From assembly GCA_021842405.1 (NCBI GenBank), contig JAKBZR010000003.1, positions 6,496 to 70,495 of the forward strand: DNA of 64,000 nt, written 5' to 3'. The notes below the pieces were generated by a model that worked only from the letters and a program-made list of their open reading frames with translations, was not told the DNA's origin and searched no databases. Shown here one piece after another: positions 1 through 64,000 of the stretch. Numbering within the stretch: the stretch's first letter is position 1; the number at the start of each line of letters is the position of its first letter. A program made the translations under genes and the position numbers. The stretch comes from a bacterium. GTDB taxonomy: Bacteria > Armatimonadota > Chthonomonadetes > Chthonomonadales > JAMCWF01.

Positions 1-450
1 ATTGAGTGTACAGTATTTTTCAACATCCATTTAAGATGAGATGCACGGGGCGCTAGCGGGATGCTATGAGACGCCCACGTTTTTGCGGGCTTTGGATGTT
101 TCATCGTCGTTAAAAAAGCCAAGTAAATATTGGTCGAATGATGCAGGATTCTTCCGAAATAACGTTGAAATAGCTATTCTGTTTTTGGCGTGGTATGCTT
201 TAAGACATTCACACAGATTGATAACCTCGAAAAGGTGGAAACTGCTTGACCTCGATGAAGGGAAAGCATGCGCTACAGCAACCGATTGTGAGGTGATAAG
301 GTAAACAAGCGACTTAAACGGGAGAGGCCGGACGCATCAGAGAAATGGTTCTTTCAATGAGAAGAGAACAATTCGCCACTGGATATGGCGGAAAGGCGGC
401 GTGTTGGCAGCCTGGTATCGGTTAATCGGGGCTGCCAGAAGGAGTAGGTA

Positions 451-1917
451 ATGTCAGTTGAGAATGAAAATGAAATCGTAGAGGACGCTACACCGATTAC
501 AGAGATACCTCTGGTGGTTGGAGCGGTTGTAGAAGAAGGGGCTGCCAGTGAGGAGCCCGTTCCGACCACGCCGGTCGCGGAGGAGTCCGCTGACCAGGAG
601 GTCGTCTCCTCAGCGGAAGCGGAAGCGGAAACGAACACCAGTGCCAATAACGACTACTCGAATACGCTGCCAACTTTAAACCAAGGTGATGTAGTTAAGG
701 GAGTTGTAGTTCACATTGACCGTGAGGGCGTGCTGGTTGATGTGGGGATGAAATCAGAGGGGCTCATCCGCCTAAACGAGTTATCCAGGGATGCCGCACT
801 GCAGCCGGAAGAGGTGGTGCAGGTGGGTGAGCAGATTGATGTCTATGTTTTGGATATGGAAGACAAAGAGGGCGTCCTGATCCTTAGCAAGAAGCGGGCC
901 GACTTTGAAAAGGCATGGGAGCGTGTGCAGCAAGCCAAAGAGAGCGGAGCCATCATCAGCGCGATGGTGAGCGATCGGGTGAAGGGCGGGTTGGTGGTGG
1001 ACCTCGGAATTCGAGGATTCGTTCCGGCCTCCCACGTGGCTAGCGGAAGTAAAGCAAACTTGGACCGCTACATTGGACAATCCATACCGCTCAAAGTGCT
1101 TGAGGTGGATAAAGAGCGACGTAAAGTGATCTTGTCTCATCGGTTGGCAGTCGAAGAAGAGCGTCAACATCGGAAAGAGACGACCTTCTCTTCGCTGGGC
1201 GTCGGTCAAATTCGGCGCGGCCATGTTCGAAGAATCACCGAGTTCGGCGCATTCGTTGATCTCGGCGGCGTGGACGGCCTGCTCCATATCAGTGAGATGG
1301 CATGGACGCGGTTGAGGCATCCCAGCGAGGTGCTCAAAGAGGGCGATGATATCGAGGTCATCATCCTAAAGATTGATCGGGATCAAAACCGCATCTCCCT
1401 GGGCCGGCGGCAGATTTTACCCGATCCTTGGTCGGAAATTGCAAATCGGTATCACTCAGGCCAGGTTATCACCGGAACGGTCAGCCGGCTGGTTCCTTTT
1501 GGTGCATTCGTTTTGGTTGAAGGCGGGGTTGAAGGCATCATTCCGAACAGCGAGCTTTCGACCCGGCATGTGAGTCGGGCGAATACCGTGGTCAACGTGG
1601 GCGACAGCGTTGAGGTAAAGGTGCTGGATGTTCGCCCCGACGAGCGAAAGATGACCTTGTCGCTTCGGCAGGCCAGACCGGAGGCCGAGACGCAGCGCGA
1701 GCGGCAGGATATCGAGCAGCACGTTAACTCCAGAGAAGAGCCCCGATTCACGATCGGTGACGCAATTCGAGCGCAGCGGGAGAATGGAGCCGATTTTCTA
1801 ACGGCAGAGATGGATGAATCCAAAGAGCGCCGATCGCGCCGACGGCGCTCGCGGACCCGTCATAACGCTCCGGAACGTTCGGACGAAGAAAACGATGCCG
1901 ATAATGAAGCCGGTTAG
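451..1917 (+). CDS. rpsA: 30S ribosomal protein S1, with four S1 OB-fold repeats, an acidic N-terminal extension and an Arg/Glu-rich tail
   Basis: The 488-aa ORF shows four recognisable S1 repeats (GDVVKGVVVHIDREGVLVDVG, ISAMVSDRVKGGLVVDLG, GQIRRGHVRRITEFGAFVDLG, GQVITGTVSRLVPFGAFVLVEG). An AAGGAG Shine-Dalgarno lies 6 nt upstream of ATG 451. Confidence 0.92.
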   Translation: MSVENENEIVEDATPITEIPLVVGAVVEEGAASEEPVPTTPVAEESADQEVVSSAEAEAETNTSANNDYSNTLPTLNQGDVVKGVVVHIDREGVLVDVGMKSEGLIRLNELSRDAALQPEEVVQVGEQIDVYVLDMEDKEGVLILSKKRADFEKAWERVQQAKESGAIISAMVSDRVKGGLVVDLGIRGFVPASHVASGSKANLDRYIGQSIPLKVLEVDKERRKVILSHRLAVEEERQHRKETTFSSLGVGQIRRGHVRRITEFGAFVDLGGVDGLLHISEMAWTRLRHPSEVLKEGDDIEVIILKIDRDQNRISLGRRQILPDPWSEIANRYHSGQVITGTVSRLVPFGAFVLVEGGVEGIIPNSELSTRHVSRANTVVNVGDSVEVKVLDVRPDERKMTLSLRQARPEAETQRERQDIEQHVNSREEPRFTIGDAIRAQRENGADFLTAEMDESKERRSRRRRSRTRHNAPERSDEENDADNEAG

Positions 1918-2642
1918 TGCGGCAGGATGCCATCCGCAATATGGTGATAGGGGTTACAGGCGGCCTAGCGACCGGTAAGAGCACGGTTAGCGCCATGTTT
2001 GGTGATTTAGGGGCGACGGTGATCAGCGCTGATAATGTCGCACGAGAAGTACTGGCTCCCAACTCACCGATGATAGGGCAGGTGGCCGAAGCGTTTGGTT
2101 TTCATCTCATTCGTACCGATGGAACGCTCGACCGGGAGCAGCTTGCTCGGCTCATATTTTCTGACAGCGATGCTCGATATCGGCTCGACAAAATGATGCA
2201 TCCGCCCATATTAGAAAGGCTGCGACGCCAGATCGAGGAGGCGCTTGCCGGTAATCCGGAACGCCACGTCGTAGTCGAAGTGCCCTTGCTCTTCGAGCTT
2301 GGCATGGAAAATTGGTTCGACAAAATCGTGGTGGTGACCTGCAGTGAGCGAGCGGAGATTGCGCGGCTATTCTGGCGGGATGGGCTCAACGAATTGGAGG
2401 CTAGAATGCGGATCTCAACTCAGTTGCCGCTGGCCGAAAAGGTCAGAAGAGCCGATTACGTGGTGCACAACGAGGGCGCTCGATCGGCGGTTGCTTCTCA
2501 TGTCGGGCGGATTTGGAAGAAGTTAAATGAATCTTCGCCGGCGGATAACGCCGATTCATCGGAGTGCCTGATCAATGAAGCTAAAAGTTCAGTCGAGACA
2601 CCGCTTTTAAAGGCGCGTCGAAGCTATCGGCGGAAAAAGTAG
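1917..2642 (+). CDS. coaE: Dephospho-CoA kinase
   Basis: The N-terminus carries the P-loop VIGVTGGLATGKST and the core has CoaE-like length. GTG 1917 overlaps the rpsA stop (TAGTG). ATG 1941 (MVIGVTGG) is an equally plausible start. There is a basic C-terminal extension of about 45 aa. Confidence 0.85.
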   Translation: MRQDAIRNMVIGVTGGLATGKSTVSAMFGDLGATVISADNVAREVLAPNSPMIGQVAEAFGFHLIRTDGTLDREQLARLIFSDSDARYRLDKMMHPPILERLRRQIEEALAGNPERHVVVEVPLLFELGMENWFDKIVVVTCSERAEIARLFWRDGLNELEARMRISTQLPLAEKVRRADYVVHNEGARSAVASHVGRIWKKLNESSPADNADSSECLINEAKSSVETPLLKARRSYRRKK

Positions 2643-2654
2643 GGTTAATTGAGG

Positions 2655-2721
2655 CTATTTAGGCGGGTGTTGCAGGGCGGGATGGGGGGCCAACGATAAT
2701 TACTCCCACAGAACTGAGCTC
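2655..2721. mobile_element. Partial and rearranged MITE-like repeat
   Basis: The sequence contains ATTTAGGCGGGTGTTGCAGGGCGGGATGGGG, an inverted version of the CCGCCCTGTAACACCCGCCTAAAT core. It ends with the terminus CACAGAACTGAGCTC. Confidence 0.45.
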
Positions 2722-2905
2722 ATTCAAACTACCGTTCAGACACAAATTGGCTCGATGAAGGGGTACAGTTAAGTTTAGTGAAAATAGATCGTATGCTTGT
2801 AAGAGGGGCAAACCCGTCGTAATCTCGCACCTTTGATCCGTTCCGGATAGTGAACGTTCGAAAGTATGTCATTTCTTCTTTTAAAGGGAAGGGAGTTAAA
2901 TTGAA

Positions 2906-5344
2906 ATGCTGAAGCGTTACTGTGCGCGAGTGAATTTACCGGTCGGCTTGGCATTAGCTGCATTACTGGCAGCTTTACCCTCTTTAGGGCAAACGGCGAA
3001 CCCGACTGCTGGACACAATCCTGGGGTTCCTCTGCTCAAAAGAGTAAATTTGCCCGATCTGTCCTTACCGGGCGGAATTTTCTCTCCGCCGCGAAGGCTG
3101 CCCGGTCATATTCCGACCAAAGCAATCACCAAATCGGTGATGGTGGGGCAGACCAATCCCAATCAACCGATCAAGATGGCGGTTATCCTTCCGATCCGCA
3201 ACCAGCCGCAGCTTACCGATCTGCTGCATCAACTCTATAACCCCTCTGATCCACACTATGGCCACTACCTGACGGTGGCTCAATTTGAACAGCAGTTCAG
3301 CCCCACTCCCGCTCAGTATGGAGAGGTTGAAGCCTATTTTGCTTCAAGAGGCTTCCGGATCACCGGCACTTCTCCGAACCGCCTGGTGCTGGACGTGGAG
3401 GGCCCGGCTGGCCTGGTGGGATCGGCATTTAGCTTGAGGTTATTCAACTATCGGTTGCCGAGCGGGCGCATCTTTTACGCCACCGATCTCAACCCGCTGG
3501 TGCCCGGCTACATCGCCAACCTGATCGTTGGGATGGCGGGCTTAGATAACGCGGGGAGGCCACATCCAGAATATGTTATCAGACCACGGTTCTCACGGTT
3601 TTTGCCTGGTACCCACCAGATCGGAACCGGACCGGGAGGATATCTGGCGCCGGACGATATCCTTCATACCTATAACCTTTCAAATACGATATCCACCATC
3701 AACGGATCCGGTCAAACATTGGGTCTATTCGAGATGGATGGCTATACGAATAGCGATATCACTACGTTTGAAAACTATTTTCATCTGCCAAACATTCTAC
3801 TTGAGAATGTGCTGGTGGATGGATTTAACGGTCAGCCCTCAGGAAATGGGGGAGAGGTTGAAGTAACGCTGGATATTGATATGATGTTGTCTATCGCCAG
3901 AGGTGCAAAAAAGATCATCGTTTATGAAGGGCCGTCCAACTATAACTATACGGGCTGGATTGACACCTACAACATGATAGCCACCGAAGATCGAGCTAAC
4001 GAGATCAGCACTTCCTGGGGCTTGGCGGAGGACTACCAACCCACTCCATTTATGCTAGCTGAATACGACATCTTTGAGGAGATGGCAGCTCAAGGTCAAT
4101 CCATATTTGCGGCGGCCGGCGATAATGGCGCATTCGATGATTATTTTGATATCAGCGTGGATGATCCCGCCTCTGATCCCTATATGTGCGGTGTGGGTGG
4201 CACCACATTAGCGGTGACCCACCCCGGCGGCGCCTGGGCCGGGGAAACCACCTGGAATGAATTCATATTCGGCGAAGGGGCCGGGGGCGGCGGTGTGAGC
4301 ACCGTATGGGCGGCACCTTCCTACCAGTTGCCGGTGGTGACCGCACCCGGCTGGGCCGGTTTGACGTTGGGTTCGCCTACCTTTCGCAATGTGCCGGATG
4401 TCTCACTCAACTCCGATCCAATCACCGGTTACGATATCTATCTTAACGAGTACGGTGGATGGATAGAAGGTATCGGCGGCACCAGCGCCGCAGCGCCGCT
4501 ATGGGCTGCCTTCACCGCCCTTCTAAATCAAAAATTACTTCAAGAGGGAAAACCGGCGGTGGGCTTTCCCAATCCGTACCTTTATTCCATCGCCCAAAGC
4601 CCCGGGTATGAGGCCGATTTTCATGACATCGCCGATCAGAGCAACAACGGCTACTACCTGGCGGTTAACGGTTATGACGATGCCACCGGCTGGGGTTCCT
4701 TCAATGGTGATAACCTCCTGAATCAATCACCGATTGCGGTGGTGTTGAAGCCCAGTCAGGTATTGGGCGGTGGCCAGGCAACCGGTAAGGTGGTGCTCCA
4801 AACTCCGGCTCCGGCAAGTGGACTCACGGTGGATATCGCTTCCGATGATACGTCGGTGGCGACGGTATCCACGCCCTCGGTGACGGTTCAAGCCGGTTAC
4901 ACCACCAGCAACTCGTTCACTGTAACCACCAATTCAGTTGTGACGACAACCGACGTGGGAATTTCGGCTACTGCAAATAATGAAACCGGTAAGATGGAGC
5001 TACGGGTATGGGCCGCGCTGTCGAGTGCAGCACTGCATTTCAGTCCCAGCCGGGTTGCGCCGTTTGGCATTACATACGGAATTGTAACCTTGCCCGGTCC
5101 GGCTCCGGACGGCGGTGCTGTTATCACCCTTACGGACAGCGACCCCTATTATTCCTACGTACCGGATCACATGGTCATACCGGCCGGTCAAACTACTAAT
5201 TCATTTATAACGCTAACCGGGTGGCCTCCGGTCACCACCTATCCAACCGTCACTGCAACCTACGGCCCTACTTCCGTCAAGGCCACGTTTGCGATAATGG
5301 GTGGAGTTTGGGGTTACCCGATAGTCGGGGGACCGGGCTTTTAG
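2906..5344 (+). CDS. Secreted sedolisin-family (S53) serine peptidase with a pro-kumamolisin-type activation domain and two C-terminal Ig-like repeats
   Basis: A signal peptide (LALAALLAALPSLGQTA) is followed by a propeptide resembling the pro-kumamolisin activation domain (NPSDPHYGHYLTVAQFEQQFSP...). The catalytic-Ser motif GGTSAAAPLWAAF is present. Two tandem repeats of about 95 aa occupy the C-terminus. Confidence 0.85.
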   Translation: MLKRYCARVNLPVGLALAALLAALPSLGQTANPTAGHNPGVPLLKRVNLPDLSLPGGIFSPPRRLPGHIPTKAITKSVMVGQTNPNQPIKMAVILPIRNQPQLTDLLHQLYNPSDPHYGHYLTVAQFEQQFSPTPAQYGEVEAYFASRGFRITGTSPNRLVLDVEGPAGLVGSAFSLRLFNYRLPSGRIFYATDLNPLVPGYIANLIVGMAGLDNAGRPHPEYVIRPRFSRFLPGTHQIGTGPGGYLAPDDILHTYNLSNTISTINGSGQTLGLFEMDGYTNSDITTFENYFHLPNILLENVLVDGFNGQPSGNGGEVEVTLDIDMMLSIARGAKKIIVYEGPSNYNYTGWIDTYNMIATEDRANEISTSWGLAEDYQPTPFMLAEYDIFEEMAAQGQSIFAAAGDNGAFDDYFDISVDDPASDPYMCGVGGTTLAVTHPGGAWAGETTWNEFIFGEGAGGGGVSTVWAAPSYQLPVVTAPGWAGLTLGSPTFRNVPDVSLNSDPITGYDIYLNEYGGWIEGIGGTSAAAPLWAAFTALLNQKLLQEGKPAVGFPNPYLYSIAQSPGYEADFHDIADQSNNGYYLAVNGYDDATGWGSFNGDNLLNQSPIAVVLKPSQVLGGGQATGKVVLQTPAPASGLTVDIASDDTSVATVSTPSVTVQAGYTTSNSFTVTTNSVVTTTDVGISATANNETGKMELRVWAALSSAALHFSPSRVAPFGITYGIVTLPGPAPDGGAVITLTDSDPYYSYVPDHMVIPAGQTTNSFITLTGWPPVTTYPTVTATYGPTSVKATFAIMGGVWGYPIVGGPGF

Positions 5345-5354
5345 TTCATAAAGT

Positions 5355-5397
5355 GGCCGCCGGTGATTGCTTAAATTTATGCAGGAAACCGGCGGCC
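5355..5397 (+). terminator. Stem-loop after the S53 gene: 10-bp perfect stem GGCCGCCGGT/ACCGGCGGCC with a 23-nt loop
   Basis: The inverted repeat is read directly at 5355-5364 and 5388-5397, 11 nt after the stop codon. No clean T-tract follows it. Confidence 0.4.
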
Positions 5398-5559
5398 CTC
5401 TGTTTAATAGAGCGGTGAAGGTTTGGAACGGCAACTAGGGGGCCGAAGAGGAGCCCATTATAAGAACGGTATCGGCCTCAGGACAACTTAAAAAAAGAAC
5501 CGAAAGTCAAGCACGCCAAGCGGACCATCAAAATTATTGTCCGTCGGTCGGTAAAGTGC

Positions 5560-5588
5560 TTGCGTATTTGCCGCGCTTATGTTATAAT
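5560..5588 (+). promoter_or_regulatory. Sigma70-like promoter: TTGCGT, 17-nt spacer, TATAAT
   Basis: The -35 hexamer lies at 5560-5565 and a consensus -10 at 5583-5588. This position leaves a leader of about 100 nt before the giant ORF. Confidence 0.5.
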
Positions 5589-5693
5589 CGGCGGCGGTAG
5601 GTTTTGAGATGGACTGCGCCTTGCGAATGGTCGGCAGCATGGAAGCGCTGACCCTTCGTGATTGACGCGGTCATAAGGGAGGTAGGACTCATC

Positions 5694-8600
5694 TTGAAAA
5701 GATTGAAGCTCGTAAACGTCCTTCTGCTTACGCTGGTTTCGGCAGCCTTTGTTTTTCAAGGCCAGCAAACGGAGGCATCTCCGCGATTCAGCAAATTGAT
5801 CCCGGCAACGGGAAATTTCAATTTGTTCAGAAATCACCAGAAGCCGTTTATCGGCCCCGGCGTACAAATCCTCCCCAGCGATACTCTGCGCGCGCTGCGA
5901 CCCGGAAGGGCGATACAGGCCCCGGTGCAGACGATAAACCTGACGAAATCACCGCTTGCCGACGATAAAGACCCCTTCTGGACCAAAGATGAGCAGTACA
6001 TCTACTTCTCAAGCAATCGCATCAGCGCCTCCAATCCAGCCGCCGGCGCTCTTTACCATATCTACCGCATCAATGCCTCCGATGGCAGCGACCTCACTCA
6101 AATTTCAGGCATGAACACCTATGCCAACGACAATCAAACCAGCCCGGCCGCGAATTTGGGCGGGAATTACCTGGTTTACATTGATCGAGGCCCATCCGGA
6201 GTTGATATTGTATTGCGGAATTTGGTTTCCGATACCACCCAATCCTTGATTAAAAACAACAATCTGGCGCCCGCCTTCACCGATGTCAACCATCCTGAGT
6301 TTATGAGCGCCAGTGATGTGATGTTCAGCGGACAGGTCGGAGTGGGAACCCCATACCATCTCTATTCGGTGAATATTCAAACCGGTCAGGTTCCCCAGCT
6401 TACCACCGGCGCGGCGACCGATAAAGATCCCACCCTCGACCCGACCGGCACGCTCATCGCCTTTGATTCAAACCGATTGGCGAACGACGGCAGCACCGTT
6501 AATCCGGACGGCCATTTCGACATCTGGACGATGACAACCAACCCGGCCGCGCCCAACTTCACAAAATTAACCAATTTTGAGGTCGGCGGCGTTTACGCCA
6601 GCAATATTGATCCGGCCTGGAGCACCAACAAGGTTGATACCACAACCGGGCCGGATGGACAGCCGTTGGTCAACGGCCGCCAACTCATCGCCTTTTCTTC
6701 GACCCGTTACGATTCCACCGGGAACGGTCACGCCGACGCGGTGGGCGCCACCTATCACATCTACTGGATGCCGGCGATGCCGGAAGGGCCGACCAATCAG
6801 GCGCTCAAGCTGAACACCAACGATCCCAATAATAAGTACAACGATCTTCATCCGACATGGCCGCAGTTCATCAATACCTATCGGATTGCTTATCAATCGG
6901 ATCGCATTGATACCGATTTCCGATTTCCGCCGACCAGCCCGCCCGGCAGCCCGCAGGATCTGTTCGCCAGCACCATCGTGGACCTGCATGCGCCAACGCT
7001 GGTCGCCTATAACACGATCACAGACGAAATTGTTCATGTCTCACCGCGGTTGGCCACGCCCGGATCAACGGTCACCTTTACGGTGAAAGTGGCCGATTTT
7101 GAGACTGGCGTCAACGGGGTTTACATTCGGATTAAGAATCCGAACAGTAAGTATCAACAGAATTCCGGTGTTGAGCACAAGATGTTTATGGATACTCCGG
7201 TTTCGCCGGATGGTACCAATACGGTATATTGGCCCGAAGAATTCGATTGCCAACGGATATATGCCAGCCCCGGTCCGCAACAATACACCTATCATGATGT
7301 GCAATATATTGCCAGCATAGATGATTTCTACGCCTTTTCCGGTAGCTCGAGCCCGCCGGACCCGGCCTGGATAAAACTTACTCAAACCGGAACCGATGCA
7401 GACGGCAATGAGATCTGGTCGGGAAGCTGGGTTACGCCGCCACAGGAAACCGATTACATTATTGATGTGATCGCCTACGACAACGCGGTGGACACCTTTA
7501 ATCCCGTTAATAAAGAAAACTGGAAAATTTATGATAATATCTGGGGATTCAGCACTAAGCCGTTCGTTGCGTCGAAGGGGATTCTGTTTGTCAGCGACTA
7601 CTCCAGCGGACAAAAGTTCTTTCAAACAAAGCTTGGACTTAATACTTTGGTTAATGTCGGTTTTACTTTTTGGGGAACTGAAAGTTGGCTAACCGATTTT
7701 GACGTCCGTTTGTTGCCGAATGAATACTTTCCACCCAATAATGGAACGCCGGGACCGATTGACCTTGACCAGAATAGAAGTATCGGCGATACCCTGGGCG
7801 TTGATTCTTACGTTGATTCACTCAATGATGATGGGATTTATGTAGATGGCTATGCAGACCCATCATCTCAACAGTACAATATCTGGCGGATACAGTGCCG
7901 CGGGCCGATTCCCGATTCGGTGCTGGGTCAATACTTGCCCCATACCGAGCAGCAGCCGCCTGATACCATTGACGGTGAAACCACACCTCGAGCCGTTTTG
8001 GTAGCGCCGCGGTGCGTGATCTGGAATGCACCTTATGCTGGTGACCTCTGGACCGGGCCGGGAACGATCACCGATCTATCGACTCAAGCTCAACTGGCCG
8101 CGTTTATTGCGGCCGGCGGCCGTCTCTTCGTAAACGGTGAGGACGTCGGCTGGGCCTTAACTCAGGACGGCACCTTCGCAAACTCATTTTTCACCAATGA
8201 TTTGAAGGCCACATTTATTGCCGACACTTATAACGTTGGTACTTTATCGTATCTTTTTTCTGTCAATGCCCAAATAAAGGCTTTATTTATTGTCGATCCC
8301 CAAAACTTATTAGGGGCGCAGGGTGCTCCGAACCCAATTTCGCATGATCCCTGGCAGGGAACTTATAATGCCATTGCTCATGTCGACAATGTGCATAATT
8401 ATTATAATTATGCCAACAACCCGGCAACTTATGATCCGCCCGATTTGGTGAAACCATACCTGGTTGCAGGTACTGACCCTTTACATATACGCAATCTGGG
8501 AGCATTTAATGAATTATTCCCGGATCATGTAGGGGTAACCAACGGCTCGATCCTGGATTGTAACTATGGAGGGGAATCGACTACAGCCGCTTTATTACAC

Positions 8601-11252
8601 TGGTCAGATCCGACTACCGGCGCCGAGGTGGTCTACTGTCCGGCCGGGTTGGAAGCCTTTAATACCGACGCTTACATGGAGTACCATACCGGATCGGGGC
8701 CGGCGCCGATGGCGTTCCGCAACAAACGGGCCGAGATCATGCACAACATCATCTGCTGGCTGAGAACCGGAACCGTTTTCGGCACCATCCGTAACTCAAA
8801 CGGCGGCACTCCGATCGCAAACGCGCTGGTTCGGGTCTGGAATAGCTACGATAGCAACGGTAAGCCAATTATTGTAGGCACCGGGAGAACCGATGCGAAT
8901 GGAAACTATAGCATTGATGGGTTGCCGCCGGCACCGTATATCATTCAGGCGTTTGAGCCCGGGTTTACCTACCAGCATGCAACTGCCTTTTTGGTACACG
9001 GTGCTACTCGAACTGAGATGAGTATCCTGATGAGTGCCGCCCCGCCGGCCAGTCTGACCGGTAAGGTCACTCAAACCGATGGAACCACCCCAATCGCCGG
9101 GGCGGTGGTGACGGCGACCGATAACTCGGATCCGACCGGTAACACTAAAGTTACAGCGACCACTGGCACCGACGGTACCTACACCATCGCGCAGCTTCCA
9201 TCGCAGACGACTTATACCTTATCGGTAACGGATCCAAGCTACGGGACGGCCATCGCGATCAACTCGGGGAATACTCCGCTCGGCAGCATCTATCCGGTGC
9301 CGAACCCGAACGATCCCAATCAGGCTCAACGGGATACGGTGGTGCAATCGGGGAAGAGCTATACCGGCTTTGACTTCGAATTGAAGGCGATACCGGGCAG
9401 CCTCTCCGGGGTCGTTTCCGATAAGAACACGGGCGCCGGAATTTCAGGGGCCACCGTGACCGCCACCTTCGGCTCGGAGACTCAAACCGCCACGACCAGC
9501 TCGAACGGCAGCTACACCTTTAGCGCGCTCGATCCGGGAACTTGGTCGTTGGTCGCATCGGCCGCCGGCTACACGCCGAATTCACCGGCGGTGACGGCCA
9601 GCGTGGTCAGCAACCAGACGACAACCGGCATCAACATCCAGTTGTTACCATCGGTGCCTGGAAGCCTGTCTGGACTGGTGACCCGCTCCAATGATGGCTC
9701 ACCGCTGAGCGGCGTTACGATTACCATCGTATCCGGATCCGTACAGCAGACGGTGGTGACCGGCCCGGTGCAGACTTCGGGCGGGTACCAGTACAACTAC
9801 AAGTTCAGCAGCGTACCGTCAAACTCCACCTTTACCGTTACCGCAGCCCTCAGTGGATTTACGGCGGTGCCGGCGAGCCAGAGCGCATCGGTGACGCCGA
9901 GTACCGAGACGCAGAACATCAACTTCGTGATGAACCCGCTGCATACCTTCCCAGGACCGCTGACGTTGATCTCGGCGCCTTATGACTATTCCGGCACCGA
10001 TGTGGCGCAGTTGCTGGGCATTCAAAATACCAGCCGGTTTTACTTTATAGGATGGGGGAACAACCAGTACATCTACTATCCAACCGCACCGGTCAATGCA
10101 CTGCACTTGGGCAACGGCTACTTTATGAGCTATCAGTCCAACATTGCCCTGTCGGTACAAGGGGCGGCGGCGCCCACCGATCAGATATTTAGCTTGCCGC
10201 TTAAAGCCGGTTGGAACCTGATGGGCGATCCGTTCCCGTTCTCGATTGACTGGCTGAAGGTACAGGTTCAATACAACGGGCAAACGCTGAGCTTACTCGA
10301 CGCGCAGACGCAAGGGCTGATCGGCGCCGCATTATGGACCTATCAATCCGGCCAGTATCAGTTGGCCTTTACATTAGAGCCATGGCTTGGAGACTGGGTG
10401 CAAGCCTTCCAACCGGTCACTCTGCTGATAGACCCGGTGAATGACCGAATTAACCGCAGCGTTCCGCCGCCGACCACCCGCGCGGAGCTGGTAGCGCCAT
10501 CCACCGGCTGGGATCTCAACATTAGCGTCAGTTCCGGTAACGGCCTGAGCGACGGCGGCGTCTATATCGGCGAGAGCAGAGCCGCCAGCAATGGCTTTGA
10601 TCGATTCAAAGCTCAAAAGCCGCCGGCCATCGGTCAGCAGTATGTATACGCCTACATCAGCCATTCGGATTGGGGAGCGCACTCCGGCGATTACGGTGTG
10701 GATATCCGCTCTGAATCGGTGGCGCAAAAGCAATGGGATATCTCGGTTGAATCCAACACCGGTAATGCGCCGATCACATTACAATGGCCTGACGCAGCGC
10801 TAATTCCGCACGGGCAGGATATAATTTTAACCGATGAGCAGACCGGCACGACGAGGGATTTACGCAGCAGCTCCGGCTACACCTATCAGCCCGGCAGCGG
10901 AGCGGTCACCCGCAAGTTCACAATTAAGGTAGTGCCGGCAACCAGCGGCGATCTTAGGATCGTAAACCTGACCGCGCAGCCGCAGCCCGGGAGAAGCGAA
11001 GGGGTTGCCATCTCCTTCGACCTGACGGCAACCGCCAATGTAAATGTTAAGATACTGAACGGCGAAAGCCAGACGGTGCGGACACTGAACGTCGAGCAGA
11101 GCCGCGCGCCGGGCAACCAGCAGATCGTGTGGGATGGCCGGGATAATCAGGGACGTGCTCTGCCGTCCGGTATGTATATCATCGAGGTTCAAGCGATCGG
11201 CAACAATAGCGCTCAAGTGAAGGCGATTACACCGATCCTCTTGAATCGCTAA
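5694..11252 (+). CDS. Giant secreted protein with an N-terminal TolB-like PD40 beta-propeller, an unassigned central region, four CarboxypepD_reg-like repeats and the shared C-terminal module ending in a FlgD-Ig-like domain
   Basis: The ORF opens at GTG 5658. TTG 5694 is preferred as the start because the RBS AAGGGAGG lies 8 nt upstream and the N-terminus becomes MKRLKLVNVLLLTLVSAAFVFQG, a signal peptide. PD40-type repeats are visible (DKDPFWTKDEQYIYFSSNR, DKDPTLDPTGTLIAFDSNR, NIDPAWS..LIAFSSTR, DLHPTWP..RIAYQSDR). CarboxypepD_reg-like repeats are visible (GTIRNSNGGTPIANALVRV..TDANGNYSI, and others). The terminal motif is VWDGRDNQGRALPSGMYIIEV. Confidence 0.8.
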   Translation: MKRLKLVNVLLLTLVSAAFVFQGQQTEASPRFSKLIPATGNFNLFRNHQKPFIGPGVQILPSDTLRALRPGRAIQAPVQTINLTKSPLADDKDPFWTKDEQYIYFSSNRISASNPAAGALYHIYRINASDGSDLTQISGMNTYANDNQTSPAANLGGNYLVYIDRGPSGVDIVLRNLVSDTTQSLIKNNNLAPAFTDVNHPEFMSASDVMFSGQVGVGTPYHLYSVNIQTGQVPQLTTGAATDKDPTLDPTGTLIAFDSNRLANDGSTVNPDGHFDIWTMTTNPAAPNFTKLTNFEVGGVYASNIDPAWSTNKVDTTTGPDGQPLVNGRQLIAFSSTRYDSTGNGHADAVGATYHIYWMPAMPEGPTNQALKLNTNDPNNKYNDLHPTWPQFINTYRIAYQSDRIDTDFRFPPTSPPGSPQDLFASTIVDLHAPTLVAYNTITDEIVHVSPRLATPGSTVTFTVKVADFETGVNGVYIRIKNPNSKYQQNSGVEHKMFMDTPVSPDGTNTVYWPEEFDCQRIYASPGPQQYTYHDVQYIASIDDFYAFSGSSSPPDPAWIKLTQTGTDADGNEIWSGSWVTPPQETDYIIDVIAYDNAVDTFNPVNKENWKIYDNIWGFSTKPFVASKGILFVSDYSSGQKFFQTKLGLNTLVNVGFTFWGTESWLTDFDVRLLPNEYFPPNNGTPGPIDLDQNRSIGDTLGVDSYVDSLNDDGIYVDGYADPSSQQYNIWRIQCRGPIPDSVLGQYLPHTEQQPPDTIDGETTPRAVLVAPRCVIWNAPYAGDLWTGPGTITDLSTQAQLAAFIAAGGRLFVNGEDVGWALTQDGTFANSFFTNDLKATFIADTYNVGTLSYLFSVNAQIKALFIVDPQNLLGAQGAPNPISHDPWQGTYNAIAHVDNVHNYYNYANNPATYDPPDLVKPYLVAGTDPLHIRNLGAFNELFPDHVGVTNGSILDCNYGGESTTAALLHWSDPTTGAEVVYCPAGLEAFNTDAYMEYHTGSGPAPMAFRNKRAEIMHNIICWLRTGTVFGTIRNSNGGTPIANALVRVWNSYDSNGKPIIVGTGRTDANGNYSIDGLPPAPYIIQAFEPGFTYQHATAFLVHGATRTEMSILMSAAPPASLTGKVTQTDGTTPIAGAVVTATDNSDPTGNTKVTATTGTDGTYTIAQLPSQTTYTLSVTDPSYGTAIAINSGNTPLGSIYPVPNPNDPNQAQRDTVVQSGKSYTGFDFELKAIPGSLSGVVSDKNTGAGISGATVTATFGSETQTATTSSNGSYTFSALDPGTWSLVASAAGYTPNSPAVTASVVSNQTTTGINIQLLPSVPGSLSGLVTRSNDGSPLSGVTITIVSGSVQQTVVTGPVQTSGGYQYNYKFSSVPSNSTFTVTAALSGFTAVPASQSASVTPSTETQNINFVMNPLHTFPGPLTLISAPYDYSGTDVAQLLGIQNTSRFYFIGWGNNQYIYYPTAPVNALHLGNGYFMSYQSNIALSVQGAAAPTDQIFSLPLKAGWNLMGDPFPFSIDWLKVQVQYNGQTLSLLDAQTQGLIGAALWTYQSGQYQLAFTLEPWLGDWVQAFQPVTLLIDPVNDRINRSVPPPTTRAELVAPSTGWDLNISVSSGNGLSDGGVYIGESRAASNGFDRFKAQKPPAIGQQYVYAYISHSDWGAHSGDYGVDIRSESVAQKQWDISVESNTGNAPITLQWPDAALIPHGQDIILTDEQTGTTRDLRSSSGYTYQPGSGAVTRKFTIKVVPATSGDLRIVNLTAQPQPGRSEGVAISFDLTATANVNVKILNGESQTVRTLNVEQSRAPGNQQIVWDGRDNQGRALPSGMYIIEVQAIGNNSAQVKAITPILLNR

Positions 11253-11401
11253 AATAACGATTAAGGAAGCAACTCGACGCTCTTCGGTAGGGGTGTCGTG
11301 ATCGGGAACGAAAATTGTCAGGTATTAGTGACGTTTGCCGGAAGGTGTGTCCGGCCAGCATAAATAATTGCCACACTGTCACTGAGGGAGGACATATCAG
11401 A

Positions 11402-13378
11402 GTGAAAATGACCAGAAAGAGTATGGGTAGTTGGTTACGGCGCCTGGTGCAAAAAGCTGTACCGCTACTCCTGCCCCTAAGCGGACTGGTCGTGCCGGCA
11501 GCGGCAAATGCGCAAGCGGCGCAAGGATCAGTTCAGACGGTGATCATTATTGACTTTCAAAATAAGTCGGGCACCGGAGCTGCATTAGCAAAGTTTGCGA
11601 CCGATGCAGTGGCAGTGGAATTAGCCAATTCCGGACGTTTTGAGGTTTTAAAACGGAATGAGGTTACCCGACAGGCGAAACAGCTCGGGATGGTACCGCC
11701 GTACGATAATATCGCGTTGACCAAGCTAGCCCAGGCGCTTGCTGCCAATGATATTATCACCGGTGAGATTGCCTTCGCCGATATCTATACGAAAAAAGGC
11801 CCTAAAACGGCAAGGGTCGGTCTGCTGGTCAAAATGAGATCGGGCGCTTCATCCGATCTCATAAATGGAGCGGCTGCAGTGGGTACCGCTACGGCGCCGC
11901 CCGGTGGAACCGATGACCTGACGCTTTTGCAGGAAGCGGTCAGCAACGCGGCTTATGAGGCGGTTCGCAGTATGCTCGCCTACAACCTTCCGGAAGGCAC
12001 CGTTTTGAACACGGTTGGATCTCCGCCCAACATCACTATCCTCATCAATCGAGGTTCACGGGATGGTGTTAAAGAGGGTATGGAGATGATCGTGCTCCGA
12101 AATAATATTAAGGTCGGCACGATCCGCGTCACCACCGTATATCCAACCGATTCGGAGGCCTCCGTAGTTAACTATACGATGGGTATCTCACCGGAGGACC
12201 ACGTCAGAGCGATTTTTATGATGCCGACCTTTACCGCCAATGAAGAAGTTGCTGGGCCGAAACCAGCGCAGCGGAAAGGGGCTATTTTCAGCAATATTGG
12301 TAAGATCGTGCTGGCCCTGCTGCTGGGCGTTGTTATCGTGGCGGCTGCCGGCGGCCATAACACCTCTGTAACTGGCGTGACTGCGCAGGCCGCATTGGAC
12401 GGTGCCACCCCGATCGTGCAGATGCAGTGGAGAGACAACGCGTTTGGAAGCGGCACGGTGCTGGAATATCATATTTGGCGGGTACCCGGCAATGGGTTTG
12501 CCCGAACGGCCGACCCGGTTGCAACCGCGCCGGCCGGCAGCCCGCGCTATACTGATTATCCGGTAGGCGCGCCGCAACAGCCGATCGGTTTCTGGGATGG
12601 AACTAAGCAATTCTTGCAGGTGCCATTGAGCACCACCAGCGGCAGCACCTCATCCGGCACATCGGCTTCCTTGGTAACTCCGAAGGCGGGCGCGGTGCCT
12701 GGGTTTACCGTCGGGCAAACTTATACCTATCAGATATCGGCGGTTATCCGCCGTCAATTGATAACCGGTACCGGGGGCGGTGGAACCGGCACTGGAATCG
12801 GCACCGGAGGGGGAGGCGGTACGGGAACTGGAATTGGCACCGGTACGGGGACTGGTGGCGGTACCGGGACGACTACGAGCGGCACTGAAGATTTAGAGAC
12901 GGATCCGGTCAGCTCGGGGCCGGTGACACCGCTTAATATGCCGGTTTTGGTCAGTCCAACCGATGGCGCAACGAACGTACCGGCTACGGCGGCGGTATTC
13001 ACTTGGTTGAGCAGAACCGGCGCCGATACCTTCCAGGTGGAGGTATCTCAAGATCCGACGTTTACCAATCCATCCTTGATCATTCAAACCCGCGTTCTTT
13101 CCACCAGTCCTTTTGCAGATGGAGTGGCGCAAACGAGCCCGCCGATCAATCTTTCGAACCTGCCGGCGGTCAAGTCGTTTCTTAACGCAACGGCGGGGTC
13201 CAATCCGCAGCCGCCGCAGCTTTACTGGAGGGTGGGCGCCCGGCATGCGGCCGATCAACCGGGGCCGGCAGACTGGCTGCAGCCGATGAACATTAAGGCG
13301 GGCGATAACAACTTCCGGTTTATATACAGCACGATTCGCGGATTTAAGCCGGCATTGCTGCCGCCGCCGGCGCCGTAG
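11402..13378 (+). CDS. Envelope protein with a signal peptide, an LpoB/CsgG/TolB-N-like alpha/beta domain, a small beta-barrel domain, one internal TM helix, an FN3/Ig-like domain, a Gly-Thr linker and a second Ig-like domain
   Basis: The ORF opens at 11315. GTG 11402 lies 9 nt after the RBS GAGGGAGGA, and ATG 11408 is an alternative. The signal peptide is LLLPLSGLVVPAAANAQA. The alpha/beta domain begins VIIIDFQNKSGTGAALAKFATDAVAVELANSGRFEVL. The TM segment is IGKIVLALLLGVVIVAAAGG. Confidence 0.6.
   Translation: MKMTRKSMGSWLRRLVQKAVPLLLPLSGLVVPAAANAQAAQGSVQTVIIIDFQNKSGTGAALAKFATDAVAVELANSGRFEVLKRNEVTRQAKQLGMVPPYDNIALTKLAQALAANDIITGEIAFADIYTKKGPKTARVGLLVKMRSGASSDLINGAAAVGTATAPPGGTDDLTLLQEAVSNAAYEAVRSMLAYNLPEGTVLNTVGSPPNITILINRGSRDGVKEGMEMIVLRNNIKVGTIRVTTVYPTDSEASVVNYTMGISPEDHVRAIFMMPTFTANEEVAGPKPAQRKGAIFSNIGKIVLALLLGVVIVAAAGGHNTSVTGVTAQAALDGATPIVQMQWRDNAFGSGTVLEYHIWRVPGNGFARTADPVATAPAGSPRYTDYPVGAPQQPIGFWDGTKQFLQVPLSTTSGSTSSGTSASLVTPKAGAVPGFTVGQTYTYQISAVIRRQLITGTGGGGTGTGIGTGGGGGTGTGIGTGTGTGGGTGTTTSGTEDLETDPVSSGPVTPLNMPVLVSPTDGATNVPATAAVFTWLSRTGADTFQVEVSQDPTFTNPSLIIQTRVLSTSPFADGVAQTSPPINLSNLPAVKSFLNATAGSNPQPPQLYWRVGARHAADQPGPADWLQPMNIKAGDNNFRFIYSTIRGFKPALLPPPAP
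12764..12880 (+). repeat. In-frame Gly/Thr-rich low-complexity tract containing an internal duplication (GGGTGTGIGTG x2)
   Basis: Codons were read directly: TGTGGGGTGTGIGTGGGGGTGTGIGTGTGTGGGTGTTTSGT. The tract is built from GGN/ACN hexanucleotide units. Confidence 0.8.
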
Positions 13379-13390
13379 CGACCCGATAAC

Positions 13391-13423
13391 GCATCCGGGT
13401 GATTGGTTCATTCACCCGGATGC
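13391..13423 (+). terminator. Stem-loop with a 12-bp perfect stem GCATCCGGGTGA/TCACCCGGATGC and a 9-nt loop
   Basis: The stem-loop lies 13 nt downstream of the stop at 13378. No T-tract follows, so it may act as an attenuator or processing site rather than a full terminator. Confidence 0.45.
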
Positions 13424-13518
13424 GAAGATAATGACGACCAATCGGGTGGACCGATTTCGACGATCAGGAAGAATTGTCTAATTATGAATTCTAGGCGTGG
13501 GTTTGGGGAGGAGTCCGA

Positions 13519-16500
13519 GTGATGAGGCTTCGATACAACGTACCACTTAAAATTGCACTCTGTGCGGCGCTCATGGCGTTCTTGGGGAATGTATCCGCTG
13601 CCGCCGTTCCAACTGGCGGGCGCGCGGCGGCGCCGTCTTTTGTGCCGGGTCAAATTCTTATCACCGTGCCGGCGAACACTAGCGCCGCTCAGGTTCAGTC
13701 CCTGGCTCAATCGGCCGGCGCAACCGTCAAAGAATCGCTGGGCACGGTAGACAAGGATAACTCCTGGGCATGTTACCTATTGCAGTTAACGTTAGCATCC
13801 CCAACTTCATCCGACACTCTCACTGCGGTTCAAAACTTGAAGAGCAACCCGCTCGTTCACTTCGCCGGGCCGGATAAATTATTATATCCAACCCAGGTAC
13901 CGGCCGGAATCACACCCAACGACCCGCTTTATACCTATCAGTGGGACATGCGCTTAATTAACATGCCGGCCGCCTGGCTATTGCAACAGGGCAGCTCCAA
14001 TGTAACCGTATGCGTATTGGATGATGGAGTCGATGTTACCCATCCCGAATTTGCCGGGCGCGTGTTGACCGGCTATAACGCGGCGGATGGCAGCACTAAT
14101 GTAATGCCCGATACCCCTACATCTACCTTACCGATTGATGAAACTTCACACGGAACTCATGTGGCTGGAATTGCGATGGCGACCGGTAACAATAATATTG
14201 GAATTGCCGGCGTTGCTATGCAAAATGTTAAATTACTACCAGTAAAAGCCGTTGATGCCAATCTTCTTTTTCCCGAAGATTACTTAGTGAAAGCGATGCA
14301 GTTCATCAATGCACAAAAGCCAACCGTAGTAAACATGAGCTTGGGTGGGCCGGCTACATCTGATACCTACGATCCAACTGATCCATTTGCTCAAGATATT
14401 ATTAAGGCGGAATCGGAGGGAATTGTCGTTGTCATCGCGGCAGGGAACAACTATCTATTAGGAAACCCTCCTTTTTATCCTGCTAATACGCCTGGGGTTG
14501 TTTGTGTCACTTCGTGCGGACCCAATAAGGAGCATGCCGTCTATTCGGAAGTGCGTCCTTACTCAACCATCTGTGCCCCCGGTGGCGATGATCCAACCTT
14601 TTCAAACCCATTAACTTTGCAAATTACAAGCTGCTGGCAGGGCGGTATTTATGGTCAGGAGCAGGGAACCTCGATGGCGGCGCCCCACGTCGCAGGAGCT
14701 ATCGCACTTTTACTTTCTGTTCCGGGAGTGACCCCGGATCAGGCCATCAGCGCCATTGAATCAACCGCCGATACGGTCGGGCAAACGGTTCCAAATCCGA
14801 CCTACGGCTACGGCGTGCTGGATGTGTATGCGGCACTTTTGAAGGTCAGCGTATCAACTCTTATCATATCACCGCAGGGTACCGGAGGGCTTGCTTCCAG
14901 TTCGGGGACTTTTACCACCCCGCAACCGGTGGATACTTTAAATCCAATGTTGAAATTTCAGGTCAGCCTGGTTCCGCTGTCCTCGCTTTCCATAACGGTT
15001 GATGGAAATCCGGTTCCAAGTACCACCATTCAGAATAGCGTCATATCGGGCACGCCCGGAGAGCGATATATCATCGGGTTTCACCAGGTGCTTAATCCCG
15101 GAAGCCATACCGTCGTGATCACCGGTGTAAACCCGACAACCGGACAGACCGCCACCGATACCCGGACCTTTACCGTTTCGCCGCACGTCATGCCGGCGGG
15201 ACGATCGTTGGTTTCTATTCCCTATTTACAAGCCGGTGCAATCCCCCAAACCTACTTCGGGTTGACCTTCAGGCTGGCGCGCTGGGAATCGAGCAGCGCT
15301 CAATATGCCTTTTACAATGGGAGCGGGCAGCAAGATCCAAACGCATCCTTCAACCCGCCCAGCAACGCTCCGTTTCAAAACGTAACCAACCAGCCGGTAG
15401 CGCCGCTCGGACTCGGATACTTTTTAGATGCTCAGAATGCGACCCCCATTTTAACGACCGGAGTGGGAGAGGATTCACAGCCGATATCCATACCCCTACA
15501 ACCGGGCTGGAACATGATCGGTGATCCGATGGACTTTGCGGTTTCCTGGAATGCCCTACTAGTTACAGATAATGGGGTAACCATGCCGATCCAAGACGCG
15601 GCAAGCAAGGGCTATATCAATGCCAGCCTATACAGTTTCGTGAACGGTCAATACACCTTCGATACATTGCCGGCCGGTTCGCTGCAGCCCTGGCTTGGGA
15701 ATTGGGTTTTCGTTGATCCAACCTATGCGCCAAACGGGCTCACATTGGTGGTGCCGCCGACGCCGACCGCTACAACCTCCCGGGCCGCAGCGGTGACCGG
15801 ACCCAGCCTAGGCTCAAGCGGATGGTACGTACAACTGCAGGCTACCGCCGGCTCGATGGCGGATAGCTACAATTTCATCGGTGAGAGCAGCCGGGCAATC
15901 AACGGTCCGGATCAATTGAAAGTGCCCAAGCCGCCCATGCTGTCTCCGTTCGTGACCGTCGAAATTCAGCACAATGATTGGGGCAGCCAATCCGGAGTAT
16001 ATGCGGAAGACATTCGATCACGCAGCATCGTTCCACAGGCGTGGAATGTGCTGGTGAATACCGATAAAACCGATGTTCCGGTGACTTTAAGTTGGTTGCA
16101 CATACAGAGCGTACCGAGAAATATCCGCCTGACATTGAAGGATTTGGCGACCGGCCAGACTTACGATATGAGAACACGAAGCTCAGTAACCTTTAACTCC
16201 GGAAATGCCAAGCAGGCTCACGAATACGTAATCCGGTCAGTTACTCAACCGCTGGGCGCTCATCTGATCATATCGGGCCTCAGCGTGGCGCCAACGCGAG
16301 GTGGTGGTTATGGCATCAACTACAGCATCTCTGAGAATGCGACGGTTGAGGTGACGATCGTTTCGGCAAGCGGTAACGTGGTGGCAACGGTCGGATCATC
16401 GAGAGCGATAACGGCGGGTAATACGACGTTGGTTTGGAATGGCCGCGACCAGAAAGGGACCTCGGTTCCCAGCGGAGCCTACATTGCCAAGGTCCATGCG

Positions 16501-16560
16501 ATCGTGCAATCTTCGGATCAAAGTGCAAACGCGGTGGTGCCATTCATTGTCATACGATAG
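13519..16560 (+). CDS. Secreted subtilisin-family (S8) serine peptidase with an I9-like propeptide, fused to the shared C-terminal module
   Basis: The start is GTG 13519 or ATG 13522, after the RBS GGGGAGGAG. The signal peptide is ALCAALMAFLGNVSAAA. The catalytic triad motifs are VCVLDDGVD, SHGTHVAGIA and GTSMAAPHVAGAIALLLS. The C-terminus carries VWNGRDQKGTSVPSGAYIAKV. Confidence 0.88.
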   Translation: MMRLRYNVPLKIALCAALMAFLGNVSAAAVPTGGRAAAPSFVPGQILITVPANTSAAQVQSLAQSAGATVKESLGTVDKDNSWACYLLQLTLASPTSSDTLTAVQNLKSNPLVHFAGPDKLLYPTQVPAGITPNDPLYTYQWDMRLINMPAAWLLQQGSSNVTVCVLDDGVDVTHPEFAGRVLTGYNAADGSTNVMPDTPTSTLPIDETSHGTHVAGIAMATGNNNIGIAGVAMQNVKLLPVKAVDANLLFPEDYLVKAMQFINAQKPTVVNMSLGGPATSDTYDPTDPFAQDIIKAESEGIVVVIAAGNNYLLGNPPFYPANTPGVVCVTSCGPNKEHAVYSEVRPYSTICAPGGDDPTFSNPLTLQITSCWQGGIYGQEQGTSMAAPHVAGAIALLLSVPGVTPDQAISAIESTADTVGQTVPNPTYGYGVLDVYAALLKVSVSTLIISPQGTGGLASSSGTFTTPQPVDTLNPMLKFQVSLVPLSSLSITVDGNPVPSTTIQNSVISGTPGERYIIGFHQVLNPGSHTVVITGVNPTTGQTATDTRTFTVSPHVMPAGRSLVSIPYLQAGAIPQTYFGLTFRLARWESSSAQYAFYNGSGQQDPNASFNPPSNAPFQNVTNQPVAPLGLGYFLDAQNATPILTTGVGEDSQPISIPLQPGWNMIGDPMDFAVSWNALLVTDNGVTMPIQDAASKGYINASLYSFVNGQYTFDTLPAGSLQPWLGNWVFVDPTYAPNGLTLVVPPTPTATTSRAAAVTGPSLGSSGWYVQLQATAGSMADSYNFIGESSRAINGPDQLKVPKPPMLSPFVTVEIQHNDWGSQSGVYAEDIRSRSIVPQAWNVLVNTDKTDVPVTLSWLHIQSVPRNIRLTLKDLATGQTYDMRTRSSVTFNSGNAKQAHEYVIRSVTQPLGAHLIISGLSVAPTRGGGYGINYSISENATVEVTIVSASGNVVATVGSSRAITAGNTTLVWNGRDQKGTSVPSGAYIAKVHAIVQSSDQSANAVVPFIVIR

Positions 16561-16686
16561 TGATCGTTTAATCGCTGATCAGCGAGGCGTATGCCGTTTA
16601 AGGCCGCTAAGTATAAGGGGCCGGCGAGTGAGTCCCATAAGCGGCAGCGGAGAATGCGTTCAACGTTTGAGGGAGGATCAGTTTCG

Positions 16687-19551
16687 ATGAGTTTCAATCG
16701 AATGCGTAGGTTGAGCTGGATTACAGGTACTGCCCTATTCGTGATAGGGTTAACCATAGGGCTGGAGGCTCGTTCTGCTGCCCAATCATCCATATCAAAC
16801 GCCTATATCAGTGTAACAACCGCCACCGCGCCCCCCAATCAATTTACCGCTGTAACAACCGGTGGCGATCCGGTCACAACGGCTGACGACGGACTCGTCC
16901 TTCTTCATTCGGTCATCATATCATTAAGGATTGACGGAGGAGCTCAAGCCGGTGGCAGCGATGTGATATTAGGCGCGCCCAACAGCGTGAGCGTGGTCAA
17001 CAATGAGATGAAGGTGCAGTGGCTCCAACCGATGACCGTTACCACGACAAGCGGCGGCGGGACGGGTACTGGAACCGGCACCGGAACGGGAACCGGCACC
17101 GGTACAGGAACTGGAACTGGAACTGGAACAACTACAACCACGACGACCGGCAACCTAGTGGTCAATCTGGACGTTAAGCTCCTGCATGACACGATCCGGT
17201 GGGGTTTCAGCATTGTAAACGATGATACGCTCCCTCATTCGGTCGGGATTCGATTGGTGGAAGGGTATAACGGCGCCGGCCTGCCGGTGACGATCGGCAC
17301 TACGGTAGGATATGGAGGCGCGCCGGTTCGCACCAACAATCACAGCACCATTCACAATGAGGTTGATTACGTAGGTCCACAAGTTCCTACTTTCTGGTCA
17401 ACCAATGTCCCGGTATCACAAAACGGAGCAAGCGGGCAGTTTGTGATACGGGGATTAACGGCCACCAGCTCGGCCAGCGAATCGGTATGGGCGTCCGACA
17501 ACACGAGGCCCGATGAATTTACGCTGGCGCCGGTGAGCTTATTTGCAGCCGCCCCTTGGGGCGTTACCATTGATCCGACTCAGCCGATTGATACGACGGG
17601 AACCACCGTCCCGCTCGATCCGGCGGTCGCGCTCTACTACAACCCGGTTGAGTTGGTTCCTGGCGATACCCGCACGGTGGTAAACTATCTCGGATTGGGA
17701 GTGGCGTCGGAAAACTTTGACCAGTCTATGGTGGAGGCGGTGGAAGGGCCGGCTTACTTAAACTACAACCAGCAGATTGCCGACCTATATAATGCTCCGC
17801 CGTACCAATATCATGTTGCGCCGTTGACCCTGCCTACTCAACCCAACTTGCCGATTGTGATAACACCTTCCAGCGCTACTCCGCCCATTGATAATCCGAT
17901 AACGATTGAAGTATCGGTCCAAAATCTAACAACAATCGCGTTGGATAATTACTCGGCCACCCTCAACCTACCGCAGAATTCCGGCCTGGAGTTGGCGCCG
18001 GGACAGACGGCAACCCAGGGCACGAACTCCAGCATCTCCATATCGCCGGGCGCGGAGAAATCGTTTTCCTGGCAGTTGCTACCCAATGTCAGTAACCCGC
18101 AGAGCGGTATCATCACCTATTATGTGACGGTCAGCACCGGCATTGCGGGCGGTAAGAGCGTAACCCGGACGATGGAGATACCGGCCATTCCCAGCAGCCA
18201 AAAATTCCCATCCGGCCTGCAACTGATCTCGTTGCCATTCGTTTTCTCAAATCCGCAGCCATCGTTTGCATTTAGCTTGGATCCAGCCAATTTTATGCTG
18301 TTGGATTGGAACGGAACGGCCGGCTCTTATGAGGCGGTCAGCCAAATACAACCAGGGCTGGGATACTGGCTGCAGTTGAATCAAGGCCAGCAGATCAGCA
18401 TAACCGGAGCATCGCCGGTGCCCAATCAAACCGGCACGAGCTCTCAATTCACCCTCACCTTGCCGCAAGGGTGGTCGTTAATTGGTGACCCATACCTGTT
18501 CAATATCCGATGGGGCGATATGCAGGTGCTCAACCCGGCTACATTGCAGATACTGCCGCTTAATGTGGCCAGCGACGGCAACCACAACTGGATCAGCCCG
18601 ACGATCTATTATTTTGATCAAAGCGAGCACGATTACGCTTTTTCGCAAGATCTCGGCTACTTGATGCAACCCTATGCGGGGTTCTGGGTATACAGCTTCT
18701 TGCCGAACTTAAAGCTGATTTTCCCGCCGATAGACGAACCGGGAGCGACCGTCATAACCAGAAGCGCTTTCGCTCAGCAGCCGATCGGTGTGAACAATTG
18801 GCGGTTGCAGATCTCGGCCACCTCAGCCAATACGAACGACACCCATAACTATATCGGCGTTTCAAACCAGGTAACCGGAAATTATAACCCGCTCGACGCC
18901 TTAAAGCCCCCGGCATACGGGAGATCGGTGTCACTCGCACTCGTTCATACCGATTGGGGAGATCACAACGGCGCATACGCGCAAGACCTTCGCTCACCCA
19001 ACGATCCCAACAAAAAGTGGACGATACGGGTTACTTCACCGGAGCCAAATCAAAATGTAACCATTACCTGGCCGAACATAGCGCAAGTGCCCAAACAGTA
19101 TGAGCTCACCCTCACTGATCCGACCGATGGCTCGACTCGATCCATGCGAACCACTTCTTCGATTGTGGTTAATACCGGATCCTCGGGCACCCGAGATCTC
19201 ACCATCACCGCGAAATCGGTGCACCTTGGTGAAGCCTTGTTGATTTCACAATTGGATATACAAACAACGGGCGGTCGTGCGACGGGCGCGCCGCAAACGG
19301 CCAACATTACCTATACCGTAAGCCGGGCGGCATCGTACTCTCGGATTACGATCCGTTCCGCATCCGGGCAAGTGATCCGGCTACTTTCAACCGGTCGCGC
19401 GGTGCAGGCTGGGGTTAATACGGTGGTCTGGGATCTCAGAGACTCAAAGGGAATCTCGGTTCCATCCGGCAGTTATCTCGTTTCGGTGGTAGTGGCTGAC
19501 AGCCAGAGCCAGCAAGCGCGCATGGTTATGCCCTATCTGGTCATACGATAA
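16687..19551 (+). CDS. Secreted protein with an unassigned N-terminal region, a (Gly-Thr)12 linker and the shared C-terminal module
   Basis: The ORF opens at 16591. ATG 16687 lies 9 nt after the RBS GAGGGAGGA and gives MSFNRMRRLSWITGTALFVIGLTIG, a signal or anchor sequence. The C-terminal ~450 aa are collinear with the C-termini of the ORFs ending at 11252 and 16560. Confidence 0.7.
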   Translation: MSFNRMRRLSWITGTALFVIGLTIGLEARSAAQSSISNAYISVTTATAPPNQFTAVTTGGDPVTTADDGLVLLHSVIISLRIDGGAQAGGSDVILGAPNSVSVVNNEMKVQWLQPMTVTTTSGGGTGTGTGTGTGTGTGTGTGTGTGTTTTTTTGNLVVNLDVKLLHDTIRWGFSIVNDDTLPHSVGIRLVEGYNGAGLPVTIGTTVGYGGAPVRTNNHSTIHNEVDYVGPQVPTFWSTNVPVSQNGASGQFVIRGLTATSSASESVWASDNTRPDEFTLAPVSLFAAAPWGVTIDPTQPIDTTGTTVPLDPAVALYYNPVELVPGDTRTVVNYLGLGVASENFDQSMVEAVEGPAYLNYNQQIADLYNAPPYQYHVAPLTLPTQPNLPIVITPSSATPPIDNPITIEVSVQNLTTIALDNYSATLNLPQNSGLELAPGQTATQGTNSSISISPGAEKSFSWQLLPNVSNPQSGIITYYVTVSTGIAGGKSVTRTMEIPAIPSSQKFPSGLQLISLPFVFSNPQPSFAFSLDPANFMLLDWNGTAGSYEAVSQIQPGLGYWLQLNQGQQISITGASPVPNQTGTSSQFTLTLPQGWSLIGDPYLFNIRWGDMQVLNPATLQILPLNVASDGNHNWISPTIYYFDQSEHDYAFSQDLGYLMQPYAGFWVYSFLPNLKLIFPPIDEPGATVITRSAFAQQPIGVNNWRLQISATSANTNDTHNYIGVSNQVTGNYNPLDALKPPAYGRSVSLALVHTDWGDHNGAYAQDLRSPNDPNKKWTIRVTSPEPNQNVTITWPNIAQVPKQYELTLTDPTDGSTRSMRTTSSIVVNTGSSGTRDLTITAKSVHLGEALLISQLDIQTTGGRATGAPQTANITYTVSRAASYSRITIRSASGQVIRLLSTGRAVQAGVNTVVWDLRDSKGISVPSGSYLVSVVVADSQSQQARMVMPYLVIR
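17059..17148 (+). repeat. (Gly-Thr)12 followed by Thr6, encoded by GGN-ACN hexanucleotide repeats including three perfect GGAACT units
   Basis: Codons were read directly from 17059: ggg acg ggt act gga acc ggc acc gga acg gga acc ggc acc ggt aca gga act gga act gga act gga aca, followed by six Thr codons. Confidence 0.9.
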
Positions 19552-19560
19552 AAAATCAAG

Positions 19561-19596
19561 GGGGCTGCCGCCTGTGGATTAACCGTCGGCAGCCCC
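19561..19596 (+). terminator. Stem-loop with a 10-bp perfect stem GGGGCTGCCG/CGGCAGCCCC and a 16-nt loop
   Basis: The stem-loop starts 10 nt after the stop at 19551. No T-tract follows on the + strand, and an A-run precedes it. Confidence 0.4.
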
Positions 19597-19621
19597 CCGA
19601 AACACGGTGAGGAAGCGAACA

Positions 19622-20278
19622 ATGAAGGCAAGAAAAATGAGCAAAAATTCACTATGGGTGTTTGGTATCAGCGCACTATTAATGGTCGCGATGATACCAG
19701 GCGCTTCAGCAAAAATTAACGCCGATCACGCACTTCTATTACAAGAGATGTCAAGGCCATCATTGCTGCTGTTCCCGTTCGATTCGAGCGATCCCAGCAC
19801 CAGCGCCTATGCTGAATTGGCAACCGATGTCGCTTGGTCTCGACTGGTATTGAGCGGCAAGTACCAACCGGTTCGTTTCTATCGCTACCTGCCACCGATC
19901 GCCCGCGCGCTACAGGATCAGCAGCTCGGCGACCAAGATGTTTCAGCGCCATTTTCAGAGGATAATACAAAAGGCATTAGGCTGGCGAAAATCGCTGATT
20001 ACGATTATATTTTGCTGGGGTCAATTGACAGCTACGATTATAACGCGAACACTCACCAAGTTAGCATTACGATGAGCGGTCGGTTGCTCAAAGTTTCGGG
20101 CGGCCGAATCATTAAGAGCGTGACCTTGAGCGGAGGGTATAAAAACCCCAACGGCTCTGAAAACAGCATTGCCGATCACGCCATTCGGACTACCGCCGAC
20201 AAACTGATGACTGGCCTGGTGGGCACCATTAGAAATGCACCGATCCCATCACCGCATGCTAAGAACGCAAAAAAGTAA
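19622..20278 (+). CDS. Small secreted or periplasmic alpha/beta-domain protein, paralogous in pattern to the N-terminal domain of the 11402-13378 product
   Basis: ATG 19622 lies about 6 nt after GGTGAGGAAG. The signal peptide is ISALLMVAMIPGASA, with no lipobox Cys. The pattern LLLFPFDSS..YAELATDVAWSRLVLSGKYQPV...ILLGSIDSY mirrors VIIIDFQNKS..FATDAVAVELANSGRFEVL...IITGEIAFA. Confidence 0.55.
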   Translation: MKARKMSKNSLWVFGISALLMVAMIPGASAKINADHALLLQEMSRPSLLLFPFDSSDPSTSAYAELATDVAWSRLVLSGKYQPVRFYRYLPPIARALQDQQLGDQDVSAPFSEDNTKGIRLAKIADYDYILLGSIDSYDYNANTHQVSITMSGRLLKVSGGRIIKSVTLSGGYKNPNGSENSIADHAIRTTADKLMTGLVGTIRNAPIPSPHAKNAKK

Positions 20279-20474
20279 TTCACGTCGCGGTATCTCTTCA
20301 TAATTGATGATTTAGAAGGCTGTAATAATTGCAGTGATGATGCAGTAAACCGTGTCAAACCGAAAACAAATTAGTTCCGCTGAATTATTAACTTGCGATT
20401 AGCAGCCGACGTGAACAGAATATTGGCCGGGACCTAAAAACAAGGCTCGGCCAATTCAATTATGAGCTCGGTTA

Positions 20475-22460
20475 ATGAAACATTCTCATTCGACCACATT
20501 ATTTTTCTGCTTGTTATTGAGTGCCTTTCCGGCAATCGCTTATGCTTTCAGCACCATTTCTCTATCGGTGGATCGCCCGGTTGTGTTGGCGGACGGAAAA
20601 AGCTCAGCGGTAATCAGCGCAACCGTTCGAGATTCAAGCGGAAACTACGTGCCGGATGGCATTGAGGTTGATTTTCATACCACATTGGGAACGCTGGAAC
20701 CGTTGACTCAAGCGGGCAACACGGGGGCCATTTCCGATGTACAGGCAACCACGATGGGTGGGGTAGCGAGAGTTCGGATCACCAGCAACCAAACCGGAGA
20801 CGCGCAAATCTTAGTTACATCGCCGGGTGCGGGTGCGGCCACCATCCGAATTCGTTTTACCAACAGCACACAAGACACCTATCAAGGTAACGCGTTCGTT
20901 GCGGTGCGGAGCAATCACGAGCTGATGTACAGCGTCACCGATCGGACGATTGAGGCCAGCTCACCCCATAGCGGCGCCTATTTAAGCTTCCGCAACATTC
21001 AAGTTTATGCCGATCAAATTCAGCTCGATTGCAATCAAACCATTGTAAGGGCGAGGGGCGGGGTGCGCTTAAAGGTTGCCGACCATACTATCTCGACCGA
21101 TCGCCTCTATTATAATCTTATGACAAATGACGGTTATGCAGTGGTTGCCAAGGGGCGCGCGCTACGCCCGGTCCAACTTAAGGGTGAAAGCATGAAGCAA
21201 ACGCTCATGCCGGGGGGCATCCCACCGATCTACCTGAAAATGGCCGACCTATCGGATAGCAACCTGGTGATCGCCGCACGCCAAATTCTCTTTTTCCCCA
21301 ATGATAAACTTCAATTTACCTCGCCGCGATTTTATCAGCAGGGCCAAATGCTGGTATCAATGCCCTATTACGTGCTCAGTCTCGGCTCGAACCACCTGTT
21401 CTCCGAACAGTTTGTATCATTGGGCTCTCAGGGGATCGGGGTGGATATTCCCTTTTATTTTCAGCTTTCTCCCAGCAAAACCGGAATTTTCTATCTTCGT
21501 CGAGGAGATCAGCGCCAATCCAGCATCTACACGACCCAAGCCGGTTGGTCGTTGGACATGGTGCAAAAATACTCATCATTGCGCGGCGAAAGGTATCAGG
21601 GGCAGTTCGGAATAAACGGTATAACACGCAGCGACTGGGGGGTTGATTGGTCACACAGTGAGCAGTTCAGTCCAACCTCGGTCGGCTCCATCTATCTCGA
21701 TTTCCCTCAGCATCGTAATCTATTTCTGACCAGCAATTACAACGATCAGATTGGCACCTATCGCCTGGGCGCCAATGTCATCATGAACCAGAGCCTCAAC
21801 GGCATCCCGATTAACAATCAGCAGGGAACCGTCTACTTTGAGGGATTGCCGCGACCGATGGGAAAGACCGGCTATTTTTACACGATCGGCACCTCTTCTA
21901 ATATCAGCCGCACCGCGGAGGCGGGGATTCGACAAGACATTTTTACCCAATCCATATCAATGCGTGCGAACAGCTCCCCATTCAAGCTTGATCACGATAC
22001 CACGCTCACCCACTCGTTCAGCATTGGGGAGGTTATGGCCAGTGGCGCCAGCGGTGGAACCTCCCTGCTCTCTTCGCTCTCGTTGACGCACACCTTCGGG
22101 GCAACTGCCAATTTGCAGCTCAGCTATGATTTCACCCACCAACCGTATACCATTTATGGGGAGGGGCAGCATCGGATCAGCGCTTCTTTCTTTGCATCGG
22201 GAAGAAACAAATGGTATCTCACCCTATACGCCAGCGATATGCTGGATGCGCCCAACAGCAGTCTCCTCAGCGATTTCAGCTACTCGATCGCACCGAAGTG
22301 GCGGGTTGCCTTAATGACGACGATGCAACAATACGGCGCCGCCACCTACAAGGATTTCGACTTAGGTCTGGCTTATGATATCGGGGGCCGCGATGTTATC
22401 TTATCATGGTCAAGCTTGGAGCACCGCATTTCCTTACGGCTTGGCGCTGCCCAATTTTAA
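20475..22460 (+). CDS. Outer-membrane beta-barrel protein with an N-terminal Big_1 (invasin/intimin-type Ig) domain and an OstA/LptD-N-like domain
   Basis: The signal peptide is LLLSAFPAIAYA. The Big_1-like segment reads ISLSVDRPVVLADGKSSAVISATVRDSSGNYVPDG. An OstA-like pattern is present (IQVYADQIQLDCNQTIVRARGGVRLKVADHTISTDRLYYNLMTNDGYA). The remainder is long and rich in alternating residues, ending ...LRLGAAQF. A terminal Phe is typical of OM barrels. Confidence 0.55.
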   Translation: MKHSHSTTLFFCLLLSAFPAIAYAFSTISLSVDRPVVLADGKSSAVISATVRDSSGNYVPDGIEVDFHTTLGTLEPLTQAGNTGAISDVQATTMGGVARVRITSNQTGDAQILVTSPGAGAATIRIRFTNSTQDTYQGNAFVAVRSNHELMYSVTDRTIEASSPHSGAYLSFRNIQVYADQIQLDCNQTIVRARGGVRLKVADHTISTDRLYYNLMTNDGYAVVAKGRALRPVQLKGESMKQTLMPGGIPPIYLKMADLSDSNLVIAARQILFFPNDKLQFTSPRFYQQGQMLVSMPYYVLSLGSNHLFSEQFVSLGSQGIGVDIPFYFQLSPSKTGIFYLRRGDQRQSSIYTTQAGWSLDMVQKYSSLRGERYQGQFGINGITRSDWGVDWSHSEQFSPTSVGSIYLDFPQHRNLFLTSNYNDQIGTYRLGANVIMNQSLNGIPINNQQGTVYFEGLPRPMGKTGYFYTIGTSSNISRTAEAGIRQDIFTQSISMRANSSPFKLDHDTTLTHSFSIGEVMASGASGGTSLLSSLSLTHTFGATANLQLSYDFTHQPYTIYGEGQHRISASFFASGRNKWYLTLYASDMLDAPNSSLLSDFSYSIAPKWRVALMTTMQQYGAATYKDFDLGLAYDIGGRDVILSWSSLEHRISLRLGAAQF

Positions 22461-22472
22461 TAAGGACTTGAT

Positions 22473-23504
22473 ATGGCGAACACTCTGGTTCGGATCGGAT
22501 TAATCGGTTACGGTGGAATTGGAGGAAGTCACCTCCGATTGTGGAAGCGCACTGAGGGAGCGCAGGTTACGGCGGTTTGTGATGTCATTGCGGAAAGGGC
22601 GGAGATGGGCGCCGCTGAGGTGGAGGCGGCTGCATTCACTGATCTGAAGGAATTGTTGAAAAGCGGCCTTTGCGATGCGGTGGATATCTGCACTCCATCG
22701 GGCTTGCATGCGACTCTGGGAGTTCTGGCGGCCGAGCATGGCCTGCACGTCTTATCGGAGAAGCCGCTCGACTTGAACGTAGAGTATGTAGATCGGCTGA
22801 TCCGCGCATGCGATGAGCACCAGGTGAAGTTGGCGTGTATCTTTCAGAGACGGGCCAGCCGCGGCGCTCGAATCGTTCGTGAGGCGGTCGTAAACGGTGA
22901 GCTGGGGAAGATTTTTTCTTGCAGCGCCTACGTGAAATGGTACCGTAAACAATCCTACTACGATGCAGATGATTGGCGTGGTACATGGCGGTTCGACGGG
23001 GGTGTGTTGGGCAATCAGGCAATTCACGGGATTGATCATCTCTGCTGGTTATGCGGGAGAGTGGTCAGGGTAGAATACGCTCACTTGGAAACACTCGACC
23101 ATCAGATCGAGGCGGAGGATAACGCGATTGCGGTTCTGCGCTTTGAAAATGGGGCCAGTGGAGTGCTGGAGGCGACGACCTGTTGTCAGGGTGATATGGC
23201 GACCCGGTTGGAGATCTACGGCGCCAACGGCTCGGCTGCATTTGATGATTCCAAAGTGGTGGCATATACGGTAAACGGCGAATCCCGCATGTCATCGCTG
23301 GAAGATGCGGGGGAGATGATCGGTGGCCGCAGCGATCCGTTGGCGATCAGCTTAAGCGGCCATGCCTATCAACTGCAGGATTTTATACGAGCCATACAAA
23401 ATGATGAAAAGCCTTTGGTGGATGGGCGAGATGCTAGAATGGCAGTCGAGGCGCTTGATTTGATCTACCGGAAGGCCTTTCCCAACGTCAAGGTTGGCAT
23501 ATAA
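22473..23504 (+). CDS. Gfo/Idh/MocA-family NAD(P)-dependent oxidoreductase
   Basis: The Rossmann motif is IGLIGYGGIGGSH and the EKP motif is VLSEKPL. The gene starts 12 nt after the upstream stop. Confidence 0.8.
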   Translation: MANTLVRIGLIGYGGIGGSHLRLWKRTEGAQVTAVCDVIAERAEMGAAEVEAAAFTDLKELLKSGLCDAVDICTPSGLHATLGVLAAEHGLHVLSEKPLDLNVEYVDRLIRACDEHQVKLACIFQRRASRGARIVREAVVNGELGKIFSCSAYVKWYRKQSYYDADDWRGTWRFDGGVLGNQAIHGIDHLCWLCGRVVRVEYAHLETLDHQIEAEDNAIAVLRFENGASGVLEATTCCQGDMATRLEIYGANGSAAFDDSKVVAYTVNGESRMSSLEDAGEMIGGRSDPLAISLSGHAYQLQDFIRAIQNDEKPLVDGRDARMAVEALDLIYRKAFPNVKVGI

Positions 23505-23516
23505 GCAAGGCAGTGC

Positions 23517-24509
23517 ATGTCGGAGATGAGCAGTACGTCCCAAGAGGCGGAAGAGTGGCTTCACTGTTTAAGCGGATTTTCGGACCTCGAGCACATTCAT
23601 CTTAATGAACCTTTGAGCCGCTATACCACGTTACGAGTGGGAGGGCCATGCGATCTTTTTTATAGCGCTCACAACACCCGCCTGTTTGCCGAGCTGGCGA
23701 TCCTCGTCCAAAAATGTAAGATCCCACACTTCATTCTGGGAGACGGCAGCAATATATGCGTAAGCGATCGGGGAATACGAGCCTTTGTCATCCGCAATAA
23801 ATGCCGGGATTTACAGGTTGGGGAGCTGACCCGAGTGGCGACCGGCTATCCGATGATGGATCTTTTTTTACGCACCGCGCAAGCCGGTCTATCCGGATTG
23901 GAGTTTGCAGTCGGCATTCCCGGTTCGGTGGGCGGAGCGCTGGTCTCAAATGCGGGCGCATACCGGTACAATATTTGCGAGCTGGTTGAAACGATCGAGG
24001 TGGTGGAGGATGCTGAGCTCAAGGAGGTGGGGCCGGAGTGGATGGGCTTCGCTTACCGAGACAGCCGATTGCGACATCATGGCGCTCCGCCGGCAACCTT
24101 AATTTCAACCACACTGCGGCTAAAGCCCGATGACCGCACGGCGATATTTCGCCGCGCCCGGGATCTGCAAAACCAGCGCATTTCAAAGCAGCCGTGGTAT
24201 GCTTCGGCAGGCAGCTTTTTTAAGAACGTCTATAATGTAGAGTTGGCGCAGCGTTTGGAGGGTTTGCCGGGGGCCATGAGGGAAGCGGGCGTGGTGCCGG
24301 CCGGCTATTTGCTAAGCGCTTGCGGATGCAAAGGGATGCGGCAAGGGGGAGCGGTCGTCTCATCGAGGCACGCCAACTTCATCATTAATCGGGGTGGCGC
24401 GACCGCCGACGATATTCGTAACCTGGCCGAAACGGTTAAGGATAGAGTCTGGCGGCAATACAACGTGCGGCTGGAGGAGGAGGTCATCTACGTGGGGGAT
24501 TGGGATTGA
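23517..24509 (+). CDS. murB: UDP-N-acetylenolpyruvoylglucosamine reductase
   Basis: FAD-binding domain motifs are present (LSRYTTLRVGGPCDLF, GDGSNI), along with the MurB C-terminal motif SAGSFFKN. Confidence 0.88.
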   Translation: MSEMSSTSQEAEEWLHCLSGFSDLEHIHLNEPLSRYTTLRVGGPCDLFYSAHNTRLFAELAILVQKCKIPHFILGDGSNICVSDRGIRAFVIRNKCRDLQVGELTRVATGYPMMDLFLRTAQAGLSGLEFAVGIPGSVGGALVSNAGAYRYNICELVETIEVVEDAELKEVGPEWMGFAYRDSRLRHHGAPPATLISTTLRLKPDDRTAIFRRARDLQNQRISKQPWYASAGSFFKNVYNVELAQRLEGLPGAMREAGVVPAGYLLSACGCKGMRQGGAVVSSRHANFIINRGGATADDIRNLAETVKDRVWRQYNVRLEEEVIYVGDWD

Positions 24510-24575
24510 TGCTCCTCAACGCGCACCGGGTGATCGTAGCCATAAGATGGTTGATTTCATCCTCCAATATTGGCC

Positions 24576-24842
24576 TCATGAACGTGCTCGTCTCAGCTTC
24601 ATCAACGAGCGAAAGCCGCCGGTCATTTCACGGATGGATATTTTACTTGCCCCTCGCTGACGATCCACAAACGTTATCGGCACCTCCCGGATACGTGCAT
24701 TTAAATCATACGCCGCTCGCCACAAAAGCTCCACGTGAAGACTATATCCGGATGAATAGAAAGAGCGGTCGAATAGTCGCGATAGCAGCTCGGATCGGTA
24801 TGCGCGAAAGCCGGACGTGCAGTCACGGGTGGTTAAGTGCAA
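24576..24842 (-). pseudogene. C-terminal remnant (about 85 aa) of a GT2 polyprenol-phosphate mannosyl/glucosyl-transferase-like gene
   Basis: The sequence DCTSGFRAYRSELL...GYSLHVELLWRAAYDLNARIREVPITFVDRQRGASKIS matches the C-terminal third of DPM1/GtrB-like GT2 enzymes. The N-terminal ~150 aa, including the DxD region, are absent. Repeat debris lies where the 5' part should be. Confidence 0.55.
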
Positions 24843-24911
24843 CCTGCGCCGGGCGAAAGAGTTGGCCGCTGCGCTCAGAAGCTTCCTCCTCCATGGCCAA
24901 TTGTAGTATGA

Positions 24912-24951
24912 GTGTTACCCATGTCTCCGAACATGTGTTACCCATGTGTCC
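24912..24951. repeat. Direct repeat GTGTTACCCATGT(C/G)TCC x2 with a period of 23 nt
   Basis: Read directly. The repeat translates as VTHVSEHVLPMCPV, a peptide pattern I associate with short interspersed repeats mis-called as ORFs. Confidence 0.5.
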
Positions 24952-24960
24952 GGTCTATAC

Positions 24961-25044
24961 ATAGGGGGAAGAAGGAAGGGCGGGATGGGGGTCAAGAGCC
25001 ACCGCCCTGTAACACCCGCCTAAATTGCCCGTAGAACTGAACTC
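24961..25044. mobile_element. Partial MITE-like repeat, right half only
   Basis: GGGCGGGATGGGGGTCAAGAGCCACCGCCCTGTAACACCCGCCTAAATTGCCCGTAGAACTGAACTC is nearly identical to the right half of the copy at 35213-35439. No left terminus was found. Confidence 0.6.
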
Positions 25045-25169
25045 ATTCCAAGTTAAATTGGAGAATATTTGTCCATCCGAAATTCAACTGCCAGGCACAA
25101 CCCACACGTGGGAAAAACGGGTAAGCTATTTTAAAGCCATAGTATTTTGGGAGGAGATTATTCGCGCGA

Positions 25170-27482
25170 ATGTATTTAAAGCATTTCGGTTTGATCGGAT
25201 TTAGACCAATACGGTGGGCATTATTGATGCTGTTGCTGGGTATCATCAGCGACGGCGCTCTGGCATCGCAAATCAAAGCGAACGAAGTCAGGCATCCCAT
25301 CTGGGCGACTCAGTTCGCGTGGGCGCCCTCCAGCGCCTCCTTTCACATTGACTATAACTCATCCAACGCCGGCGCACCGATGAGCGGCGCCTACCAGGGC
25401 ACACCGGATGAGCTTTGGGGAGGCAAAGATACCTGGCACATCAAAACATGGAAGCTTACCGGGGTGGATTTTGCAGGGCGGCAAAACTTTGGCGCCGACC
25501 TGCGGATTGGTGGGTCAGCCGGCATTGCGGTGCATCAACTTATCCTCTCGCTTCGGCCACCGAAAATTGATCGGGAGGGCCATATTAGTGCGCAAGGCCC
25601 CAGCGCCGGCATAATTTTCGATACCGGCCGAGCCGGAACCGTTTCAACCAACACCGATGATGGGATAGTACAACTGGCCATAGGTGGAAATATCGGTGAC
25701 AGCCGATATTCCTGCCGCACTGTTAAAGGTTATAGCGCAGAGGTCTTCGCAAAGGGTGATGCGGTCAGCTACCTGTACCTGCGCTTGAATCGGCAAAACG
25801 CGCTCTACCAAGCCCATCCAAAAACCCTTTACGCCACCGTCCTATATGCCGCCACGATGCCCCCGGCTGCCTGGTCGGAGTCTGTTTTTGCCAGCTTGGC
25901 CGCTCACGGCATTCACTATGCCGAGATCAACATGGAATGGGCGGCGGTGGAACCCGGTCCGGGTCGCTACAATTTTGCGGTGCTTGATCGTACATTGGAG
26001 AATGCGGCAAAGGCTCATGTGCGGGTTATCCCGATATTTTGGTACGGGGTCTGGGGAGGCAATCCAGCGAGTTGGATCACAAAATACGATGTGGGGCCAA
26101 CCGGCGTTGTTTCCAGCGTTCCGACTTGGTGGAGCCGATACAATCGTCGCGCGTATTTCGATTACGTCGTCACGACCATCAACCACATTAAAAACAGCCC
26201 TGGGTTCGGCGGCGTTTTTTTGGATTTCGGCTGGCTGGACTACATGTGGGGGCCGGAGCCGGGTGGGAAAGGCGTAAACGGGTACGCTCCGCAGGATGTC
26301 GCCCGATTCCATCAATGGCTGCCGACGCGCTACCATTCCCTTTCCCAATTCAATCAACGCTATGGCACTCATTTCACCACCTGGAATGAGGTGCCGGCGG
26401 CTGCACCGGGAGATTCCCTCTTTTCGGTGTATCAGCGCTTTCGAAACTGGAGTGTATTCGAGACGTACGCTCGCTTGACCGCTCTGATTCGGCATGACGC
26501 TCCCAATACTCCGCTCTACTACTATTGGGGTGGTGGATTCAGCGGCGCCGGCGTCGCGTTTAATCTGCCCGACACCTTTTTCCAGCTTGCCCGCCGCTAC
26601 CGTGTGACCGTGGTGCTGGATGACGCGGATCACACCGGGCTGGCGATCCTATTCTGCAGCTTGGCGCGGTATTACAATGTGCCGCTTTTTGAAGAGTGGA
26701 CGCCGCGTTCCACCGGTTTGCACGCTGAAATCGCCGAGTTCTTGGGTCATTACGGCTTCGGTGCGCCCAAAGAGGTGGGGATGGATTTCTTCCTCTACAA
26801 CGGGGGTAAGGAATATGAGGTCGGCTACCCCCAGTATATTCGGTGGATCCCAATTTTGAGCCGAATCCACGGGTCTTATCCGCTCCAGCCGGTGGCGGTC
26901 TATGTATCTTACAAGCCGGCGTTTACCGATCCGGCCATTCTGGGCGGCATGGCCAACAAGTTGGCCAATATGTGGCGCGACCTGCCGATGGGATTCACGG
27001 TAGTCACCGATCGCGAGGTGGCGGCTGGTGTCGTTAACCTGGATCGGTTTCGCGCTATCCTGCCGCTAAACGGGCAGAGTGATCCCGCGATGGTTCATTA
27101 TGCGTCCCAAGGTGGCCACATCGTAAAGACCGCGTCGGAGCTGGCGCAATACGCTTCACCCTACCTTACCTATAACCAATCCGGCCGAATGATCGAGGCG
27201 GTGCCGACGGTGGATCGAGCGACTCGCAGTGCCTGGATCACGCTAAGCGGCTGGCTTCCGAAGCAACAATTTGACGGTGTGGCGACGATCCACCTAGCTG
27301 GTCTACAATTGCCGAATGGGCGTTACCATCTCCTCAATGCGGTGACCGGAAAGCCGATTGCCAGTTATGCCGAGCCCGGCAAGCTGGTGGTGCCGTTGAA
27401 AATCGCAGCCGGGGATTTACTGTTATGGCGGATATTGCCCGGCTCAGGCGCTACCCTGTCTCAGCCTCCCACTGCGCCGTAG
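25170..27482 (+). CDS. Secreted glycoside-hydrolase-like protein with an unassigned N-terminal beta domain and a GH42-like TIM barrel
   Basis: The signal peptide is WALLMLLLGIISDGALA. The segment IHYAEINMEWAAVEPGPGRYNFAVLDRTLENAAKAHVRVIPIFWY matches the W..EP..G.Y.F pattern of GH42/GH35-type clan GH-A barrels. Confidence 0.55.
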   Translation: MYLKHFGLIGFRPIRWALLMLLLGIISDGALASQIKANEVRHPIWATQFAWAPSSASFHIDYNSSNAGAPMSGAYQGTPDELWGGKDTWHIKTWKLTGVDFAGRQNFGADLRIGGSAGIAVHQLILSLRPPKIDREGHISAQGPSAGIIFDTGRAGTVSTNTDDGIVQLAIGGNIGDSRYSCRTVKGYSAEVFAKGDAVSYLYLRLNRQNALYQAHPKTLYATVLYAATMPPAAWSESVFASLAAHGIHYAEINMEWAAVEPGPGRYNFAVLDRTLENAAKAHVRVIPIFWYGVWGGNPASWITKYDVGPTGVVSSVPTWWSRYNRRAYFDYVVTTINHIKNSPGFGGVFLDFGWLDYMWGPEPGGKGVNGYAPQDVARFHQWLPTRYHSLSQFNQRYGTHFTTWNEVPAAAPGDSLFSVYQRFRNWSVFETYARLTALIRHDAPNTPLYYYWGGGFSGAGVAFNLPDTFFQLARRYRVTVVLDDADHTGLAILFCSLARYYNVPLFEEWTPRSTGLHAEIAEFLGHYGFGAPKEVGMDFFLYNGGKEYEVGYPQYIRWIPILSRIHGSYPLQPVAVYVSYKPAFTDPAILGGMANKLANMWRDLPMGFTVVTDREVAAGVVNLDRFRAILPLNGQSDPAMVHYASQGGHIVKTASELAQYASPYLTYNQSGRMIEAVPTVDRATRSAWITLSGWLPKQQFDGVATIHLAGLQLPNGRYHLLNAVTGKPIASYAEPGKLVVPLKIAAGDLLLWRILPGSGATLSQPPTAP

Positions 27483-27530
27483 AGGGGGGCGAATGAAAAT
27501 AAATAACTGGTCGTATCACCTTCCGAACAA

Positions 27531-28541
27531 TTATAGCGCCCTCAAAGGAAGTTGTGCGGTGCTCATTCTTTCAATCAGTTTGTTCGCAAGCGATTCGAAA
27601 TCTTTATGCGCCTCTTGAACGGCCTGTGCATGGCTTCCGATTGCGCCATCCGCTGGCGTGAGATGGAAAATAGGTTTTCGTGCCTCCTGCCCCATCGGTA
27701 TCAGGCTGCGATAGTGTTTCAGCGTGGCGAGACATTCATCATCCTGCGAGGGTGTAGCCGCGGCAGTGTCGTTTTGAAGCACGGCCTCATGATAAACAGC
27801 CGGCATCCGGTTAACCCATTTATCATAAGCCTTAACCGGCCGGCTGAGTCGCACACTATGCTGCTGCACAATATATCCAAGCGGTTCCATACGCCCCTGA
27901 GGTAGTGTAAAATCGGGTGATCTCCAATTATCCAGCCGCCTTTTCCAGAGGTTGCGCCATGAACGAAGGGTTGGCCCTAGGTTTTTCAATCCTTGGAGAG
28001 AAAACAGATCGGCTCCCAAGGGAATTGCAACATAATCGGAAGCAATCAGAGCGGATCGGTTTATAGCCCCGAGGTTAGGCCCCACATCCACCAGAATGAT
28101 ATCGGCGTCTATCTGTTTCGCCGCCATTTGTGCGACCTGCCAAAATGCGGTCAAGATTCGAAAAGGGCGATATAAATTAGTGTCTGCCATACTGTCAGGC
28201 CAAGATTCGGATAGTGTATCCTCAAATGAAGCCAAGGCTACATCTCCGGGAACTAAATAGAGACCTTGCGCCACTTCTTCGACATTAGGTTCCTCAATGT
28301 CCCTCACCTGAGTGAGCGGTTTTATAGCCTGATAAATCGTGGTTGGCGTTTTTTTGTTTTCCCACAGCCGCTCAAGCTCGTCTTCATCGAGATAGGCCGC
28401 GGTTAAATTCGCCTGGGCGTCCAGATCAACCGCCACAACCCTACGGCCTTGCTCAGAAAACATCCAAGCCAGATGGTATACCAGGGAAGTTTTCCCTACA
28501 CCGCCTTTATTATTGAAAAATGTCAGTACCGGGACACTCAT
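27531..28541 (-). CDS. ParA/Soj-like deviant Walker-A ATPase with a C-terminal extension of about 130 aa
   Basis: FFNNKGGVGKTSLVYHLAW carries the KGGxGKT motif, and VVAVDLDAQANLT is present. The protein is 336 aa against about 250 aa for canonical ParA. Its ATG overlaps the stop of the upstream gene (ATGA). Confidence 0.8.
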   Translation of the reverse strand: MSVPVLTFFNNKGGVGKTSLVYHLAWMFSEQGRRVVAVDLDAQANLTAAYLDEDELERLWENKKTPTTIYQAIKPLTQVRDIEEPNVEEVAQGLYLVPGDVALASFEDTLSESWPDSMADTNLYRPFRILTAFWQVAQMAAKQIDADIILVDVGPNLGAINRSALIASDYVAIPLGADLFSLQGLKNLGPTLRSWRNLWKRRLDNWRSPDFTLPQGRMEPLGYIVQQHSVRLSRPVKAYDKWVNRMPAVYHEAVLQNDTAAATPSQDDECLATLKHYRSLIPMGQEARKPIFHLTPADGAIGSHAQAVQEAHKDFESLANKLIERMSTAQLPLRAL

Positions 28542-29812
28542 TGCCGCCTCCTAACCGTTGCCAACACGTTCATTGGTTCAACTTGAAATTCGATATCGGG
28601 ATTGCCGTTTCTTTTCAATTCCGCTCTTGCGGTCTGTATTCCGATGCCGAATCGCTGCACGAACCCCATAACTTTCATAGCGTCTGCAAGATTCGGATTG
28701 CGGTAATCCGTAATTCCCGGCCGTCCGAAGTTTTCTTGGGTGACGATTCCGAACGGTCCCCCTGGATTTATGATTTCGATACGGTCATCGTACCAATGGA
28801 ATCGGACCGGTGCGTTCGTGCTCTCGTAAGTGCGGTGCATAACCGCATTGCGAATCAGTTGCTGAAGCGCCACGCGTGGATAAGCGGCGGAACGCAATTC
28901 TCGATCGGCTGAAATGATGTCAACTTTACTGAGGTTATGTGCGTCAATTTTTTCGTCTATACGACGCAATACCTGCCCCAAGGCACCATCAATACGAGCC
29001 TCATCCTGGATCGGGTCGCTCATTTCCGTCCCAGCAATCCGCAGGAATTGTATATAAGCGCCGGGAACCCAGTCACGCGGCGATATACCTAAGACCAGCA
29101 CGCCCAGTATGGTCGGAGTGGGATCGTTCACGGAGGAAATCATCCGACAAGAGGCGAGTCTCTGCTCATAAGATCGCTCGTTGGCGGCGACGACATCCGG
29201 AGCAAATGCATTGGGCAAATACTCCAGTTCGAACAGAGTTTGACTTAGTTCCGATAGATTGCATGAAGGAAGCGGTTGTATGTCGAATGGGATATCCCGG
29301 TAACGGCGTTTTTCATTCAGAATCCGCTCATCTTGTGGGTTAGCCACAGCTCGTCTTGGTCCGCTGCGAATCCATATCCTTCCACCGTATCGAACAGGGG
29401 GCGTGTCAGAGGGTTGAACCGTAACTACGGCAATGTCAGCTCCTTTGAGATTACGCTTTTCTACCAGAATGGTTGGCGGTGGGAGAATATTCCCATCAGT
29501 CTTGATGTCGGAAAGGGTACGAAGAAGCTCGTCGGTAATTATCAAACCGGAAGGAGTTCCATCATTTCTCACACCGATAAAAAGTACGCCCGCTTTACGA
29601 TGGCCCGGCAGATCGTTCGCAAAAGCACAAACTGCCTGTCTTCCGGTCTGCGGTGCGTCCCCTTTCCAGGCTTCCTTACGCTCGGCCAGGTCCGATTCGA
29701 TATCGCCCAGAAGCGTTTGAAGTTCGTCATCAGAATATATCATCATATCCTCTGCGGATTCTCCCATGTTCAATGGCGTCAGCCGGAATGTCTTAAAACC
29801 TCTCCGCCACAA
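28538..29812 (-). CDS. AlbA_2 (Schlafen-type) DNA-binding domain protein with a C-terminal HATPase_c_4 / RecG-C-like domain
   Basis: The N-terminal half reads ESDLAERKEAW...AVCAFANDLPGHRKAGVLFIGVRNDGTPSGL, which is AlbA_2-like. The C-terminal half reads NAVMHRTYES..PVRFHWYDDRIEIINPGG...YRNPNLADAMKVMGFVQRFGIGI, which is HATPase_c_4-like. The true start is probably an internal ATG at 29767 or 29746. Confidence 0.65.
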   Translation of the reverse strand: MWRRGFKTFRLTPLNMGESAEDMMIYSDDELQTLLGDIESDLAERKEAWKGDAPQTGRQAVCAFANDLPGHRKAGVLFIGVRNDGTPSGLIITDELLRTLSDIKTDGNILPPPTILVEKRNLKGADIAVVTVQPSDTPPVRYGGRIWIRSGPRRAVANPQDERILNEKRRYRDIPFDIQPLPSCNLSELSQTLFELEYLPNAFAPDVVAANERSYEQRLASCRMISSVNDPTPTILGVLVLGISPRDWVPGAYIQFLRIAGTEMSDPIQDEARIDGALGQVLRRIDEKIDAHNLSKVDIISADRELRSAAYPRVALQQLIRNAVMHRTYESTNAPVRFHWYDDRIEIINPGGPFGIVTQENFGRPGITDYRNPNLADAMKVMGFVQRFGIGIQTARAELKRNGNPDIEFQVEPMNVLATVRRRQ

Positions 29813-30040
29813 TCGCTAAATTGGCTCGTGCACCGAGATGATATATTGTAGCATCTATTACCACCCGTCCGGCGCCGGTGGGTTAAATGACTGCCGGTTG
29901 GCGGCCCAGAATCAGCCCGCCACGGCTGCTTAGGCCGCTCTCTTGCTCTCCATCGCTGGCCAGCCCTGTGCGCCATACGGCAAAACCCACCCTTACAGTA
30001 TACTAAACGGTATGAAAAATCCTGAATGGGAGCATAAGGC

Positions 30041-30895
30041 TTGGCACCGCTCGTCGCGCTGACCTACTCTTTCCTTTTTGGGTTGCTACACGGAATTTTG
30101 CCGGATGAGCACACCTGGCCCATCACCTTCAGCTACGCGATTGGCGGCGGCGGCAGCAAAGAAGGGATGAAGGCGGGACTCTACTTCTCAAGCGGCTTCA
30201 CCTTCCAGCGCGCCATCGCCTCTGAGATTGCCTACCTGGCGCTGGCCCCATTTTTGCTCCGCCCGTCCGTCAACGGCATCGTTTACATCGTGGTTGGGAT
30301 CGCGATGACGGTCGCCGGTGAGATCATCTTGCGCACCAACCGATATGCTCACCTTCACCTGCTCGGACATCACCATGACGTGGTGGCGGACATGGAAACC
30401 TGCCGCCACCTGTTCACCCGCCGCCACCGAGTGAAATCAGAGCACCATTCGCAGCCTCCGACAAGCTGGGCCGCTATTCACGGTTTTATTGCCGGCTTTG
30501 GATTCGGGGGATTTTCACTCTTCATTACCACGGTGGCCGCCCCCGCGATGCGCAGCCCATGGCTGGGCTTTATGCCGGGACTGTTTTTCGGGCTGGGAAC
30601 GATGGCGATGTTGGCCGTTATCGGCGGTCTATTCGGGGCTTCTATGCGCTGGATGCATATCACCGAAGCGGAGATTAAGCGGATAGGGTCGCAAACCGGC
30701 GGCCGCACCCTTTTGTTCGGCGGGCTGCTATTTGGCGTTGCCGGCATCGTTACGATGCTGGGACTGGATCGCCGCTTACCGATTGATCCGGGCTATGTCT
30801 TGATTGCCCTTTTTATGTTTCTAATTGCACTTCCTGCCTTTCTTTTTTCGTGGAAGGAAGTGATGGCGCAGCGAAACGCCTCCGCGCCGGACTGA
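30041..30895 (+). CDS. Polytopic membrane protein with a His-rich cytoplasmic loop, a putative divalent-metal (Ni/Co-type) transporter
   Basis: About 6-7 hydrophobic helices are present. The N-terminal motif is LLHGILPDEHTWP and the loop is AHLHLLGHHHDVVADMETCRHLFTRRHRVKSEHHSQ. The start is TTG. Confidence 0.45.
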   Translation: MAPLVALTYSFLFGLLHGILPDEHTWPITFSYAIGGGGSKEGMKAGLYFSSGFTFQRAIASEIAYLALAPFLLRPSVNGIVYIVVGIAMTVAGEIILRTNRYAHLHLLGHHHDVVADMETCRHLFTRRHRVKSEHHSQPPTSWAAIHGFIAGFGFGGFSLFITTVAAPAMRSPWLGFMPGLFFGLGTMAMLAVIGGLFGASMRWMHITEAEIKRIGSQTGGRTLLFGGLLFGVAGIVTMLGLDRRLPIDPGYVLIALFMFLIALPAFLFSWKEVMAQRNASAPD

Positions 30896-30903
30896 CGATG
30901 CGT

Positions 30904-30941
30904 CAGTATTCAGCGACATTTTCAACAACCTTATAGATACT
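30904..30941. repeat. 38-nt motif CAGTATTCAGCGACATTTTCAACAACCTTATAGATACT, also present at 52773-52810
   Basis: A hand alignment to 52773-52810 gives 29/38 identities. The motif lies 30 nt upstream of the Tat-GH gene start. Confidence 0.45.
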
Positions 30942-30971
30942 AATTACAAATCTAAAAGGAAGCGATACGAA

Positions 30972-33350
30972 ATGAGTGTGAGCCGTCGCCAATTCATTCA
31001 ATCGGGGATCACGAGCGTCAGCCTGATATCAGCCGGCGCCGCTTTCAGCTCCGCCAAGTCCGATGATCGCCTCTGGCTGGAAGCAGAGGACTTAATCCCG
31101 CTTGCCTCTCCTTGGACTTACGGAACGCAGGCGGATACTTCGGGCGGTGCGTATATCTATGGCAACAAAACCAGCGGTGTGTACAAGGCGGCCGTTTCGG
31201 TGCCCTTTTCGGAGCCGGTATCCGTTTGGGTGCGAATTTTCTATGTTCAGGATCCGCGCTGGCTACAAATTACAATTGACGGCATCAAATCGCCTATATT
31301 GAGTAAATTGGGAGCGCCCGGCCAGCCCGATACGGCCGGTTGGCACTGGGTAAAGCTCGGCGTCATACAATCACCTGTATTGCAATTAACGATGGATGGC
31401 CTAGGCAGTCCGCCTTGGGACGCATGGGTGGACCTGTTCCTCCTCACCACCGATCAGCAATACGTTCCGCCGGATAACTTACCGGCAGGAGGTTACTATC
31501 CGGCTCCGCCACCGCTATCGGTTCCCGACCGCCCACTCCCCATCATCACCGGCAACCAATCGGTCTTTTATATCCAACATTCCCCGATTGGCGCATATCC
31601 CTCCGATGCGGGTGAACCGATACCGCCCGAGTCCAGCTTTCACGGTGAACACCTGCAAGGAATCAAGGCGGATGAGGACTACCAGGCGTGGGGGGCGATC
31701 GAGAAAGAGCCCGGCAAATGGGATTGGCATCATTACGACTTGATGGCACACACTCAACGAGCGGCCGGCCTTGAGTATGATACCTATCTATGGCTTCAGT
31801 GCCCACCGGTTTGGCTCCGCGAAGGAAAATTTAACATTTCCGGCGCGCCCAACCGCTGCACCCTTTTCCGCTGCGTGGAGCACAACTTGCCGACCAACAC
31901 CCTGTCCATCTTCGATCCAGCCACCGTACAGTGGTTTGAGCGCTATTACCGGCATCAAGCCGCCCATTTCGGGGAGCGGTTAGGCCGTACCTACATCGCG
32001 CTGGTCGGGCCGTACGGCGAGGGCAACTACCCCCTGCCATTCGCCGAGGATTGGTTGAACGAGGGTCACTGCCATCAGGGTTGGTGGTGCAACGACCGAT
32101 ACGCCCGCCAACAGTTTCAATCGGTGATGCAGCAAAAGTACGCCTCGTTGAGCGCATTGAACCGAACATGGAATACTCGCTTCTCTTCCTGGGAGGATAT
32201 TGCCTATCCGGATGAGCTGAAGCTGGGGCCGGCCGATATGAAACCTGCCGAATCCCGCACCGATATACCGAAGCGGAGGCACTGGCTTGATTTTATGGCC
32301 TGGTACCTGCAGGCGATACCCCATTTCAGTGAAAAGGTATACCTGGCGGCTCGGAAATATTGGCCGGCCGATCAGCTGAAAATGAAGCCGGGCGGTTCGG
32401 CAGGCGGGGTTAACCCGCTCTACTTCGGCACCTACTGCCCCGCTTACGCAAAAGTTGCGGGCAAATATCGCCTCCGCTTACAACCGGCCGATCTGGCCGG
32501 TCATATCTTCGGCGATAACTGGATCTCCAGCGCCTATCGCTTTTACGGGGTGCCGCTTTCCAGCGAACCGCCGGGGGCGCTCTCTCGCGCCGATTTTCTG
32601 CGCCGGATGTTTTCCGACGGATGCAGCGGCGCCAGCGAGCTTTTCACCTATGAATGGGAGCAGCACGCGCGCGACGCCCGGCGCTGGATCCACCTCTATC
32701 GCGGCGTTCCCTCCCGAAAGGATGCGGCCGTCTTTGCGCCGACCACCTGGTACATGATGAACGGCTCTCTTCAACCCAGCATTGACGCCACCACCGCCCT
32801 GCGTGATCTGGTGGATGTGGATGTGCTGGACGAGCTGCCGATCAGTGACGGAGCACTGCACCAGCATCGGGTGCTGATTGCCTTCCAAATGCCGGTAGTG
32901 GAGCGGCCGATCCTAGAAAAAATGCTGGATTGGGTAAGGGACGGCGGCATCTTGGCCGCTCGAGCTCCCAGCCTCCCAACCGACGTGGAGGGCAGAACCG
33001 ATCTAGGCCGTCTGCTTTTCCCCCATCCTTTGCGATCAGGCTTGAATACCTCGATCGCTCATATCGGCAAAGGCTTGACCATCCGGTTTGCGCTGGGCGG
33101 TCGCGAACAGGAGGCCGATTTTCTAAGGCTGGCTGAAAGGGCCGTTTACAATCCCTCTCACTGGATTCCGGGTCGTAAAGGGCCTCAACGAGTAGATGCC
33201 GGACTGGACGGCGTTTGGACCGCCGTATTTCCGGATCGGCTGGTGTTTTATAACTCCAATCAGCGACCGGTTGAGGCCCTTTACCGGTGGAAGGGCGAGC
33301 GCCATTCCATTAGCATCGAGGCCTGGGATATGGCCGAAGTGATCGCTTAA
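30972..33350 (+). CDS. Tat-exported glycoside-hydrolase-like protein with a CBM-like N-domain and a GH42/GH14-like TIM barrel
   Basis: The twin-arginine signal is MSVSRRQFIQSGITSVSLISAGAAFSSA. The segment WGAIEKEPGKWDWHHYDLMAHTQRAAGLEYDTYLW resembles the GH42-like motif seen in 25170-27482. Confidence 0.55.
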   Translation: MSVSRRQFIQSGITSVSLISAGAAFSSAKSDDRLWLEAEDLIPLASPWTYGTQADTSGGAYIYGNKTSGVYKAAVSVPFSEPVSVWVRIFYVQDPRWLQITIDGIKSPILSKLGAPGQPDTAGWHWVKLGVIQSPVLQLTMDGLGSPPWDAWVDLFLLTTDQQYVPPDNLPAGGYYPAPPPLSVPDRPLPIITGNQSVFYIQHSPIGAYPSDAGEPIPPESSFHGEHLQGIKADEDYQAWGAIEKEPGKWDWHHYDLMAHTQRAAGLEYDTYLWLQCPPVWLREGKFNISGAPNRCTLFRCVEHNLPTNTLSIFDPATVQWFERYYRHQAAHFGERLGRTYIALVGPYGEGNYPLPFAEDWLNEGHCHQGWWCNDRYARQQFQSVMQQKYASLSALNRTWNTRFSSWEDIAYPDELKLGPADMKPAESRTDIPKRRHWLDFMAWYLQAIPHFSEKVYLAARKYWPADQLKMKPGGSAGGVNPLYFGTYCPAYAKVAGKYRLRLQPADLAGHIFGDNWISSAYRFYGVPLSSEPPGALSRADFLRRMFSDGCSGASELFTYEWEQHARDARRWIHLYRGVPSRKDAAVFAPTTWYMMNGSLQPSIDATTALRDLVDVDVLDELPISDGALHQHRVLIAFQMPVVERPILEKMLDWVRDGGILAARAPSLPTDVEGRTDLGRLLFPHPLRSGLNTSIAHIGKGLTIRFALGGREQEADFLRLAERAVYNPSHWIPGRKGPQRVDAGLDGVWTAVFPDRLVFYNSNQRPVEALYRWKGERHSISIEAWDMAEVIA

Positions 33351-33375
33351 CCTGCCAGCAGCCCGTCTAAGCTCG

Positions 33376-33420
33376 CCTGCTTGCTGCAGGCAGGGACAAG
33401 CAGGCCAGGAATTGTTATTT
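33376..33420. terminator. Stem-loop CCTGCTTG/CAAGCAGG followed by a T-rich run, located between convergent genes
   Basis: The stem arms lie at 33376-33383 and 33397-33404, followed by CCAGGAATTGTTATTTT. Confidence 0.45.
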
Positions 33421-33606
33421 TGGGACCGGTGCTGCTGATTGCGATTGATGGACATTCGAGTATGGGTTGCCAGTCCCGAAATTTTTGGGATAGTGATAGG
33501 TATCCGCCGGCGGAGTGAGGAAGAACTTGTAGCCCACCAAAACAATGACCACAACGGCAATCACGATAACCAGCACTACGACAGGAGTGCCGATGCTTTT
33601 CTTCAT
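33415..33606 (-). CDS. Small single-pass membrane protein (63 aa) downstream of the prepilin-like gene
   Basis: The sequence MKKSIGTPVVVLVIVIAVVVIVLVGYKFF contains a Val/Ile-rich TM helix. A GGAAGGA RBS lies upstream. The same gene order recurs at 59087-60335. Confidence 0.5.
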   Translation of the reverse strand: MKKSIGTPVVVLVIVIAVVVIVLVGYKFFLTPPADTYHYPKNFGTGNPYSNVHQSQSAAPVPK

Positions 33607-33688
33607 TTGGATAATTCCTTCCGGTTGTTGTCTATAGTGTAGGGGCGTAAGGCCTTACGCCCCCTCTACGCTCTACGCCTCTACTGGA

Positions 33689-34498
33689 TCATTGCTGGCA
33701 AAAGTAATACCACTTCTTAGGAACTGAAACATCCCACATCGCACTATCGGGCTCCCACTTGGCATGCCCATCAGCAAATGCGTAATCACGCCCATTATTA
33801 TGGGGCGGCAGCCAATCGGGGTAGCAAACCGGACAGATGTACGAATTATCGGGATTTGCGGGGGGCGACGTCGGGGTGCAGTTCCAACCATTTCCGTTCC
33901 AGCCCTGAATTTCAACGACCCTTTCCGTATCGCCTTTATCCCAGAAAACGATTAAGGACGATGGCTGAGGAATCTCGGATAGGGTAAGAGCCGGACTATA
34001 GATTCCAAGTCGCCAATTGTGATCGCCGACATCGCTGTTGTAAATGTAGGAATTGCTGTCGGTATTGGAGGGTGGATTCCATGCACTGTCTCGGGTGGCC
34101 GGGCAGGTCATCAACTGCTCGTTCTTGATGTAGGGCTGCATCTCATAGGCCCAGTTGAGGCCGTACAAATTGGGATTTGTTTTGGGTCCGGTATACCAAC
34201 CGACCATCCCCGGCGACGTTACCCCGGTGCACATTCCGTTTTGACATGGCCAACAACCGGTGCAGGCGCCGTTGTCAAAGGATTGCCACTCGCTCATAAA
34301 TCGCTGGTCGTAGTCCTGAAGGTACATCTGGGATGCCAGAATGATCTGTTTAAGGTTACTTACGCAGCTTATTTGCTGTGCTTTCTCCCGCGCTTGAGCG
34401 AAGACGGGGAATAAGATGGCGGCTAGTATCGCGATTATGGCGATAACTACAAGCAACTCGATGAGGGTGAATCCTCTCTTGTCACAATGCCATTTCAT
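33689..34498 (-). CDS. Prepilin-type N-terminal cleavage/methylation domain protein of the DUF1559 / H-X9-DG class
   Basis: The N-terminus is [46 protein letters not shown]. The C-terminal [13 protein letters not shown] reads H-X9-DG. An AAAGGAGA RBS is present. Confidence 0.85.
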
Positions 34499-34540
34499 TG
34501 TAGTCGTTCTCCTTTCGGGTTTGATTTGGATTATATCGTA

Positions 34541-34736
34541 AGAGTTCAGTTCTCAGGGAGTGATTTTCGTTTGCCCCCACCCCAGCCCTCCCCCGAGGGG
34601 GGAGGGTGTCATTGCGAGCGAAGCGAAGCAATCTCCTTCACCAGTCCCTCTTAATCCCCTCCCCCGTTTACGGGGGAGGGTTAGGGTGGGGGTGCATCCA
34701 ATATGGTCGTAAATGATTCCCAGAGAACTGAACTCA
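34541..34736. mobile_element. MITE-like repeat, copy A
   Basis: The inverted termini are AGAGTTCAGTTCTCAGGGAGTGATTTT and AAATGATTCCCAGAGAACTGAACTC. The core holds GC-rich palindromes (CCCTCCCCCGAGGGGGGAGGG, CCCTCCCCCGTTTACGGGGGAGGG) and GTCATTGCGAGCGAAGCGAAGCAATC. The left ~110 nt are nearly identical to copy D. Confidence 0.7.
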
Positions 34737-34910
34737 TTCATTATGTTAAGCCTGTTTGTGCGCAGTGCGCCCGTAGGTTTGTGTTAAGCGGCAAGCATAG
34801 AATAATAGAACCCAGCACCGCATCGAGGTGGTGCACAGCCAGAACCGGAGAATGTGGGAATTGAGAAGGTAGATTATGTTTTCCGGCTCGCATGGCCACT
34901 CTCTAATGAA

Positions 34911-35125
34911 GTAACAGTTCAGTTTTATGGGAATGATTTTTACGTTGCCCACCTCACCCCCCTTCCCCCTCTCCGAAACGGAGAGGGGGAGCGCCTGCTG
35001 CACCGATATACGCGTCGGTTCCCCCTTCCCGCCTCGGGAAGGGGGACAGGGGGTTAGGTGTTAAAACAGTGAGAGTATTTTTACATTCAACTCCTCACCC
35101 CAAAATTGCCCGGATAACTGAACTC
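34911..35125. mobile_element. MITE-like repeat, copy B
   Basis: The termini are GTAACAGTTCAGTTTTATGGGAATGATTTTT and AAAATTGCCCGGATAACTGAACTC. The core palindromes are CCCCCTCTCCGAAACGGAGAGGGGG and CCCCCTTCCCGCCTCGGGAAGGGGG. Confidence 0.65.
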
Positions 35126-35212
35126 TTGCCTAATGAATAGACCTGGATCAACCGGCGGTTAACGACCATTTAACATCTATTATAACGTGAAATTCCAAAT
35201 TGTCAAGCTGGA

Positions 35213-35439
35213 AGAGTTCAGTTTTGTGGGAGCGCATTAGGCCGACCCCCATCCTAGCCTTCCCCCTCTCAGGGGGAAGGGATCCGGACTGGGTCTTGGC
35301 GATTAATACGTCGCGCAAATCTTAGCATTCCCCCTCGCAACCGTTCCGTGCTCCTTCCCCCTCCTAGGAGAAAGGGCGGGATGGGGTCAAGACACACCGC
35401 CCTGTAACACCCGCCCAAATTGCCCGGAGAACTGAACTC
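35213..35439. mobile_element. MITE-like repeat, copy C
   Basis: The termini are AGAGTTCAGTTTTGTGGGAGC and AAATTGCCCGGAGAACTGAACTC. The core palindrome is CCTTCCCCCTCTCAGGGGGAAGG. The right half matches the partial copy at 24961-25044. Confidence 0.65.
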
Positions 35440-35487
35440 TTTCCGCCAATTCAAGCGCCATTCCTTCGGGTATAATGAATGCTACCC

Positions 35488-35516
35488 TTGACATTTTCCC
35501 CGCGCTAGCCCAAAAT
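35488..35516 (+). promoter_or_regulatory. Candidate sigma70 promoter: TTGACA, 17-nt spacer, CAAAAT
   Basis: A consensus -35 lies at 35488-35493 and a weak -10 at 35511-35516, about 100 nt upstream of rpoZ. Confidence 0.35.
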
Positions 35517-35615
35517 GATGGTGTAAAATATGTTGATCGAGAATCGGCGATCCACTCAAGAGAATTGGCACGAATGATGCGGGTTGCTTTGATGTCGTGA
35601 TTGGAGGTTTATAGC

Positions 35616-36101
35616 ATGATCTACCCGTCTGGCGATAAACTGGACGAGTTTGAAAACCGATACGCGTTAGTCATTTTAGGGGCGAAGCGCGCTTGCCAAC
35701 TGAAAGATAAGGCGCGCCCGCTGGTGGATTGCACCTCAAAGAATCACCTTACCGTCGCGCTGGAGGAAATTGCAAGCGGCCGGATCGTGGGAACCCAACA
35801 CTATGAGGAGTCGGAACCCGCCCATACCACCTCAACCGAGATATCAACCACCTTAACCGCCCTGCTCGAGCGATCGGATGAAGAGGAAGAGGGAGCGCCG
35901 GTTGAGACGCCGACCAGCCGCATTGACACCCTGCTGAAGGTTCCGGATGAAGACGTCGAAACTGAGCCGGAAGAGTTGGAGGTGGATGACGCGCTGGAAA
36001 TTGAAAACGATTCCGGTGAACTGGTTCAACCATCGGCGGAGCTGTTGGCGATGCTATCCGAACCGGATGAGAAAACAGAGGATGAAGAGGCTGAAGAGTA
36101 G
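35616..36101 (+). CDS. rpoZ: DNA-directed RNA polymerase subunit omega with a long acidic C-terminal tail
   Basis: The core is DKLDEFENRYALVILGAKRACQL. ATG 35616 lies 8 nt after GGAGG, while the ORF track opens at TTG 35601. About 90 aa of Glu/Asp-rich tail follow the omega fold. Confidence 0.75.
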   Translation: MIYPSGDKLDEFENRYALVILGAKRACQLKDKARPLVDCTSKNHLTVALEEIASGRIVGTQHYEESEPAHTTSTEISTTLTALLERSDEEEEGAPVETPTSRIDTLLKVPDEDVETEPEELEVDDALEIENDSGELVQPSAELLAMLSEPDEKTEDEEAEE

Positions 36102-36204
36102 CCGCCTTCATGGATGGAATTGAAGCCTTTTAAACACTCTCCAGTTTTTTCCTGCTCCACCGACCGACAGGCGCTAACGGAGTAAGGCGGGGACATCTCA
36201 TTCA

Positions 36205-37329
36205 ATGGCAACCGAGAAACAGGATTATTACGATATACTGGGCGTTTCAAAAAACAGCAGCCCGGAGGAGATTAAGCGAGCCTACCGCAACCTGGCGCGA
36301 CGCTACCATCCCGATGTCAACAAGGCACCCGATGCCGAATCTCGATTCAAGGAGATTAATGAAGCCTACGAGGTGCTGAGTGACGATTCCAAGCGCCGCA
36401 CTTACGACCGTTTCGGCCACGCCGGCGTATCGGGTGATGGAGGTGCGGCCGGTTTCGGACCCGGCTTCGGCGGTTTGGGTGATATCTTTGACGTCTTCTT
36501 CGGAATGGGCGGTGCGAGACCGCAGTCCGGCTTCAGCGCCGAGCGCGGCGATGACATGCGCCTCGACCTGGATCTCACCTTTGAGGAGGCGGCGCTCGGT
36601 ACGACAAAAACGATCCACTTTACCCGCCAATCCGCCTGCGACATCTGTCAGGGAACCGGTGCTAAACCGGGCACCCACATTGATGCCTGTCCGACCTGTC
36701 GCGGAACCGGTTATGTCCGCCATTCACAAAATACCATCCTCGGCTCCTTCACCACCACAACCCCATGTTCCCGATGTCGTGGGCAAGGGCAGGTGATCGG
36801 CTCCCCCTGTCAAAAATGCCAGGGCAGCGGTCGCACCCGAATGAATGAGAAGCGCGAGATACAAATCCCGGCCGGGGTGGACCACGGGTCGCGGATTCGG
36901 TTGCCGGGTGATGGGGATGCCGGCCTTCGGGGTGGCGAACCAGGAGATCTATACGTCGTTCTGATCGTCAAACCGCACGAGCATTTCGAGCGGCGCGGTA
37001 ACGACATCTACCTCGAGATGCCGGTCAGCTTTGCCCGTGCGGCACTGGGAGGGGCGGTTGAGGTGCCGACCCTCTACGGCATAGAAACGATCAACCTCCC
37101 GGAGGGCACTCAAAACGGCGCCAGCTTCCGGCTGCGGGATAAAGGCGTGCCCGATCTGAATGGCCATGGCCGCGGGGACCAGTTCGTTGTCGTAAGAATC
37201 GCCGTTCCTACCAAACTGACCGCCGATCAAAAATTCCTCTTGCGCCAGTTTGCCAATTCGTTGGGAGAGGAATTGGAAAACGGTGAGCGAGGTATCTGGA
37301 ATCGCCTCTTTCATAACGAGAAAAACTGA
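36205..37329 (+). CDS. dnaJ: Molecular chaperone DnaJ
   Basis: The J-domain is DYYDILGV...YHPDVN. A Gly-rich linker and four CxxCxGxG zinc-finger repeats are present. Confidence 0.93.
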   Translation: MATEKQDYYDILGVSKNSSPEEIKRAYRNLARRYHPDVNKAPDAESRFKEINEAYEVLSDDSKRRTYDRFGHAGVSGDGGAAGFGPGFGGLGDIFDVFFGMGGARPQSGFSAERGDDMRLDLDLTFEEAALGTTKTIHFTRQSACDICQGTGAKPGTHIDACPTCRGTGYVRHSQNTILGSFTTTTPCSRCRGQGQVIGSPCQKCQGSGRTRMNEKREIQIPAGVDHGSRIRLPGDGDAGLRGGEPGDLYVVLIVKPHEHFERRGNDIYLEMPVSFARAALGGAVEVPTLYGIETINLPEGTQNGASFRLRDKGVPDLNGHGRGDQFVVVRIAVPTKLTADQKFLLRQFANSLGEELENGERGIWNRLFHNEKN

Positions 37330-37334
37330 CCGGA

Positions 37335-38213
37335 ATGCGATGGGCTGCGATCGAAATCAAGACACCCCCCGATTCCATCGAGGCAGTCATCGGTATAATG
37401 CTGAATGTCGGCATCACTGGAATCGAACAAGTTGATGGAAATCCAGCGCGGCTGATCGGTTACCATCCGGTGAGTGACACGCTGGAGCCTCTCCTCGACT
37501 CACTGCAGCTCCAACTAAGCCGCATTTCTGCCTTCAACTTGCCGGCTACCGGTGAAATCACGCTTCGCACGGTGGATGAAGCGGATTGGGAGAGCGCCTG
37601 GAAGCAGTACTTCAAACCGCTGGAGATCGGTCAACGCTTGGTCATTTTACCAACCTGGGAGCGATACTCCAATCCCGATCAGCGCTTAATCGTTCGTCTT
37701 GACCCCGGCATGGCCTTTGGAACCGGCGGCCATCCTACCACTCGGCTGTGCCTGATCGCATTGGAAAAATGGGTCAATGGAGGCGATTGGGTGGTGGATA
37801 TCGGCACCGGCTCCTGCATACTGGCGCTGGCAGCCGCCCGATTGGGCGCAGGGCAGGTCTATGCGACCGATATTGATGCGCTGCCACGGGAAGTGGCCGC
37901 AAAAAACGTCATCCTCAATGATCTAGTGCCGCAGGTTACTATTTTTAAACCGGAGGATTTGCAGCAGCGATTGGCCGACGATTATCCTCGCTGCCCCGAT
38001 CTGGCAGTCGTCAATATTATAGCCGACACGATCATCGAGCTGGGCGCCACCGTACATCGAATGCTGAAGCCGGGCGGTCTATTCATCGCTTGCGGTATTG
38101 TGGAGGAGCGAGAGCCGGATGTCATCCGCTCACTTTCAAATGAGGGATTTGAGTTGGTTGAGAAGATGGATGACGAAATTTGGCGGCTTCTCGTGTGTCG
38201 CAAAGCCGGGTAG
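37335..38213 (+). CDS. prmA: Ribosomal protein L11 methyltransferase
   Basis: The N-terminus is MRWAAIEIKT, typical of PrmA. The motifs DPGMAFGTGGHPTT and the SAM motif VVDIGTGSCILALAA are present. The gene follows dnaJ by 5 nt. Confidence 0.88.
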   Translation: MRWAAIEIKTPPDSIEAVIGIMLNVGITGIEQVDGNPARLIGYHPVSDTLEPLLDSLQLQLSRISAFNLPATGEITLRTVDEADWESAWKQYFKPLEIGQRLVILPTWERYSNPDQRLIVRLDPGMAFGTGGHPTTRLCLIALEKWVNGGDWVVDIGTGSCILALAAARLGAGQVYATDIDALPREVAAKNVILNDLVPQVTIFKPEDLQQRLADDYPRCPDLAVVNIIADTIIELGATVHRMLKPGGLFIACGIVEEREPDVIRSLSNEGFELVEKMDDEIWRLLVCRKAG

Positions 38214-38248
38214 CTCAATCAATTCATTATAAGAGAAATCCTAACCGC

Positions 38249-38983
38249 ATGCCCATTCACGTCTTTGTCCCGCCGAGCTGCATTTTGGACGACACGGCTG
38301 AAATAACGGGTGCCGATTTTCATCACCTGGCGCGGGTATTGAGGGTGCGAGCGGGAGAGCGGATCGTCCTGCTGGACAACACCGGCTTTGTTTACCGAGG
38401 TGCAATTCATCAAATCAACCGCCGCTCGATAACCGCAGCCGGCCTCGTCCGCGAACCGGGACCGGTTGAACCGATGCCTGCGATCTATCTCGCTCAAGCG
38501 ATGGTGAGGGGCGAGCGCTTGGATGAGGTGATCCAGTTGGGATGCCAGGTTGGGATCAGCGCGTTTTGGCCGCTTATGACCAACCGGGGACTGAACGGCT
38601 GGTCAATTGAGAAGGAGGCGGAGAAGTTGGAGCGCTGGCGCTCGATCGCTAAAGCGGCGGCCGAGCAATCCAAGCGTACCCGCATTCCGCCTATCGAAAA
38701 GCCCTCAACGCTGGCCGAAACCCGCCAGCGATATTCGGATGCGCTGGCCGTTTTGCTTCACCCCTTCGAGCCAGCGATAGCTTTAAAACGGTTGCTAAAT
38801 GGGCAAGCCACCCCTCCCAGCGAAATCCTATTGGTGGTCGGCCCGGAAGGCGGTTTTGATCCAGCCGAAATTGAAGAGGCGATCGATCTCGGGTTCCATA
38901 TCGCCACCATCGGCAAAACAATCCTTCGCACCGAACTGGCCGGCGCCGTCGCCGCAGCGCGTATCTTTCACCATTACGAATAA
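38249..38983 (+). CDS. rsmE: 16S rRNA (uracil1498-N3)-methyltransferase
   Basis: The motifs HHLARVLRVRAGERIVLLDNTG and VVGPEGGFDPAEIE are present. ATG 38249 is preferred over the upstream ORF opening at 38180, which overlaps prmA. Confidence 0.85.
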   Translation: MPIHVFVPPSCILDDTAEITGADFHHLARVLRVRAGERIVLLDNTGFVYRGAIHQINRRSITAAGLVREPGPVEPMPAIYLAQAMVRGERLDEVIQLGCQVGISAFWPLMTNRGLNGWSIEKEAEKLERWRSIAKAAAEQSKRTRIPPIEKPSTLAETRQRYSDALAVLLHPFEPAIALKRLLNGQATPPSEILLVVGPEGGFDPAEIEEAIDLGFHIATIGKTILRTELAGAVAAARIFHHYE

Positions 38984-39138
38984 TTATTATGCGGTGGGAC
39001 GATCCCATTATTCAGTCCAACGACCAAACCCTCTCCTCTGACCGATAAGGGATCAAGAGCCGGTATAATGCAAATGAAGGAGGCGAAGATAACCGCTCTG
39101 CCTCCTCGACAAATCATAACCGAGATAAAGGAGCTGAA

Positions 39139-39462
39139 ATGCCAAAAATCACGGTTGAGGGCGAAGGATCATTTGAATTGCCGGTGGGAAAGAAGCTCGT
39201 ACTGGGCGTCGAAGATGCCGGCATTGACATACTCCATCGTTGCGGAGGTCAGGCCAAGTGCACCACCTGCCGGGTTGTGGTGCTGGAGGGGGATCCTCCA
39301 CCGATGGGCGAAGTGGAGCACGCAAGGCTATCCGAAGAAGAGGACTGGGAGGGAAATTATCGTCTGAGCTGCCAGATGAGACCCTCCAACCCGCTAACCG
39401 TCCGGGTGATCAATCGGTCGCACCTCAAAGGCATTGAACCGGGGCCGCGTCCCGAGGATTAA
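39139..39462 (+). CDS. 2Fe-2S ferredoxin
   Basis: The 107-aa ORF carries the Cys pattern C-X5-C-X2-C-X33-C (HRCGGQAKCTTCRV...RLSCQM). Confidence 0.75.
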   Translation: MPKITVEGEGSFELPVGKKLVLGVEDAGIDILHRCGGQAKCTTCRVVVLEGDPPPMGEVEHARLSEEEDWEGNYRLSCQMRPSNPLTVRVINRSHLKGIEPGPRPED

Positions 39463-39478
39463 CCGCTGAAACTAGGCC

Positions 39479-39516
39479 GGTGGCCGTATTCACTCGTTTT
39501 GAGTATTGCGGCCACC
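39479..39516. terminator. Stem-loop GGTGGCCG/CGGCCACC with a 22-nt loop, located between convergent genes
   Basis: The inverted repeat is read directly at 39479-39486 and 39509-39516. Confidence 0.35.
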
Positions 39517-39552
39517 AATTGATGTGACCGTCGCTTCTATTCGCCGCGCCCA

Positions 39553-40878
39553 TCATTGGGTCTGATCCTGCAGAAATTGGGCCCAGCGGGTTACCCGTGT
39601 TAGGGCCAGGTTTGTGTAGGTGCTCAGGTAGTTCTGTGCACTGGGCACATAGACGGCCAAGCCACGCGATCCCGGCGACTGACTCCCATGCGCTTCCGAC
39701 AAAACGGATGCCGTAACCGCCTGCTCCATCGCAATGGCTGCCGCTCGTAGGTCCGAAGCGGAGGTCGTGGTCGCGATTTGGTTGGCGTAATCGTAAAGGT
39801 CTTTGTTATCCGGGTACTCGTATGCCTGGGCGTTGTTGCGGGCGTTCATGATGACGGCGGCTTGATCGTTGATGTGGCTTAAGAGCGAAATCGAGAACTG
39901 GTTTAAAGCGGACGCCACTTGATCCATTGCGCTGAGTTTGAGCGTGGATTGGGTTACATTTGAGTTGTTGCCATATTCGGAGATCATATCCTTAACCGTG
40001 TCGGAACCAAGCTGGCAAGGCGTGTCCGTTCCGTTATTTGCGTTGATCTGGTTAAGCAGATCGGACAAAATGGTATCGTAGGGGTAGCCGGTTCCGGGCG
40101 GGCTCTCCTCGGAGCCGATCATAACGGATGCAGAGTTGCGGATCTCATAAGCGACTTCAATCATCTGCTCGAGCGACGCATCGAACATCACCGCGTCCAG
40201 CTTTGGAGTCACCGCCATCGCTTCCGGCAACTCCCAGGTCTCGATCTCATCTCCGGTTTGATCATCAAATGAAACCGCCCGGCTACCGGCCATCGGCTGT
40301 GGAACCGATCGGTTGATATTACGCCAGCCGGAGCCATGATCCCAAATGATGAGGGCATAGTGATCGGCGGGGTAGTTTTGCATTCCCCACACGATGAAAT
40401 CGTGAAGAGTTTGCCAACTCCCCATATCGGTGTTGGTGGGCGTTGAGCGCAGCAGGGTGGAGTGAATGGTGTTGGTATTGGTGGAGCATAAATTCACATC
40501 GGCGTTGTAGCCATCCAAGTCGTGGGTCACGTAGTATCGGCGAACACCGGTCCATTGTGGATTGCCGCAGTCATAACAGTTGGCCATTTTCCACTGAACC
40601 ACAATATTCAGCTTCCCCGGCACCGAGCCCACTGATTCCATCTGGTTCATGTTTTGGATGCTGTAGGGCTGCAAGTTGTTGGCTGCGTTCATATAGACCA
40701 GAATGGTCCAATAGGCATTACCGGGGGTATGCGCTGTGTTTGGAGCACATGGGTCTCTTGTAATGCCACCGGAGGAGATTCCACCCGACCCACCGCACCC
40801 AGCTAATAGAGCGGCGGCTAGTCCGAACAGAGGTAGAATCAGCGCAGCTCGCTTACCGGCCACACCCAAAAAACCCAT
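39553..40878 (-). CDS. Clostripain-family (C11) lipoprotein with Ser at the catalytic-Cys position
   Basis: The lipobox is LAAALLAGCGG. ATG 40878 follows the RBS AAGGGAG. The motifs ILVYMNAANNL and IIWDHGSGW (catalytic-His motif) are present. VMFDASLEQMIEVAYE stands where C11 enzymes have FDACLM. Confidence 0.7.
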   Translation of the reverse strand: MGFLGVAGKRAALILPLFGLAAALLAGCGGSGGISSGGITRDPCAPNTAHTPGNAYWTILVYMNAANNLQPYSIQNMNQMESVGSVPGKLNIVVQWKMANCYDCGNPQWTGVRRYYVTHDLDGYNADVNLCSTNTNTIHSTLLRSTPTNTDMGSWQTLHDFIVWGMQNYPADHYALIIWDHGSGWRNINRSVPQPMAGSRAVSFDDQTGDEIETWELPEAMAVTPKLDAVMFDASLEQMIEVAYEIRNSASVMIGSEESPPGTGYPYDTILSDLLNQINANNGTDTPCQLGSDTVKDMISEYGNNSNVTQSTLKLSAMDQVASALNQFSISLLSHINDQAAVIMNARNNAQAYEYPDNKDLYDYANQIATTTSASDLRAAAIAMEQAVTASVLSEAHGSQSPGSRGLAVYVPSAQNYLSTYTNLALTRVTRWAQFLQDQTQ

Positions 40879-41279
40879 AATTCGAGGTACTCCCTTCAAA
40901 CTTTTCCTTGAGTTTAGAGTATAACATAAACAGCAGACTTCGCCGTTATCAATCGAATGCGGTTGCTGTGACCGAGCCACCTGTCTTGATTGTTTTGCCC
41001 CGGATGAGGCAGTCTGCTGCTGGTGCTGAATAAAAGAATGTTCAGGTGTTGAGAAGAGGTTGGCGCGCTGCAGATAGCGATCATTAATTTAATAGAATGC
41101 CGTTATTGTTCATTACCGAACCGGGGGCTCTAACCCTATTACTTTTAGTCTTGGGAAAAAAGATCGGTAGTCAAGTATACCTAACTCACTTACCTTGACG
41201 CAATTTGAAGTGATTTGTTCGATTCGGCAGCCCAGCGTTTTAATATATTCTTACCACATCTTTAAGAGGACACCGCAAT

Positions 41280-42929
41280 TTGAGCCGAATAAGTCACCAC
41301 CGGGGAAGGGAAGCGGCCGTTGTTTTAACCGGAGCGGCCGTCATCCTCCTCGGTATCTACGCCTTGCATCCCAACGTTTCGATGTTGTTACCTGGGGTGA
41401 TTGCGCTGGTAATCGGTTCGGTCATTCTAAAGCTCGCCTTTTCAATTGACCTTCTCACGCCGTCCCTTCCGGCGATCATCATCCTGCTAGGGTGGCTCCT
41501 TGGGACGGCTCCCACCGCGGTGGGTCTGTTAGTAGCCGAATTCATCAACAGGTCACTCGATATTGCGGGTCAGCGGGTCAATCGCATTTTGCACGTCTAT
41601 CGCCTGTTGATCGCACTGATCCTGTCCGAGCTTTTCATCCAGCACTACCACCATCTCTATCTTAATTCAGTGGGACATCAGATCAATCTCATGGGTTTGA
41701 TCGCTCAATTGCTGGTGATGGGATTAGCTTTTTACCTATCCGGATTCATCTTGCCGACAGCAAGACTTCAACCGATGAAGCGGCCGACCCGGCGGTTGAG
41801 GGTATGGATGTGTTTGGCCGGACTATTACTAGCGGTTGGACTGAAGATGGGTGTGGATCGGGTTGGCTGGCCGATCGTCGGTTTAGTCAGTCTTGCGGTG
41901 CTGATCGTGGGGGCCATGCAGTGGTTTTTTGAAGAGACTCATCATATGCACCGACAGATTCAGGCCATGCAGGAGATGAGCCATCGCAGCATCCACGATA
42001 TTCATCCCGATCTGTTGCTGATGCACCTTTTCAATTTGGCCCACTCCATCGTTCCTTTCGACCAAGCAATCGCTTGGCTGCCCGATCCGGGCAGCGGAAT
42101 CATGGTCGCCCGGAGCGTCTGGCCGGATGGCAGTTCGATACCTACCGTTCGATTTGAGCCGGGTGAGTTCGTGATCGGGAAGGTAGCGGTAAAGGGCGCC
42201 TCCCTGTTAATTCCGGCCGGCACAAGAAAATGGGGGGACGCCGGTGGTGATATTCCGTGCGGGGCCTGGTTGGTTACACCGCTGACCGCCCGCGGCAACA
42301 CGATTGGTGTCATCCAACTCATTCGAGAGGGACACCGCCGTTTTCGCCCGGTTGAGCTGCATCGCCTCAAACCGCTGATCGCGCACGCCGCCATCTCGCT
42401 CGAAAATGTGAGAATCCGGTTTGAGATGCGCGATCTAGCGATCCGTGACGGCCTGACCGGCCTGCTCAATCACCGCCGGGCACAGGAGGTGTTGAAAGCG
42501 GAGGTCTGGCGGGCCGAGCGCTACCACCGATCTCTATCGGTGCTGATGTTGGATGTGGACAGTTTCAAGCAATTCAACGACCAATTCGGACATCCGCAGG
42601 GTGACCTGCTTTTGCGCGGTCTGGCCGCCATCGTGAGATCCAACACTCGGCACGTGGACTCGGTGGCGCGATACGGTGGTGAGGAGTTCATTATCATCCT
42701 GCCTGAAACCACCAAAGAGAGCGCTATCCGGCTGGCCGAGCGGATTCGAGTTGCCGTTGAAGGGCACCGATTCCAACTGGAAGATGGCCAAGCCGCTTGC
42801 GTAACCGTCAGCATGGGGGTGGCAACCTATCCCGAAGACGGCCTGAACAGCGCTTCGCTGGTTCAATCTGCGGACAGCGCGATGTATCAGGCCAAGCGCG
42901 ACGGGAAAAATCGCGTTGTCTTCTCATGA
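41280..42929 (+). CDS. Membrane-anchored GAF-GGDEF diguanylate cyclase
   Basis: About 6 N-terminal TM helices precede a GAF-like region. The GGDEF domain reads RYGGEEFIIILPE, with an RxxD I-site (RHVD) 5 residues upstream. The start codon (TTG 41280) is uncertain. Confidence 0.8.
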   Translation: MSRISHHRGREAAVVLTGAAVILLGIYALHPNVSMLLPGVIALVIGSVILKLAFSIDLLTPSLPAIIILLGWLLGTAPTAVGLLVAEFINRSLDIAGQRVNRILHVYRLLIALILSELFIQHYHHLYLNSVGHQINLMGLIAQLLVMGLAFYLSGFILPTARLQPMKRPTRRLRVWMCLAGLLLAVGLKMGVDRVGWPIVGLVSLAVLIVGAMQWFFEETHHMHRQIQAMQEMSHRSIHDIHPDLLLMHLFNLAHSIVPFDQAIAWLPDPGSGIMVARSVWPDGSSIPTVRFEPGEFVIGKVAVKGASLLIPAGTRKWGDAGGDIPCGAWLVTPLTARGNTIGVIQLIREGHRRFRPVELHRLKPLIAHAAISLENVRIRFEMRDLAIRDGLTGLLNHRRAQEVLKAEVWRAERYHRSLSVLMLDVDSFKQFNDQFGHPQGDLLLRGLAAIVRSNTRHVDSVARYGGEEFIIILPETTKESAIRLAERIRVAVEGHRFQLEDGQAACVTVSMGVATYPEDGLNSASLVQSADSAMYQAKRDGKNRVVFS

Positions 42930-42986
42930 ACCTCTTAGTCCTGCTATCCATACCGGTCATCCCTCAAATCGGGTACACTTTTTTCA

Positions 42987-43715
42987 ATGGAAAATAAAGA
43001 TAAACTGAGTTGGATATTTTTTGACATCGGCAACGTGTTGATGGACGAAACCCCCTGGTTGAATTACTACACCGAGCTGATCTACCGAACCCTATCCTCC
43101 GCCGGATTCCTCCAATCCCGAGAACGATATGACGGTGAAATCGCACGAATCCTGAGCGAAGAACGGGGTGAAATCAGCCAACTCTGGCACCTTTTCGTTC
43201 CGGACGAAGGGAAGCGGGAAGCGCTCAGGCTTTCGATCCGGGAAGAAAATCTGTGGGCATACTACGAGCTCACCGGACCGCTGGCCGGTATTCCCGAAAC
43301 ACTGCGCGATTTGGCTGCTGACTTCCAACTGGGCATCATCGCCAATCAGCAAAAGGGAGCTCATCGCTGGCTCGAGAAAAATCAGCTCCAACCATACTTC
43401 CAGGTTTGCGCGCTAGACTGCGATCTCGGCGTGGCAAAGCCGGACCGACGCCATTTCGAGTGGGCGTTGAAAGAGGCGGGATGCCGCCCCAAAGAAGCGA
43501 TGATGATCGGGGATCGTCTGGATTACGATATCGAGCCGGCTAAAGCGCTCGGGATGAGTACCATCAGGCTCCGTGCTTGCGGAGATTATCGGCGCCGGGA
43601 AGTTCGTTCGGAGAGTGAGCGCCCTGATGTCGAGCTTTACCATGCCATTGAAATCGCACCGGCCGTCAGGCGGTTGGCCTCGTTGCCCGCCACGCCGCTC
43701 ATTCCCATCAACTGA
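42987..43715 (+). CDS. HAD-superfamily hydrolase
   Basis: The motif I region is IFFDIGNVLMDE and the motif IV region is MIGDRLDYDIEPA. Confidence 0.65.
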   Translation: MENKDKLSWIFFDIGNVLMDETPWLNYYTELIYRTLSSAGFLQSRERYDGEIARILSEERGEISQLWHLFVPDEGKREALRLSIREENLWAYYELTGPLAGIPETLRDLAADFQLGIIANQQKGAHRWLEKNQLQPYFQVCALDCDLGVAKPDRRHFEWALKEAGCRPKEAMMIGDRLDYDIEPAKALGMSTIRLRACGDYRRREVRSESERPDVELYHAIEIAPAVRRLASLPATPLIPIN

Positions 43716-45621
43716 TAAACTGATAGACCGGCACATGCAGCAGCACCGCGCCGGCTGACCAGATCGTTTGCGCCAGAATATCCCCCACTATCAGGCCGAT
43801 CACCAGTGGAATCGAGCGCCGGTAAAGGTCCATTCCACCGTAACGCATGACCAGCGATTTCAAGACCCAAGCAATGAAATAGTGCATCCAAAACGACAGG
43901 CCGGTGCCGGTGTGCGCCAGCACGTACCCAATCGGGTGAAACGGCCACCAGAGAAACCGCTGCCGGAGCGCGCCCAGCGCCAATGTGATCAGTGCGCCGA
44001 TGATGATCCACGGAATTCCGACTCGGTCCCAGTGGCTTGGCGAACTGGTCCACCGGGTTGAGATGCTGGTAACCAGTTGCTGCCAGTAAGATACGCCACC
44101 ATAAACCTTACCGCTCTGCATTCCCAGGCGATATTCCAGCCAAAGCACCGCCACCAACCCAGTAGCGATTCCGAGCACCGTTGCCACAGCAATCGCGACC
44201 GCCATCCGCGACTTTGATATGCCCGCCGAATCGGCGATTTTCAGCGATTCCAGGTGAAATGGCATCGGCAGGAAGCGCATATCGGCCGTCATCCACTGCA
44301 TGGTGCTTAGATTGGAGAGCTCGCGAATGGAGTAGCTCGCGGAGCCGGTTACATTCACCAGGTTCCCCGACAGGCCGCCGAAAGGTCCGAACGCCCAGGC
44401 CGGACCCGCCTCCGCTCGAATACGGGTCAAAGCGGTGGCGAAGAGCAACAATAACACTACGACCACCATCGCCAGCGGAAAAGAGAGCCCCATCATCATT
44501 AAAAATACCACCACAAAGAGCACCGAAACGACCAGCATTGCCAGCGATCCACGCTCGAGGCCGTCCAGCGGGTTAGATATGCGATTGCGGAGCTTGGGCC
44601 AAGCGCGGATTAGAGGAATCAGCGCAAACGCCAGAAAAGCGCCCAGCGTCTGCTGCTGAGAGAATGGCGCCTGAGAAGTATAAGATCCCGGCCAGGCCGC
44701 TTCACCGCCCAGAGCAACGGTCGCCACCTGAATGAGGCGGTCGAGCAGGCCGAAAAAGAAGACCGAAAACGAGATGTCGGCCGGCACCAGGTAGGCGAAC
44801 CCTATAATGAACGGCGTGAACCCGATGTAAAACGGTGCCAGCGCATTCCAGGGTGCGTTGGGGTAGAGGTAGCCGTAATCCACGTGTTTAAGTTGAATGG
44901 CGGGGACGGAGGGGTAGTAGAAGTTCAGCGCGAGCAAGCTCTCCAGCACAACCGGCACCGTGAATCCAATCCAAAAAAGGCGGTTACTGAAAAGAGGGTT
45001 GCGCTCGGAGGTCATCTCCAGCGGCAACTGCGCGATTGGGAAGGTCAACCGCTCGTCGCGGATCCAGATTCGGCTGAGCAAAAGCGACAGCGCCAGCATC
45101 GCGAAGGCGCAACCCGCCATCAGTGATCCCCAAGCCAGCATCGGAATGATCCAGTCATGCCAGGGTACCGATGCCTGGCCCACAAACAGCCCGCGCAAGA
45201 CACGGTGCGATCGCGGAACCAGCCAAGTGGGTATGTAGACGTTAAAATGCGTCCAGTTGTTGGATGAATTGGCGCCGTAAAACTGGGTCGCGATGGCCGG
45301 ATACATTGCCTGAATTGCACCATAACCAACCAGGCAGGAAGATGCGGCTAGCATGGCGTACATAATGAGCAGGGTTCGTCGGGTGACCGCGCTGGGGATG
45401 AACTTGCGGAGCAACAGTAATACGGAGAGCAAAAAGATGCCCGGCATTACGACCGACCACGAGCTGATGAAAACCTTGCCTGGCACTTCCGAGAAGATGA
45501 TCCACATGATCACCAGTATCTCGCAAACCGCTCCAAACAGCAGGGCGCGCATTCCGAATCGCCCCAGCCAGTTTTCAATCGAGCGACTTTTTGGAGTGAC
45601 CGGCTTTTTGGTGGAAATCAA
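43708..45621 (-). CDS. Large polytopic membrane protein (about 14 TM helices) of unknown function
   Basis: The 637-aa ORF is dominated by hydrophobic helices and has no catalytic motif I recognise. Its 3' end overlaps the HAD gene by 8 nt. It is divergent from the GH5-like gene with a 62-nt gap. Confidence 0.5.
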   Translation of the reverse strand: MISTKKPVTPKSRSIENWLGRFGMRALLFGAVCEILVIMWIIFSEVPGKVFISSWSVVMPGIFLLSVLLLLRKFIPSAVTRRTLLIMYAMLAASSCLVGYGAIQAMYPAIATQFYGANSSNNWTHFNVYIPTWLVPRSHRVLRGLFVGQASVPWHDWIIPMLAWGSLMAGCAFAMLALSLLLSRIWIRDERLTFPIAQLPLEMTSERNPLFSNRLFWIGFTVPVVLESLLALNFYYPSVPAIQLKHVDYGYLYPNAPWNALAPFYIGFTPFIIGFAYLVPADISFSVFFFGLLDRLIQVATVALGGEAAWPGSYTSQAPFSQQQTLGAFLAFALIPLIRAWPKLRNRISNPLDGLERGSLAMLVVSVLFVVVFLMMMGLSFPLAMVVVVLLLLFATALTRIRAEAGPAWAFGPFGGLSGNLVNVTGSASYSIRELSNLSTMQWMTADMRFLPMPFHLESLKIADSAGISKSRMAVAIAVATVLGIATGLVAVLWLEYRLGMQSGKVYGGVSYWQQLVTSISTRWTSSPSHWDRVGIPWIIIGALITLALGALRQRFLWWPFHPIGYVLAHTGTGLSFWMHYFIAWVLKSLVMRYGGMDLYRRSIPLVIGLIVGDILAQTIWSAGAVLLHVPVYQFIS

Positions 45622-45683
45622 TCAGACTGCCTCCTCGCTGTTTGGATGGAGGCATTATATCCTTTTAAGGGAACCGACGCAAA

Positions 45684-48600
45684 ATGAATAGGTGGGTCGC
45701 CGCTTTAAATCGTTCCGTTATCGTTCGAGTGATGGCGCTATTGCTTTTGATATCCGGCCTGGCGCCCAAATCCGCCGCGGAGGAGCCAACGAAAATGTTA
45801 TCGTTAACGGAATGGCAACCTCGACATGATGGAGGAAACCCTCCACAATTTAAAATAATTGAACACAACGGTGAGCCTACCGGTTTGTCGGTGGAGTACA
45901 GTAACCACCCTCCTTATTGGGGGAATTTACAGACCAGCGTGGCCATTTCACCCAACACAACCGGCTTTTCGCTCACCATTGATAAGCGATCCGCCTCATC
46001 CGGCGCTCAATTGACGCTCGGTTTGGAGGAGCCGGACGGTGATGTGTGGTTCGGCGAGATTCTCTACAAGGGTAAATCATTTGGTTACTGGCCGAACGGA
46101 CCAGTCACTGCCGAAGTGCCAATCAGCTCATTTAAATATGAGCCACGCGGCAATAGCAAAAGGCAGCTTCCCGATGCCAAGCGGCTGATTTTGGTCTGCA
46201 ACTACGGCGATTCCTCGTTTGTGCTGGAACGGCTGGCGATATTAACCCTTCCATCCAGCGGCGCCGCTAGACCGGTAGAGCGATCGGTTAATATTGTTCG
46301 AGGATCAAAAGGTACCGTGGCGCTGTTGGACGATGAGTTACCGGAAAATCCGGCTGCGGCTGACATCTCAATCTTAGCGGGCGAATTGGAAAAAGCGGGT
46401 TACGGGGTGAATCGACTCAATGGCGCCGATGTGATGGATCCAAAAATATTAAACCGCCACCATTTCGATATCCTGGTGCTGCCCAACAGCCCCTATTATC
46501 CGCTGGCCGGCCGCGACACCCTATTGAAATATTTAAAATCGGGCGGCAAGCTGCTCTGTTTCGGCGGCTATGCCTTTGATCATCCGGTCGTTTTCGATAA
46601 CGGACGTTGGGTGCCGGCCGACATCGCCACCACCGCCGAAATGATGGATGAGCCCTCTCGGACCGCGTCCATCAATACGCGCTATGGTATTCCGGGCGAC
46701 ACGATGGGTCTTTCACCGGACCAGATCGGACTGTTTGACCCGGCCTGCCGTTATCAGAGCGCCCAAATCGTCTCCGTGCTCGGTAAAAAGCTGAAAAAAG
46801 GGGATTCGCGGCCGCTGGATGGTTACAGCGCCGTCAGCGTAATCGGAAATGACAACCCGGTCTATTTACGGGTTTGGTCGCACACCACTCCGCTGGTGGA
46901 GGCGAAAACGGCCACCGGATTAACGCCGATTGCCTCGCTGGCGCGTATCTACGACGGACCGTTTAGCGGCTCCGCCTGGGCCTTCTTTGGGTGCACCAAC
47001 ACCGACATTCTGGAAAACCCGGCCGTTCGCTCATCAATTCCGGAAATTTTACGCAGTTTGACGGACGGCATCGTAATTCACGATTTGGCCGTTCATTACG
47101 ATTTCTATCAGCCGGATGAGCAGCCGGTTGCCACCTTATGGCTCGGCAATTACAACGCTGAAGCGCGGTCGATTCGGCTTGTGCTCAATATAACCTTTCG
47201 GAATCTAGCCGGGCGGTCGGTAACTCACTTCATTCGCCAAACGATCACGATCAAACCGGACACCAGCCGCCATCTGAGCTGGAAGCCGAATATCGCAGGG
47301 GTTGCGCCCGGTTCGTTTTGCCGGTTGACCGCGAAGGCGTTCTCAGCCGGCGGCGTGGAATGTGACGCTGAATCGGGGGGATTTGTCATCTCCGATACGG
47401 CGGAAGAACGGGCGAAATGGCCTCGCTTCACTTTTCACGACAACCATTTTTCCATCAACGGTCATCCGGAGTTCTTAGTGGGCACCAATTTAACCGGTGC
47501 CGTGTTTGCACCGGGCGACAACGAGAATCCGCTCACCTGGGAGCATGACTTTGCCGATATGGAGGCGCATGGGATCCGGATAGTGCGGGTATTGCATTTC
47601 TCGCCGTTCGTTACTTGGCTGAAAAACGGCCGTACCGCTACCGCCACTGACCTTGCCGATCCGTTGCCGCGCCGCCTGATGAGCAAGTTGGATGCGCTCA
47701 TCCAGATCGCTGCCCACCACGGCATCGCCATCTTTCTCAGCCTGCATGACTGGATTCCGGTCACCCTATCCGATGCAGAACTGCGGGACGAGCAGATGTT
47801 CGTCGAACGGGTTGCGCACCGCTATCGGGATGCCGGCAATATAATTTTCGACATTCAAAATGAACCTTCGGTGGATTGGAGCACCAGCTCCGATATCGAG
47901 CGTCTCTGGAACAGCTACCTCCGCGACAAATACCGTACCGATGAAGAGTTAAGGCAGGCTTGGTCCATCTCCCCGCCTCGTCACTCGCTCGGCTCCATCC
48001 AATGGCGGCCGGGAACCGACCAGTGGGCCGATATGCGAACGTGGGACGCCAACCATTTCAAAACGGTATTGCTGAATCGCTGGATCGCCGCAAACGTGGA
48101 GGCAATCCGCAGAGGCGGCTCAAATGCGCCGATCACGGTCGGATTTTTACCGTTTTTATCGGCGGCCGATAAGATTCTGGGGCAGCGCGATCTCGATTTT
48201 AGTAATATGCACTATTACGGATCTCCCTCCGGATTGGCGCCCGAGTTCGCGCTGACGGATCGCCGTTTCGAGGGCAAGGGATTGAGCATCGGTGAGTTCG
48301 GCGCCCAAAACGAGCATACCCAACGGGTGGACGGCCAGGATGTCACCGCCAATGATGCCCCCTGGTTTATGCAACTGGGGCTGACCGCCTACGGAATGGG
48401 CGCCTCCTTTATTGAAAACTGGTGCTGGAAGGATATGGACGGCGTGGTTTTTCCATGGGGTGTGGTAGGGCGCGACGGCCGCCCCAAACCGACTCTTTTC
48501 GCTCTGCAACGGATTGCCAAAATCGGCCGGGATATGGGGCCGAACATCGAGCGGCCTCAAGTTTACCTCCTCATTCCCGATTACAACCGGCAGGGCGCGC

Positions 48601-49307
48601 AATCGGACGTGATCATCAACGCTTTGCACCACGCGGTGAGGATGTTGATCGGCGCCCACGTGCCGTTCGGGGTGATCAACGAGAACAGCCTGGTGCGACT
48701 ACCGGCCGATGCCCGCGTGCTGATCTGGCCGATACCCTTTTGCCCCAGCACGGTGGTATTTCAGCGGGTGATGAATTTCGTCCGCAACGGCGGCACGCTT
48801 TACGTTTCCGGCGATCTCTCTTACGATTCTCTTCGCCGGCACGACCGTCTGACGCGCTTGACCGAGTTGTGCGGTGTCCGATTTGAGAAACTGATCGCTC
48901 CCAACATCGAGGTCAAGGAGACGGTGCCCGGTGCTCTCCTCAATTCGCCCTGCATTGCGGTGCAGCCGGTCAGTGCCGAAAAGCGGTTTTTGCCCGAAAT
49001 CGGAACCGTCTACACCAATGTGGTGGGGAAAGGCAAGGTCTTTTACACGTCCGACCCCATTGAAATCCATTCGACCGATCCGCGGCTTTACCAAGCGTTC
49101 CTAAAATTCGCCGGCATCCATCCGATTGAAATGCAGCCCGATGATCCCCAAGTGGAGGTTTATGCCGTTCACACAATGAGCGGGAAGAAGGGGTTTACCG
49201 TGATCAATGGCTCCACCGCAAAGGTTACGATTACGCTGCCCGGTATGAACCGCAGTACATCGGTGACGCTGGAGCCAGGGGCATCTCGGCTGGTTATTAT
49301 AAACTAA
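45684..49307 (+). CDS. Secreted multidomain glycoside hydrolase, clan GH-A (GH5-like), with N-terminal CBM-like and GATase1/ThuA-like domains
   Basis: The signal peptide is MALLLLISGLAPKSAAEE. IIFDIQNEPS carries the NEP acid/base motif. LSIGEFG holds a candidate nucleophile Glu. The segment HFDILVLPNSPYYPLAGRDTLLKYLKSGGKLLCFGGYAF is ThuA-like. Confidence 0.6.
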   Translation: MNRWVAALNRSVIVRVMALLLLISGLAPKSAAEEPTKMLSLTEWQPRHDGGNPPQFKIIEHNGEPTGLSVEYSNHPPYWGNLQTSVAISPNTTGFSLTIDKRSASSGAQLTLGLEEPDGDVWFGEILYKGKSFGYWPNGPVTAEVPISSFKYEPRGNSKRQLPDAKRLILVCNYGDSSFVLERLAILTLPSSGAARPVERSVNIVRGSKGTVALLDDELPENPAAADISILAGELEKAGYGVNRLNGADVMDPKILNRHHFDILVLPNSPYYPLAGRDTLLKYLKSGGKLLCFGGYAFDHPVVFDNGRWVPADIATTAEMMDEPSRTASINTRYGIPGDTMGLSPDQIGLFDPACRYQSAQIVSVLGKKLKKGDSRPLDGYSAVSVIGNDNPVYLRVWSHTTPLVEAKTATGLTPIASLARIYDGPFSGSAWAFFGCTNTDILENPAVRSSIPEILRSLTDGIVIHDLAVHYDFYQPDEQPVATLWLGNYNAEARSIRLVLNITFRNLAGRSVTHFIRQTITIKPDTSRHLSWKPNIAGVAPGSFCRLTAKAFSAGGVECDAESGGFVISDTAEERAKWPRFTFHDNHFSINGHPEFLVGTNLTGAVFAPGDNENPLTWEHDFADMEAHGIRIVRVLHFSPFVTWLKNGRTATATDLADPLPRRLMSKLDALIQIAAHHGIAIFLSLHDWIPVTLSDAELRDEQMFVERVAHRYRDAGNIIFDIQNEPSVDWSTSSDIERLWNSYLRDKYRTDEELRQAWSISPPRHSLGSIQWRPGTDQWADMRTWDANHFKTVLLNRWIAANVEAIRRGGSNAPITVGFLPFLSAADKILGQRDLDFSNMHYYGSPSGLAPEFALTDRRFEGKGLSIGEFGAQNEHTQRVDGQDVTANDAPWFMQLGLTAYGMGASFIENWCWKDMDGVVFPWGVVGRDGRPKPTLFALQRIAKIGRDMGPNIERPQVYLLIPDYNRQGAQSDVIINALHHAVRMLIGAHVPFGVINENSLVRLPADARVLIWPIPFCPSTVVFQRVMNFVRNGGTLYVSGDLSYDSLRRHDRLTRLTELCGVRFEKLIAPNIEVKETVPGALLNSPCIAVQPVSAEKRFLPEIGTVYTNVVGKGKVFYTSDPIEIHSTDPRLYQAFLKFAGIHPIEMQPDDPQVEVYAVHTMSGKKGFTVINGSTAKVTITLPGMNRSTSVTLEPGASRLVIIN

Positions 49308-49473
49308 ATCGGGTTGCCGGAGCGTGCATCCCCTTTAATTGCGTTGCAGTCGTTGACGATTGGCTGCCCGGCGAGGTAAACTCCGGCTAACAGCGTCGAA
49401 CCTCGTAATTAGGCATCAATTTTCCCCGCGATGCGTAGCGAGTGTCCCCGACCGAATTTTTGGAGGATGAAGA

Positions 49474-50490
49474 ATGCCAGTAAAAGTCGGCATCAACGGG
49501 TTTGGGCGTATCGGAAGGCTCAGCCTGCGCACGATGCTTGAGTACTACCCCAACGAGATCGAGGTCGTCGCGATCAACGATCTCACCAGCGCGGAGATGA
49601 ACGCGCTCCTTTTTAAGCACGATACCAACTACGGCACTTTCAAGGGGGATGTGAAGGTAGAGGGTAACGATCTGGTCATCAACGGCCGCAAAATCGTTGT
49701 GCACGCGCAGAAGGATCCCGCCGCCATACCCTGGGCCGATCAGGGCGCTCAGATCGTATTGGAATCGACCGGCCTGTTTACCGATGCGGAGAAGGCAAAG
49801 GCTCACTTGAGCGCCGCAACCGTGAAGAAAGTCATTATCTCGGCACCGGCAAAGGGCGAGGATGCTACCATCGTGCTGGGCGTCAATGAAGAGACTTACA
49901 ACCCAGCCAAGCACCATATCATCTCGAACGCATCCTGCACCACGAACTGCCTGGCTCCGGTCGCCAAAGTGCTGGTAGATACCTTCGGTGTCACCTCCGG
50001 CGTGATGACAACCGTCCACTCCGCCACCAACGATCAGAGGGTGGCCGACCAGGTTCATAAGGACCCCCGTCGTGCAAGGGCGGCCGACCATAACATCATT
50101 CCAACCTCGACCGGCGCCGCAAAGGCGATCGGGGTTGTGATTCCGGAGCTGCAAGGCAAAATGCACGGGATTGCGCTGCGGGTGCCGACCGCCACCGTTT
50201 CGCTGGTAGACCTGGTTGTCAATACGGTAAAGCCGGTCTCGAAAGAGGCGGCGAACGATGCTTTTCGCGCCGCCGCTGGCGGGCGGATGAAAAAGTATCT
50301 CGAAGTGGTGGAGGAGCCGCTGGTATCCAGCGACTTCATCGGTAACCCGGCCTCTTCGCTGGTCGACTCGGCTGAAACCCTGGTTATGGGCGAAAACATG
50401 CTGAAAGTCCTCTCCTGGTACGACAACGAGTGGGGCTATTCGGTTCGGATTGCTGACTTGATCCACTACATCGCCCAGCGCGGCCTATAG
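49474..50490 (+). CDS. gap: Type I glyceraldehyde-3-phosphate dehydrogenase
   Basis: The motifs [11 protein letters not shown] and [12 protein letters not shown] (catalytic Cys) are present, and WYDNEWGYS lies near the C-terminus. Confidence 0.95.
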
Positions 50491-50561
50491 ATTGAGATCG
50501 CTGCCGGTGCCGCCACCGATTCGAATGTTGCCGGCACCAAAGCGGCGATGAGGAATTAAAA

Positions 50562-51749
50562 ATGAATAAGAAGACCATTGAAGACATCAAGGTGAAGGGT
50601 CAACCGGTACTGGTGCGGGTGGATTTCAATGTTCCCCAAGATGACACCGGGCGGATCACCGATGACCGCCGCATCCGGGCCGCTCTTCCCACCATCAACT
50701 ACCTGCGAGAGCACGGCGCGCGCGTCATTCTGACCTCTCATCTAGGCCGCCCTAAAGGAGTAACCCCGAAATATACGCTGGCTCCGGTTGCCCGGCATCT
50801 TGCTGAGCTGATCAAATCGCCGGTTCCGCTGCTCCCCGATTGCTTGGGCGAAGAGGTAGAGAGGAAAACGGCCGCCATGCATGACGGCGAGGTGGTGCTG
50901 CTGGAGAATGTGCGATTTCACCCGGAGGAAGAGAAAAACGATCCCGCCTTTGCCGCCGGCCTCGCGAAGCTGGCTAAAATATATGTGAACGACGCCTTCG
51001 GCACCGCACACCGGGCGCACGCCAGCACCGAGGGCGTCGCTCACATTATCCCAGGAGTAGCCGGTTACTTGATGAAAAAAGAGCTGGCCTATCTCGGCGA
51101 CGCGCTTGGCAACCCAAAACGGCCCTTTATCGCGATCCTGGGCGGCGCCAAAGTCAAGGATAAGATCGGAGTCATCGAGCAGTTGATGGGCAAGGTGGAT
51201 CGTCTGATCATCGGTGGTGGAATGGCCTACACCTTTTTTAAAGCTCAGGGCTATGAGATCGGTAAATCGCTGCTGGACGAGACCAGCTTGGATTTCTGTC
51301 GGCAAACTCTTGCTAAAGCCGGAGATAAGCTGTTGCTGCCGGTAGATGTGGTCATCGGGGATGCCAACCCCTTCGACGTGGGACCCGATTCGGTAAAGAG
51401 CCAGGTCGTAACGGCCGAATCCATCCCTTCCGACTGGCAAGGAGTGGATATCGGGCCCGAGACGATCCGGAAGTTCAGCCAGGCGGTGCAGGGAGCTGGT
51501 ACGGTCGTCTGGAATGGACCGATGGGCATCTTTGAGTTCGAGCGCTTTGCGGTCGGAACGCGAGCCATCGCGAAGGCGCTGGCCCAAAGCGGCGCGGTGA
51601 CTATTGTGGGCGGCGGTGATAGCGCGGCCGCGGTGGAGCAATTAGGATTCGCCGAGAAGATGACCCATATCTCAACCGGGGGAGGCGCCTCACTCGAATT
51701 TTTGGAGGGCAAAATTCTGCCGGGCGTGGCAGCGCTGCAGGATCGTTAA
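50562..51749 (+). CDS. pgk: Phosphoglycerate kinase
   Basis: The motifs [18 protein letters not shown] and [11 protein letters not shown] are present. Confidence 0.95.
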
Positions 51750-51780
51750 TCAGCACACCGTTTCCGGCATCAGATTGGTG

Positions 51781-51814
51781 GGGGCACGGCTTGTCGTGCC
51801 CCTTTGGTTTCTTC
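51781..51814 (+). terminator. Rho-independent terminator: GGGGCACG/CGTGCCCC stem, 6-nt loop, TTTGGTTTCTTC tail
   Basis: Read directly, 32 nt after the pgk stop. It lies between pgk and the convergent radical-SAM gene. Confidence 0.7.
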
Positions 51815-51866
51815 AAATTCAGAGCCGTGCTTTTGTAAACCGGTTGAAAAGGGAAGCCGCCGGCGG

Positions 51867-52676
51867 TCAATAGGTAATCTGACATTCGATGCCGTACCGC
51901 TTCGACCAGTAGGCAACCGCCTCGCGCAGGCCGTTCCAGGTGAGGCGCGGGGTAAATGTGTTTTGCGCTAGATAGCGCTCTCGCAAAGCCGGTGGGATTA
52001 CCCCTAAAAACTCCTGGTAATGGAGCGATCCGCACATCATCCGCCTAACTCCCAGCTTGCCCGCATGCTCGCAGTAGCGGCGGACCGCCCATTCCGTATC
52101 GATGACGCCGGGCAGCAAGGGGCACCAGTTGATGGTAACCGGCACTCTCGCCCTGACCAAGCTCTTTACGAGCGCCTCACGAGAGGGGATGGCGGGGGCG
52201 TGCGGCTCGATGATGCGGCGAGTAGCCTCATCGAAGGTTGGAATGGATACGCTGATTTGAACATCATGCATTCGCTGCAGGATGGCAATGTCCCGTATGA
52301 GCAGCGGGGATCGGGTCATGATCCGCACCGGGTTTGGGTAGTAAGCCAGCTCCTGCAACATCGCCCGGCTGATCCGATATCGCTTTTCGATGGGTTGCCA
52401 GGAGTCCGTGGCGGTGCCGACCAGAATCCGAGCATTCATATCCACGTCGAGCATCTCGCGACGAAGCACATCGGCCGCATTGACCTTCACCTTGACCCAG
52501 CCGCCCCATGGGATCGGGTCATCTTGCCGGTGCCTCATTCTCAAAACGGGCACGTAGCAGTAGGAGCAGCCAAACCCGCAACCTTCATAGGAGTTCAGGG
52601 TGTACTCGGTGAATGATAATTTGCTTCGGTTCAGCAGCGATTTGCACTGGATCTCTTCGATGTGCAGCTCTTTCAT
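51867..52676 (-). CDS. Radical SAM protein (SplB / DNA-repair-photolyase-like family)
   Basis: The CX3CX2C motif appears as EGCGFGCSYCYV near the N-terminus. Size and layout resemble the Elp3/SplB-like radical SAM family. Confidence 0.7.
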   Translation of the reverse strand: MKELHIEEIQCKSLLNRSKLSFTEYTLNSYEGCGFGCSYCYVPVLRMRHRQDDPIPWGGWVKVKVNAADVLRREMLDVDMNARILVGTATDSWQPIEKRYRISRAMLQELAYYPNPVRIMTRSPLLIRDIAILQRMHDVQISVSIPTFDEATRRIIEPHAPAIPSREALVKSLVRARVPVTINWCPLLPGVIDTEWAVRRYCEHAGKLGVRRMMCGSLHYQEFLGVIPPALRERYLAQNTFTPRLTWNGLREAVAYWSKRYGIECQITY

Positions 52677-52690
52677 GCCTTGTAAACACC

Positions 52691-52810
52691 TAAGAAGAGG
52701 TTGAAAAACACGGTGACACCCAACGGATCGTCATTCCGCCTGCCAGTCAGACAGGCGGGAATGACGAAGCGCCAATATCCAGCGACATTTTTAATCATCT
52801 TCTAAATACC
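52691..52810. repeat. Small palindromic element with imperfect inverted ends TAAGAAGAGGTTGAAAAA / TTTTTAATCATCTTCTA and a central hairpin GTCATTCCGCCTG..CAGGCGGGAATGAC
   Basis: Read directly. The hairpin lies at 52730-52765. The right end (52773-52810) is 29/38 identical to 30904-30941. Confidence 0.45.
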
Positions 52811-52916
52811 AACCAATTCGGTTAAACTGGATGTTGGTCAATTATAGCATAAATTAGATATTTGTCTACTATTATCGGTTGTTTTTAACCGATAATTTAA
52901 TAGCTCGCATGGTCGT

Positions 52917-53936
52917 TTGTTGCCATTAGCCTGCGCTTTCAGGGTAATCTTTCCCCTGGAATTTGATTTTACGGAAGGAGCCACCATCCCTTTGGAACCT
53001 CAACGACTGATTCGGAATTTGACGCTCTGCGTCCGCGCTGCCGTGCTTCCCCACCTGGGCGAATGGCGAGCCCGGCGTGTCACCGGCGTGGCGGCCAGCG
53101 GAGATGCCACCTTTCGCATTGATGAGATTGCAGAGGCGGCGGTCGCTGAGTTTCTCGATTCTCAAAACGTAAATGTCGCCTACTATACCGAGGACCGCGG
53201 ATTGATATCCCTGCATTCGGATAAAGAGCCGGAGGCGATTCTGGTGATTGATCCCATTGACGGCACGAGGGCTGCGGTCGCCGGGTTTGAATCCTGCGTG
53301 GTTTCGGTCGCTTGGGCCGACTACCGTCCCGACCCCACCTTCCAGGATGTCCGCTATGCCGGAGTCGCCGAAATAAAGGGCGATCTGCTGTTTACGGCTG
53401 AGCGCGGAAAGGGCTATCGCGTGGAGAGGATCAGCGACGGCTGCGCCGTCCCAGCCCAGCGCTCCGAAGTCACCGATATCCAGCGGATGGCCTGGACCTG
53501 CGGGGTGGTGGCTGCGCCGGCCCAACCGCTCTTTCGGGTGCTGGGTGATCTGGTCAACCGAACAACGGTAAGAGGTGGATTCTTTATCTTGAACAGCAGC
53601 GCTTTCGAGCTGACCCGTCTGGTTAACGGTCAACTCGCCGCACTGGTTGACGTGCGAACCCGCCTGCTACGCGATCACCCAAGCTATCGAGACGCATTTC
53701 TTACTGAGGGTGGGGGGAAGTTGATCAGCTTATACGCCTATGATATTGCAGGGGGCGCATTGATCGCCCAAGAAGCGGGCTGCCGGATTACCGACGGGTG
53801 GGGTAACGAGCTGTCAACCATGAAATTGCTGGAGACCAGTGAGGCTCACCTGAGCTCAATCATCGCTGCCGCGAATGGCGAGCTGCACCAGAAGTTACTT
53901 GAAGCGGTGAACGAAGGGTTTAAGAACCTAAATTAA
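52917..53936 (+). CDS. Inositol monophosphatase / FBPase-family phosphatase
   Basis: The motifs VIDPIDGTRA and YAYDIAGGALIAQEAG are present. The ORF opens at TTG 52917. TTG 52992, 11 nt after GGAAGGAG, is an alternative start. Confidence 0.75.
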   Translation: MLPLACAFRVIFPLEFDFTEGATIPLEPQRLIRNLTLCVRAAVLPHLGEWRARRVTGVAASGDATFRIDEIAEAAVAEFLDSQNVNVAYYTEDRGLISLHSDKEPEAILVIDPIDGTRAAVAGFESCVVSVAWADYRPDPTFQDVRYAGVAEIKGDLLFTAERGKGYRVERISDGCAVPAQRSEVTDIQRMAWTCGVVAAPAQPLFRVLGDLVNRTTVRGGFFILNSSAFELTRLVNGQLAALVDVRTRLLRDHPSYRDAFLTEGGGKLISLYAYDIAGGALIAQEAGCRITDGWGNELSTMKLLETSEAHLSSIIAAANGELHQKLLEAVNEGFKNLN

Positions 53937-53961
53937 AATGATATACCTTCAATTGGAATTC

Positions 53962-54849
53962 TTAATCTGAACTCAGTATCAGTACCGGCAGTGCCGCCGG
54001 CTCGATGGAAAATTCAAGTGGCCAGGTTGAAACCGCCTCTCCATCCATCTGCACCGGCTGAGGGCGGTCCCCCGCAATTGAAATCCGCCTAGCCTTTTCA
54101 CATTGCAAATTGCGCCGCTTGTACAGCCGATTCAACATTAACGCTATCCCTTGTTGCAGTAGGGTGAAACCGCCCCATTTCCCACTGTGAGTGACCAAAA
54201 GATTGAGCTCGCCATCCCAGATGCTGATATCGGGATGGAGCGTTCGATTCGCGGCGTAGTGGTTGCTGTTGGCTACAATGACCTGCGGGGTGCGCATTTT
54301 CCGCGTGATGCCATCGTTGTCAATTTCTAAGGTTACGGAGTAGGTGTTAATGAGATGTCGTATTGCGGCGAGTACGGAAGCTCCTCTACCGGCAAGTCGT
54401 TTAAGTCGAGGTGGTACCGCCGCAACCACCCACGCATCGAAACCGATGCCGGTCATCAAGGCGAAGTACCGGTCATTCAAACGCCCCAAATCCATTCGCC
54501 GCACCTCAGCCGTCTTGAGGAGATGGATGAGCTCAGCGAATGGCACGCTTGGATATCCAAGCTCCTTTGCTAACAGATTGGCGGTGCCGCAAGGCAGCAA
54601 ACCAAGCGGCGTGCTGGAGCCGGCCAGCGCTTGAATGACTTCGTGAATAGTGCCGTCACCGCCCACAACCAGCACCCGATCAACACCGTTGCGGACGCCC
54701 TCCCGCGCCAGGATGGTCGCATCGCCGGGTTGCGAGCTCGTTTGTATCTCGACATCAGTCAACCCGCCTTGCGACAATGTGGCCGGCAAATCGCGGAGTG
54801 ACCGGCGGGCATGACCCGCATTTGGATTAACGATCACCAGCCAGCGCAA
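53962..54849 (-). CDS. Diacylglycerol/lipid kinase family protein (YegS/BmrU-like)
   Basis: The motifs VIVNPNAG and VLVVGGDGTIHEV are present. The TTG start follows an AAGGAG RBS. Confidence 0.8.
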   Translation of the reverse strand: MRWLVIVNPNAGHARRSLRDLPATLSQGGLTDVEIQTSSQPGDATILAREGVRNGVDRVLVVGGDGTIHEVIQALAGSSTPLGLLPCGTANLLAKELGYPSVPFAELIHLLKTAEVRRMDLGRLNDRYFALMTGIGFDAWVVAAVPPRLKRLAGRGASVLAAIRHLINTYSVTLEIDNDGITRKMRTPQVIVANSNHYAANRTLHPDISIWDGELNLLVTHSGKWGGFTLLQQGIALMLNRLYKRRNLQCEKARRISIAGDRPQPVQMDGEAVSTWPLEFSIEPAALPVLILSSD

Positions 54850-55053
54850 GGGTCAACTCCTTTTGGCTGATGTCCGCTCGGAAAATGCCAACCCAACCGC
54901 CAGGGATGAAAAAAGCAGGATTTACCATTCGGCGGAACCAATATGGTGAGAACTAAAGTTGAGAGCTTCATGGTATTTCCTGAAATGTCGCTTATGTCCG
55001 AGTTGTCCTTCATCATTCCAATTAATATTATGTTCGCTTACAGGGAGAATTAG

Positions 55054-56922
55054 ATGGCTGTAATGAGCTGCGATATTTTGGTAGTAGGCGGCACGCTGGG
55101 TGGATGCGCCGCCGCACTCGCCGCTGCTGAGATGGGCGCCCACGTCTGCCTGATCGAGCGCTCCAACTGGCTCGGCGGTCAGCTTACCGTTCAGGGTGTC
55201 TGCACGCCGGATGAAAACCAGTGGATTGAGACGACCGGCTGCACCGCTCGCTATGCTGCGGTTCGGCAAGCGATTCGCGATCATTACCGAAATCATTACC
55301 GGCTCAGTGAGACCGCCTCCCGCAATGCCGAGTTCAATCCCGGTTCCTGCTGGGTGAGCCGATTAAGCGTGGAGCCGAGGGTTGGCGCAATGCTTTTGTT
55401 AGAGAGGTTACGTAACTCCAGAAACGGCGGCCCTATTCAGCTCGTTTTTAATGCCCGCCCAATTCACTCTGAGGTGAAAAAAGATCGAATCCAAGCCATC
55501 ACCTTTTCGGACGCTGACGGCAAATCCTTTCAGGTTAATGCTCATCAGTACATAGATGCAACTGACATGGGCGACCTGCTTCCGTTGACCGGAGCGGAAT
55601 ATCGCCTCGGCGCCGAAGGCCGGGATCAGACCGGCGAGCCGGACGCGCCGCCCGATCCCCACCCCGACTGGATTCAGCCTTTCACCTACCCCTTCGCGCT
55701 CGAGATCAGACATTACGGTGAAAATCATCGCATTACCCCGCCATCCGACTTTGACGAGCTGAACAAACTTCAACGCTTCCGCTTCTTCGACGGAGCGATA
55801 ACCGGCGCCTTCACCGGAAAATATCCTTGGTGGAGCTATCGGCGTATCATTGCGGCGGCAAACTTTGAGGATCCCCACTTTCAACACGATATCGCGATGG
55901 TCAACACCGGATCCAACGATTATCAGGGCGGAAATCTGTTCGGCAGCGAGGAGGACATAAGATATCACCTGGCGCGAGCACGGCGGGCATCGCTGGGATA
56001 CGCCTACTGGTTGCAGGCTCATGCGCCCCGTGAAGATGGTCGCGTTGAAACCGGCTATCCGGAGCTTCGATTGGTAAAAGAGCTTTTTGACACGGAGGAT
56101 GGCATCGCACCCATGCCCTATATTCGGGAATCACGCCGAATTGTGGCGATGTGCACAATCCAGGAACAAGACATCGTCGCCCGCACATCCGAAGGTGAAA
56201 TTTGCAATTCCGGCTCTCGCGCGAGGGCTTTTCCCGACACAGTGGGAATCGGGCACTACTGGCTGGACATTCATCCCGGAGGGGGCGGGGAGGCGGGCCG
56301 CTTTATGGAGACGAGGCCATTTCAAATTCCGGCCGGTGCCTTGGTACCGATGAGATTAAGCAATCTGATAGCCGGTTGTAAAAATATTGGGGTCACCCAC
56401 CTCACCAACGGCGCCTACCGTCTGCACCCGATTGAATGGGCAATTGGCGAGGCAGCCGGCACTTTAGCCGCTTTGTGCGTGCAGTCGAGCACTGATGGCT
56501 CAGCGATCATTCAAGCCGGCCCGACGCTGCGTCGTCTCCAGCGTATCCTCGTTCAAGGTGGAGCGCCGATCTGCTGGTTGACCGACATCCCTTACAATCA
56601 TCCCGCATTTGAGGCGGCACACCTTCTCTCCGCCGCCGGAATCTGGCCGCTTTCCGACGCTGATCTACTGTTCCGACCCGATGATCTGCTTTCTCAATCG
56701 GAGGCCATTGAGCTGCTGAAACCCCTTTCATCACAAATTGCACTTCCAAACGCTACCCTGTTCGAGCCGATCCGGGCCGACCGCTTCGCGGTGCTTCTGG
56801 CAGAAACGGTTCAGGCCAGTGCCACCAACGCCGGAATTTTAGACCCCTTATTTCGTAAACCGAATCCAATCTCCCGTGCGGAAGCGGCCCTCGCTATCCA
56901 TTCGGTTATAGGAGATGGATAA
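55054..56922 (+). CDS. FAD-dependent oxidoreductase (FAD_oxidored-like) with an SLH-like C-terminal region
   Basis: The dinucleotide-binding motif CDILVVGGTLGGCAAALAAAEMG lies at the extreme N-terminus. The C-terminal ~110 aa contain SLH-like strings (FEAAHLLSAAGIWP..FRPDDLLSQSEAIELL; NPISRAEAALAI). Confidence 0.65.
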   Translation: MAVMSCDILVVGGTLGGCAAALAAAEMGAHVCLIERSNWLGGQLTVQGVCTPDENQWIETTGCTARYAAVRQAIRDHYRNHYRLSETASRNAEFNPGSCWVSRLSVEPRVGAMLLLERLRNSRNGGPIQLVFNARPIHSEVKKDRIQAITFSDADGKSFQVNAHQYIDATDMGDLLPLTGAEYRLGAEGRDQTGEPDAPPDPHPDWIQPFTYPFALEIRHYGENHRITPPSDFDELNKLQRFRFFDGAITGAFTGKYPWWSYRRIIAAANFEDPHFQHDIAMVNTGSNDYQGGNLFGSEEDIRYHLARARRASLGYAYWLQAHAPREDGRVETGYPELRLVKELFDTEDGIAPMPYIRESRRIVAMCTIQEQDIVARTSEGEICNSGSRARAFPDTVGIGHYWLDIHPGGGGEAGRFMETRPFQIPAGALVPMRLSNLIAGCKNIGVTHLTNGAYRLHPIEWAIGEAAGTLAALCVQSSTDGSAIIQAGPTLRRLQRILVQGGAPICWLTDIPYNHPAFEAAHLLSAAGIWPLSDADLLFRPDDLLSQSEAIELLKPLSSQIALPNATLFEPIRADRFAVLLAETVQASATNAGILDPLFRKPNPISRAEAALAIHSVIGDG

Positions 56923-57006
56923 ACACGGCTCCGCATCGTAAATGCTGAAAGGTGCGGGGGGCTTTTCCTCGGCGTCGTTACGGAGAGAGTGCCCCCACCT
57001 ATAAAT

Positions 57007-57768
57007 TTACTCCAGGTCTATGATTTGGCCATCGTAAGCTAACTCCACTCCAGGAGGCAGAGCCGCGTTGGTGGCATCGTGGTCGAAGTGGTGGGAAAGG
57101 TGGGTGAGAAGCGCCCTTTTCGGTGCGAGCATCGCGATTACATCGAGCGCCTGATACAGGCCGAAATGGGTGGGATGCGGATCGGGGCGCACCGCATCCA
57201 GAATCAGCAGGTCTAGGCCTTTGAGTTGCTTCATAGAATCAGGAGGTATCTCGCTGACATCGGTAACGTAAGCAAAACGGTTGAATCGAAACGCTTGGAT
57301 TGGCAGGGAACCGTGCATCACGGTAAAGGAATGGATATCCATTCCAAACAGCTCAAACTTGAAAGTAAGCGGCCTTAAATTTAACTGTGGCTTACCTCCC
57401 GCCGGCGGAGTCTCGATAAACACATAGCGGAATATACGCTGGATATCGGCCAATGCGCCCTCATCGCCGTAGACCGGTATCTCTTCGCCGATCAGATCGT
57501 TAAACCGCCGGATGTCGTCCAGGCCAAAGATGTGATCGGCGTGAGTATGCGTAATTAAAACGGCGTGAACCTGATTGAGCCCCACCGCCAGCGATTGCAT
57601 TCTCAGCTCCGGTGCGGCATCCACCAGCACCGTTCTCCCATTCGATTGAACCACGATGGAGGGACGGGTACGGCGGTTTCGTGGATTGGTTGAGGTGCAT
57701 ACCGAACATTCGCAGCCGATCATTGGCACCCCATGTGAGGTGCCGCTTCCTAAGACGATAACCCTCAT
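57007..57768 (-). CDS. MBL-fold metallo-hydrolase (PhnP/GPD-like)
   Basis: The N-terminus is MRVIVLGSGTSHGVPMIGCEC and the motif LITHTHADH (HxHxDH) is present. ATG 57768 is preferred over the ORF opening at 57807. Confidence 0.8.
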   Translation of the reverse strand: MRVIVLGSGTSHGVPMIGCECSVCTSTNPRNRRTRPSIVVQSNGRTVLVDAAPELRMQSLAVGLNQVHAVLITHTHADHIFGLDDIRRFNDLIGEEIPVYGDEGALADIQRIFRYVFIETPPAGGKPQLNLRPLTFKFELFGMDIHSFTVMHGSLPIQAFRFNRFAYVTDVSEIPPDSMKQLKGLDLLILDAVRPDPHPTHFGLYQALDVIAMLAPKRALLTHLSHHFDHDATNAALPPGVELAYDGQIIDLE

Positions 57769-57886
57769 AATGCGCACATGGTATCGGTGAGCGACCCTCT
57801 CTGTCAAGCCATCCGTCTATTAGCTTTCCGTTACGATGGGGATAAGTCTGTTATCAGCGAGGCGACCAAGCGATGGGCTGGGCAGA

Positions 57887-58102
57887 CTAACTCGCCAGCG
57901 CACCTGACGAAATGGAGACGTTTAGCCTCGTTGCCAGCAGGTCAATGTTTATCACACCAGTACCGCTCTTTTGGGACTCCAAGAATGCGCTTAATTCCAA
58001 TTCAGCAATCTCGATGCCCCAATACGCGAGCACCATCCGCACAGCAGCGGGGACGCAGGTGGTTTGTTGTTCCTGCAAGAAATGAGGAACCGGTAGTATC
58101 AT
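57887..58102 (-). CDS. Short protein (71 aa) resembling only the N-terminal half of a C39-like/papain-fold peptidase domain
   Basis: VPHFLQEQQTTCVPAAVRMVLAYWGIEI fits the Q-x5-C active-site helix pattern of C39-type domains. There is no room for the His/Asp half before the next gene. Its ATG overlaps the upstream stop (ATGA). Confidence 0.35.
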   Translation of the reverse strand: MILPVPHFLQEQQTTCVPAAVRMVLAYWGIEIAELELSAFLESQKSGTGVINIDLLATRLNVSISSGALAS

Positions 58103-58500
58103 TTTGTCTTCGTTTCGCGCACCTCCTTCACCTTCTGCACCCACTCCTTAAGTTCAGGATAGAGGCGATCAAGGATGGGATCGGAAAGCGTTATCAGTTC
58201 CTTTTGAGCCTCTTCGTCCAGGACGTAAATCCCTGAAATCGCATCCACGAACGCATAGCTTCCAGTCGGGTAAAGGTTCGGGTCGTTGTCTGGCGGCACC
58301 ACCAGGAACGGTACCTTCCAGTAAATCTTCTGGCCGTCAATCGCCAGCTCCGGCTCGCCCGCCATAATCATCTGGCCGACTTTCTTCATCAATTCGATAT
58401 TAACCAGTCGCTTGGCGATTACGGCGGTGATGTTCACCTCCGCTTTGATTTCAACCTGAATGGTCGGTGATGCCTGTGTTTCTGTCGGTGAAATCGCCAT
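58099..58500 (-). CDS. Hypothetical protein (133 aa)
   Basis: ATG 58500 lies 8 nt after GAGGAG. I recognise no motif. The gene is translationally coupled to the C39-like fragment. Confidence 0.4.
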   Translation of the reverse strand: MAISPTETQASPTIQVEIKAEVNITAVIAKRLVNIELMKKVGQMIMAGEPELAIDGQKIYWKVPFLVVPPDNDPNLYPTGSYAFVDAISGIYVLDEEAQKELITLSDPILDRLYPELKEWVQKVKEVRETKTK

Positions 58501-58606
58501 TTTACTCTCTCCTCTCATTATCTTTCACCTTCCAGAGATCATCTTGTTTTAAGACCGCTGTCTAAATTATAACACCGGTCGCCGTTAAATCAACCCGAAT
58601 GAGGAA

Positions 58607-58814
58607 GTAGTTCAGTTCTCCAGGAATGATTTTCTAGCAGCATTAGTCGCCCCCCCACCCCAACCCTCCCCCACGAGGGGGGAGGGTGTCATTGCGAGCG
58701 AAGCGAAGCAATCTCTTTCCCCAGCACTCTCCCATGATTGGGAAAAGAGTTGCCTGCCTGGCGGCAGACAGGGGGTGAGGGACTTCTGCCTAAATTACCC
58801 ACAAAACTGAACTC
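58607..58814. mobile_element. MITE-like repeat, copy D
   Basis: The termini are GTAGTTCAGTTCTCCAGGAATGATTTT and AAATTACCCACAAAACTGAACTC. The core CCCTCCCCCACGAGGGGGGAGGGTGTCATTGCGAGCGAAGCGAAGCAATCTC is nearly identical to copy A. Confidence 0.7.
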
Positions 58815-58949
58815 TTTCATCTTATAAGGTGGAGACAGGAATTTGAGCAGTCTCCGCCTTATTCGAATGGGGATAGCGGGCGATCGCTCTAAAAGGCTAA
58901 ATCGCCTCAACTTTTTTTCGAAAAAGTGGATTTTTTGTCTGAAATCCAC

Positions 58950-58978
58950 TTGACAACGCAAATTGGCATTTGTATAAT
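58950..58978 (+). promoter_or_regulatory. Consensus sigma70 promoter: TTGACA, 17-nt spacer, TATAAT
   Basis: The -35 hexamer lies at 58950-58955 and the -10 at 58973-58978. A 9-bp hairpin AGTGGATTT/AAATCCACT abuts the -35. The leader of about 100 nt carries direct repeats of TTATGCGC. Confidence 0.6.
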
Positions 58979-59086
58979 CATCTCAGTTATGCGCTTAATC
59001 CAAAGTATAATCTCTCAATTAATTTATTGATTATGCGCATAAATGATAACTCCATCTCACACCCATTTAGAAAGGAGACCAAAGAG

Positions 59087-59851
59087 ATGCGTCGCAAGCT
59101 CTATCTCAGGAAGGGATTTACTCTGATCGAATTGCTGGTTGTTATAGCGATTATCGCTATACTCGCTGCGATCCTGTTTCCCGTCTTCGCGCGAGCCCGC
59201 GAAAAAGCGAACCAGACGGTTTGTCTGAGCAACGTCAAGCAGCTTGACCTCGCCCTGATGATGTACACCGAGGACTACGACAGCATGATCTATCCCTGTA
59301 TGGGGCGCGGGTATCCCGCGCTCGATGCTTGGGGCTACCACTGCAGCACAACCAACGGTGAGTGGAACGCTGGCTATTTGCCGATGTGCGCGGAAACCGC
59401 ACCCGACGCCGAAATTATTATGCTGAGAGATGCTTTTGACCCCTACATCAAAAACTCCGGCATCTGGTTCTGTCCCAGCGATCCGTATGCTCACCGTCAT
59501 ACCTGCAAAGAGGATCCGAATACACCAAATGTTGGTGGCTATGTGGATACCTTTGCAGACCACTATTACACCAGTTACCGGTTCTACGCTAGCAATATAC
59601 TTTGGGGCGAGCGACCACCGGTGCTAATTGACAATACCGGTCTGTTGCCAGATGTCGGATATGGGTATGGCGATTGTCCTACCCATTGCACTTCAGTTGG
59701 TCCTGCTCATATCCAAACGTTTTCCGAAGATATCGTTGAACACCGTGACCCGTCCGGAGGTGTATTCGGTCTCGTGTACGGGAAGAACGTTGCCTTTCGA
59801 GACGGCCACGCCCAGTTTATGCTGCGTGAGCCGAACCGAGTCTACCCATAA
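59087..59851 (+). CDS. Prepilin-type N-terminal cleavage/methylation domain protein (DUF1559-like, degenerate HX9DG motif)
   Basis: The N-terminus is [46 protein letters not shown] and the C-terminus carries [13 protein letters not shown] 59087 lies 8 nt after AAAGGAGA. Confidence 0.85.
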
Positions 59852-59945
59852 GCTGATTGAACAGTTGATTTAGTGGCGGGGGCACCTGCAACCGGATGGT
59901 CTGCCCCTGCCACTCATCCGATAACAGATCAAAGGAGGCCAAACG

Positions 59946-60335
59946 ATGCCACAACGAATCTCGATTGGCAACGCGTCGAGCAGCCAAGATAAGCTATCCA
60001 ACAATAGAACGAAGAGCAATCAGTTGTCGTTTATGGGAAGGCAAGTCGGACCGGCTGTTCTGATCGTAGTGATTGTTCTGGTGGTGCTGGCATTAGGATT
60101 ACTGATCCATAATCTGATGGGGCCCGGCAAAATCAGTGCCTCCGAACAAAAAGCGCTCGCTGCTGTTCAACAGGCGGCACAGGGTAACTGGGAACCGCTG
60201 GAACAAGAGGATGCCAAGCGGAAGCAGCGCGGAGAACCACCAGTCCAATTGCCATCCTGGCTCCATAAACCGACCAACCTTAGTAGCAACCCGAGCGCGA
60301 CACCACCGCAGCCTTCCGATGCGGCTGGACAGTAG
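59946..60335 (+). CDS. Small single-pass membrane protein (129 aa) downstream of the prepilin-like gene
   Basis: An AAAGGAGG RBS lies 7 nt upstream. The TM helix is GPAVLIVVIVLVVLALGLLI. The C-terminal tail is rich in Pro, Gln and Ala. Confidence 0.55.
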   Translation: MPQRISIGNASSSQDKLSNNRTKSNQLSFMGRQVGPAVLIVVIVLVVLALGLLIHNLMGPGKISASEQKALAAVQQAAQGNWEPLEQEDAKRKQRGEPPVQLPSWLHKPTNLSSNPSATPPQPSDAAGQ

Positions 60336-60459
60336 AGATAAATTCATAGCATCATAAAGCATTTCGATAAATAGCCAGTAAAAAAGGGTTATTTTCTCTT
60401 CACAATCCGCGAAGGGGAGAGTATTTTTTCAATTTTCATTACCGTCTAGGGAGACTAAG

Positions 60460-62928
60460 ATGGAGGACATGCCCAAAATAGATCATCGGCACGACCTAAC
60501 CCGTCGCGATTTTTTGAAAGATATGGGGATGGCGGCTAGTGGAAGCTTATTGGCTTTCACCGAGTTAAAGACTGGCCGCGTAAAAAGTAAGAGAAATGAG
60601 CAGAGGGGATGGGATCTTTCAGCCGCCATCATTGTAACCGCCGGCGCTCTCGCTCATCGGGCCGAGCATCAAGCGGCCCGGATGCTCCGCGACGCTATAC
60701 ACCAACGTGCGGGAATCGAGTGGACGGTCGAGGAGGGCATTGATCCGAAACGACCGGCCATTATCATCGCGCATCCCGACCGTGTGCCATCCGGTTTAAA
60801 AATCCCGTCTGGCGGTGAACCGCCGCTTGGAGAAGAGGAAGGATATACCATTTATTTAGATGCACCATCGGGAGGGCCGCCTCACTTATGGCTGACCGGT
60901 GGCAGCGGACGGGCAACCCTCTACGCGGTCGGACGGTTATTACGATGGCTTCACACAAATCAGGCCGGTGGGATCGTTACTCTTCCTCACCGACCCATCG
61001 GCCTTTTGATCTCCACCCAACCCCATTTCCCTCTGCGGGGACATCAGCTTGGCTACCGCAACACGACAAACACCTACGATGCTTGGACGGTGGATCAATT
61101 CGAGCAGTACATACGAGACTTGTTGATTTTCGGGGTGAACAGCATCGAGTTAATCCCGAATCTAGATCCCCATCAACCGGCGTCCGACATTATGCCGCTC
61201 ACCCGCTGGGAGATGAACCGCCGCATTTCCGCACTGCTCGATTCCTATGATCTCGATGTCTGGGCTTGGCTCACTGATGAAGATTGGGATCGTAATAACC
61301 CCAAAGCATGGGACTCGATGTTAAGTACGAGAGAAAAACTGTTCGTAGCGATGCCGAGGCTGGATCATCTATTTGTTCCGGGCGGTGACCCGGGCGACAT
61401 GCCGCCCGAAATATTGCTCGCGTTCTTAGAAAAGTTGGCTCCGGTGCTCCGCCATGTCCATCCGAACGCCGGGCTTTGGGTATCCCCTCAAGGTTTTGAT
61501 CGCGAAAAGTTGGCAACTTTCTATCAGTATCTTCAGAAAAATCAGCCCGATTGGCTCACCGGCGTCGTTTACGGACCTTGGGTTCACGATACATTGGCAC
61601 ATGCACGCCAAGCGGTTCCTTCAAAATACCGGTTCCGCCGCTACCCCGATATCACCCACTGCTGCCGCTGTCAATATCCGGTTCCGGAATGGGACTCCGC
61701 CTATGCCTTTACCCTTGACCGAGAGCCGATCAATCCGAGACCGATCGCGGAAGCTCATATTCATAACCTCTTTATGAACGATGCGGAGGGAACGATCAGT
61801 TACTCGGAGGGCGTCAATGATGACGTAAATAAAGCGATCTGGTCGGAGCGGCTCTGGGATCCAACTCGACCCGTTCAGGATATTCTGGTTGAGTACGGTA
61901 GAGCATTTTTTGGAGCGGAGCACGCCGTGCCGGTCGCGAACGGATTACTGGCATTGGAGGAGAATTGGCAGGGGCCGTTATTAAAAAACCCGCGCCCAAG
62001 GCAGGCGCTCGCTCGATGGCGCCGAATATGGCAGGCGGTCGGTGAATTTGGCCGTGGAAATTGGAGGCTCCAGCAGTGCTATTTCCGCTCGCTTTACGAT
62101 GTCTATGTTCAGGAACGATTGATTGGTGAGACGCGGCAGGAGGAAGAAGCGCTGAAAATACTCAAGCAAGCACGTCGTATTGGGTCGGCGAAGGCGACCC
62201 AATCAGCCCGTCGAATACTCGAGCAACGCTACTCGACGAGAGAAATTGAAGCGATGGAGCATGAAATACTCGATCTTGGGGAAGCGCTTTGGCAAAGCGT
62301 CGGAATGCAAATGAGTGTTCCTCTCTACCACGCCGCAGGAGAAGAACGGGGAGCGGTACTTGATGCTTTAAAGCGACCGCTTAATGATCGTAACTGGCTG
62401 ATAGACCAGATCAAAGCCGTCTTGTCGCTGCCAAATGAGGAGGAGCGGCTGGCTGGATTGGAAAAACTTGTCAATTGGACTGAACCAGGTCCGGGCGGTT
62501 ACTATGATGATTTAGGCAACCCGGCTCGGGAGCCTCATCTCGTGCGCGGGGAAGGATGGGAGCGCGACCCCGGTTTCGTTCGTTCCGCTCTCGATGAATT
62601 TGGCGGAGACAGCCTTAACTATAGGATTTCTTGGAATAATCAGGCTTCCACTCTGTACGATACACCGCTTGAGATGTACTACACTGGGCTTGATCCCGCC
62701 GCTCACTATCGTTTAAGAGTGGTCTATAACGGCCGCTTCAACGCCTTGATGAAATTGACCGCCAATGGTATCTTAATCCATGGCCCCTTGAGGGGAACCC
62801 ATCCCCCATCGGTTATGGAGTTTCCGCTGCCACTCAAAGCGACCCGCCGTGGTGAGCTTCGCTTGAAATGGGAAAAGATCGAAGGTCGCGGGTGCCAGGT
62901 CGCCGAGGTATGGCTGGTCAAAGGTTAG
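60460..62928 (+). CDS. Tat-exported glycoside-hydrolase-like protein with a GH20b/GH67N-type N-domain and a TIM barrel
   Basis: The twin-arginine signal is LTRRDFLKDMGMAASGSLLAF. The N-domain pattern is EEGYTIYLD...GGSGRATLYAVGRLLRWL. The segment FPLRGHQLGYRNTTNTYDAWTVDQFEQYIRDLLIFGVNSIELIP is barrel-like. Confidence 0.5.
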   Translation: MEDMPKIDHRHDLTRRDFLKDMGMAASGSLLAFTELKTGRVKSKRNEQRGWDLSAAIIVTAGALAHRAEHQAARMLRDAIHQRAGIEWTVEEGIDPKRPAIIIAHPDRVPSGLKIPSGGEPPLGEEEGYTIYLDAPSGGPPHLWLTGGSGRATLYAVGRLLRWLHTNQAGGIVTLPHRPIGLLISTQPHFPLRGHQLGYRNTTNTYDAWTVDQFEQYIRDLLIFGVNSIELIPNLDPHQPASDIMPLTRWEMNRRISALLDSYDLDVWAWLTDEDWDRNNPKAWDSMLSTREKLFVAMPRLDHLFVPGGDPGDMPPEILLAFLEKLAPVLRHVHPNAGLWVSPQGFDREKLATFYQYLQKNQPDWLTGVVYGPWVHDTLAHARQAVPSKYRFRRYPDITHCCRCQYPVPEWDSAYAFTLDREPINPRPIAEAHIHNLFMNDAEGTISYSEGVNDDVNKAIWSERLWDPTRPVQDILVEYGRAFFGAEHAVPVANGLLALEENWQGPLLKNPRPRQALARWRRIWQAVGEFGRGNWRLQQCYFRSLYDVYVQERLIGETRQEEEALKILKQARRIGSAKATQSARRILEQRYSTREIEAMEHEILDLGEALWQSVGMQMSVPLYHAAGEERGAVLDALKRPLNDRNWLIDQIKAVLSLPNEEERLAGLEKLVNWTEPGPGGYYDDLGNPAREPHLVRGEGWERDPGFVRSALDEFGGDSLNYRISWNNQASTLYDTPLEMYYTGLDPAAHYRLRVVYNGRFNALMKLTANGILIHGPLRGTHPPSVMEFPLPLKATRRGELRLKWEKIEGRGCQVAEVWLVKG

Positions 62929-63022
62929 CAGCCGGCTTAAATATCCATTACAATCATCACTATACTAAGCCGTTTTTGTTTGGATGAGCCCATGTTGAGA
63001 CGTGATTTTAGGAGAATCTCCA

Positions 63023-64000
63023 ATGAGCAATGACAGATCCGCTTCCGCCGGCGAGGGTGCCTCCGTCTCTGTTTCGAACGGTCGTTATAAATGGGCGGTG
63101 GTTGGGATGCTGTGGCTCATCTGCTTCTTCAACTATGCCGATCGCCAAGCGATCTACTCAATCTATCCTCTGCTAAAAAAAGATCTTGGATTGTCCGATC
63201 CTGAGCTCGGATTGATAGCGGCGGTATTTACTTGGGTTTATGCGGTATCGGCGCCATGGGCCGGTCAGGTGGGCGATAATATCGTACGAAAGGCGGTCAT
63301 TATCGGCGGTCTCTGGATATGGAGCGCCATCTCAGGTTTGACATCGCTCGCCACCAATTACTGGCAATTACTGATAATTCGCGGCTCAGAGGGACTCGGT
63401 GAAACCTTCTATTTTCCGGCCTCGATGTCGCTCATCAGCGACTATCATGCCAAGCCCACCCGATCACGGGCAATGGGTATTCACCAGACCAGCGTTTACG
63501 TCGGGACTGTCGGCGGCGGTGCGCTGGCTGGCTGGATGGGAGAACGTTACGGATGGCAGTCGCCCTTTATTTTGCTGGCCGCCTGCGGCATCATACTTGG
63601 TTTCATTCTAACCCGCTGGATCAAAGAGCCGCTGCGCGGCGCGGCGGAACGATTTGAGATCCCCGGCAATGCGGATATAGGAGCGCCCAAGCCGATGCCG
63701 ATCTGTCGGTTTTTACGCGAGCTGATGCTCACGCCCACCGCAGTTTTGCTGCTGCTTGGGTTTTTTGGCGCGAATTTCGTTGCGCTCGTTTTTCTGACAT
63801 GGTTCCCCACATTCCTTAATGAGAAATTTCATTTGACACTGGCCCTCTCCGGCATTACTGCCACCATCTACATACAGTTCGCCAGCTTGATTGGCGCCGC
63901 TGTCGGTGGAGTGTTGGCGGACCGCTGGCGGCAGCGCCGCGCTAGTGGTCGTATTGGGGTGCAGGCAGTCGGTCTTTTTCTTGGCGCGCCGTTCATCTTT
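63023..64000 (+). CDS. MFS transporter, 3'-truncated by the window edge
   Basis: ATG 63023 follows GGAGAA. The frame stays open to the end of the window. The sequence WLICFFNYADRQAIYSIYPLLKKDLGLS...GDNIVRKAVIIGG...IRGSEGLGETFYFPA is typical of MFS helices 1-4 and the loop 2-3 motif. This ORF is absent from the ORF track because it has no stop. Confidence 0.8.
   Translation, partial: MSNDRSASAGEGASVSVSNGRYKWAVVGMLWLICFFNYADRQAIYSIYPLLKKDLGLSDPELGLIAAVFTWVYAVSAPWAGQVGDNIVRKAVIIGGLWIWSAISGLTSLATNYWQLLIIRGSEGLGETFYFPASMSLISDYHAKPTRSRAMGIHQTSVYVGTVGGGALAGWMGERYGWQSPFILLAACGIILGFILTRWIKEPLRGAAERFEIPGNADIGAPKPMPICRFLRELMLTPTAVLLLLGFFGANFVALVFLTWFPTFLNEKFHLTLALSGITATIYIQFASLIGAAVGGVLADRWRQRRASGRIGVQAVGLFLGAPFIF

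Follow-up and report, generated by a model that had tools for sequence, protein, structure and literature searches.

Six consecutive genes in a 64,000-nucleotide stretch of bacterial DNA (hereafter the window) belong to an undescribed envelope gene cluster that is conserved at the level of the phylum Armatimonadota. Its constant parts are a barrel with the LptD fold, the small protein p218, the protein p658, and one to four large Sec-exported proteins with a shared C-terminal module, whose subdomain A in most cases has subdomain B and a FlgD-type Ig domain after it. Gene order is kept for six of the seven genes of the locus across deep divergence, which supports the view that the six make up a functional unit rather than a chance neighborhood. 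In the reading we favor, to which we give a probability of roughly 55%, the barrel and the LpoB-fold proteins form an outer-membrane platform that docks or exports the module proteins, giving rise to a protease-containing surface complex.

The initial annotation described seven co-directional plus-strand genes with signal peptides, and this description held. All seven open reading frames were found where it had placed them, save that two start positions are ambiguous (5658, a GTG, or 5694 for the giant protein; 13519 or 13522 for the S8 protease). Public gene calls that cover the contig (GCA_027392455.1 DAHYRK010000107.1) list products of 1864, 658, 1012, 954, 218, and 661 aa, and the gaps between the seven genes are, in order, 313, 149, 143, 126, 70, and 196 nt. 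Each N terminus resembles a signal peptide as judged from K/R count and Kyte-Doolittle hydropathy, with one to six K/R residues and then a 12-aa hydrophobic core of mean hydropathy 2.3-2.7. The features of the locus are as follows.

2906..5344, + strand: S53 sedolisin, 812 aa (Pro-kuma_activ, 1e-26, and S8/S53 domain, Peptidase_S8, 3e-7)
5355..5397, + strand: hairpin just 3' of the S53 stop codon, without U tail (-32.6 kcal/mol for the 81-nt segment, z -4.9)
5658..11252, + strand: giant secreted protein, 1864 aa (Pfam and NCBIfam matches)
9918..11249, + strand: shared C-terminal module, copy 1, in the giant protein (three-way alignment; full-length module HMM match)
11402..13378, + strand: p658, bitopic accessory protein (family profile; LpoB/CsgG/TolB_N matches)
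12284..12367, + strand: predicted internal transmembrane helix of p658 (hydropathy scan)
13390..13424, + strand: hairpin 3' of the p658 stop codon, 13-bp stem, without U tail (z -5.7)
13522..16560, + strand: S8 subtilase, 1012 aa (Peptidase_S8, 1.9e-49)
15157..16557, + strand: shared module, copy 2, in the S8 protease (three-way alignment; module HMM)
16687..19551, + strand: p954 (AF2 model; Foldseek; NPCBM_assoc in orthologues)
18172..19548, + strand: shared module, copy 3, in p954 (alignment; module HMM; AF2 segment)
19560..19598, + strand: hairpin 3' of the p954 stop codon, without U tail (z -2.9)
19622..20278, + strand: p218, small secreted protein of predicted LpoB-type fold (hhalign to the p658 family)
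20475..22460, + strand: LptD-like outer-membrane protein, 661 aa (Big_1; LptD profile; AF2 and Foldseek)

A search of related genomes recovered the order giant-p658-S8-p954-p218-barrel, at 26%-50% protein identity, from 17 species genomes, from 28 metagenome loci, and from several further contigs; its usual place is just 3' of rpsA-coaE. The first four of these genes keep their order in every one of the 17 species genomes in which p658 was found (31%-50% identity). Giant orthologues are full-length (39%-44% identity) and immediately precede p658 in 17/17 species loci; the S8 gene is directly downstream of p658 in all 14 that have sequence there, and p954 orthologues come after S8 in 12/12. At the other end of the cluster, p218 directly precedes the barrel in each of the 20 metagenome loci with upstream sequence, and also in L007, L015, L023, L025, L027, L029-L031, L062, and L064. 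When metagenome loci were anchored on the barrel, the gene upstream of p218 encoded a module protein (16/18) or p658 (2/18). The full six-gene order extends to the more distant contigs L029 and L030. Locus L025 has a reduced variant (p658-S8-p954like-p218like-barrel) and Fimbriimonas L028 a minimal one (p658-module protein-barrel); neither of these two distant loci has a giant protein. Downstream flanking genes vary between lineages.

The stem-loops noted earlier at 5355, 13391, and 19561 all exist but lack U tails, and hairpins in other loci stand at varying junctions. Since hairpins lie between the genes, the genes may not be one transcript, and the hairpins together with gaps of 70-313 nt could mean separate transcription units. 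This would suit a chance neighborhood of secreted proteins that have nothing to do with one another, or an island acquired by recent transfer, as would the unremarkable GC content. We regard this explanation as scarcely credible, given that more than 40 independent loci keep the order at 26%-50% protein identity. The conserved order stands out because the genomes of C. calidirosea, the phylum's cultured member, are otherwise notably operon-poor (PMC4959169). A chance neighborhood is ruled out by synteny for six of the seven genes, which the initial annotation had rightly suggested to be together beyond chance, and holds for the S53 gene only. The inclusion of that gene in the unit was not borne out: none of the 17 related species loci has a homologue, and the sedolisin is likewise missing from the metagenome loci and contigs that show the six-gene order. 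Most loci have nothing between coaE and the giant gene; L007 has a BNR/sortilin propeller at this place, and L013 has an M1 peptidase. The sedolisin is thus a lineage-specific neighbor in a variable "guest" slot, outside the conserved unit.

The C-terminal module previously noticed in three large proteins was confirmed by a three-way alignment of the giant protein, the S8 protease, and p954 (about 430-450 aa, pairwise identity 31%-34%). It extends beyond FlgD_ig, running from subdomain A through subdomain B to FlgD_ig, and a module HMM found these three copies and no other in the 64-kb window. Within the sequence read, each Chthonomonadales locus likewise has exactly three copies. Every large gene between p658 and p218 bears the module, including that for a fourth protein of 2636 aa present in some species, while in L025, L057, and L061 subdomain A is the only shared part. 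In the AF2 model of p954 the module segment (about residues 510-690 and 700-950) has pLDDT mostly around 90. The module is not confined to the cluster, since domains resembling subdomain B plus FlgD_ig were also met in genomic surroundings that lack a barrel.

The giant protein consists of a signal peptide, a TolB-like β-propeller, a conserved region of about 600 aa without assignment, four to five CarboxypepD_reg domains, and the module. It matches CarboxypepD_reg (four times, 1e-38), TolB (NCBIfam, 1e-10), FlgD_ig and, weakly, PD40; a profile search against TolB structures gave 1.5e-4.

The last gene encodes a signal peptide, a Big_1 Ig domain (aa 26-129; Pfam 8e-10), a β-jellyroll (aa ~142-300), a predicted barrel of ~22-24 strands (aa ~314-658), and a C-terminal aromatic residue that is kept as F/Y in the family alignment. 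Pfam gives a weak OstA_2 match (6e-3) and no match to LptD (PF04453); profile comparison matches LptD 7omm at 9e-6 and LptA at 1e-3. With the AF2 model (pLDDT 71.5), the top 13 Foldseek matches are all LptD (1e-15 to 3e-11), the best of them ahead of the next class of fold by nine orders of magnitude. The model thus makes the barrel a predicted structural homologue of LptD, in line with its earlier description as OstA-like. The jellyroll followed by a very large C-terminal barrel, and the small protein encoded alongside, recall the LptD-LptE translocon of E. coli, Shigella, and Neisseria (PDB 4Q35, 5IV9, 7OMM). The cluster barrel differs in lacking a PF04453 match, in its ~22-24 rather than 26 strands, and in its N-terminal Big_1 domain. 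Some LptDs also have an extra N-terminal domain before the jellyroll.

The small protein p218 does not resemble LptE: it has no lipobox, shows no sequence similarity to LptE structures, and has a predicted LpoB/CsgG-type fold. Its best PDB sequence match, non-significant at E 0.9, is 5T11, which we take to be PelC. By contrast with the initial annotation, which listed p658 and p218 as separate α/β-domain proteins, the two are homologous: p218 aligns to the p658 family with 95% probability (hhalign, E 3.9e-8), and p218 and the N-terminal domain of p658 are paralogues with an LpoB/CsgG/TolB_N-type fold. Among 18 members of the p658 family, LpoB is matched by 12 (2e-6), CsgG by six (2e-5), and TolB_N by five; comparison with LpoB structures gave 9e-4. 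The family numbers 51 proteins, its source-named members all being Armatimonadota (Chthonomonadales, Armatimonadetes, Fimbriimonas), and p658 is found in every cluster variant, the minimal Fimbriimonas one included. After its signal peptide and LpoB-type domain, p658 has a small β domain, one transmembrane helix, Fn3-like domains with a Gly/Thr linker, a conserved C-terminal motif, and a Pro-rich tail. The helix, which starts near aa 295, is the sole internal transmembrane-like segment among the seven proteins. It is preceded by the basic stretch KPAQRKG; the positive charges lie at the end of the helix next to the domain supposed to be periplasmic, which counts against the topology that the platform reading gives p658.

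The main rival, though clearly less probable than a platform for the module proteins, is that the barrel and p218 serve the lineage as its housekeeping LPS translocon, in which a divergent LptD works with a substitute for LptE that is not its orthologue. The giant, S8, and p954 proteins would be an abundant outer-membrane or S-layer-like coat, located and expressed together with the translocon beside rpsA since all of these are envelope housekeeping genes. The barrel would then export LPS, not proteins. The barrel fold fits this idea, the missing PF04453 match is what a divergent LptD overlooked by standard searches would show, and the position after rpsA-coaE is constant. The Gly/Thr linkers suit a surface coat, as does the partial similarity, at 74 bits, of the giant protein to a model for an anammox S-layer glycoprotein. 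Armatimonadetes, moreover, have lipid A/LPS synthesis genes (PMC5007114; PMC4072686) and hence need an LptD anyway, which the cluster barrel may simply be; diderm Firmicutes have been reported to lack clear LptD/E homologues (PMC5007114). Such a translocon would, however, leave unexplained the bracketing of the barrel by module proteins and the p658/p218 paralogues, even in the three-gene version. The strand number and the non-lipoprotein character of p218 also speak against it, and neither the window nor the flanks examined contain lptA/C/B/F/G. The context is one of large secreted proteins and a protease, not of lpt or sur/pdx genes. The initial annotation had offered a related alternative, an LptD in general envelope biogenesis linked to Gfo/Idh/MocA and murB genes. 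Its LptD-family fold stands, but the linkage, with 12-nt gaps here, is not conserved: elsewhere uvrB, tocopherol cyclase, carbonic anhydrase (opposite strand), or GH116 genes follow. It is with p218 and the module proteins that the linkage of the barrel is conserved.

The S8 protein has a signal peptide, a fervidolysin-like prodomain, a catalytic domain, an Ig-like spacer, and the module. Its Asp/His/Ser triad and oxyanion Asn are invariant in 16/16 orthologues, and it is probably an active peptidase. A peptidase is found among the module proteins of all variants seen but the minimal Fimbriimonas one: S8 here, C39-like in one lineage (L062, where a C39_2 peptidase with a full module occupies the S8 position). 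L062 and L064 encode an extra C11 peptidase. Co-encoding of a subtilase as an integral member of an envelope complex is known from Treponema denticola dentilisin (PrtP-PrcA-PrcB) and type VII mycosin. The likeness is confined to the generic S8 domain (NCBIfam mycosin 3e-40, PrtP 9e-35, both far under family cut-offs); the accessory proteins are unrelated, and the cluster lacks a lipoprotein anchor as well as partner genes of the ESX or dentilisin kind. In p954, a signal peptide, a β-supersandwich, and a CARDB/NEW3-like Ig domain precede the module. The supersandwich, interrupted by a Gly/Thr tract, resembles galactose mutarotase, GH94-N, and YidC-P1 (Foldseek; AF2 model pLDDT 79, pTM 0.73), and NPCBM_assoc is matched in 5/13 orthologues; the supersandwich is predicted to be of carbohydrate-binding type.

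These features would also suit a machine for foraging on proteins or glycoproteins, in which polymers are broken down at the surface by the S8 (or C39) protease and the carbohydrate-binding p954, and the barrel takes up the products, a Sus-like logic without TonB. Proteases occur in all but the minimal variant and their type can change, supersandwiches of this kind are seen in glycan-active enzymes, further peptidases (S53 and M1) turn up in the guest slot, and C. calidirosea is a carbohydrate scavenger (PMC4959169). We nevertheless consider a foraging machine improbable: the jellyroll is an export-type lipid-transfer domain, the barrel has neither a TonB-dependent plug nor a porin signature, and no conserved substrate-binding proteins, ABC transporters, or regulators lie beside it. 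The rpsA-coaE position and phylum-wide conservation suggest a housekeeping rather than a nutrient-specific role.

Several large secreted proteins and a protease with a common C-terminal Ig-like domain are also reminiscent of type IX cargo, and FlgD_ig is related to T9SS C-terminal domains. A divergent type IX-like arrangement, with FlgD_ig as sorting domain and S8 in the role of the PorU sortase, would agree with the position of FlgD_ig at the extreme C terminus of all cargo-like proteins and with weak C-terminal matches (PorU/PorZ C-terminal regions, 1e-4; PorU 6za2, 0.025). We think it very unlikely. Por_Secre_tail finds a match in just 1/13 and 1/12 orthologues (0.003-0.01), no PorV, SprA, or PorK/L/M/N-like genes are present in the cluster or window, and T9SS is not known outside the Bacteroidota/FCB group. 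The cluster module is also longer (~450 aa, with two extra subdomains), and its universally conserved part is subdomain A, kept alone in the most distant variants, not the Ig tail.

In the platform reading, Sec would carry all parts across the inner membrane, and the barrel, once inserted in the outer membrane, would pair with p218 as LptD does with LptE or PelB with PelC. Through its domain homologous to p218, p658 would join this platform; subdomain A, the only piece common to the most distant variants, may dock the large proteins on it. The platform would then export the large proteins, hold them on the cell surface in a complex or coat that includes a protease, or both. The parts may thus lie at the surface and associate physically, and their function may be of the foraging or of the S-layer kind. 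PelC-PelB and CsgG, whose LpoB/TolB_N-fold rings sit at outer-membrane export sites, offer a parallel: p218 and the N-terminal domain of p658 fall in the same fold group by profiles and are encoded beside an outer-membrane barrel. In the cluster, however, there is no lipobox, p658 has an added transmembrane helix and a large C-terminal region, and what is exported would presumably be protein rather than polysaccharide or curli. Against the platform, the known cargo of LptD barrels is lipid (LPS or the lipid anchors of lipoproteins), not folded proteins of 100-200 kDa.

The closest functional precedent is BB0838, the Borrelia burgdorferi LptD homologue that facilitates the flipping of surface lipoproteins (bioRxiv 10.1101/2022.12.21.521298), an LptD-family barrel displaying surface proteins instead of, or besides, LPS. 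Its cargo is moved via the lipid anchor, whereas the module proteins all lack a lipobox, and Borrelia has no LPS whereas Armatimonadetes have LPS genes. With this precedent, the cluster barrel may be an LptD homologue that serves the surface display of proteins.

The seven plus-strand genes called by the initial annotation are all present where it placed them, between rpsA-coaE and a GFO/murB pair, and are separated, in order, by gaps of 313, 149, 143, 126, 70, and 196 nt. The signal peptides assigned to all seven agree with the sequence: every N terminus has basic residues followed by a hydrophobic core and so looks Sec-like. The locus comprises, from 5′ to 3′:

451–2642: rpsA-coaE, 5′ flank of the seven-gene run
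Plus strand: S53 sedolisin (Pro-kuma_activ, 1e-26)
5355–5397: hairpin after the S53 stop codon (z −4.9), very stable, without a U tail
Plus strand: giant, 1864 aa; TolB-like propeller, four to five CarboxypepD_reg domains, FlgD_ig tail
Plus strand: p658, bitopic LpoB-fold protein
12764–12877: Gly/Thr tract in p658 (aa 455–492, GGGGTGTGIGTG...)
13390–13424: hairpin after the p658 stop codon (z −5.7), very stable, without a U tail
Plus strand: S8 subtilase (S8, 2e-49), FlgD_ig tail
Plus strand: p954, with FlgD_ig as its sole recognized domain
17053–17151: Gly/Thr tract, (GT)n-like, in p954 (aa 123–155)
19560–19598: hairpin after the p954 stop codon (z −2.9), very stable, without a U tail
Plus strand: p218, small LpoB-fold protein
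Plus strand: barrel protein, Big_1 and weak OstA_2
22473–24509: GFO/murB pair, 3′ flank of the seven-gene run

Comparison of gene order across relatives, the check proposed in the initial annotation, showed in both p658-anchored and barrel-anchored scans that six of these genes, from the giant to the barrel, form a unit conserved across the phylum Armatimonadota. p658 has 51 detectable homologues; with p658 as the anchor and a single genome for each GTDB species, the scan found 17 loci in Armatimonadota, whose ORFs were compared with the window proteins by BLAST. The giant gene lies immediately 5′ of p658 in 17/17 loci (39–44% identity, full length), S8 lies immediately 3′ of p658 in all 14 loci having sequence there, and p954 comes next after S8 in 12/12; of the 14 loci that extend far enough, 12 have coaE upstream, usually with rpsA. 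Homologues of the window proteins whose source is named come from Chthonomonadales, Armatimonadetes, or Fimbriimonas. A chance neighborhood fails this synteny test. The conserved order is notable because the genome of Chthonomonas calidirosea scatters genes that are usually in operons (PMC4959169).

The S53 sedolisin, originally counted as part of the cluster, had to be removed from it. No homologue is present in the 17 related loci, and the content of the slot between coaE and the giant gene varies:

Window, 2643–5657: S53 sedolisin
Related locus L007, 1392–3923: BNR/sortilin-type propeller
Related locus L013, 1462–3396: M1 peptidase

In most species the slot is empty and coaE adjoins the giant gene. 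We therefore regard the sedolisin as a guest specific to this lineage, placed at the 5′ edge of the cluster. The stem-loops that the initial annotation placed at 5355, 13391, and 19561 do exist, but dividing the locus at these points, as it suggested, is not justified, because they lack U tails and comparable hairpins in other species are placed after different cluster genes. Their candidate roles are terminator, attenuator, or mRNA stabilizer. A promoter/terminator consensus scan gave 16 terminator-like sites versus 20.9 expected; with no enrichment, the scan yields no operon boundaries. Rfam and tRNA scans detected no RNA families or tRNAs in the window.

All large genes inside the unit carry a common C-terminal module. 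The C termini of giant, S8, and p954 are alike over ~430–450 residues (31–34% pairwise identity), a stretch that far exceeds the FlgD_ig domain (~80 residues). The module consists of subdomain A (about 190 aa; motifs LISxPY, GxGYWL, GWNxIGDP, and PWxGxWV), subdomain B (about 150 aa; motifs NYIGxS, KPP, DWG, and DIRS), and a FlgD-type Ig domain. Subdomains A and B have no sequence relatives in Pfam or PDB, and the cluster defines a new ~450-aa C-terminal module. An HMM built from the three copies has exactly three matches in the window and, within the parts read, exactly three per locus in every Chthonomonadales relative. When 1.84 billion representative proteins were searched exhaustively with a profile, 1988 matched below 1e-30. 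Among the 150 best, almost every protein has a complete module at its very C terminus, and the length classes of these 150 (about 1700–2050, 1000–1090, and 850–990 aa) are those of the three families. Two module-like proteins, P0208 and P0193, are encoded in unrelated genomic contexts with no barrel, so the distribution of subdomain B plus FlgD_ig extends beyond the cluster.

The scan anchored on the barrel covered metagenomes and yielded 28 loci. A p218 homologue is the ORF immediately before the barrel in all 20 loci with upstream sequence, and the gene before p218 encodes a module protein in 16/18 and p658 in 2/18. Downstream genes vary: GFO-murB in the window, and elsewhere uvrB, tocopherol cyclase, carbonic anhydrase (opposite strand), or GH116. 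The tight linkage of the barrel to GFO and murB, from which membership in general envelope biogenesis had been considered, holds in the window (gaps of 12 nt each) but not in other loci, where murB appeared in one case, 7.5 kb away. With p218 constant upstream and the downstream genes changing, the barrel is a member of the cluster rather than of an envelope operon around murB.

Several side observations concern the rest of the window:

25170–27482, 30972–33350, and 45684–49307: proteins of 770, 792, and 1207 aa with weak GH42/GH14/GH5-type glycoside hydrolase matches
27531–29812, minus strand: ParA/MinD-like ATPase gene overlapping the end of a Schlafen AlbA_2 + HATPase_c_4 gene
33689–34498, minus strand: prepilin-type N-methylation/DUF1559 protein, uncharacterized family
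43708–45621, minus strand: DUF6785/DUF6784 membrane protein (strong match, 2e-108), uncharacterized family

The three weak glycoside hydrolase matches are consistent with the carbohydrate scavenging described for Chthonomonas. Pairing of a ParA/MinD-like ATPase with Schlafen AlbA_2 occurs in some defense or mobile-element contexts.

The cluster occurs in several variants. p218 and the barrel follow straight after p954 in three related loci (L007, L015, and L023), and a further very large ORF follows p954 in eight other species (L008–L011 and L016–L019). L031, a contig whose species is that of L017 (99.5% identity), shows what this ORF encodes: at positions 1161–9071 it specifies a fourth module-bearing protein of 2636 aa, with no recognizable domains except the module, and a p218 homologue and the barrel come next. 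The more distant contigs L029 and L030 have the full set giant-p658-S8-p954-p218-barrel. Contig L025 has a reduced set, p658-S8-p954like-p218like-barrel, in which subdomain A alone is common to S8 and the p954-like protein. The minimal set, in a Fimbriimonas MAG (L028), is rpsA-p658like-one module protein-barrel. Subdomain A is the universally shared piece.

S8 gives a full-length match to the PF00082 model (1.9e-49), and its catalytic triad (Asp, His, Ser) and oxyanion Asn show no substitution in 16/16 orthologues. Two further loci, L062 and L064, were found by tracing two module proteins of other architectures from the exhaustive search to their contigs. L062 has the order p658like-C11 peptidase-C39_2 peptidase with full module-p954like-p218like-barrel-uvrB, and L064 the order giant-p658like-C11-S8 with module-p954like-p218like-barrel-uvrB. 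Both have a clostripain-type peptidase between p658 and the module-bearing peptidase:

L062, 8629–9894: C11 clostripain-type peptidase
L064, 8678–9871: C11 clostripain-type peptidase

By domain assignment, the protease is replaced non-orthologously: all but the minimal Fimbriimonas variant have a module-bearing peptidase, predicted to be active, whose catalytic type can change. Its presence in all non-minimal variants, together with the invariant S8 residues, argues that proteolysis is integral to the system, in agreement with the initial annotation. Another C11 peptidase is encoded in the window itself at 39553–40980, 17 kb further downstream and on the minus strand.

The AF2 model of p954 (pLDDT 79, pTM 0.73) has an N-terminal beta-supersandwich that resembles the N-domains of GH94 phosphorylase and cyclic glucan synthase, and also a galactose-mutarotase-like protein and the YidC periplasmic domain; its Ig-like domains are similar to C-terminal parts of streptococcal cell-envelope proteases. 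The supersandwich protein family comprises hundreds of sequence clusters without annotation. The L015 orthologue of p954 has a similar Gly/Thr tract; the Gly/Thr tracts are probably flexible linkers and possibly O-glycosylated. A word-indexed homologue search with p954 returned nothing, probably because of the low-complexity (GT)n tract, and orthologues came from the fetched loci and the exhaustive profile search. The propeller of the giant matches PDB TolB at 1.5e-4 over ~120 residues and scores 41 bits against the TolB family model (cut-off 343), a partial propeller similarity. TolB consists of TolB_N and a six-bladed propeller (~430 aa) and is encoded in the tol-pal operon; the giant, below the family cut-off, 1864 aa long, and without tol/pal neighbors, was rejected as a TolB orthologue. 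It was likewise rejected as a Kustd1514-type anammox S-layer glycoprotein (NF052345; 74 bits versus a cut-off of 1400), the match being to CarboxypepD_reg repeats only. In the giant, a central stretch of ~600 aa is strongly conserved and has no relatives in Pfam or among PDB sequences.

LpoB is detected in 12/18 members of the p658 family (best 2e-6), CsgG in 6/18 (2e-5), and TolB_N in 5/18, most individual scores of p658 and p218 falling below Pfam gathering cut-offs; p658 matches LpoB structures at 9e-4. p218 is homologous to the N-terminal domain of p658 (hhalign 95%, E 3.9e-8), which identifies the two, at the level of sequence, as paralogous proteins with a predicted LpoB fold. The sole match of p218 among PDB sequences, the PelC structure 5T11, is non-significant (E 0.9). 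LpoB, CsgG, and PelC have a lipobox Cys and are anchored in the outer membrane as lipoproteins, whereas the signal peptides of p218 and p658 end in AxA-type sites without Cys, and p658 carries a transmembrane helix instead. Among the seven proteins, p658 alone has such an additional internal helix. Its LpoB-fold domain is followed by a small beta domain, a basic stretch, the single, very hydrophobic helix, Fn3-like domains with the Gly/Thr linker, and a highly conserved C-terminal motif. If the helix were an inner-membrane stop-transfer anchor, the apparently extracytoplasmic C-terminal half would lie in the cytoplasm, against the positive-inside rule; we speculate that a helix across the outer membrane would fit the topology. 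Some p218 orthologues (L007, 18080–18733; L023, 18110–18802) end in a basic patch and a Gly-rich hydrophobic tail (…HHRSSNWLWGVVAIGLGLGIGLSSG); these tails recall the basic patch and helix that follow the homologous domain of p658.

LptD combines an N-terminal OstA/LptD_N beta-jellyroll with a C-terminal 26-strand barrel (PF04453), has the lipoprotein partner LptE, and works in LPS export with LptA/C/B/F/G. The cluster barrel protein has this N-terminal jellyroll: the window protein matches OstA_2 at 6e-3, LptD_N is found in 4/12 family members at 5e-3, and the family profile matches Neisseria LptD (7omm) over the jellyroll and the start of the barrel (9e-6) and LptA in the jellyroll region (1e-3). 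The same profile matches intimin/invasin Ig domains (1e-13), and NCBI names one homologue "invasin domain 3-containing protein." The family has a conserved aromatic residue at the C-terminal end, and none of its 12 members matches the PF04453 barrel model at E ≤ 1. The AF2 model (pLDDT 71.5; 70–85 in the strand region) contains an Ig domain, a beta-sandwich (aa 142–300), and a barrel of about 22–24 strands. Foldseek placed thirteen LptD structures first (1e-15 to 3e-11) and chaperone-usher barrels next (1e-6); since TM-scores versus LptD are low (~0.3), the match is one of architecture and not of superimposable structure. We conclude that the barrel protein is LptD-fold in its architecture. 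Its neighbor p218 differs from LptE in lacking a Cys lipobox and in its LpoB-type profile, and has no match to LptE structures at E ≤ 10. p218 was rejected as an LptE homologue for want of sequence support, and may still play an analogous role. Neither the window (64 kb) nor the flanks, which reached up to 10 kb, contained any lpt gene.

We regard the cluster as a putative LptD-family translocon in a new, conserved partnership, and it may represent a new kind of system for exporting or displaying proteins; full-text literature searches found no published description of it. The barrel and p218, perhaps with p658, would form an outer-membrane platform to which subdomain A may dock the large proteins, for export and/or surface retention; the outcome would be a surface complex or coat containing a protease. 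We give a probability of roughly one in four to an unrecognized, Armatimonadota-specific outer-membrane protein export and anchoring system, in which an LptD-fold barrel and LpoB-fold partners translocate or display large non-lipidated cargo recognized via the ~190-aa subdomain A; one LpoB-fold partner may cross the outer membrane by an alpha-helix. If true, the LPS translocon would have given rise to a new type of secretion system. That an LptD-fold barrel could serve in protein display is conceivable, given that a Borrelia LptD homologue is needed for surface lipoprotein display (bioRxiv 10.1101/2022.12.21.521298), although the cargo there is lipoproteins and that of the present cluster is not. 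As the main alternative, the barrel may simply be the divergent LptD of this lineage, with the large proteins as co-expressed coat proteins. This reading draws support from the LPS genes present in Armatimonadetes (PMC5007114, PMC4072686) and from diderm Firmicutes, where clear LptD/E homologues are reported as undetectable (PMC5007114). The cluster was also considered as a T9SS, whose cargo carries a Por_Secre_tail/TIGR04183-type CTD and depends on T9SS core genes; FlgD_ig is strong, but Por_Secre_tail appears in only 1/13 and 1/12 orthologues (0.003–0.01), the window has no T9SS components, and this assignment was rejected.

Little work has been done on Armatimonadota, a diderm phylum in which envelope biogenesis and surface architecture are still essentially uncharacterized. 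The cluster is one of few gene orders kept across the phylum, even in an operon-poor lineage, and it links an LptD-family barrel with giant secreted proteins and a protease. Either it encodes the LPS translocon so far missing from this lineage, highly divergent and set within a surface-coat operon, or it encodes an LptD-derived machine for protein display. Both possibilities are relevant to the diversification of outer-membrane translocons beyond Proteobacteria, a question that the Borrelia LptD homologue and the reported lack of clear LptD/E in diderm Firmicutes had already posed.

Follow-up and report, generated by a model that had tools for sequence, protein, structure and literature searches.

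Why do three neighbouring exported proteins with unrelated N-terminal parts end in the same large module, and what could this module do? The question is raised by a stretch of 64,000 nucleotides from a member of the Chthonomonadales (hereafter, this whole stretch is called the window). The order belongs to the Armatimonadota, a widespread, little-studied diderm phylum for which almost nothing is known about the envelope and secretion.

The three proteins, W1, W2 and W3, were delineated from their open reading frames and from Pfam matches. All three are encoded on the forward strand and are predicted to be exported, by signal peptides that were judged by eye from the translations. W1 (positions 5658–11252; 1864 aa) consists of a PD40/TolB-like propeller, a central region and four CarboxypepD_reg repeats, followed by the shared module. 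NCBIfam gave a partial match of W1 to TolB, while a PDB profile search with its central region returned nothing significant; orthologues of W1 were found in 11 loci. W2 (13519–16560; 1013 aa) is a subtilase with a fervidolysin-type prodomain and a Peptidase_S8 domain in front of the module, and is nearly identical to a protein in public data (P0005). W3 (16591–19551; 986 aa) has a Gly-Thr repeat inside its N-terminal half, which matched no Pfam family and no PDB profile, and then the module. These Pfam results bear out the three passenger types that an earlier note on this DNA had assigned by reading the translations. The database names of such proteins ('carboxypeptidase regulatory-like domain-containing protein', 'hypothetical', 'subtilisin family') are uninformative.

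The C-terminal modules of W1, W2 and W3 are collinear and comprise 439, 461 and 448 aa, respectively (9933–11249, 15175–16557 and 18205–19548). Pairwise identities are 30–33%, and 75 columns of the alignment are invariant. BLASTP aligned the first and third modules with an E-value of 4e-57, as against 0.38 for the mutually unrelated N-terminal parts. The earlier note had claimed a collinear module behind unrelated N-terminal parts in reading frames ending at 11252, 16560 and 19551, which agrees with our results. Its series of conserved motifs was recovered in all copies apart from minor differences: TL replaces PL before GWS in the third copy, where PY also stands for PW, and the first has VYIG in place of NYIG. 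The protein ends were also read correctly as PILLNR in W1, PFIVIR in W2 and PYLVIR in W3, with the stop codon immediately following.

To follow the module in other genomes, as the earlier note had proposed, we used the best 150 matches, re-scored with a clean module HMM; word-indexed homologue searches gave 2, 8 and 8 matches and were of no use for cargo counts. At least 130 cluster representatives carry the module, and in 132 of the best 150 it occupies the very C-terminal end of the protein. Arg is the final residue in 127 of the 149 module copies, even though identity between the three paralogue lineages is only about 30%; Lys occupies this position only in the FCB-type relatives. Conservation of the module and of its terminal Arg is thereby established. 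A simple local duplication was rejected, because the module extends beyond these three genes and the terminus is kept in their orthologues.

An AF2 model of the module based on 64 sequences (pLDDT 93.6, pTM 0.84) contains three all-beta domains, which we call A, B and C; it superseded a poor model from three sequences only (pLDDT 51). Domain A measures about 170 aa and forms a beta-sandwich, the strands of which lie at model residues 4–166 (pLDDT > 94); invariant residues, among them Trp, Tyr and Gly, are numerous in it (W94, G98, P100, Y142, W155). Domain B, also a beta-sandwich, measures about 150 aa, and its strands lie at residues 192–335. Sub-HMMs placed A and B of W1 at 9933–10439 (3e-57) and 10500–10952 (2e-48), and the FlgD_ig-type domain C extends over 10953–11252, up to PILLNR and the stop codon. 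The corresponding sub-HMM positions of A, B and C are 15175–15762, 15814–16260 and 16264–16557 in W2, and 18190–18732, 18790–19233 and 19237–19548 in W3. Searches of Pfam, NCBIfam and the PDB, with profile searches included, gave no match for domain A or domain B, and hhalign detected no kinship between the two. Likewise, the first ~350 aa of the module found no counterpart among NCBIfam, Pfam-A and PDB sequences (Pfam-A at E ≤ 1, 15 homologues), in line with the earlier note, which could place this region in no family. Judged by sequence, A and B appear to be two undescribed domain families. Foldseek searches with the whole module model matched only generic beta-sandwiches (TM 0.13–0.24), so that the fold gives no pointer to function. 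The top Foldseek match was the Vpr fibril; the terms for strand exchange that we looked for did not occur in the Vpr fibril paper.

The earlier note had likened the last part of the module to FlgD-Ig and T9SS-CTD domains. The former likeness was confirmed: Pfam FlgD_ig matched the last 65–70 aa of W1, W2 and W3 with 46.7, 35.9 and 39.5 bits (cut-off 27), all 15 homologues scanned were above the gathering cut-off, and domain C of W1 matched a FlgD structure in the PDB at 2.7e-7. The latter likeness stands for the FlgD_ig part, but the cut-offs of the T9SS sorting-domain models were not reached: TIGR04183 (cut-off 23 bits) scored 13.4 in W2 and 15.1 in W3 with no match in W1, and PF18962 Por_Secre_tail (cut-off 27 bits) gave 12.8 for domain C. 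Like type A CTDs of the T9SS, domain C is a beta-sandwich of about 80–100 aa that closes proteins predicted to be exported by Sec, and it shares with them the FlgD_ig-like core (...WDGRD..G..VPSG.Y...). A near-invariant basic residue in the terminal stretch is a partial likeness. In type A CTDs this basic residue near the C-terminus is almost invariant and functionally important (PMC10994853). Furthermore, in proteins such as L019 from the Calditrichia, P0079 and P0148, a canonical T9SS-type tail (NPFNP...KMxLLK) stands behind the A-B pair in place of C. Unlike type A CTDs, however, domain C lacks the NPFNP motif, has Arg rather than Lys and has it as the very last residue, and is present on three proteins per sampled region instead of on many cargos. 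As for FlgD, domain C passes the cut-off of its Ig-like domain (PF13860) and matches FlgD structures, but W1, W2 and W3 are not flagellar hook-cap proteins, and the Ig domain of FlgD is internal whereas C is terminal. The family name FlgD_ig carries no functional meaning for domain C, which, by its sequence features, seems to represent C-terminal domains of the FlgD_ig/T9SS type in a distinctive, Arg-ending form.

The distribution of the domains bears on what kind of signal the module might be. The same three passenger types are present on 113 of the 122 non-fragment module proteins, and the lineage of the passenger equals that of the module in 106 of 107 cases. This match of lineages implies that the triplication of the module is probably old. 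A scan of the complete chromosome OZ251990.1, limited to two motifs, detected one locus. Domain C, in the window and 24 further loci (~400 kb examined), was confined to the three cluster proteins and L019; its presence on just three cluster proteins is unlike a general sorting tag. Domain A alone, in other Armatimonadota, forms the C-terminal end of many unrelated exported proteins, including sedolisins, subtilases and fn3, RCC1 and CHB_HEX_C proteins. Moreover, A-B-C and A-B-A variants occur on other proteins elsewhere, albeit rarely. The earlier note had read the conserved end on unrelated passengers as the signature of a sorting or anchoring signal. The full module is not a promiscuous tag on many cargos, as nearly all copies reside on the same three orthologous proteins; the signature of unrelated cargos does hold for domain A alone and for the rare A-B-C and A-B-A variants.

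The genes for W1, W2 and W3 are part of a conserved cluster, in which the earlier note had overlooked candidate partner genes. The order rpsA-coaE-W1-LpoB-long-W2-W3-LpoB-short-barrel was found in Fimbriimonadia, Chthonomonadales, WS1 and unclassified Armatimonadota, and murB is also among the housekeeping and envelope genes that surround the cluster. Synteny between the published genomes of Fimbriimonadia and Chthonomonadales is otherwise almost absent (PMC4072686). Between coaE and W1, the window encodes a sedolisin-type peptidase (2906–5344, forward strand; Pfam Pro-kuma_activ) without the module; two of its relatives (L015, 5e-142; L017, 1e-50) have a C-terminal domain A. A scan for promoters and terminators performed no better than chance.

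All three candidate partners are encoded on the forward strand. LpoB-long (11315–13378) probably starts near 11402, since the protein is called with 658 aa elsewhere, and was found in 11 of 11 cluster loci. It comprises a signal peptide, an LpoB-like alpha/beta domain, a TsaP/FlgT-like barrel, a hydrophobic segment, fn3-like regions and a Gly-Thr repeat. The succession of LpoB-like domain and TsaP-like barrel recalls the ring-forming periplasmic proteins FlgT/TsaP, with weak matches: LpoB scored 19.3 bits in Pfam (cut-off 22.3), next to a weak MreC match, and the PDB profile search gave LpoB at 2e-4 and TsaP at 0.012. LpoB-short (19607–20278; 223 aa, exported) is a paralogue of the N-terminal domain of LpoB-long (HMM cross-matches of 1e-8 to 1e-9) and weakly matched HfaB in NCBIfam. 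The third candidate is a putative outer-membrane barrel of 661 aa (20475–22460) with a Big_1 domain, which scored 39.1 bits in Pfam, an OstA-like region and a beta-rich C-terminal half ending in ...GAAQF. The OstA-like region, the beta-rich half and the terminal Phe resemble the LptD/LptE barrel-plug pair, again with weak matches: Pfam gave 16.6 bits for OstA_2 (cut-off 21.2), the LptD family was not matched in Pfam or NCBIfam, and LptD (7omm) appeared in the PDB profile search with E = 0.0058 over 194 residues. The barrel gene lies 3' of the cluster in six loci, and in L014 its homologue follows a giant A-terminated protein. It could be a housekeeping LptD that is tied to the cluster by synteny alone. 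Proteins that end in an Ig-like domain are not known as clients of FlgT/TsaP or of LptD.

Several known classes of C-terminal signal were considered and rejected. An autotransporter is contradicted by the AF2 model, with its three soluble beta-sandwiches, and by the lack of any autotransporter family match on the module. Sortase and exosortase signals (LPXTG, PEP-CTERM) do not fit an end that is a beta-strand, P-h-h-h-x-R, without hydrophobic helix. The beta-signal of outer-membrane proteins requires a terminal aromatic residue rather than Arg; a terminal Phe (...AAQF) is present on the neighbouring barrel candidate. As the earlier note had reported, families of the T9SS, sortase, exosortase and autotransporter systems were absent from the 37 open reading frames scanned in the window, and T9SS machinery (SprA/Sov, PorV, PorU, GldK-N) was found neither there nor in the 10 kb upstream. 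Our literature searches found no paper that connects FlgD or T9SS cargo with Armatimonadetes, and T9SS is not known from Armatimonadota. In the genome paper of Fimbriimonas ginsengisoli, T2SS, T4SS, Tat and Sec are the only systems named, and no T9SS is reported (PMC4072686).

These results leave several explanations to be weighed. The module might have no targeting role at all, with A, B and C acting as Ig-like spacers or stabilisers inherited with three old paralogous exoproteins, and with the terminal Arg merely stabilising the last strand of the FlgD_ig fold. The generic Foldseek matches, the wide occurrence of FlgD_ig as an Ig-like domain and the persistence of the module on the same three passengers would agree with this. 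We nevertheless consider it rather unlikely, because a fixed unit of 440 aa on three unrelated passengers throughout a phylum is rare for spacers, the protein end is fixed exactly after Arg, many unrelated exported proteins end in domain A, A-B-A variants are known, and a pTM of 0.84 indicates a packed unit. Alternatively, domain A, perhaps together with B, might bind carbohydrates or other polymers and thereby hold secreted hydrolases on an insoluble substrate. Its many invariant aromatic and Gly residues, the peptidases and glycan-related proteins that end in A, and the GH2 sugar-binding domains, Ig domains and GbpA among the Foldseek matches are what such a function would lead one to expect. 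However, a hydrolase domain is recognisable in neither W1 nor W3, the cluster lies amid rpsA, coaE and murB and contains LpoB-like and LptD-like proteins, and no CBM in Pfam or the PDB matches domain A by sequence. Substrate binding therefore seems distinctly unlikely.

A further explanation is that the module is a true secretion signal, in which domain C and the terminal Arg are read, and perhaps cleaved, by a dedicated outer-membrane export route. The candidates for this route would be a T9SS-like system that has escaped recognition, or else the cluster's own LptD-like barrel together with its LpoB/TsaP-like proteins. Homology of C to FlgD_ig-type T9SS tails, which take the same place in FCB-type relatives, points in this direction, as do the conserved basic C-terminal residue, comparable to that of type A CTDs, and the co-conservation of barrel and ring-type proteins with W1, W2 and W3. 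Against it stand the scores of C below the T9SS cut-offs, the lack of T9SS parts in the window and in the report on F. ginsengisoli, and the small number of only three substrates. Protein export is not known for LptD-type barrels. Type II secretion genes, moreover, are abundant in Armatimonadota, and this pathway needs no C-terminal signal (PMC4072686). On balance, we regard a secretion signal as unlikely.

Conservation of both the A-B-C block and the gene cluster across the phylum makes attachment or assembly at the cell envelope the most likely role of the module, and this is the explanation that we tentatively prefer. The three domains would form a rigid three-sandwich unit that fixes three Sec-exported proteins to one common envelope site. 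Domain C may be a divergent relative of the FlgD_ig-type CTDs by which T9SS cargo is sorted in the FCB group, and its free C-terminal strand (P-h-h-h-x-Arg) may be the recognised or locking element. Domain A could act on its own at the C-terminus, for targeting or binding, and be used in this way by other exported enzymes of the phylum as well. The likely partners would be encoded in the same cluster, namely the two LpoB/TsaP-like periplasmic proteins and the LptD-like outer-membrane barrel. We infer the envelope location, the role in anchoring or assembly rather than in mere spacing, and the identity of the partners from this combination of features. Counter to this reading, domain C stays below the T9SS cut-offs and lacks NPFNP, T9SS genes were found neither in the window nor in the report on F. 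ginsengisoli, C was confined to three cluster proteins in the ~400 kb examined, the Foldseek matches are generic, and those of the candidate partners to LptD, TsaP and LpoB are weak. SLH triplets offer a parallel, as shared anchoring modules of S-layer proteins and S-layer-associated enzymes. Like these, the A-B-C block is one conserved terminal module that would bring unrelated functional parts to the same envelope layer; unlike these, it is all-beta, and Pfam detected no SLH or other known anchoring domain in it. A more far-reaching version, which we think very unlikely, is an unrecognised system of Armatimonadota and WS1 that delivers or locks three proteins to the outer membrane via an Arg-ending T9SS-CTD-like domain. 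Its machinery would be encoded in the cluster (the LptD-like barrel and two LpoB/TsaP-like ring proteins), so that the signal domain but not the machinery would be shared with the T9SS, and many exoenzymes would use A as a second C-terminal targeting domain, specific to the phylum.

If the envelope role is correct, this work would define two undescribed domain families, A and B, together with an Arg-ending FlgD_ig/T9SS-type form. It would also single out a cluster of six genes that has remained together although gene order is hardly conserved in the phylum, and this would point to an important envelope function. Moreover, if the module anchors or exports proteins, it would bear on the origin of T9SS-type sorting domains and on whether these are older than the T9SS machinery itself. 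The surface proteome of Armatimonadota would also become easier to predict.

The three neighbouring exported proteins W1 (5658-11252, + strand, 1864 aa), W2 (13519-16560, + strand, 1013 aa) and W3 (16591-19551, + strand, 986 aa) were aligned over their C-terminal 439, 461 and 448 residues, respectively, which proved collinear, with 32-33% identity and 75 invariant columns. In BLASTP, the modules of W1 and W3 matched each other with E = 4e-57, and the N-terminal parts showed no relationship (E = 0.38). The motifs listed in the earlier note are present with only minor deviations, including all three termini (PILLNR, PFIVIR and PYLVIR). Its passenger assignments were borne out by Pfam, which detected PD40 and four CarboxypepD_reg repeats in W1, a fervidolysin-type prodomain and Peptidase_S8 in W2, and no match in the passenger of W3. 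By eye, the N-termini of all three proteins look like Sec signal peptides.

W1 also has a large, well-conserved central region (residues ~430-1050; 6933-8795) that matched nothing in Pfam or PDB. Motifs within it include ILFVSDY..GQKFF and GGRLF..GQDV.WAL, and by eye the region may be reminiscent of class I glutamine-amidotransferase-like or ThuA-type folds. At 12764-12871 and 17058-17129, tandemly repeated DNA units of 6 to 36 bases, imperfect in sequence, code for Gly-Thr-rich linkers in the neighbouring long LpoB-like protein and in W3, respectively. These linkers could be length-variable or O-glycosylated.

The structure of the module was predicted with AlphaFold2 from a 64-sequence alignment (pLDDT 93.6, pTM 0.84). 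The model comprises three all-beta domains, A (module residues 1 to ~170), B (~190 to 335) and C (343 to 437), with one short low-confidence linker between them. Because the pTM is high, the model suggests that the module packs as one unit rather than as beads on a string. Its conserved charged residues include D207, D257, D301, R311 and R327. Domain C corresponds to Pfam FlgD_ig (35.9-46.7 bits, cut-off 27) and is matched by solved FlgD structures among the PDB sequences, but it scored below the cut-offs of TIGR04183 (13-15 bits, cut-off 23) and PF18962 (12.8 bits, cut-off 27). It is a member of FlgD_ig and lies outside the curated T9SS sorting-domain families, with which it probably shares ancestry. 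The literature limits T9SS to Bacteroidota or the FCB group (PMC10994853 and PMC12398890). Domains A and B had no match in Pfam-A across 15 homologues, even at E <= 1, none in NCBIfam and no significant match in PDB profile searches, nor were they related to each other (hhalign). A Foldseek search with the whole model returned only generic beta-sandwich proteins (TM 0.13-0.24), including PorU, PorZ, GH2 domains, ScpA and Vpr.

Cluster representatives were searched exhaustively with HMMER. The search profile contained a CarboxypepD_reg stretch that inflated the totals, which were therefore not used; counts rest on the best 150 matches, scored again with a module-only HMM. In total, 132 of these 150 best-scoring representatives contained the module, nearly always at full length and up to the last residue. 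Arg was the final residue in 127 of 149 copies (116 full modules and 33 from genomic loci), with the consensus C-terminus R-x-[VI]-x-P-h-h-h-x-R. T9SS type A CTDs likewise have, near their end, a basic residue that hardly varies and matters for function (PMC10994853). The best-150 set included 80 W1-type, 13 W2-type and 20 W3-type passengers, 8 others and 10 fragments; the passengers of the full module are not diverse. Passenger lineage agreed with module lineage in 106 of 107 cases, so the triplication is old and the three copies have been maintained separately.

The genomic context was compared using one genome per species, yielding 24 loci. The same gene order was found in 10 of these, some complete and others cut by a contig end, and in L001, from an organism closely related to that of the window (88% identity). 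Loci with the cluster belong to Fimbriimonadia, Chthonomonadales, WS1 and unclassified Armatimonadota. In full, the cluster reads rpsA, coaE, W1, an LpoB-like protein of 600-850 aa, W2, W3, a second LpoB-like protein of ~240 aa and a barrel-like protein of ~660-710 aa where complete. This conservation stands out, since a published comparison of Fimbriimonas ginsengisoli with Chthonomonas calidirosea (PMC4072686) reported next to no shared homologous regions or synteny. A variant occurs in L011 (candidate division WS1; 6233-20741), which contains, in this order, W1, the long LpoB-like protein, two more module proteins and the start of the short LpoB-like protein. Its second module protein is preceded by an additional gap of ~1.2 kb and has no BLASTP similarity to the subtilase part of W2.

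In profile searches, the long LpoB-like protein showed a weak LpoB match (2e-4), then a TsaP-like region (0.012), and downstream of this come a hydrophobic segment and regions resembling fn3. The short LpoB-like protein is a paralogue of the first domain of the long one. The barrel candidate (20475-22460, 661 aa) begins with an invasin-like Big_1 domain, followed by an OstA-like region; its C-terminal half is rich in beta structure and has Phe as the last residue. It matched OstA_2 weakly and, in a PDB profile search, LptD, also weakly (E = 0.0058). A fusion of Big_1 with an LptD-like protein would be unusual. No further secretion or sorting machinery was found among the 37 ORFs of the window or in 10 kb upstream.

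When each domain was searched with its own HMM, only W1, W2 and W3 were detected as carriers in the window. Elsewhere, in further Armatimonadota and in a single Planctomycetota contig, unrelated proteins end in domain A without B or C, among them sedolisins, fn3 proteins, CHB_HEX_C proteins, a subtilase that also has CarboxypepD_reg, a protein with an RCC1 propeller and a giant protein of >3500 aa. Most of them have clear N-terminal hydrophobic signal-like segments. A single genome can have several, with five on three contigs of a Capsulimonadaceae MAG in a motif-limited scan. Two links connect domain A to the cluster. A sedolisin-type peptidase (2906-5344) lies between coaE and W1; it lacks the module both in the window and in L001, and is absent from this position in the other cluster loci, but relatives from two further Armatimonadota MAGs (L015:1183-4989 and L017:3-2372) have domain A at their C-terminus. 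In locus L014, a homologue of the barrel candidate (1e-64) directly follows an A-terminated giant protein. Other arrangements were A-B-A (proteins P0117, P0130 and P0143, and locus L013) and A-B followed by a canonical-looking FCB-type T9SS tail, NPFNP...KMxLLK, with scores close to threshold for PF18962 or CHU_C (locus L019 from Calditrichia, and proteins P0079 and P0148).

Several other genes of the window lie outside this cluster. The clostripain family (C11) typically cuts after Arg and shares a clan with the T9SS sortase PorU; a C11 cysteine peptidase (39553-40980, - strand) is a curiosity beside the terminal Arg of the module, ~20 kb away and outside the conserved cluster. Three large proteins with weak Glyco_hydro_42 or Cellulase matches (25170-27482, 30972-33350 and 45684-49307) are consistent with a carbohydrate-scavenging lifestyle. 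Two proteins with prepilin-type N-terminal methylation motifs (33689-34498, - strand; 58970-59851, + strand), one of which also matched DUF1559, look like pseudopilins or type II secretion proteins. A ParA/MinD-like ATPase (AAA_31) is adjacent to a Schlafen AlbA_2 protein with HATPase_c_4 (27531-29812, - strand), and a 636-aa protein (43708-45621, - strand) matched the uncharacterised families DUF6785, very strongly (2e-108), and DUF6784.

The earlier proposal of a conserved C-terminal device, as opposed to a chance duplication, is upheld and withstood the testable objections to it. The accompanying idea of a tag on unrelated cargo applies to domain A in other genomes, but not to the full module, whose carriers are three fixed partners within a single conserved gene cluster. 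One rival reading takes the module as a genuine signal for an unrecognised export route; the conserved terminal Arg and the T9SS-type tails behind A-B may be set beside it. Alternatively, plain structural Ig-like domains would agree with the FlgD_ig match and the generic Foldseek results, and less readily with conservation up to the last residue. A substrate-binding module, the third rival, could be compared with the GH2 domains among the Foldseek matches, at low TM.

Most likely, the module serves in anchoring or co-assembly of W1, W2 and W3 at a common envelope site. In the proposed functional steps, the three proteins would be held or assembled there through the module, with C related to the C-terminal domains of T9SS type but diverged from them, A as an independent targeting or binding domain, and the LpoB/TsaP-like and LptD-like neighbours as candidate partners. 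The observation is firm and the mechanism is still a proposal. The family libraries and literature searched contain no description of domain A, domain B or the gene cluster.

Follow-up and report, generated by a model that had tools for sequence, protein, structure and literature searches.

What could a ParA-like ATPase and a protein with an AlbA_2 and a HATPase_c_4 domain be doing together, as two overlapping genes among the glycan-degradation and housekeeping genes of an armatimonadotal genome? A preliminary description of the 64-kb stretch of DNA analysed here (hereafter referred to as the window) had offered several answers, among them an orphan partition cassette, a module of a decayed mobile element and a defence pair. 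The features on which the present analysis rests are as follows.

28538..29743, minus strand: gene for the Schlatpase, 401 aa plus stop codon (Pfam, orthologue length and start, motifs, AlphaFold, Foldseek)
27531..28541, minus strand: gene for a long ParA-like (DIP2308-type) ATPase, 336 aa plus stop codon (partial Pfam and NCBIfam matches, AlphaFold, Foldseek)
28538..28541, minus strand: ATGA overlap of the Schlatpase stop TGA and the ParA start ATG (sequence)
29748..29825, minus strand: 3' relic of an SNF2/NOV_C helicase gene, the BREX-related 'BR' helicase (tblastn)
29836..29865, minus strand: 30-nt leader GGTGGTAATAGATGCTACAATATATCATCT, candidate promoter/operator of the cassette (identity with the second copy)
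27513..27530, minus strand: 18-nt tail past the ParA stop, TTGTTCGGAAGGTGATAC (alignment with the remnant on contig C135, DNA search of the own genome)

The two minus-strand open reading frames described earlier, 27531-28541 (336 aa) and 28538-29812, are present in the sequence together with their 4-nt ATGA overlap. The TTG at 29812 only prolongs the upstream frame through the gene relic; since 60+ orthologues have a length of 401 aa, the start of the Schlatpase was set at the ATG at 29743, which gives the same length. The ATGA overlap is also found in 55/64 orthologous pairs and implies a probable translational coupling of the two genes.

The upstream protein carries an N-terminal Schlafen/AlbA_2 domain, a middle helical/beta region and a C-terminal GHKL-type ATP-binding domain. 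Both Pfam domains named earlier were recovered, SLFN_AlbA_2 (PF04326) with 52 bits against a cut-off of 25.3 on residues 39-153 of the TTG-start frame and HATPase_c_4 (PF13749) with 60.8 bits against a cut-off of 26; the DNA-binding label given to the first falls short, as the domain is of the Schlafen nuclease kind and its Ex4ExK motif is intact. This motif, a case of the Ex4(E/D)xK pattern as defined in PMC13056530, reads E-SDLA-E-R-K and comprises E16, E21 and K23 (401-aa numbering), of which the first is kept in 52/53 orthologues and the other two in 53/53. The residues of the GHKL N-box and G-boxes (N299, A300, D320, G328, G329, G332, G366 and G368) are invariant in the same 53 orthologues. 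Foldseek searches with the AlphaFold model (pLDDT 90) returned a full-length match to 3lmm (E 5.6e-19), the N-domains of SLFN11/12/13/14 and the SAMD9 tRNase for the N-terminal domain, and histidine-kinase CA domains and PDK for the C-terminal domain. The upstream protein is thus a Schlatpase, in which a predicted RNase of the Schlafen family is combined with a GHKL ATP-binding domain.

Proteins with AlbA_2 and HATPase_c_4 domains have historically been annotated as regulators, and the two genes could accordingly be read as a COG2865-type 'transcriptional regulator' and an ATPase which tune the expression or the target choice of a neighbouring restriction-modification (R-M) system and have no nuclease role. 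DNA binding is known for ParA-type proteins, and the pair is translationally chained between res/helicase and mod genes in some relatives. However, the C-terminal wHTH of other Schlatpases is absent from this clade, Ex4ExK is kept in 52-53 of 53 sequences, the majority of copies lack any R-M neighbour that could be regulated, and RES and Mrr toxin domains have been added to the ParA partner. A purely regulatory pair is therefore considered quite improbable.

In the downstream protein, Pfam places AAA_31/CbiA on residues 5-197. Its deviant Walker A motif KGGVGKT (K12-T18), the A' residues D39/D41 and the Walker B residue D152 are invariant or nearly so across the orthologues, K12 and K17 being conserved. 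The earlier assignment to the deviant Walker-A ParA/Soj ATPases is borne out by this motif and by Foldseek, which finds the ParA/Soj fold: the best PDB match is 3pg5, over the full length (TM 0.69-0.76, 24% identity), followed by Soj/ParA structures, against which TM(target) is 0.75-0.79. The extra C-terminal region of about 130 aa, previously taken for an add-on, is not one. The AlphaFold model (pLDDT 91, pTM 0.91) is a single continuous ParA/Soj-type fold with helical insertions, into which the conserved C-terminal half is built; the apparent extension arises because the Pfam model ends at position 177. NCBIfam gave only partial matches, all below the equivalog cut-offs, the best being TIGR03453 (77 bits against 348); ParA_partition scored 56.9 against 180.

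A deviant Walker A motif, a ParA/Soj fold and a two-gene operon are also what a partition or positioning system would have, and an AlbA_2 protein in place of ParB had been suggested. The gene order is, however, reversed relative to parAB, the site is chromosomal with no replicon genes, and the partner is a conserved predicted nuclease. The partition equivalogs of NCBIfam score far below their cut-offs, as noted above (77 against 348 bits). No centromere-like repeat arrays were found around the pair, and the canonical parA-parB of the genome lies on another contig, with ParB_N genes on contigs C148 and C136. The earlier statement that no ParB, plasmid or phage genes lie nearby holds for the whole 64-kb window, in which tRNA and integrase genes are likewise absent. 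As the ParA module is also found within R-M operons and in fusions with Schlafen, RES and Mrr domains, the partition reading is regarded as extremely improbable.

Conservation of the two genes as neighbours was examined in 80 species-representative genomes. The Schlatpase gene lies directly upstream of the ParA gene in 77 of them, spread over ~15 phyla, and the three exceptions are one contig edge and two truncated copies; the pair is thus conserved well beyond the present genome. Pairwise identities of the two genes are correlated (r=0.81, Mantel p<=0.001), and dN/dS values of 0.05-0.09 for both genes, at dS>=1, indicate strong purifying selection. No universal third gene accompanies the pair at the orthologous loci. 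Single-chain proteins with the order Schlatpase-linker-ParA (721-760 aa) form at least 10 clusters, one of which is represented on 15 contigs from independent samples. The C-terminus of the ParA partner has in other cases gained a RES domain, an Mrr_cat domain or a further domain of ~340 aa, and the Schlatpase still precedes each such fusion. Neither Pfam nor the PDB contains a sequence relative of the C-terminal domain of the 678-aa ParA fusions, in which, on visual impression only, there is a D...ExK-like motif.

Tight translational coupling, cross-phylum spread under strong purifying selection and the solitary position of most copies among housekeeping genes are features that would also be expected of a selfish, toxin-antitoxin-like module, with the Schlatpase as the toxin and ParA as its neutraliser (or the reverse), kept because cells that lose it die. 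The survival of the pair amid the decay of the surrounding BR operon in two relatives (L010, L104) fits such addiction as well. Among loci ascertained through ParA, a frameshifted or deleted Schlafen gene stands next to an intact ParA gene in 5-6 cases and the reverse in none. This asymmetry of decay failed the test in the reciprocal sample: an intact Schlatpase without ParA was found in 12 of the ~72 loci ascertained through the Schlatpase. In these ParA-less members of the clade, the Schlatpase carries a wHTH tail or is accompanied by an AAA_15/AAA_21 ATPase; they occur in ResIII/DUF1156/GmrSD contexts. Since ParA has been lost or replaced at least 4 times independently in the clade beside an intact Schlatpase, it is not an obligatory antidote and a strict toxin-antitoxin model is unsupported; being dispensable in several lineages, ParA could have a modulatory rather than an essential role. 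Moreover, both proteins are large enzymes, and single-chain fusions would be unusual for a labile antitoxin. Addiction as the main function is hence regarded as rather unlikely, and it would in any case be compatible with a role in defence.

R-M or BREX-type genes are the immediate neighbours of the cassette upstream in 13/70 and downstream in 17/81 cases, and ~20% of the copies lie within Type III R-M or BREX-related (SNF2 helicase/DUF1156/DUF499) operons; the other ~80%, including the present one, are situated among housekeeping genes, outside defence islands. Several relatives carry the pair between the genes for the BR helicase and the DUF1156 methylase, with intact cores flanking it in three of them (L016, L024, L028), and in the intact operons it is chained to both the helicase and the methylase by ATGA overlaps. 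Upstream of the present copy a relic of such a helicase gene was recognised, 26 codons long with an in-frame stop (ANLAIVAERF*DIPADAIEHGRIRRG), which in tblastn is 61.5% identical (E 3.6e-5) to residues 1188-1213 of the L016 helicase, and 58.6% identical over 29 aa. The same relic precedes orphan copies in other genomes (L010, L011, L015, L022, L027, L110, L111). Judged by these sequence matches, the present copy is a descendant of a BREX-related, restriction-like operon of which only 26 helicase codons have been kept. The tripartite BR core (helicase, DUF1156 methyltransferase and DUF499 ATPase) is otherwise absent from this locus. A search of the host genome (97% complete) gave no match to DUF499 and one marginal match to DUF1156, and with no DUF499 in the genome no partner system is evident; nor were defence genes or a defence island found in the 64-kb window. 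The proposal that the pair is a module of a decayed mobile element can thus be retained in part: the pair has outlived a BREX-related operon that decayed around it, as the helicase relic testifies, and is no remnant of a phage, plasmid or transposon.

Contig C135 of the genome carries a second copy of the cassette with an internal deletion, and the 18-nt tail marks the downstream end of the similarity between the two. The 30-nt leader is 100% identical in the C135 copy, whereas the adjoining remnant of the ParA coding region is only 82% identical. A TACAAT -10-like box and an AGATG...CATCT inverted repeat lie within the leader, which is a candidate promoter/operator. It was found only in the two copies of this genome and in no cassette of the other genomes, whose upstream regions are unconserved except for the helicase relic, so that the cassette shows no conserved ends across genomes. 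A 75-nt dispersed repeat belongs to no Rfam family and has no stable fold.

Since only a helicase stub lies upstream, no BR system is left in the genome and the other copy has already fallen victim to a deletion, the present copy might be a silent leftover, structurally intact and unexpressed or non-functional since the loss of its host operon. Searches around the pair for a sigma-70 consensus promoter or a terminator gave nothing above shuffled expectation. Against this reading, neither frame is truncated, all columns that are invariant in the 53 orthologues are kept, the leader with its TACAAT box has stayed identical between copies that differ in their coding DNA, and many orphan copies elsewhere are equally intact. 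A silent relic is consequently thought improbable.

The base composition of the pair had been taken as a sign of horizontal acquisition. The dip in GC is real, the pair having 50.8% (ParA 50.4%, Schlafen gene 51.2%) against 56.8-58.1% in the flanks and 54.5% in the whole genome, but the contrast of 47% with 62-65% claimed earlier was overstated. Ranked among 2.2-kb genome windows, the pair falls at the 8th percentile for GC. Its codon-usage likelihood is at the 3rd-4th percentile, and its GC3, 49% against a mean of 64.5% (sd 7), is close to the 4th percentile of the genome; its composition is atypical and not extreme. The atypical codon use and the cross-phylum distribution back the inferred horizontal acquisition; with a dS of >=1 to the nearest relatives, it was not a recent event. 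No inverted or direct repeats flank the pair in the window, and no integrase or transposase is recurrently linked to the orthologous cassettes. In a comparison with the 30 nearest genomes, which share only the order, the flanks were 65-69% identical with no synteny; these genomes are too distant for insertion boundaries to be set by an empty-site comparison.

Taken together, the results favour the pair as an autonomous two-gene conflict module, most likely anti-phage and of the abortive-infection type, with a Schlatpase effector and a ParA switch (a probability of roughly 0.6). A nucleic-acid-sensing defence or abortive-infection pair was among the options raised initially, and is the one best supported by the 77/80 linkage, the R-M/BREX-type neighbours of ~20% of the copies and the lack of a PADLOC model for the pair. 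By analogy with characterised relatives, ATP binding by the Schlatpase would lead to oligomerisation and thereby to an active tRNA-cleaving enzyme. The ParA-like protein would be its dedicated partner, most likely in direct contact with it and serving as an ATP-dependent switch or sensor by which the nuclease is held inactive until a cue arrives. Phage DNA, a phage protein or the failure of the neighbouring restriction system could provide this cue, and the outcome would be a shutdown of translation in the infected cell. As a backup effector, the cassette would typically travel within operons of the Type III R-M or BREX-related kind, yet persist alone. A broader proposal, which is put forward tentatively and at somewhat less than even odds, is that the long ParA-type (DIP2308-like, SIMIBI-class) ATPases constitute a family of switch or sensor NTPases in immunity that had escaped recognition, which bind and gate a Schlafen tRNase and accrete RES NADase or Mrr-type nuclease domains C-terminally; the cassette would then be a semi-autonomous backup unit, translationally coupled into Type III R-M and BREX-related operons and outliving their decay.

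Schlafen nucleases have been established only recently as antiviral effectors common to bacteria and humans, and their commonest bacterial form, a Schlafen domain with a GHKL ATPase, is without a known trigger or partner. The present cassette, which spans hundreds of species in ~15 phyla and is sometimes encoded as one chain with the nuclease, offers a candidate partner. If ParA-type ATPases do gate immune nucleases, they would represent a new class of NTPases in bacterial immunity, and the pair would provide a tractable two-protein system for the silencing and switching on of Schlafen proteins and for the wiring of backup effectors into restriction and BREX-like systems.

In agreement with the earlier failure to recognise a named defence system, no single system of PADLOC-DB v2 matches both proteins over their full length and no system model exists for the pair. 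Partial matches are PDC-M28B, over a 40-residue Walker A region of ParA, and the pAgo-associated Schlafen models, over residues 166-415 of the Schlatpase. Schlafen proteins protect against phage via tRNA cleavage (Perez Taboada et al., Nat Microbiol 2026, PMC13056530). The Slfn-HisKinase class, the commonest prokaryotic Schlafen (pSlfn) architecture (34%) and often encoded near R-M or other defence genes (PMC13056530), resembles the present protein in having an SLFN_AlbA_2 domain with Ex4(E/D)xK fused to an ATP-binding domain of the His-kinase clan; two such systems were tried in E. coli and did not protect against the panel of phages used (PMC13056530). The pSlfns that have been characterised, which are Ig-like and DUF262 fusions, differ in being single genes with a fused sensor, and that paper describes no ParA-type partner gene (PMC13056530). 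In the SLFN-pAgo system RzAgo, which has the same PF04326 + PF13749 module, GHKL ATP binding activates the Schlatpase; the module is exchanged with R-M systems, and no conserved Schlatpase partner is reported (bioRxiv 10.64898/2026.05.29.728809). The sensor of RzAgo is a fused Argonaute core with a guide RNA, whereas here it would be a separate (occasionally fused) ParA-type ATPase, the candidate for this role. Closest in context are the auxiliary or backup effectors of BREX/BR loci, in which a Schlafen RNase is joined to a minimal histidine kinase, with or without a wHTH, in at least 1017 taxa (NAR 2026, PMC12839542). The pair of the relatives lies within a BR operon in the same manner, and the window retains the BR helicase relic; unlike those effectors, the present clade is without the wHTH, its host system is gone, and it has a ParA/MinD/Soj-type partner, which is unmentioned in PMC12839542. 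No description of a ParA partner of Schlafen or Schlatpase proteins was found in the literature.

The structures that best match the ParA-like protein and the Schlatpase over their full length, 3pg5 (DIP2308) and 3lmm (DIP2311) respectively, are structural-genomics targets from one organism, Corynebacterium diphtheriae, with locus tags three apart. At 17-29% identity both are remote matches, and DIP2311, with 583 aa, exceeds the Schlatpase in length. No published function was found for either, and no relevant literature for DIP2308/3pg5.

NTPase-gated effectors embedded in R-M systems are known from PrrC/EcoprrI and from the OLD-ABC-nuclease modules (PARIS, Gabija), in which an NTPase or a host complex restrains a nuclease that is freed once the primary defence is attacked. 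The cassette would share this logic, with an RNase or nuclease effector in or beside a restriction system, but its protein families are unrelated to theirs, the ATPase being of the SIMIBI-class ParA type and not of the ABC or PrrC type.

The cassette lies among the following features of the window, where a BREX-related (BR) operon denotes a SNF2/NOV_C helicase, a DUF1156 methylase and a DUF499 ATPase:

24974-25048 and 35366-35444: copies of a dispersed intergenic repeat of about 75 nt
25170-27482 and 30972-33350: two GH42-like paralogues, 770 and 792 aa long
27531-28541, minus strand: ParA-like ORF, 336 aa
28538-29812, minus strand: upstream ORF in its TTG-start version, sharing an ATGA overlap with the ParA-like ORF
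29748-29825, minus strand: BR helicase relic, ANLAIVAERF*DIPADAIEHGRIRRG, with an in-frame stop

The overlapping minus-strand pair was thus seen as claimed in the preliminary description. The orthologues of the upstream protein, a Schlatpase (Schlafen nuclease domain and GHKL ATP-binding domain in one protein), are uniformly 401 aa long, which places the true start at 29743 (ATG); the TTG at 29812 merely lengthens the frame through a gene relic. The GC content of the pair is 50.8%, against 56.8-58.1% in the flanking genes and 54.5% in the genome, its GC3 is 49% (gene mean 64.5%, sd 7) and it falls at the 3rd-4th percentile for codon-usage likelihood; the low GC content described earlier holds in direction, its magnitude having been overstated.

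The rest of the 64-kb window comprises housekeeping and glycan genes (ribosomal protein S1, PGK, PrmA, CoaE, DnaJ, a MurB-like gene, GH42-like genes), together with an N-methyl/DUF1559 gene, which would hint at a host from the PVC group. Searches across it for tRNAs, integrases, phage genes and recognised defence systems found none, in agreement with the earlier remark on the absence of phage genes nearby. The two GH42-like paralogues enclose the cassette together with a 284-aa gene of unassigned function, and contig C74 of the genome carries more of them. The 75-nt repeat has at least 40 genome copies (81-95% identity); with no match in Rfam and a fold no stabler than that of shuffles, it is classed as a REP/MITE-like element of unassigned role. 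Two other SLFN_AlbA_2-like genes are present in the genome (C7:257-424 and C64:29814-30215), one lying where its contig begins, the other being a 443-aa ORF slightly under the Pfam cut-off.

More than 8000 clusters (90% identity) match the ParA-like protein, the best at 76-87% identity and from many phyla, with at least 576 matches in species-representative genomes. Among the best 80 of these loci, a Schlatpase lies directly upstream in 77, which settles whether the two remain neighbours in other genomes, a check proposed earlier; the exceptions are one contig edge and two 5'-truncated copies. The ATGA overlap is retained in 55 of 64 pairs, and the two genes co-diverge (r=0.81, Mantel p<=0.001). 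Values of dN/dS are 0.05-0.09 for both genes, and dS reaches at least 1 with the closest relatives too. Constraint, and not very recent transfer, therefore underlies the high cross-phylum protein identity. No universally linked third gene was found around the loci; the pair is a unit.

Pfam assigns SLFN_AlbA_2 and HATPase_c_4 to the upstream protein, in which the Ex4ExK catalytic motif, as defined for prokaryotic Schlafens (PMC13056530), is exact (E-SDLA-E-R-K). Among 53 orthologues, E16 is conserved in 52, E21 and K23 in all, and the GHKL N-box/G-box residues N299, A300, D320, G328, G329, G332, G366 and G368 are invariant. Foldseek matched the AlphaFold model (pLDDT 90) at full length to PDB 3lmm (C. 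diphtheriae DIP2311), its N-domain to SLFN11/13/14/12 and the SAMD9 tRNase, and its C-domain to PDK and histidine-kinase catalytic domains.

The downstream protein matches AAA_31/CbiA over residues 5-197 and keeps the deviant Walker A (K12-T18), the A' residues D39 and D41 and the Walker B D152; its C-terminal half also carries many invariant residues. It is modelled (pLDDT 91, pTM 0.91) as a single continuous ParA/Soj fold with helical insertions, matching 3pg5 (C. diphtheriae DIP2308) at full length and then Soj/ParA. The deviant Walker A described earlier is thus upheld, and the supposed extra C-terminal region is, on the predicted fold and the 3pg5 match, no appendage but integral to a distinct long-ParA subfamily. 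This subfamily exists outside the cassette too, since a 49% identical homologue at locus L190 (P0150, Frankia-type, 508 aa) lies among housekeeping genes with no Schlatpase near it. Both 3pg5 and 3lmm, the top structural hits for the two proteins, are uncharacterised structural-genomics targets from one C. diphtheriae genome, with locus tags three apart, which hints that the association extends to very distant relatives.

A partition role, proposed earlier with the AlbA_2 protein replacing ParB, is excluded as far as sequence tells: canonical parAB is located elsewhere in the genome, no centromere repeats were found around the pair and the partner is a nuclease. The ParA-like protein also scores far under all NCBIfam partition equivalogs.

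Physical cooperation was examined through fusions, using the concatenated pair as query and scoring the ParA part alone, so that only long proteins were candidates. At least 10 clusters of single-chain proteins (721-760 aa) carry SLFN_AlbA_2, HATPase_c_4 and ParA in gene order with linkers of 20-25 residues, one of them on 15 contigs from independent samples. In P0123, a 760-aa natural fusion, Walker A reads KGEIGKT instead of the usual KGGVGKT, and the ATPase may have been altered once the two were tethered. The long ParA can also carry an additional C-terminal domain: the NADase toxin domain RES, the nuclease domain Mrr_cat or an unannotated domain of about 340 aa. A Schlatpase with a 4-nt overlap still precedes ParA in every case checked of these fusions (RES, Mrr and the 678-aa form).

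Pfam tallies of the immediate neighbours of ParA-positive loci gave ResIII 9 (6 also SNF2), DUF6079 2, N6_N4_Mtase 1 and DUF4391 1 upstream (70 scanned), and N6_N4_Mtase 7, DUF1156 6, AAA_15/21 2, N6_Mtase 1 and AEP-TOTE 1 downstream (81 scanned). R-M/BREX-type genes, the kind of defence surroundings sought earlier, make up about 20% of these neighbours, the remainder being assorted housekeeping genes, and no integrase recurs among them. Where the operon is intact, the pair is placed either between the res and mod genes of a Type III R-M system or after the SNF2/NOV_C helicase and ahead of the DUF1156 methylase and DUF499; ATGA overlaps link all four genes. L029, the sole 'archaeal' locus among those compared (bin labelled 'uncultured archaeon'), encodes a helicase whose C-terminal part shares 96% identity with its counterpart in L028, an Elusimicrobiota MAG, which suggests mis-binning or very recent transfer.

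The relic in the window is 61.5% identical to the final residues of the BR helicase of locus L016, and it recurs ahead of other orphan copies in the window's clade. At L010 and L104 the pair is intact while the BR operon around it decays, with the helicase a stub or internally deleted, the methylase fragmented or lost and DUF499 reduced to its C-terminal part; no DUF499 gene was found in the 97%-complete genome of the window. The window's copy is thus the end state, in which the pair has outlived its host system. Duplicated operon-junction sequences flank the cassette at two loci, as a second helicase-3' relic after ParA (L010 8991-9089) and a methylase-5' relic ahead of Schlatpase (L112 2342-2413); speculatively, they would fit a Campbell-type insertion, facilitated by homology, between helicase and methylase. 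A second, internally deleted cassette copy (C135:4506-4684, L002 1470-1650) survives as three pieces: a 100% identical 30-nt leader with a TACAAT box and short inverted repeat, fused to the last ~45 ParA codons (82% identical) and 18 nt past the stop. Its neighbours are a 368-aa gene and an FtsK-like gene, the start codon of the latter coming after the remnant's GGAAGGTGA tail.

Broken Schlafen genes were seen beside intact ParA in the ParA-ascertained loci, as would be expected if ParA were the obligatory antidote of a toxin-antitoxin system. However, of 80 metagenome loci collected the other way round, by means of the Schlatpase, 12 hold an intact Schlatpase and no ParA, from at least four independent events on the tree; in these the Schlatpase either bears a wHTH tail or adjoins an AAA_15/AAA_21 ATPase, and the contexts are ResIII, DUF1156 or GmrSD. 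Such losses argue for ParA as an exchangeable regulator and not an obligatory antidote.

The reading favoured, with a probability near 0.6, takes the pair as a semi-autonomous immune module, for which we infer the activity, trigger and phenotype: an ATP-gated Schlafen RNase would be the effector, and the long ParA-type ATPase would contact it directly and switch or sense. On this reading the cassette began as a backup within restriction-like operons and is an orphan here. A ParA/MinD/Soj partner is not mentioned in PMC12839542, the Schlafen papers or the domain-centric discovery paper. The helicase/DUF1156/DUF499 trio corresponds to the 'BREX-related (BR) systems', whose auxiliary or backup effectors include Schlafen RNase-minimal histidine kinase proteins (PMC12839542), and the upstream protein shares the two-domain supradomain named 'Schlatpase' (bioRxiv 10.64898/2026.05.29.728809).
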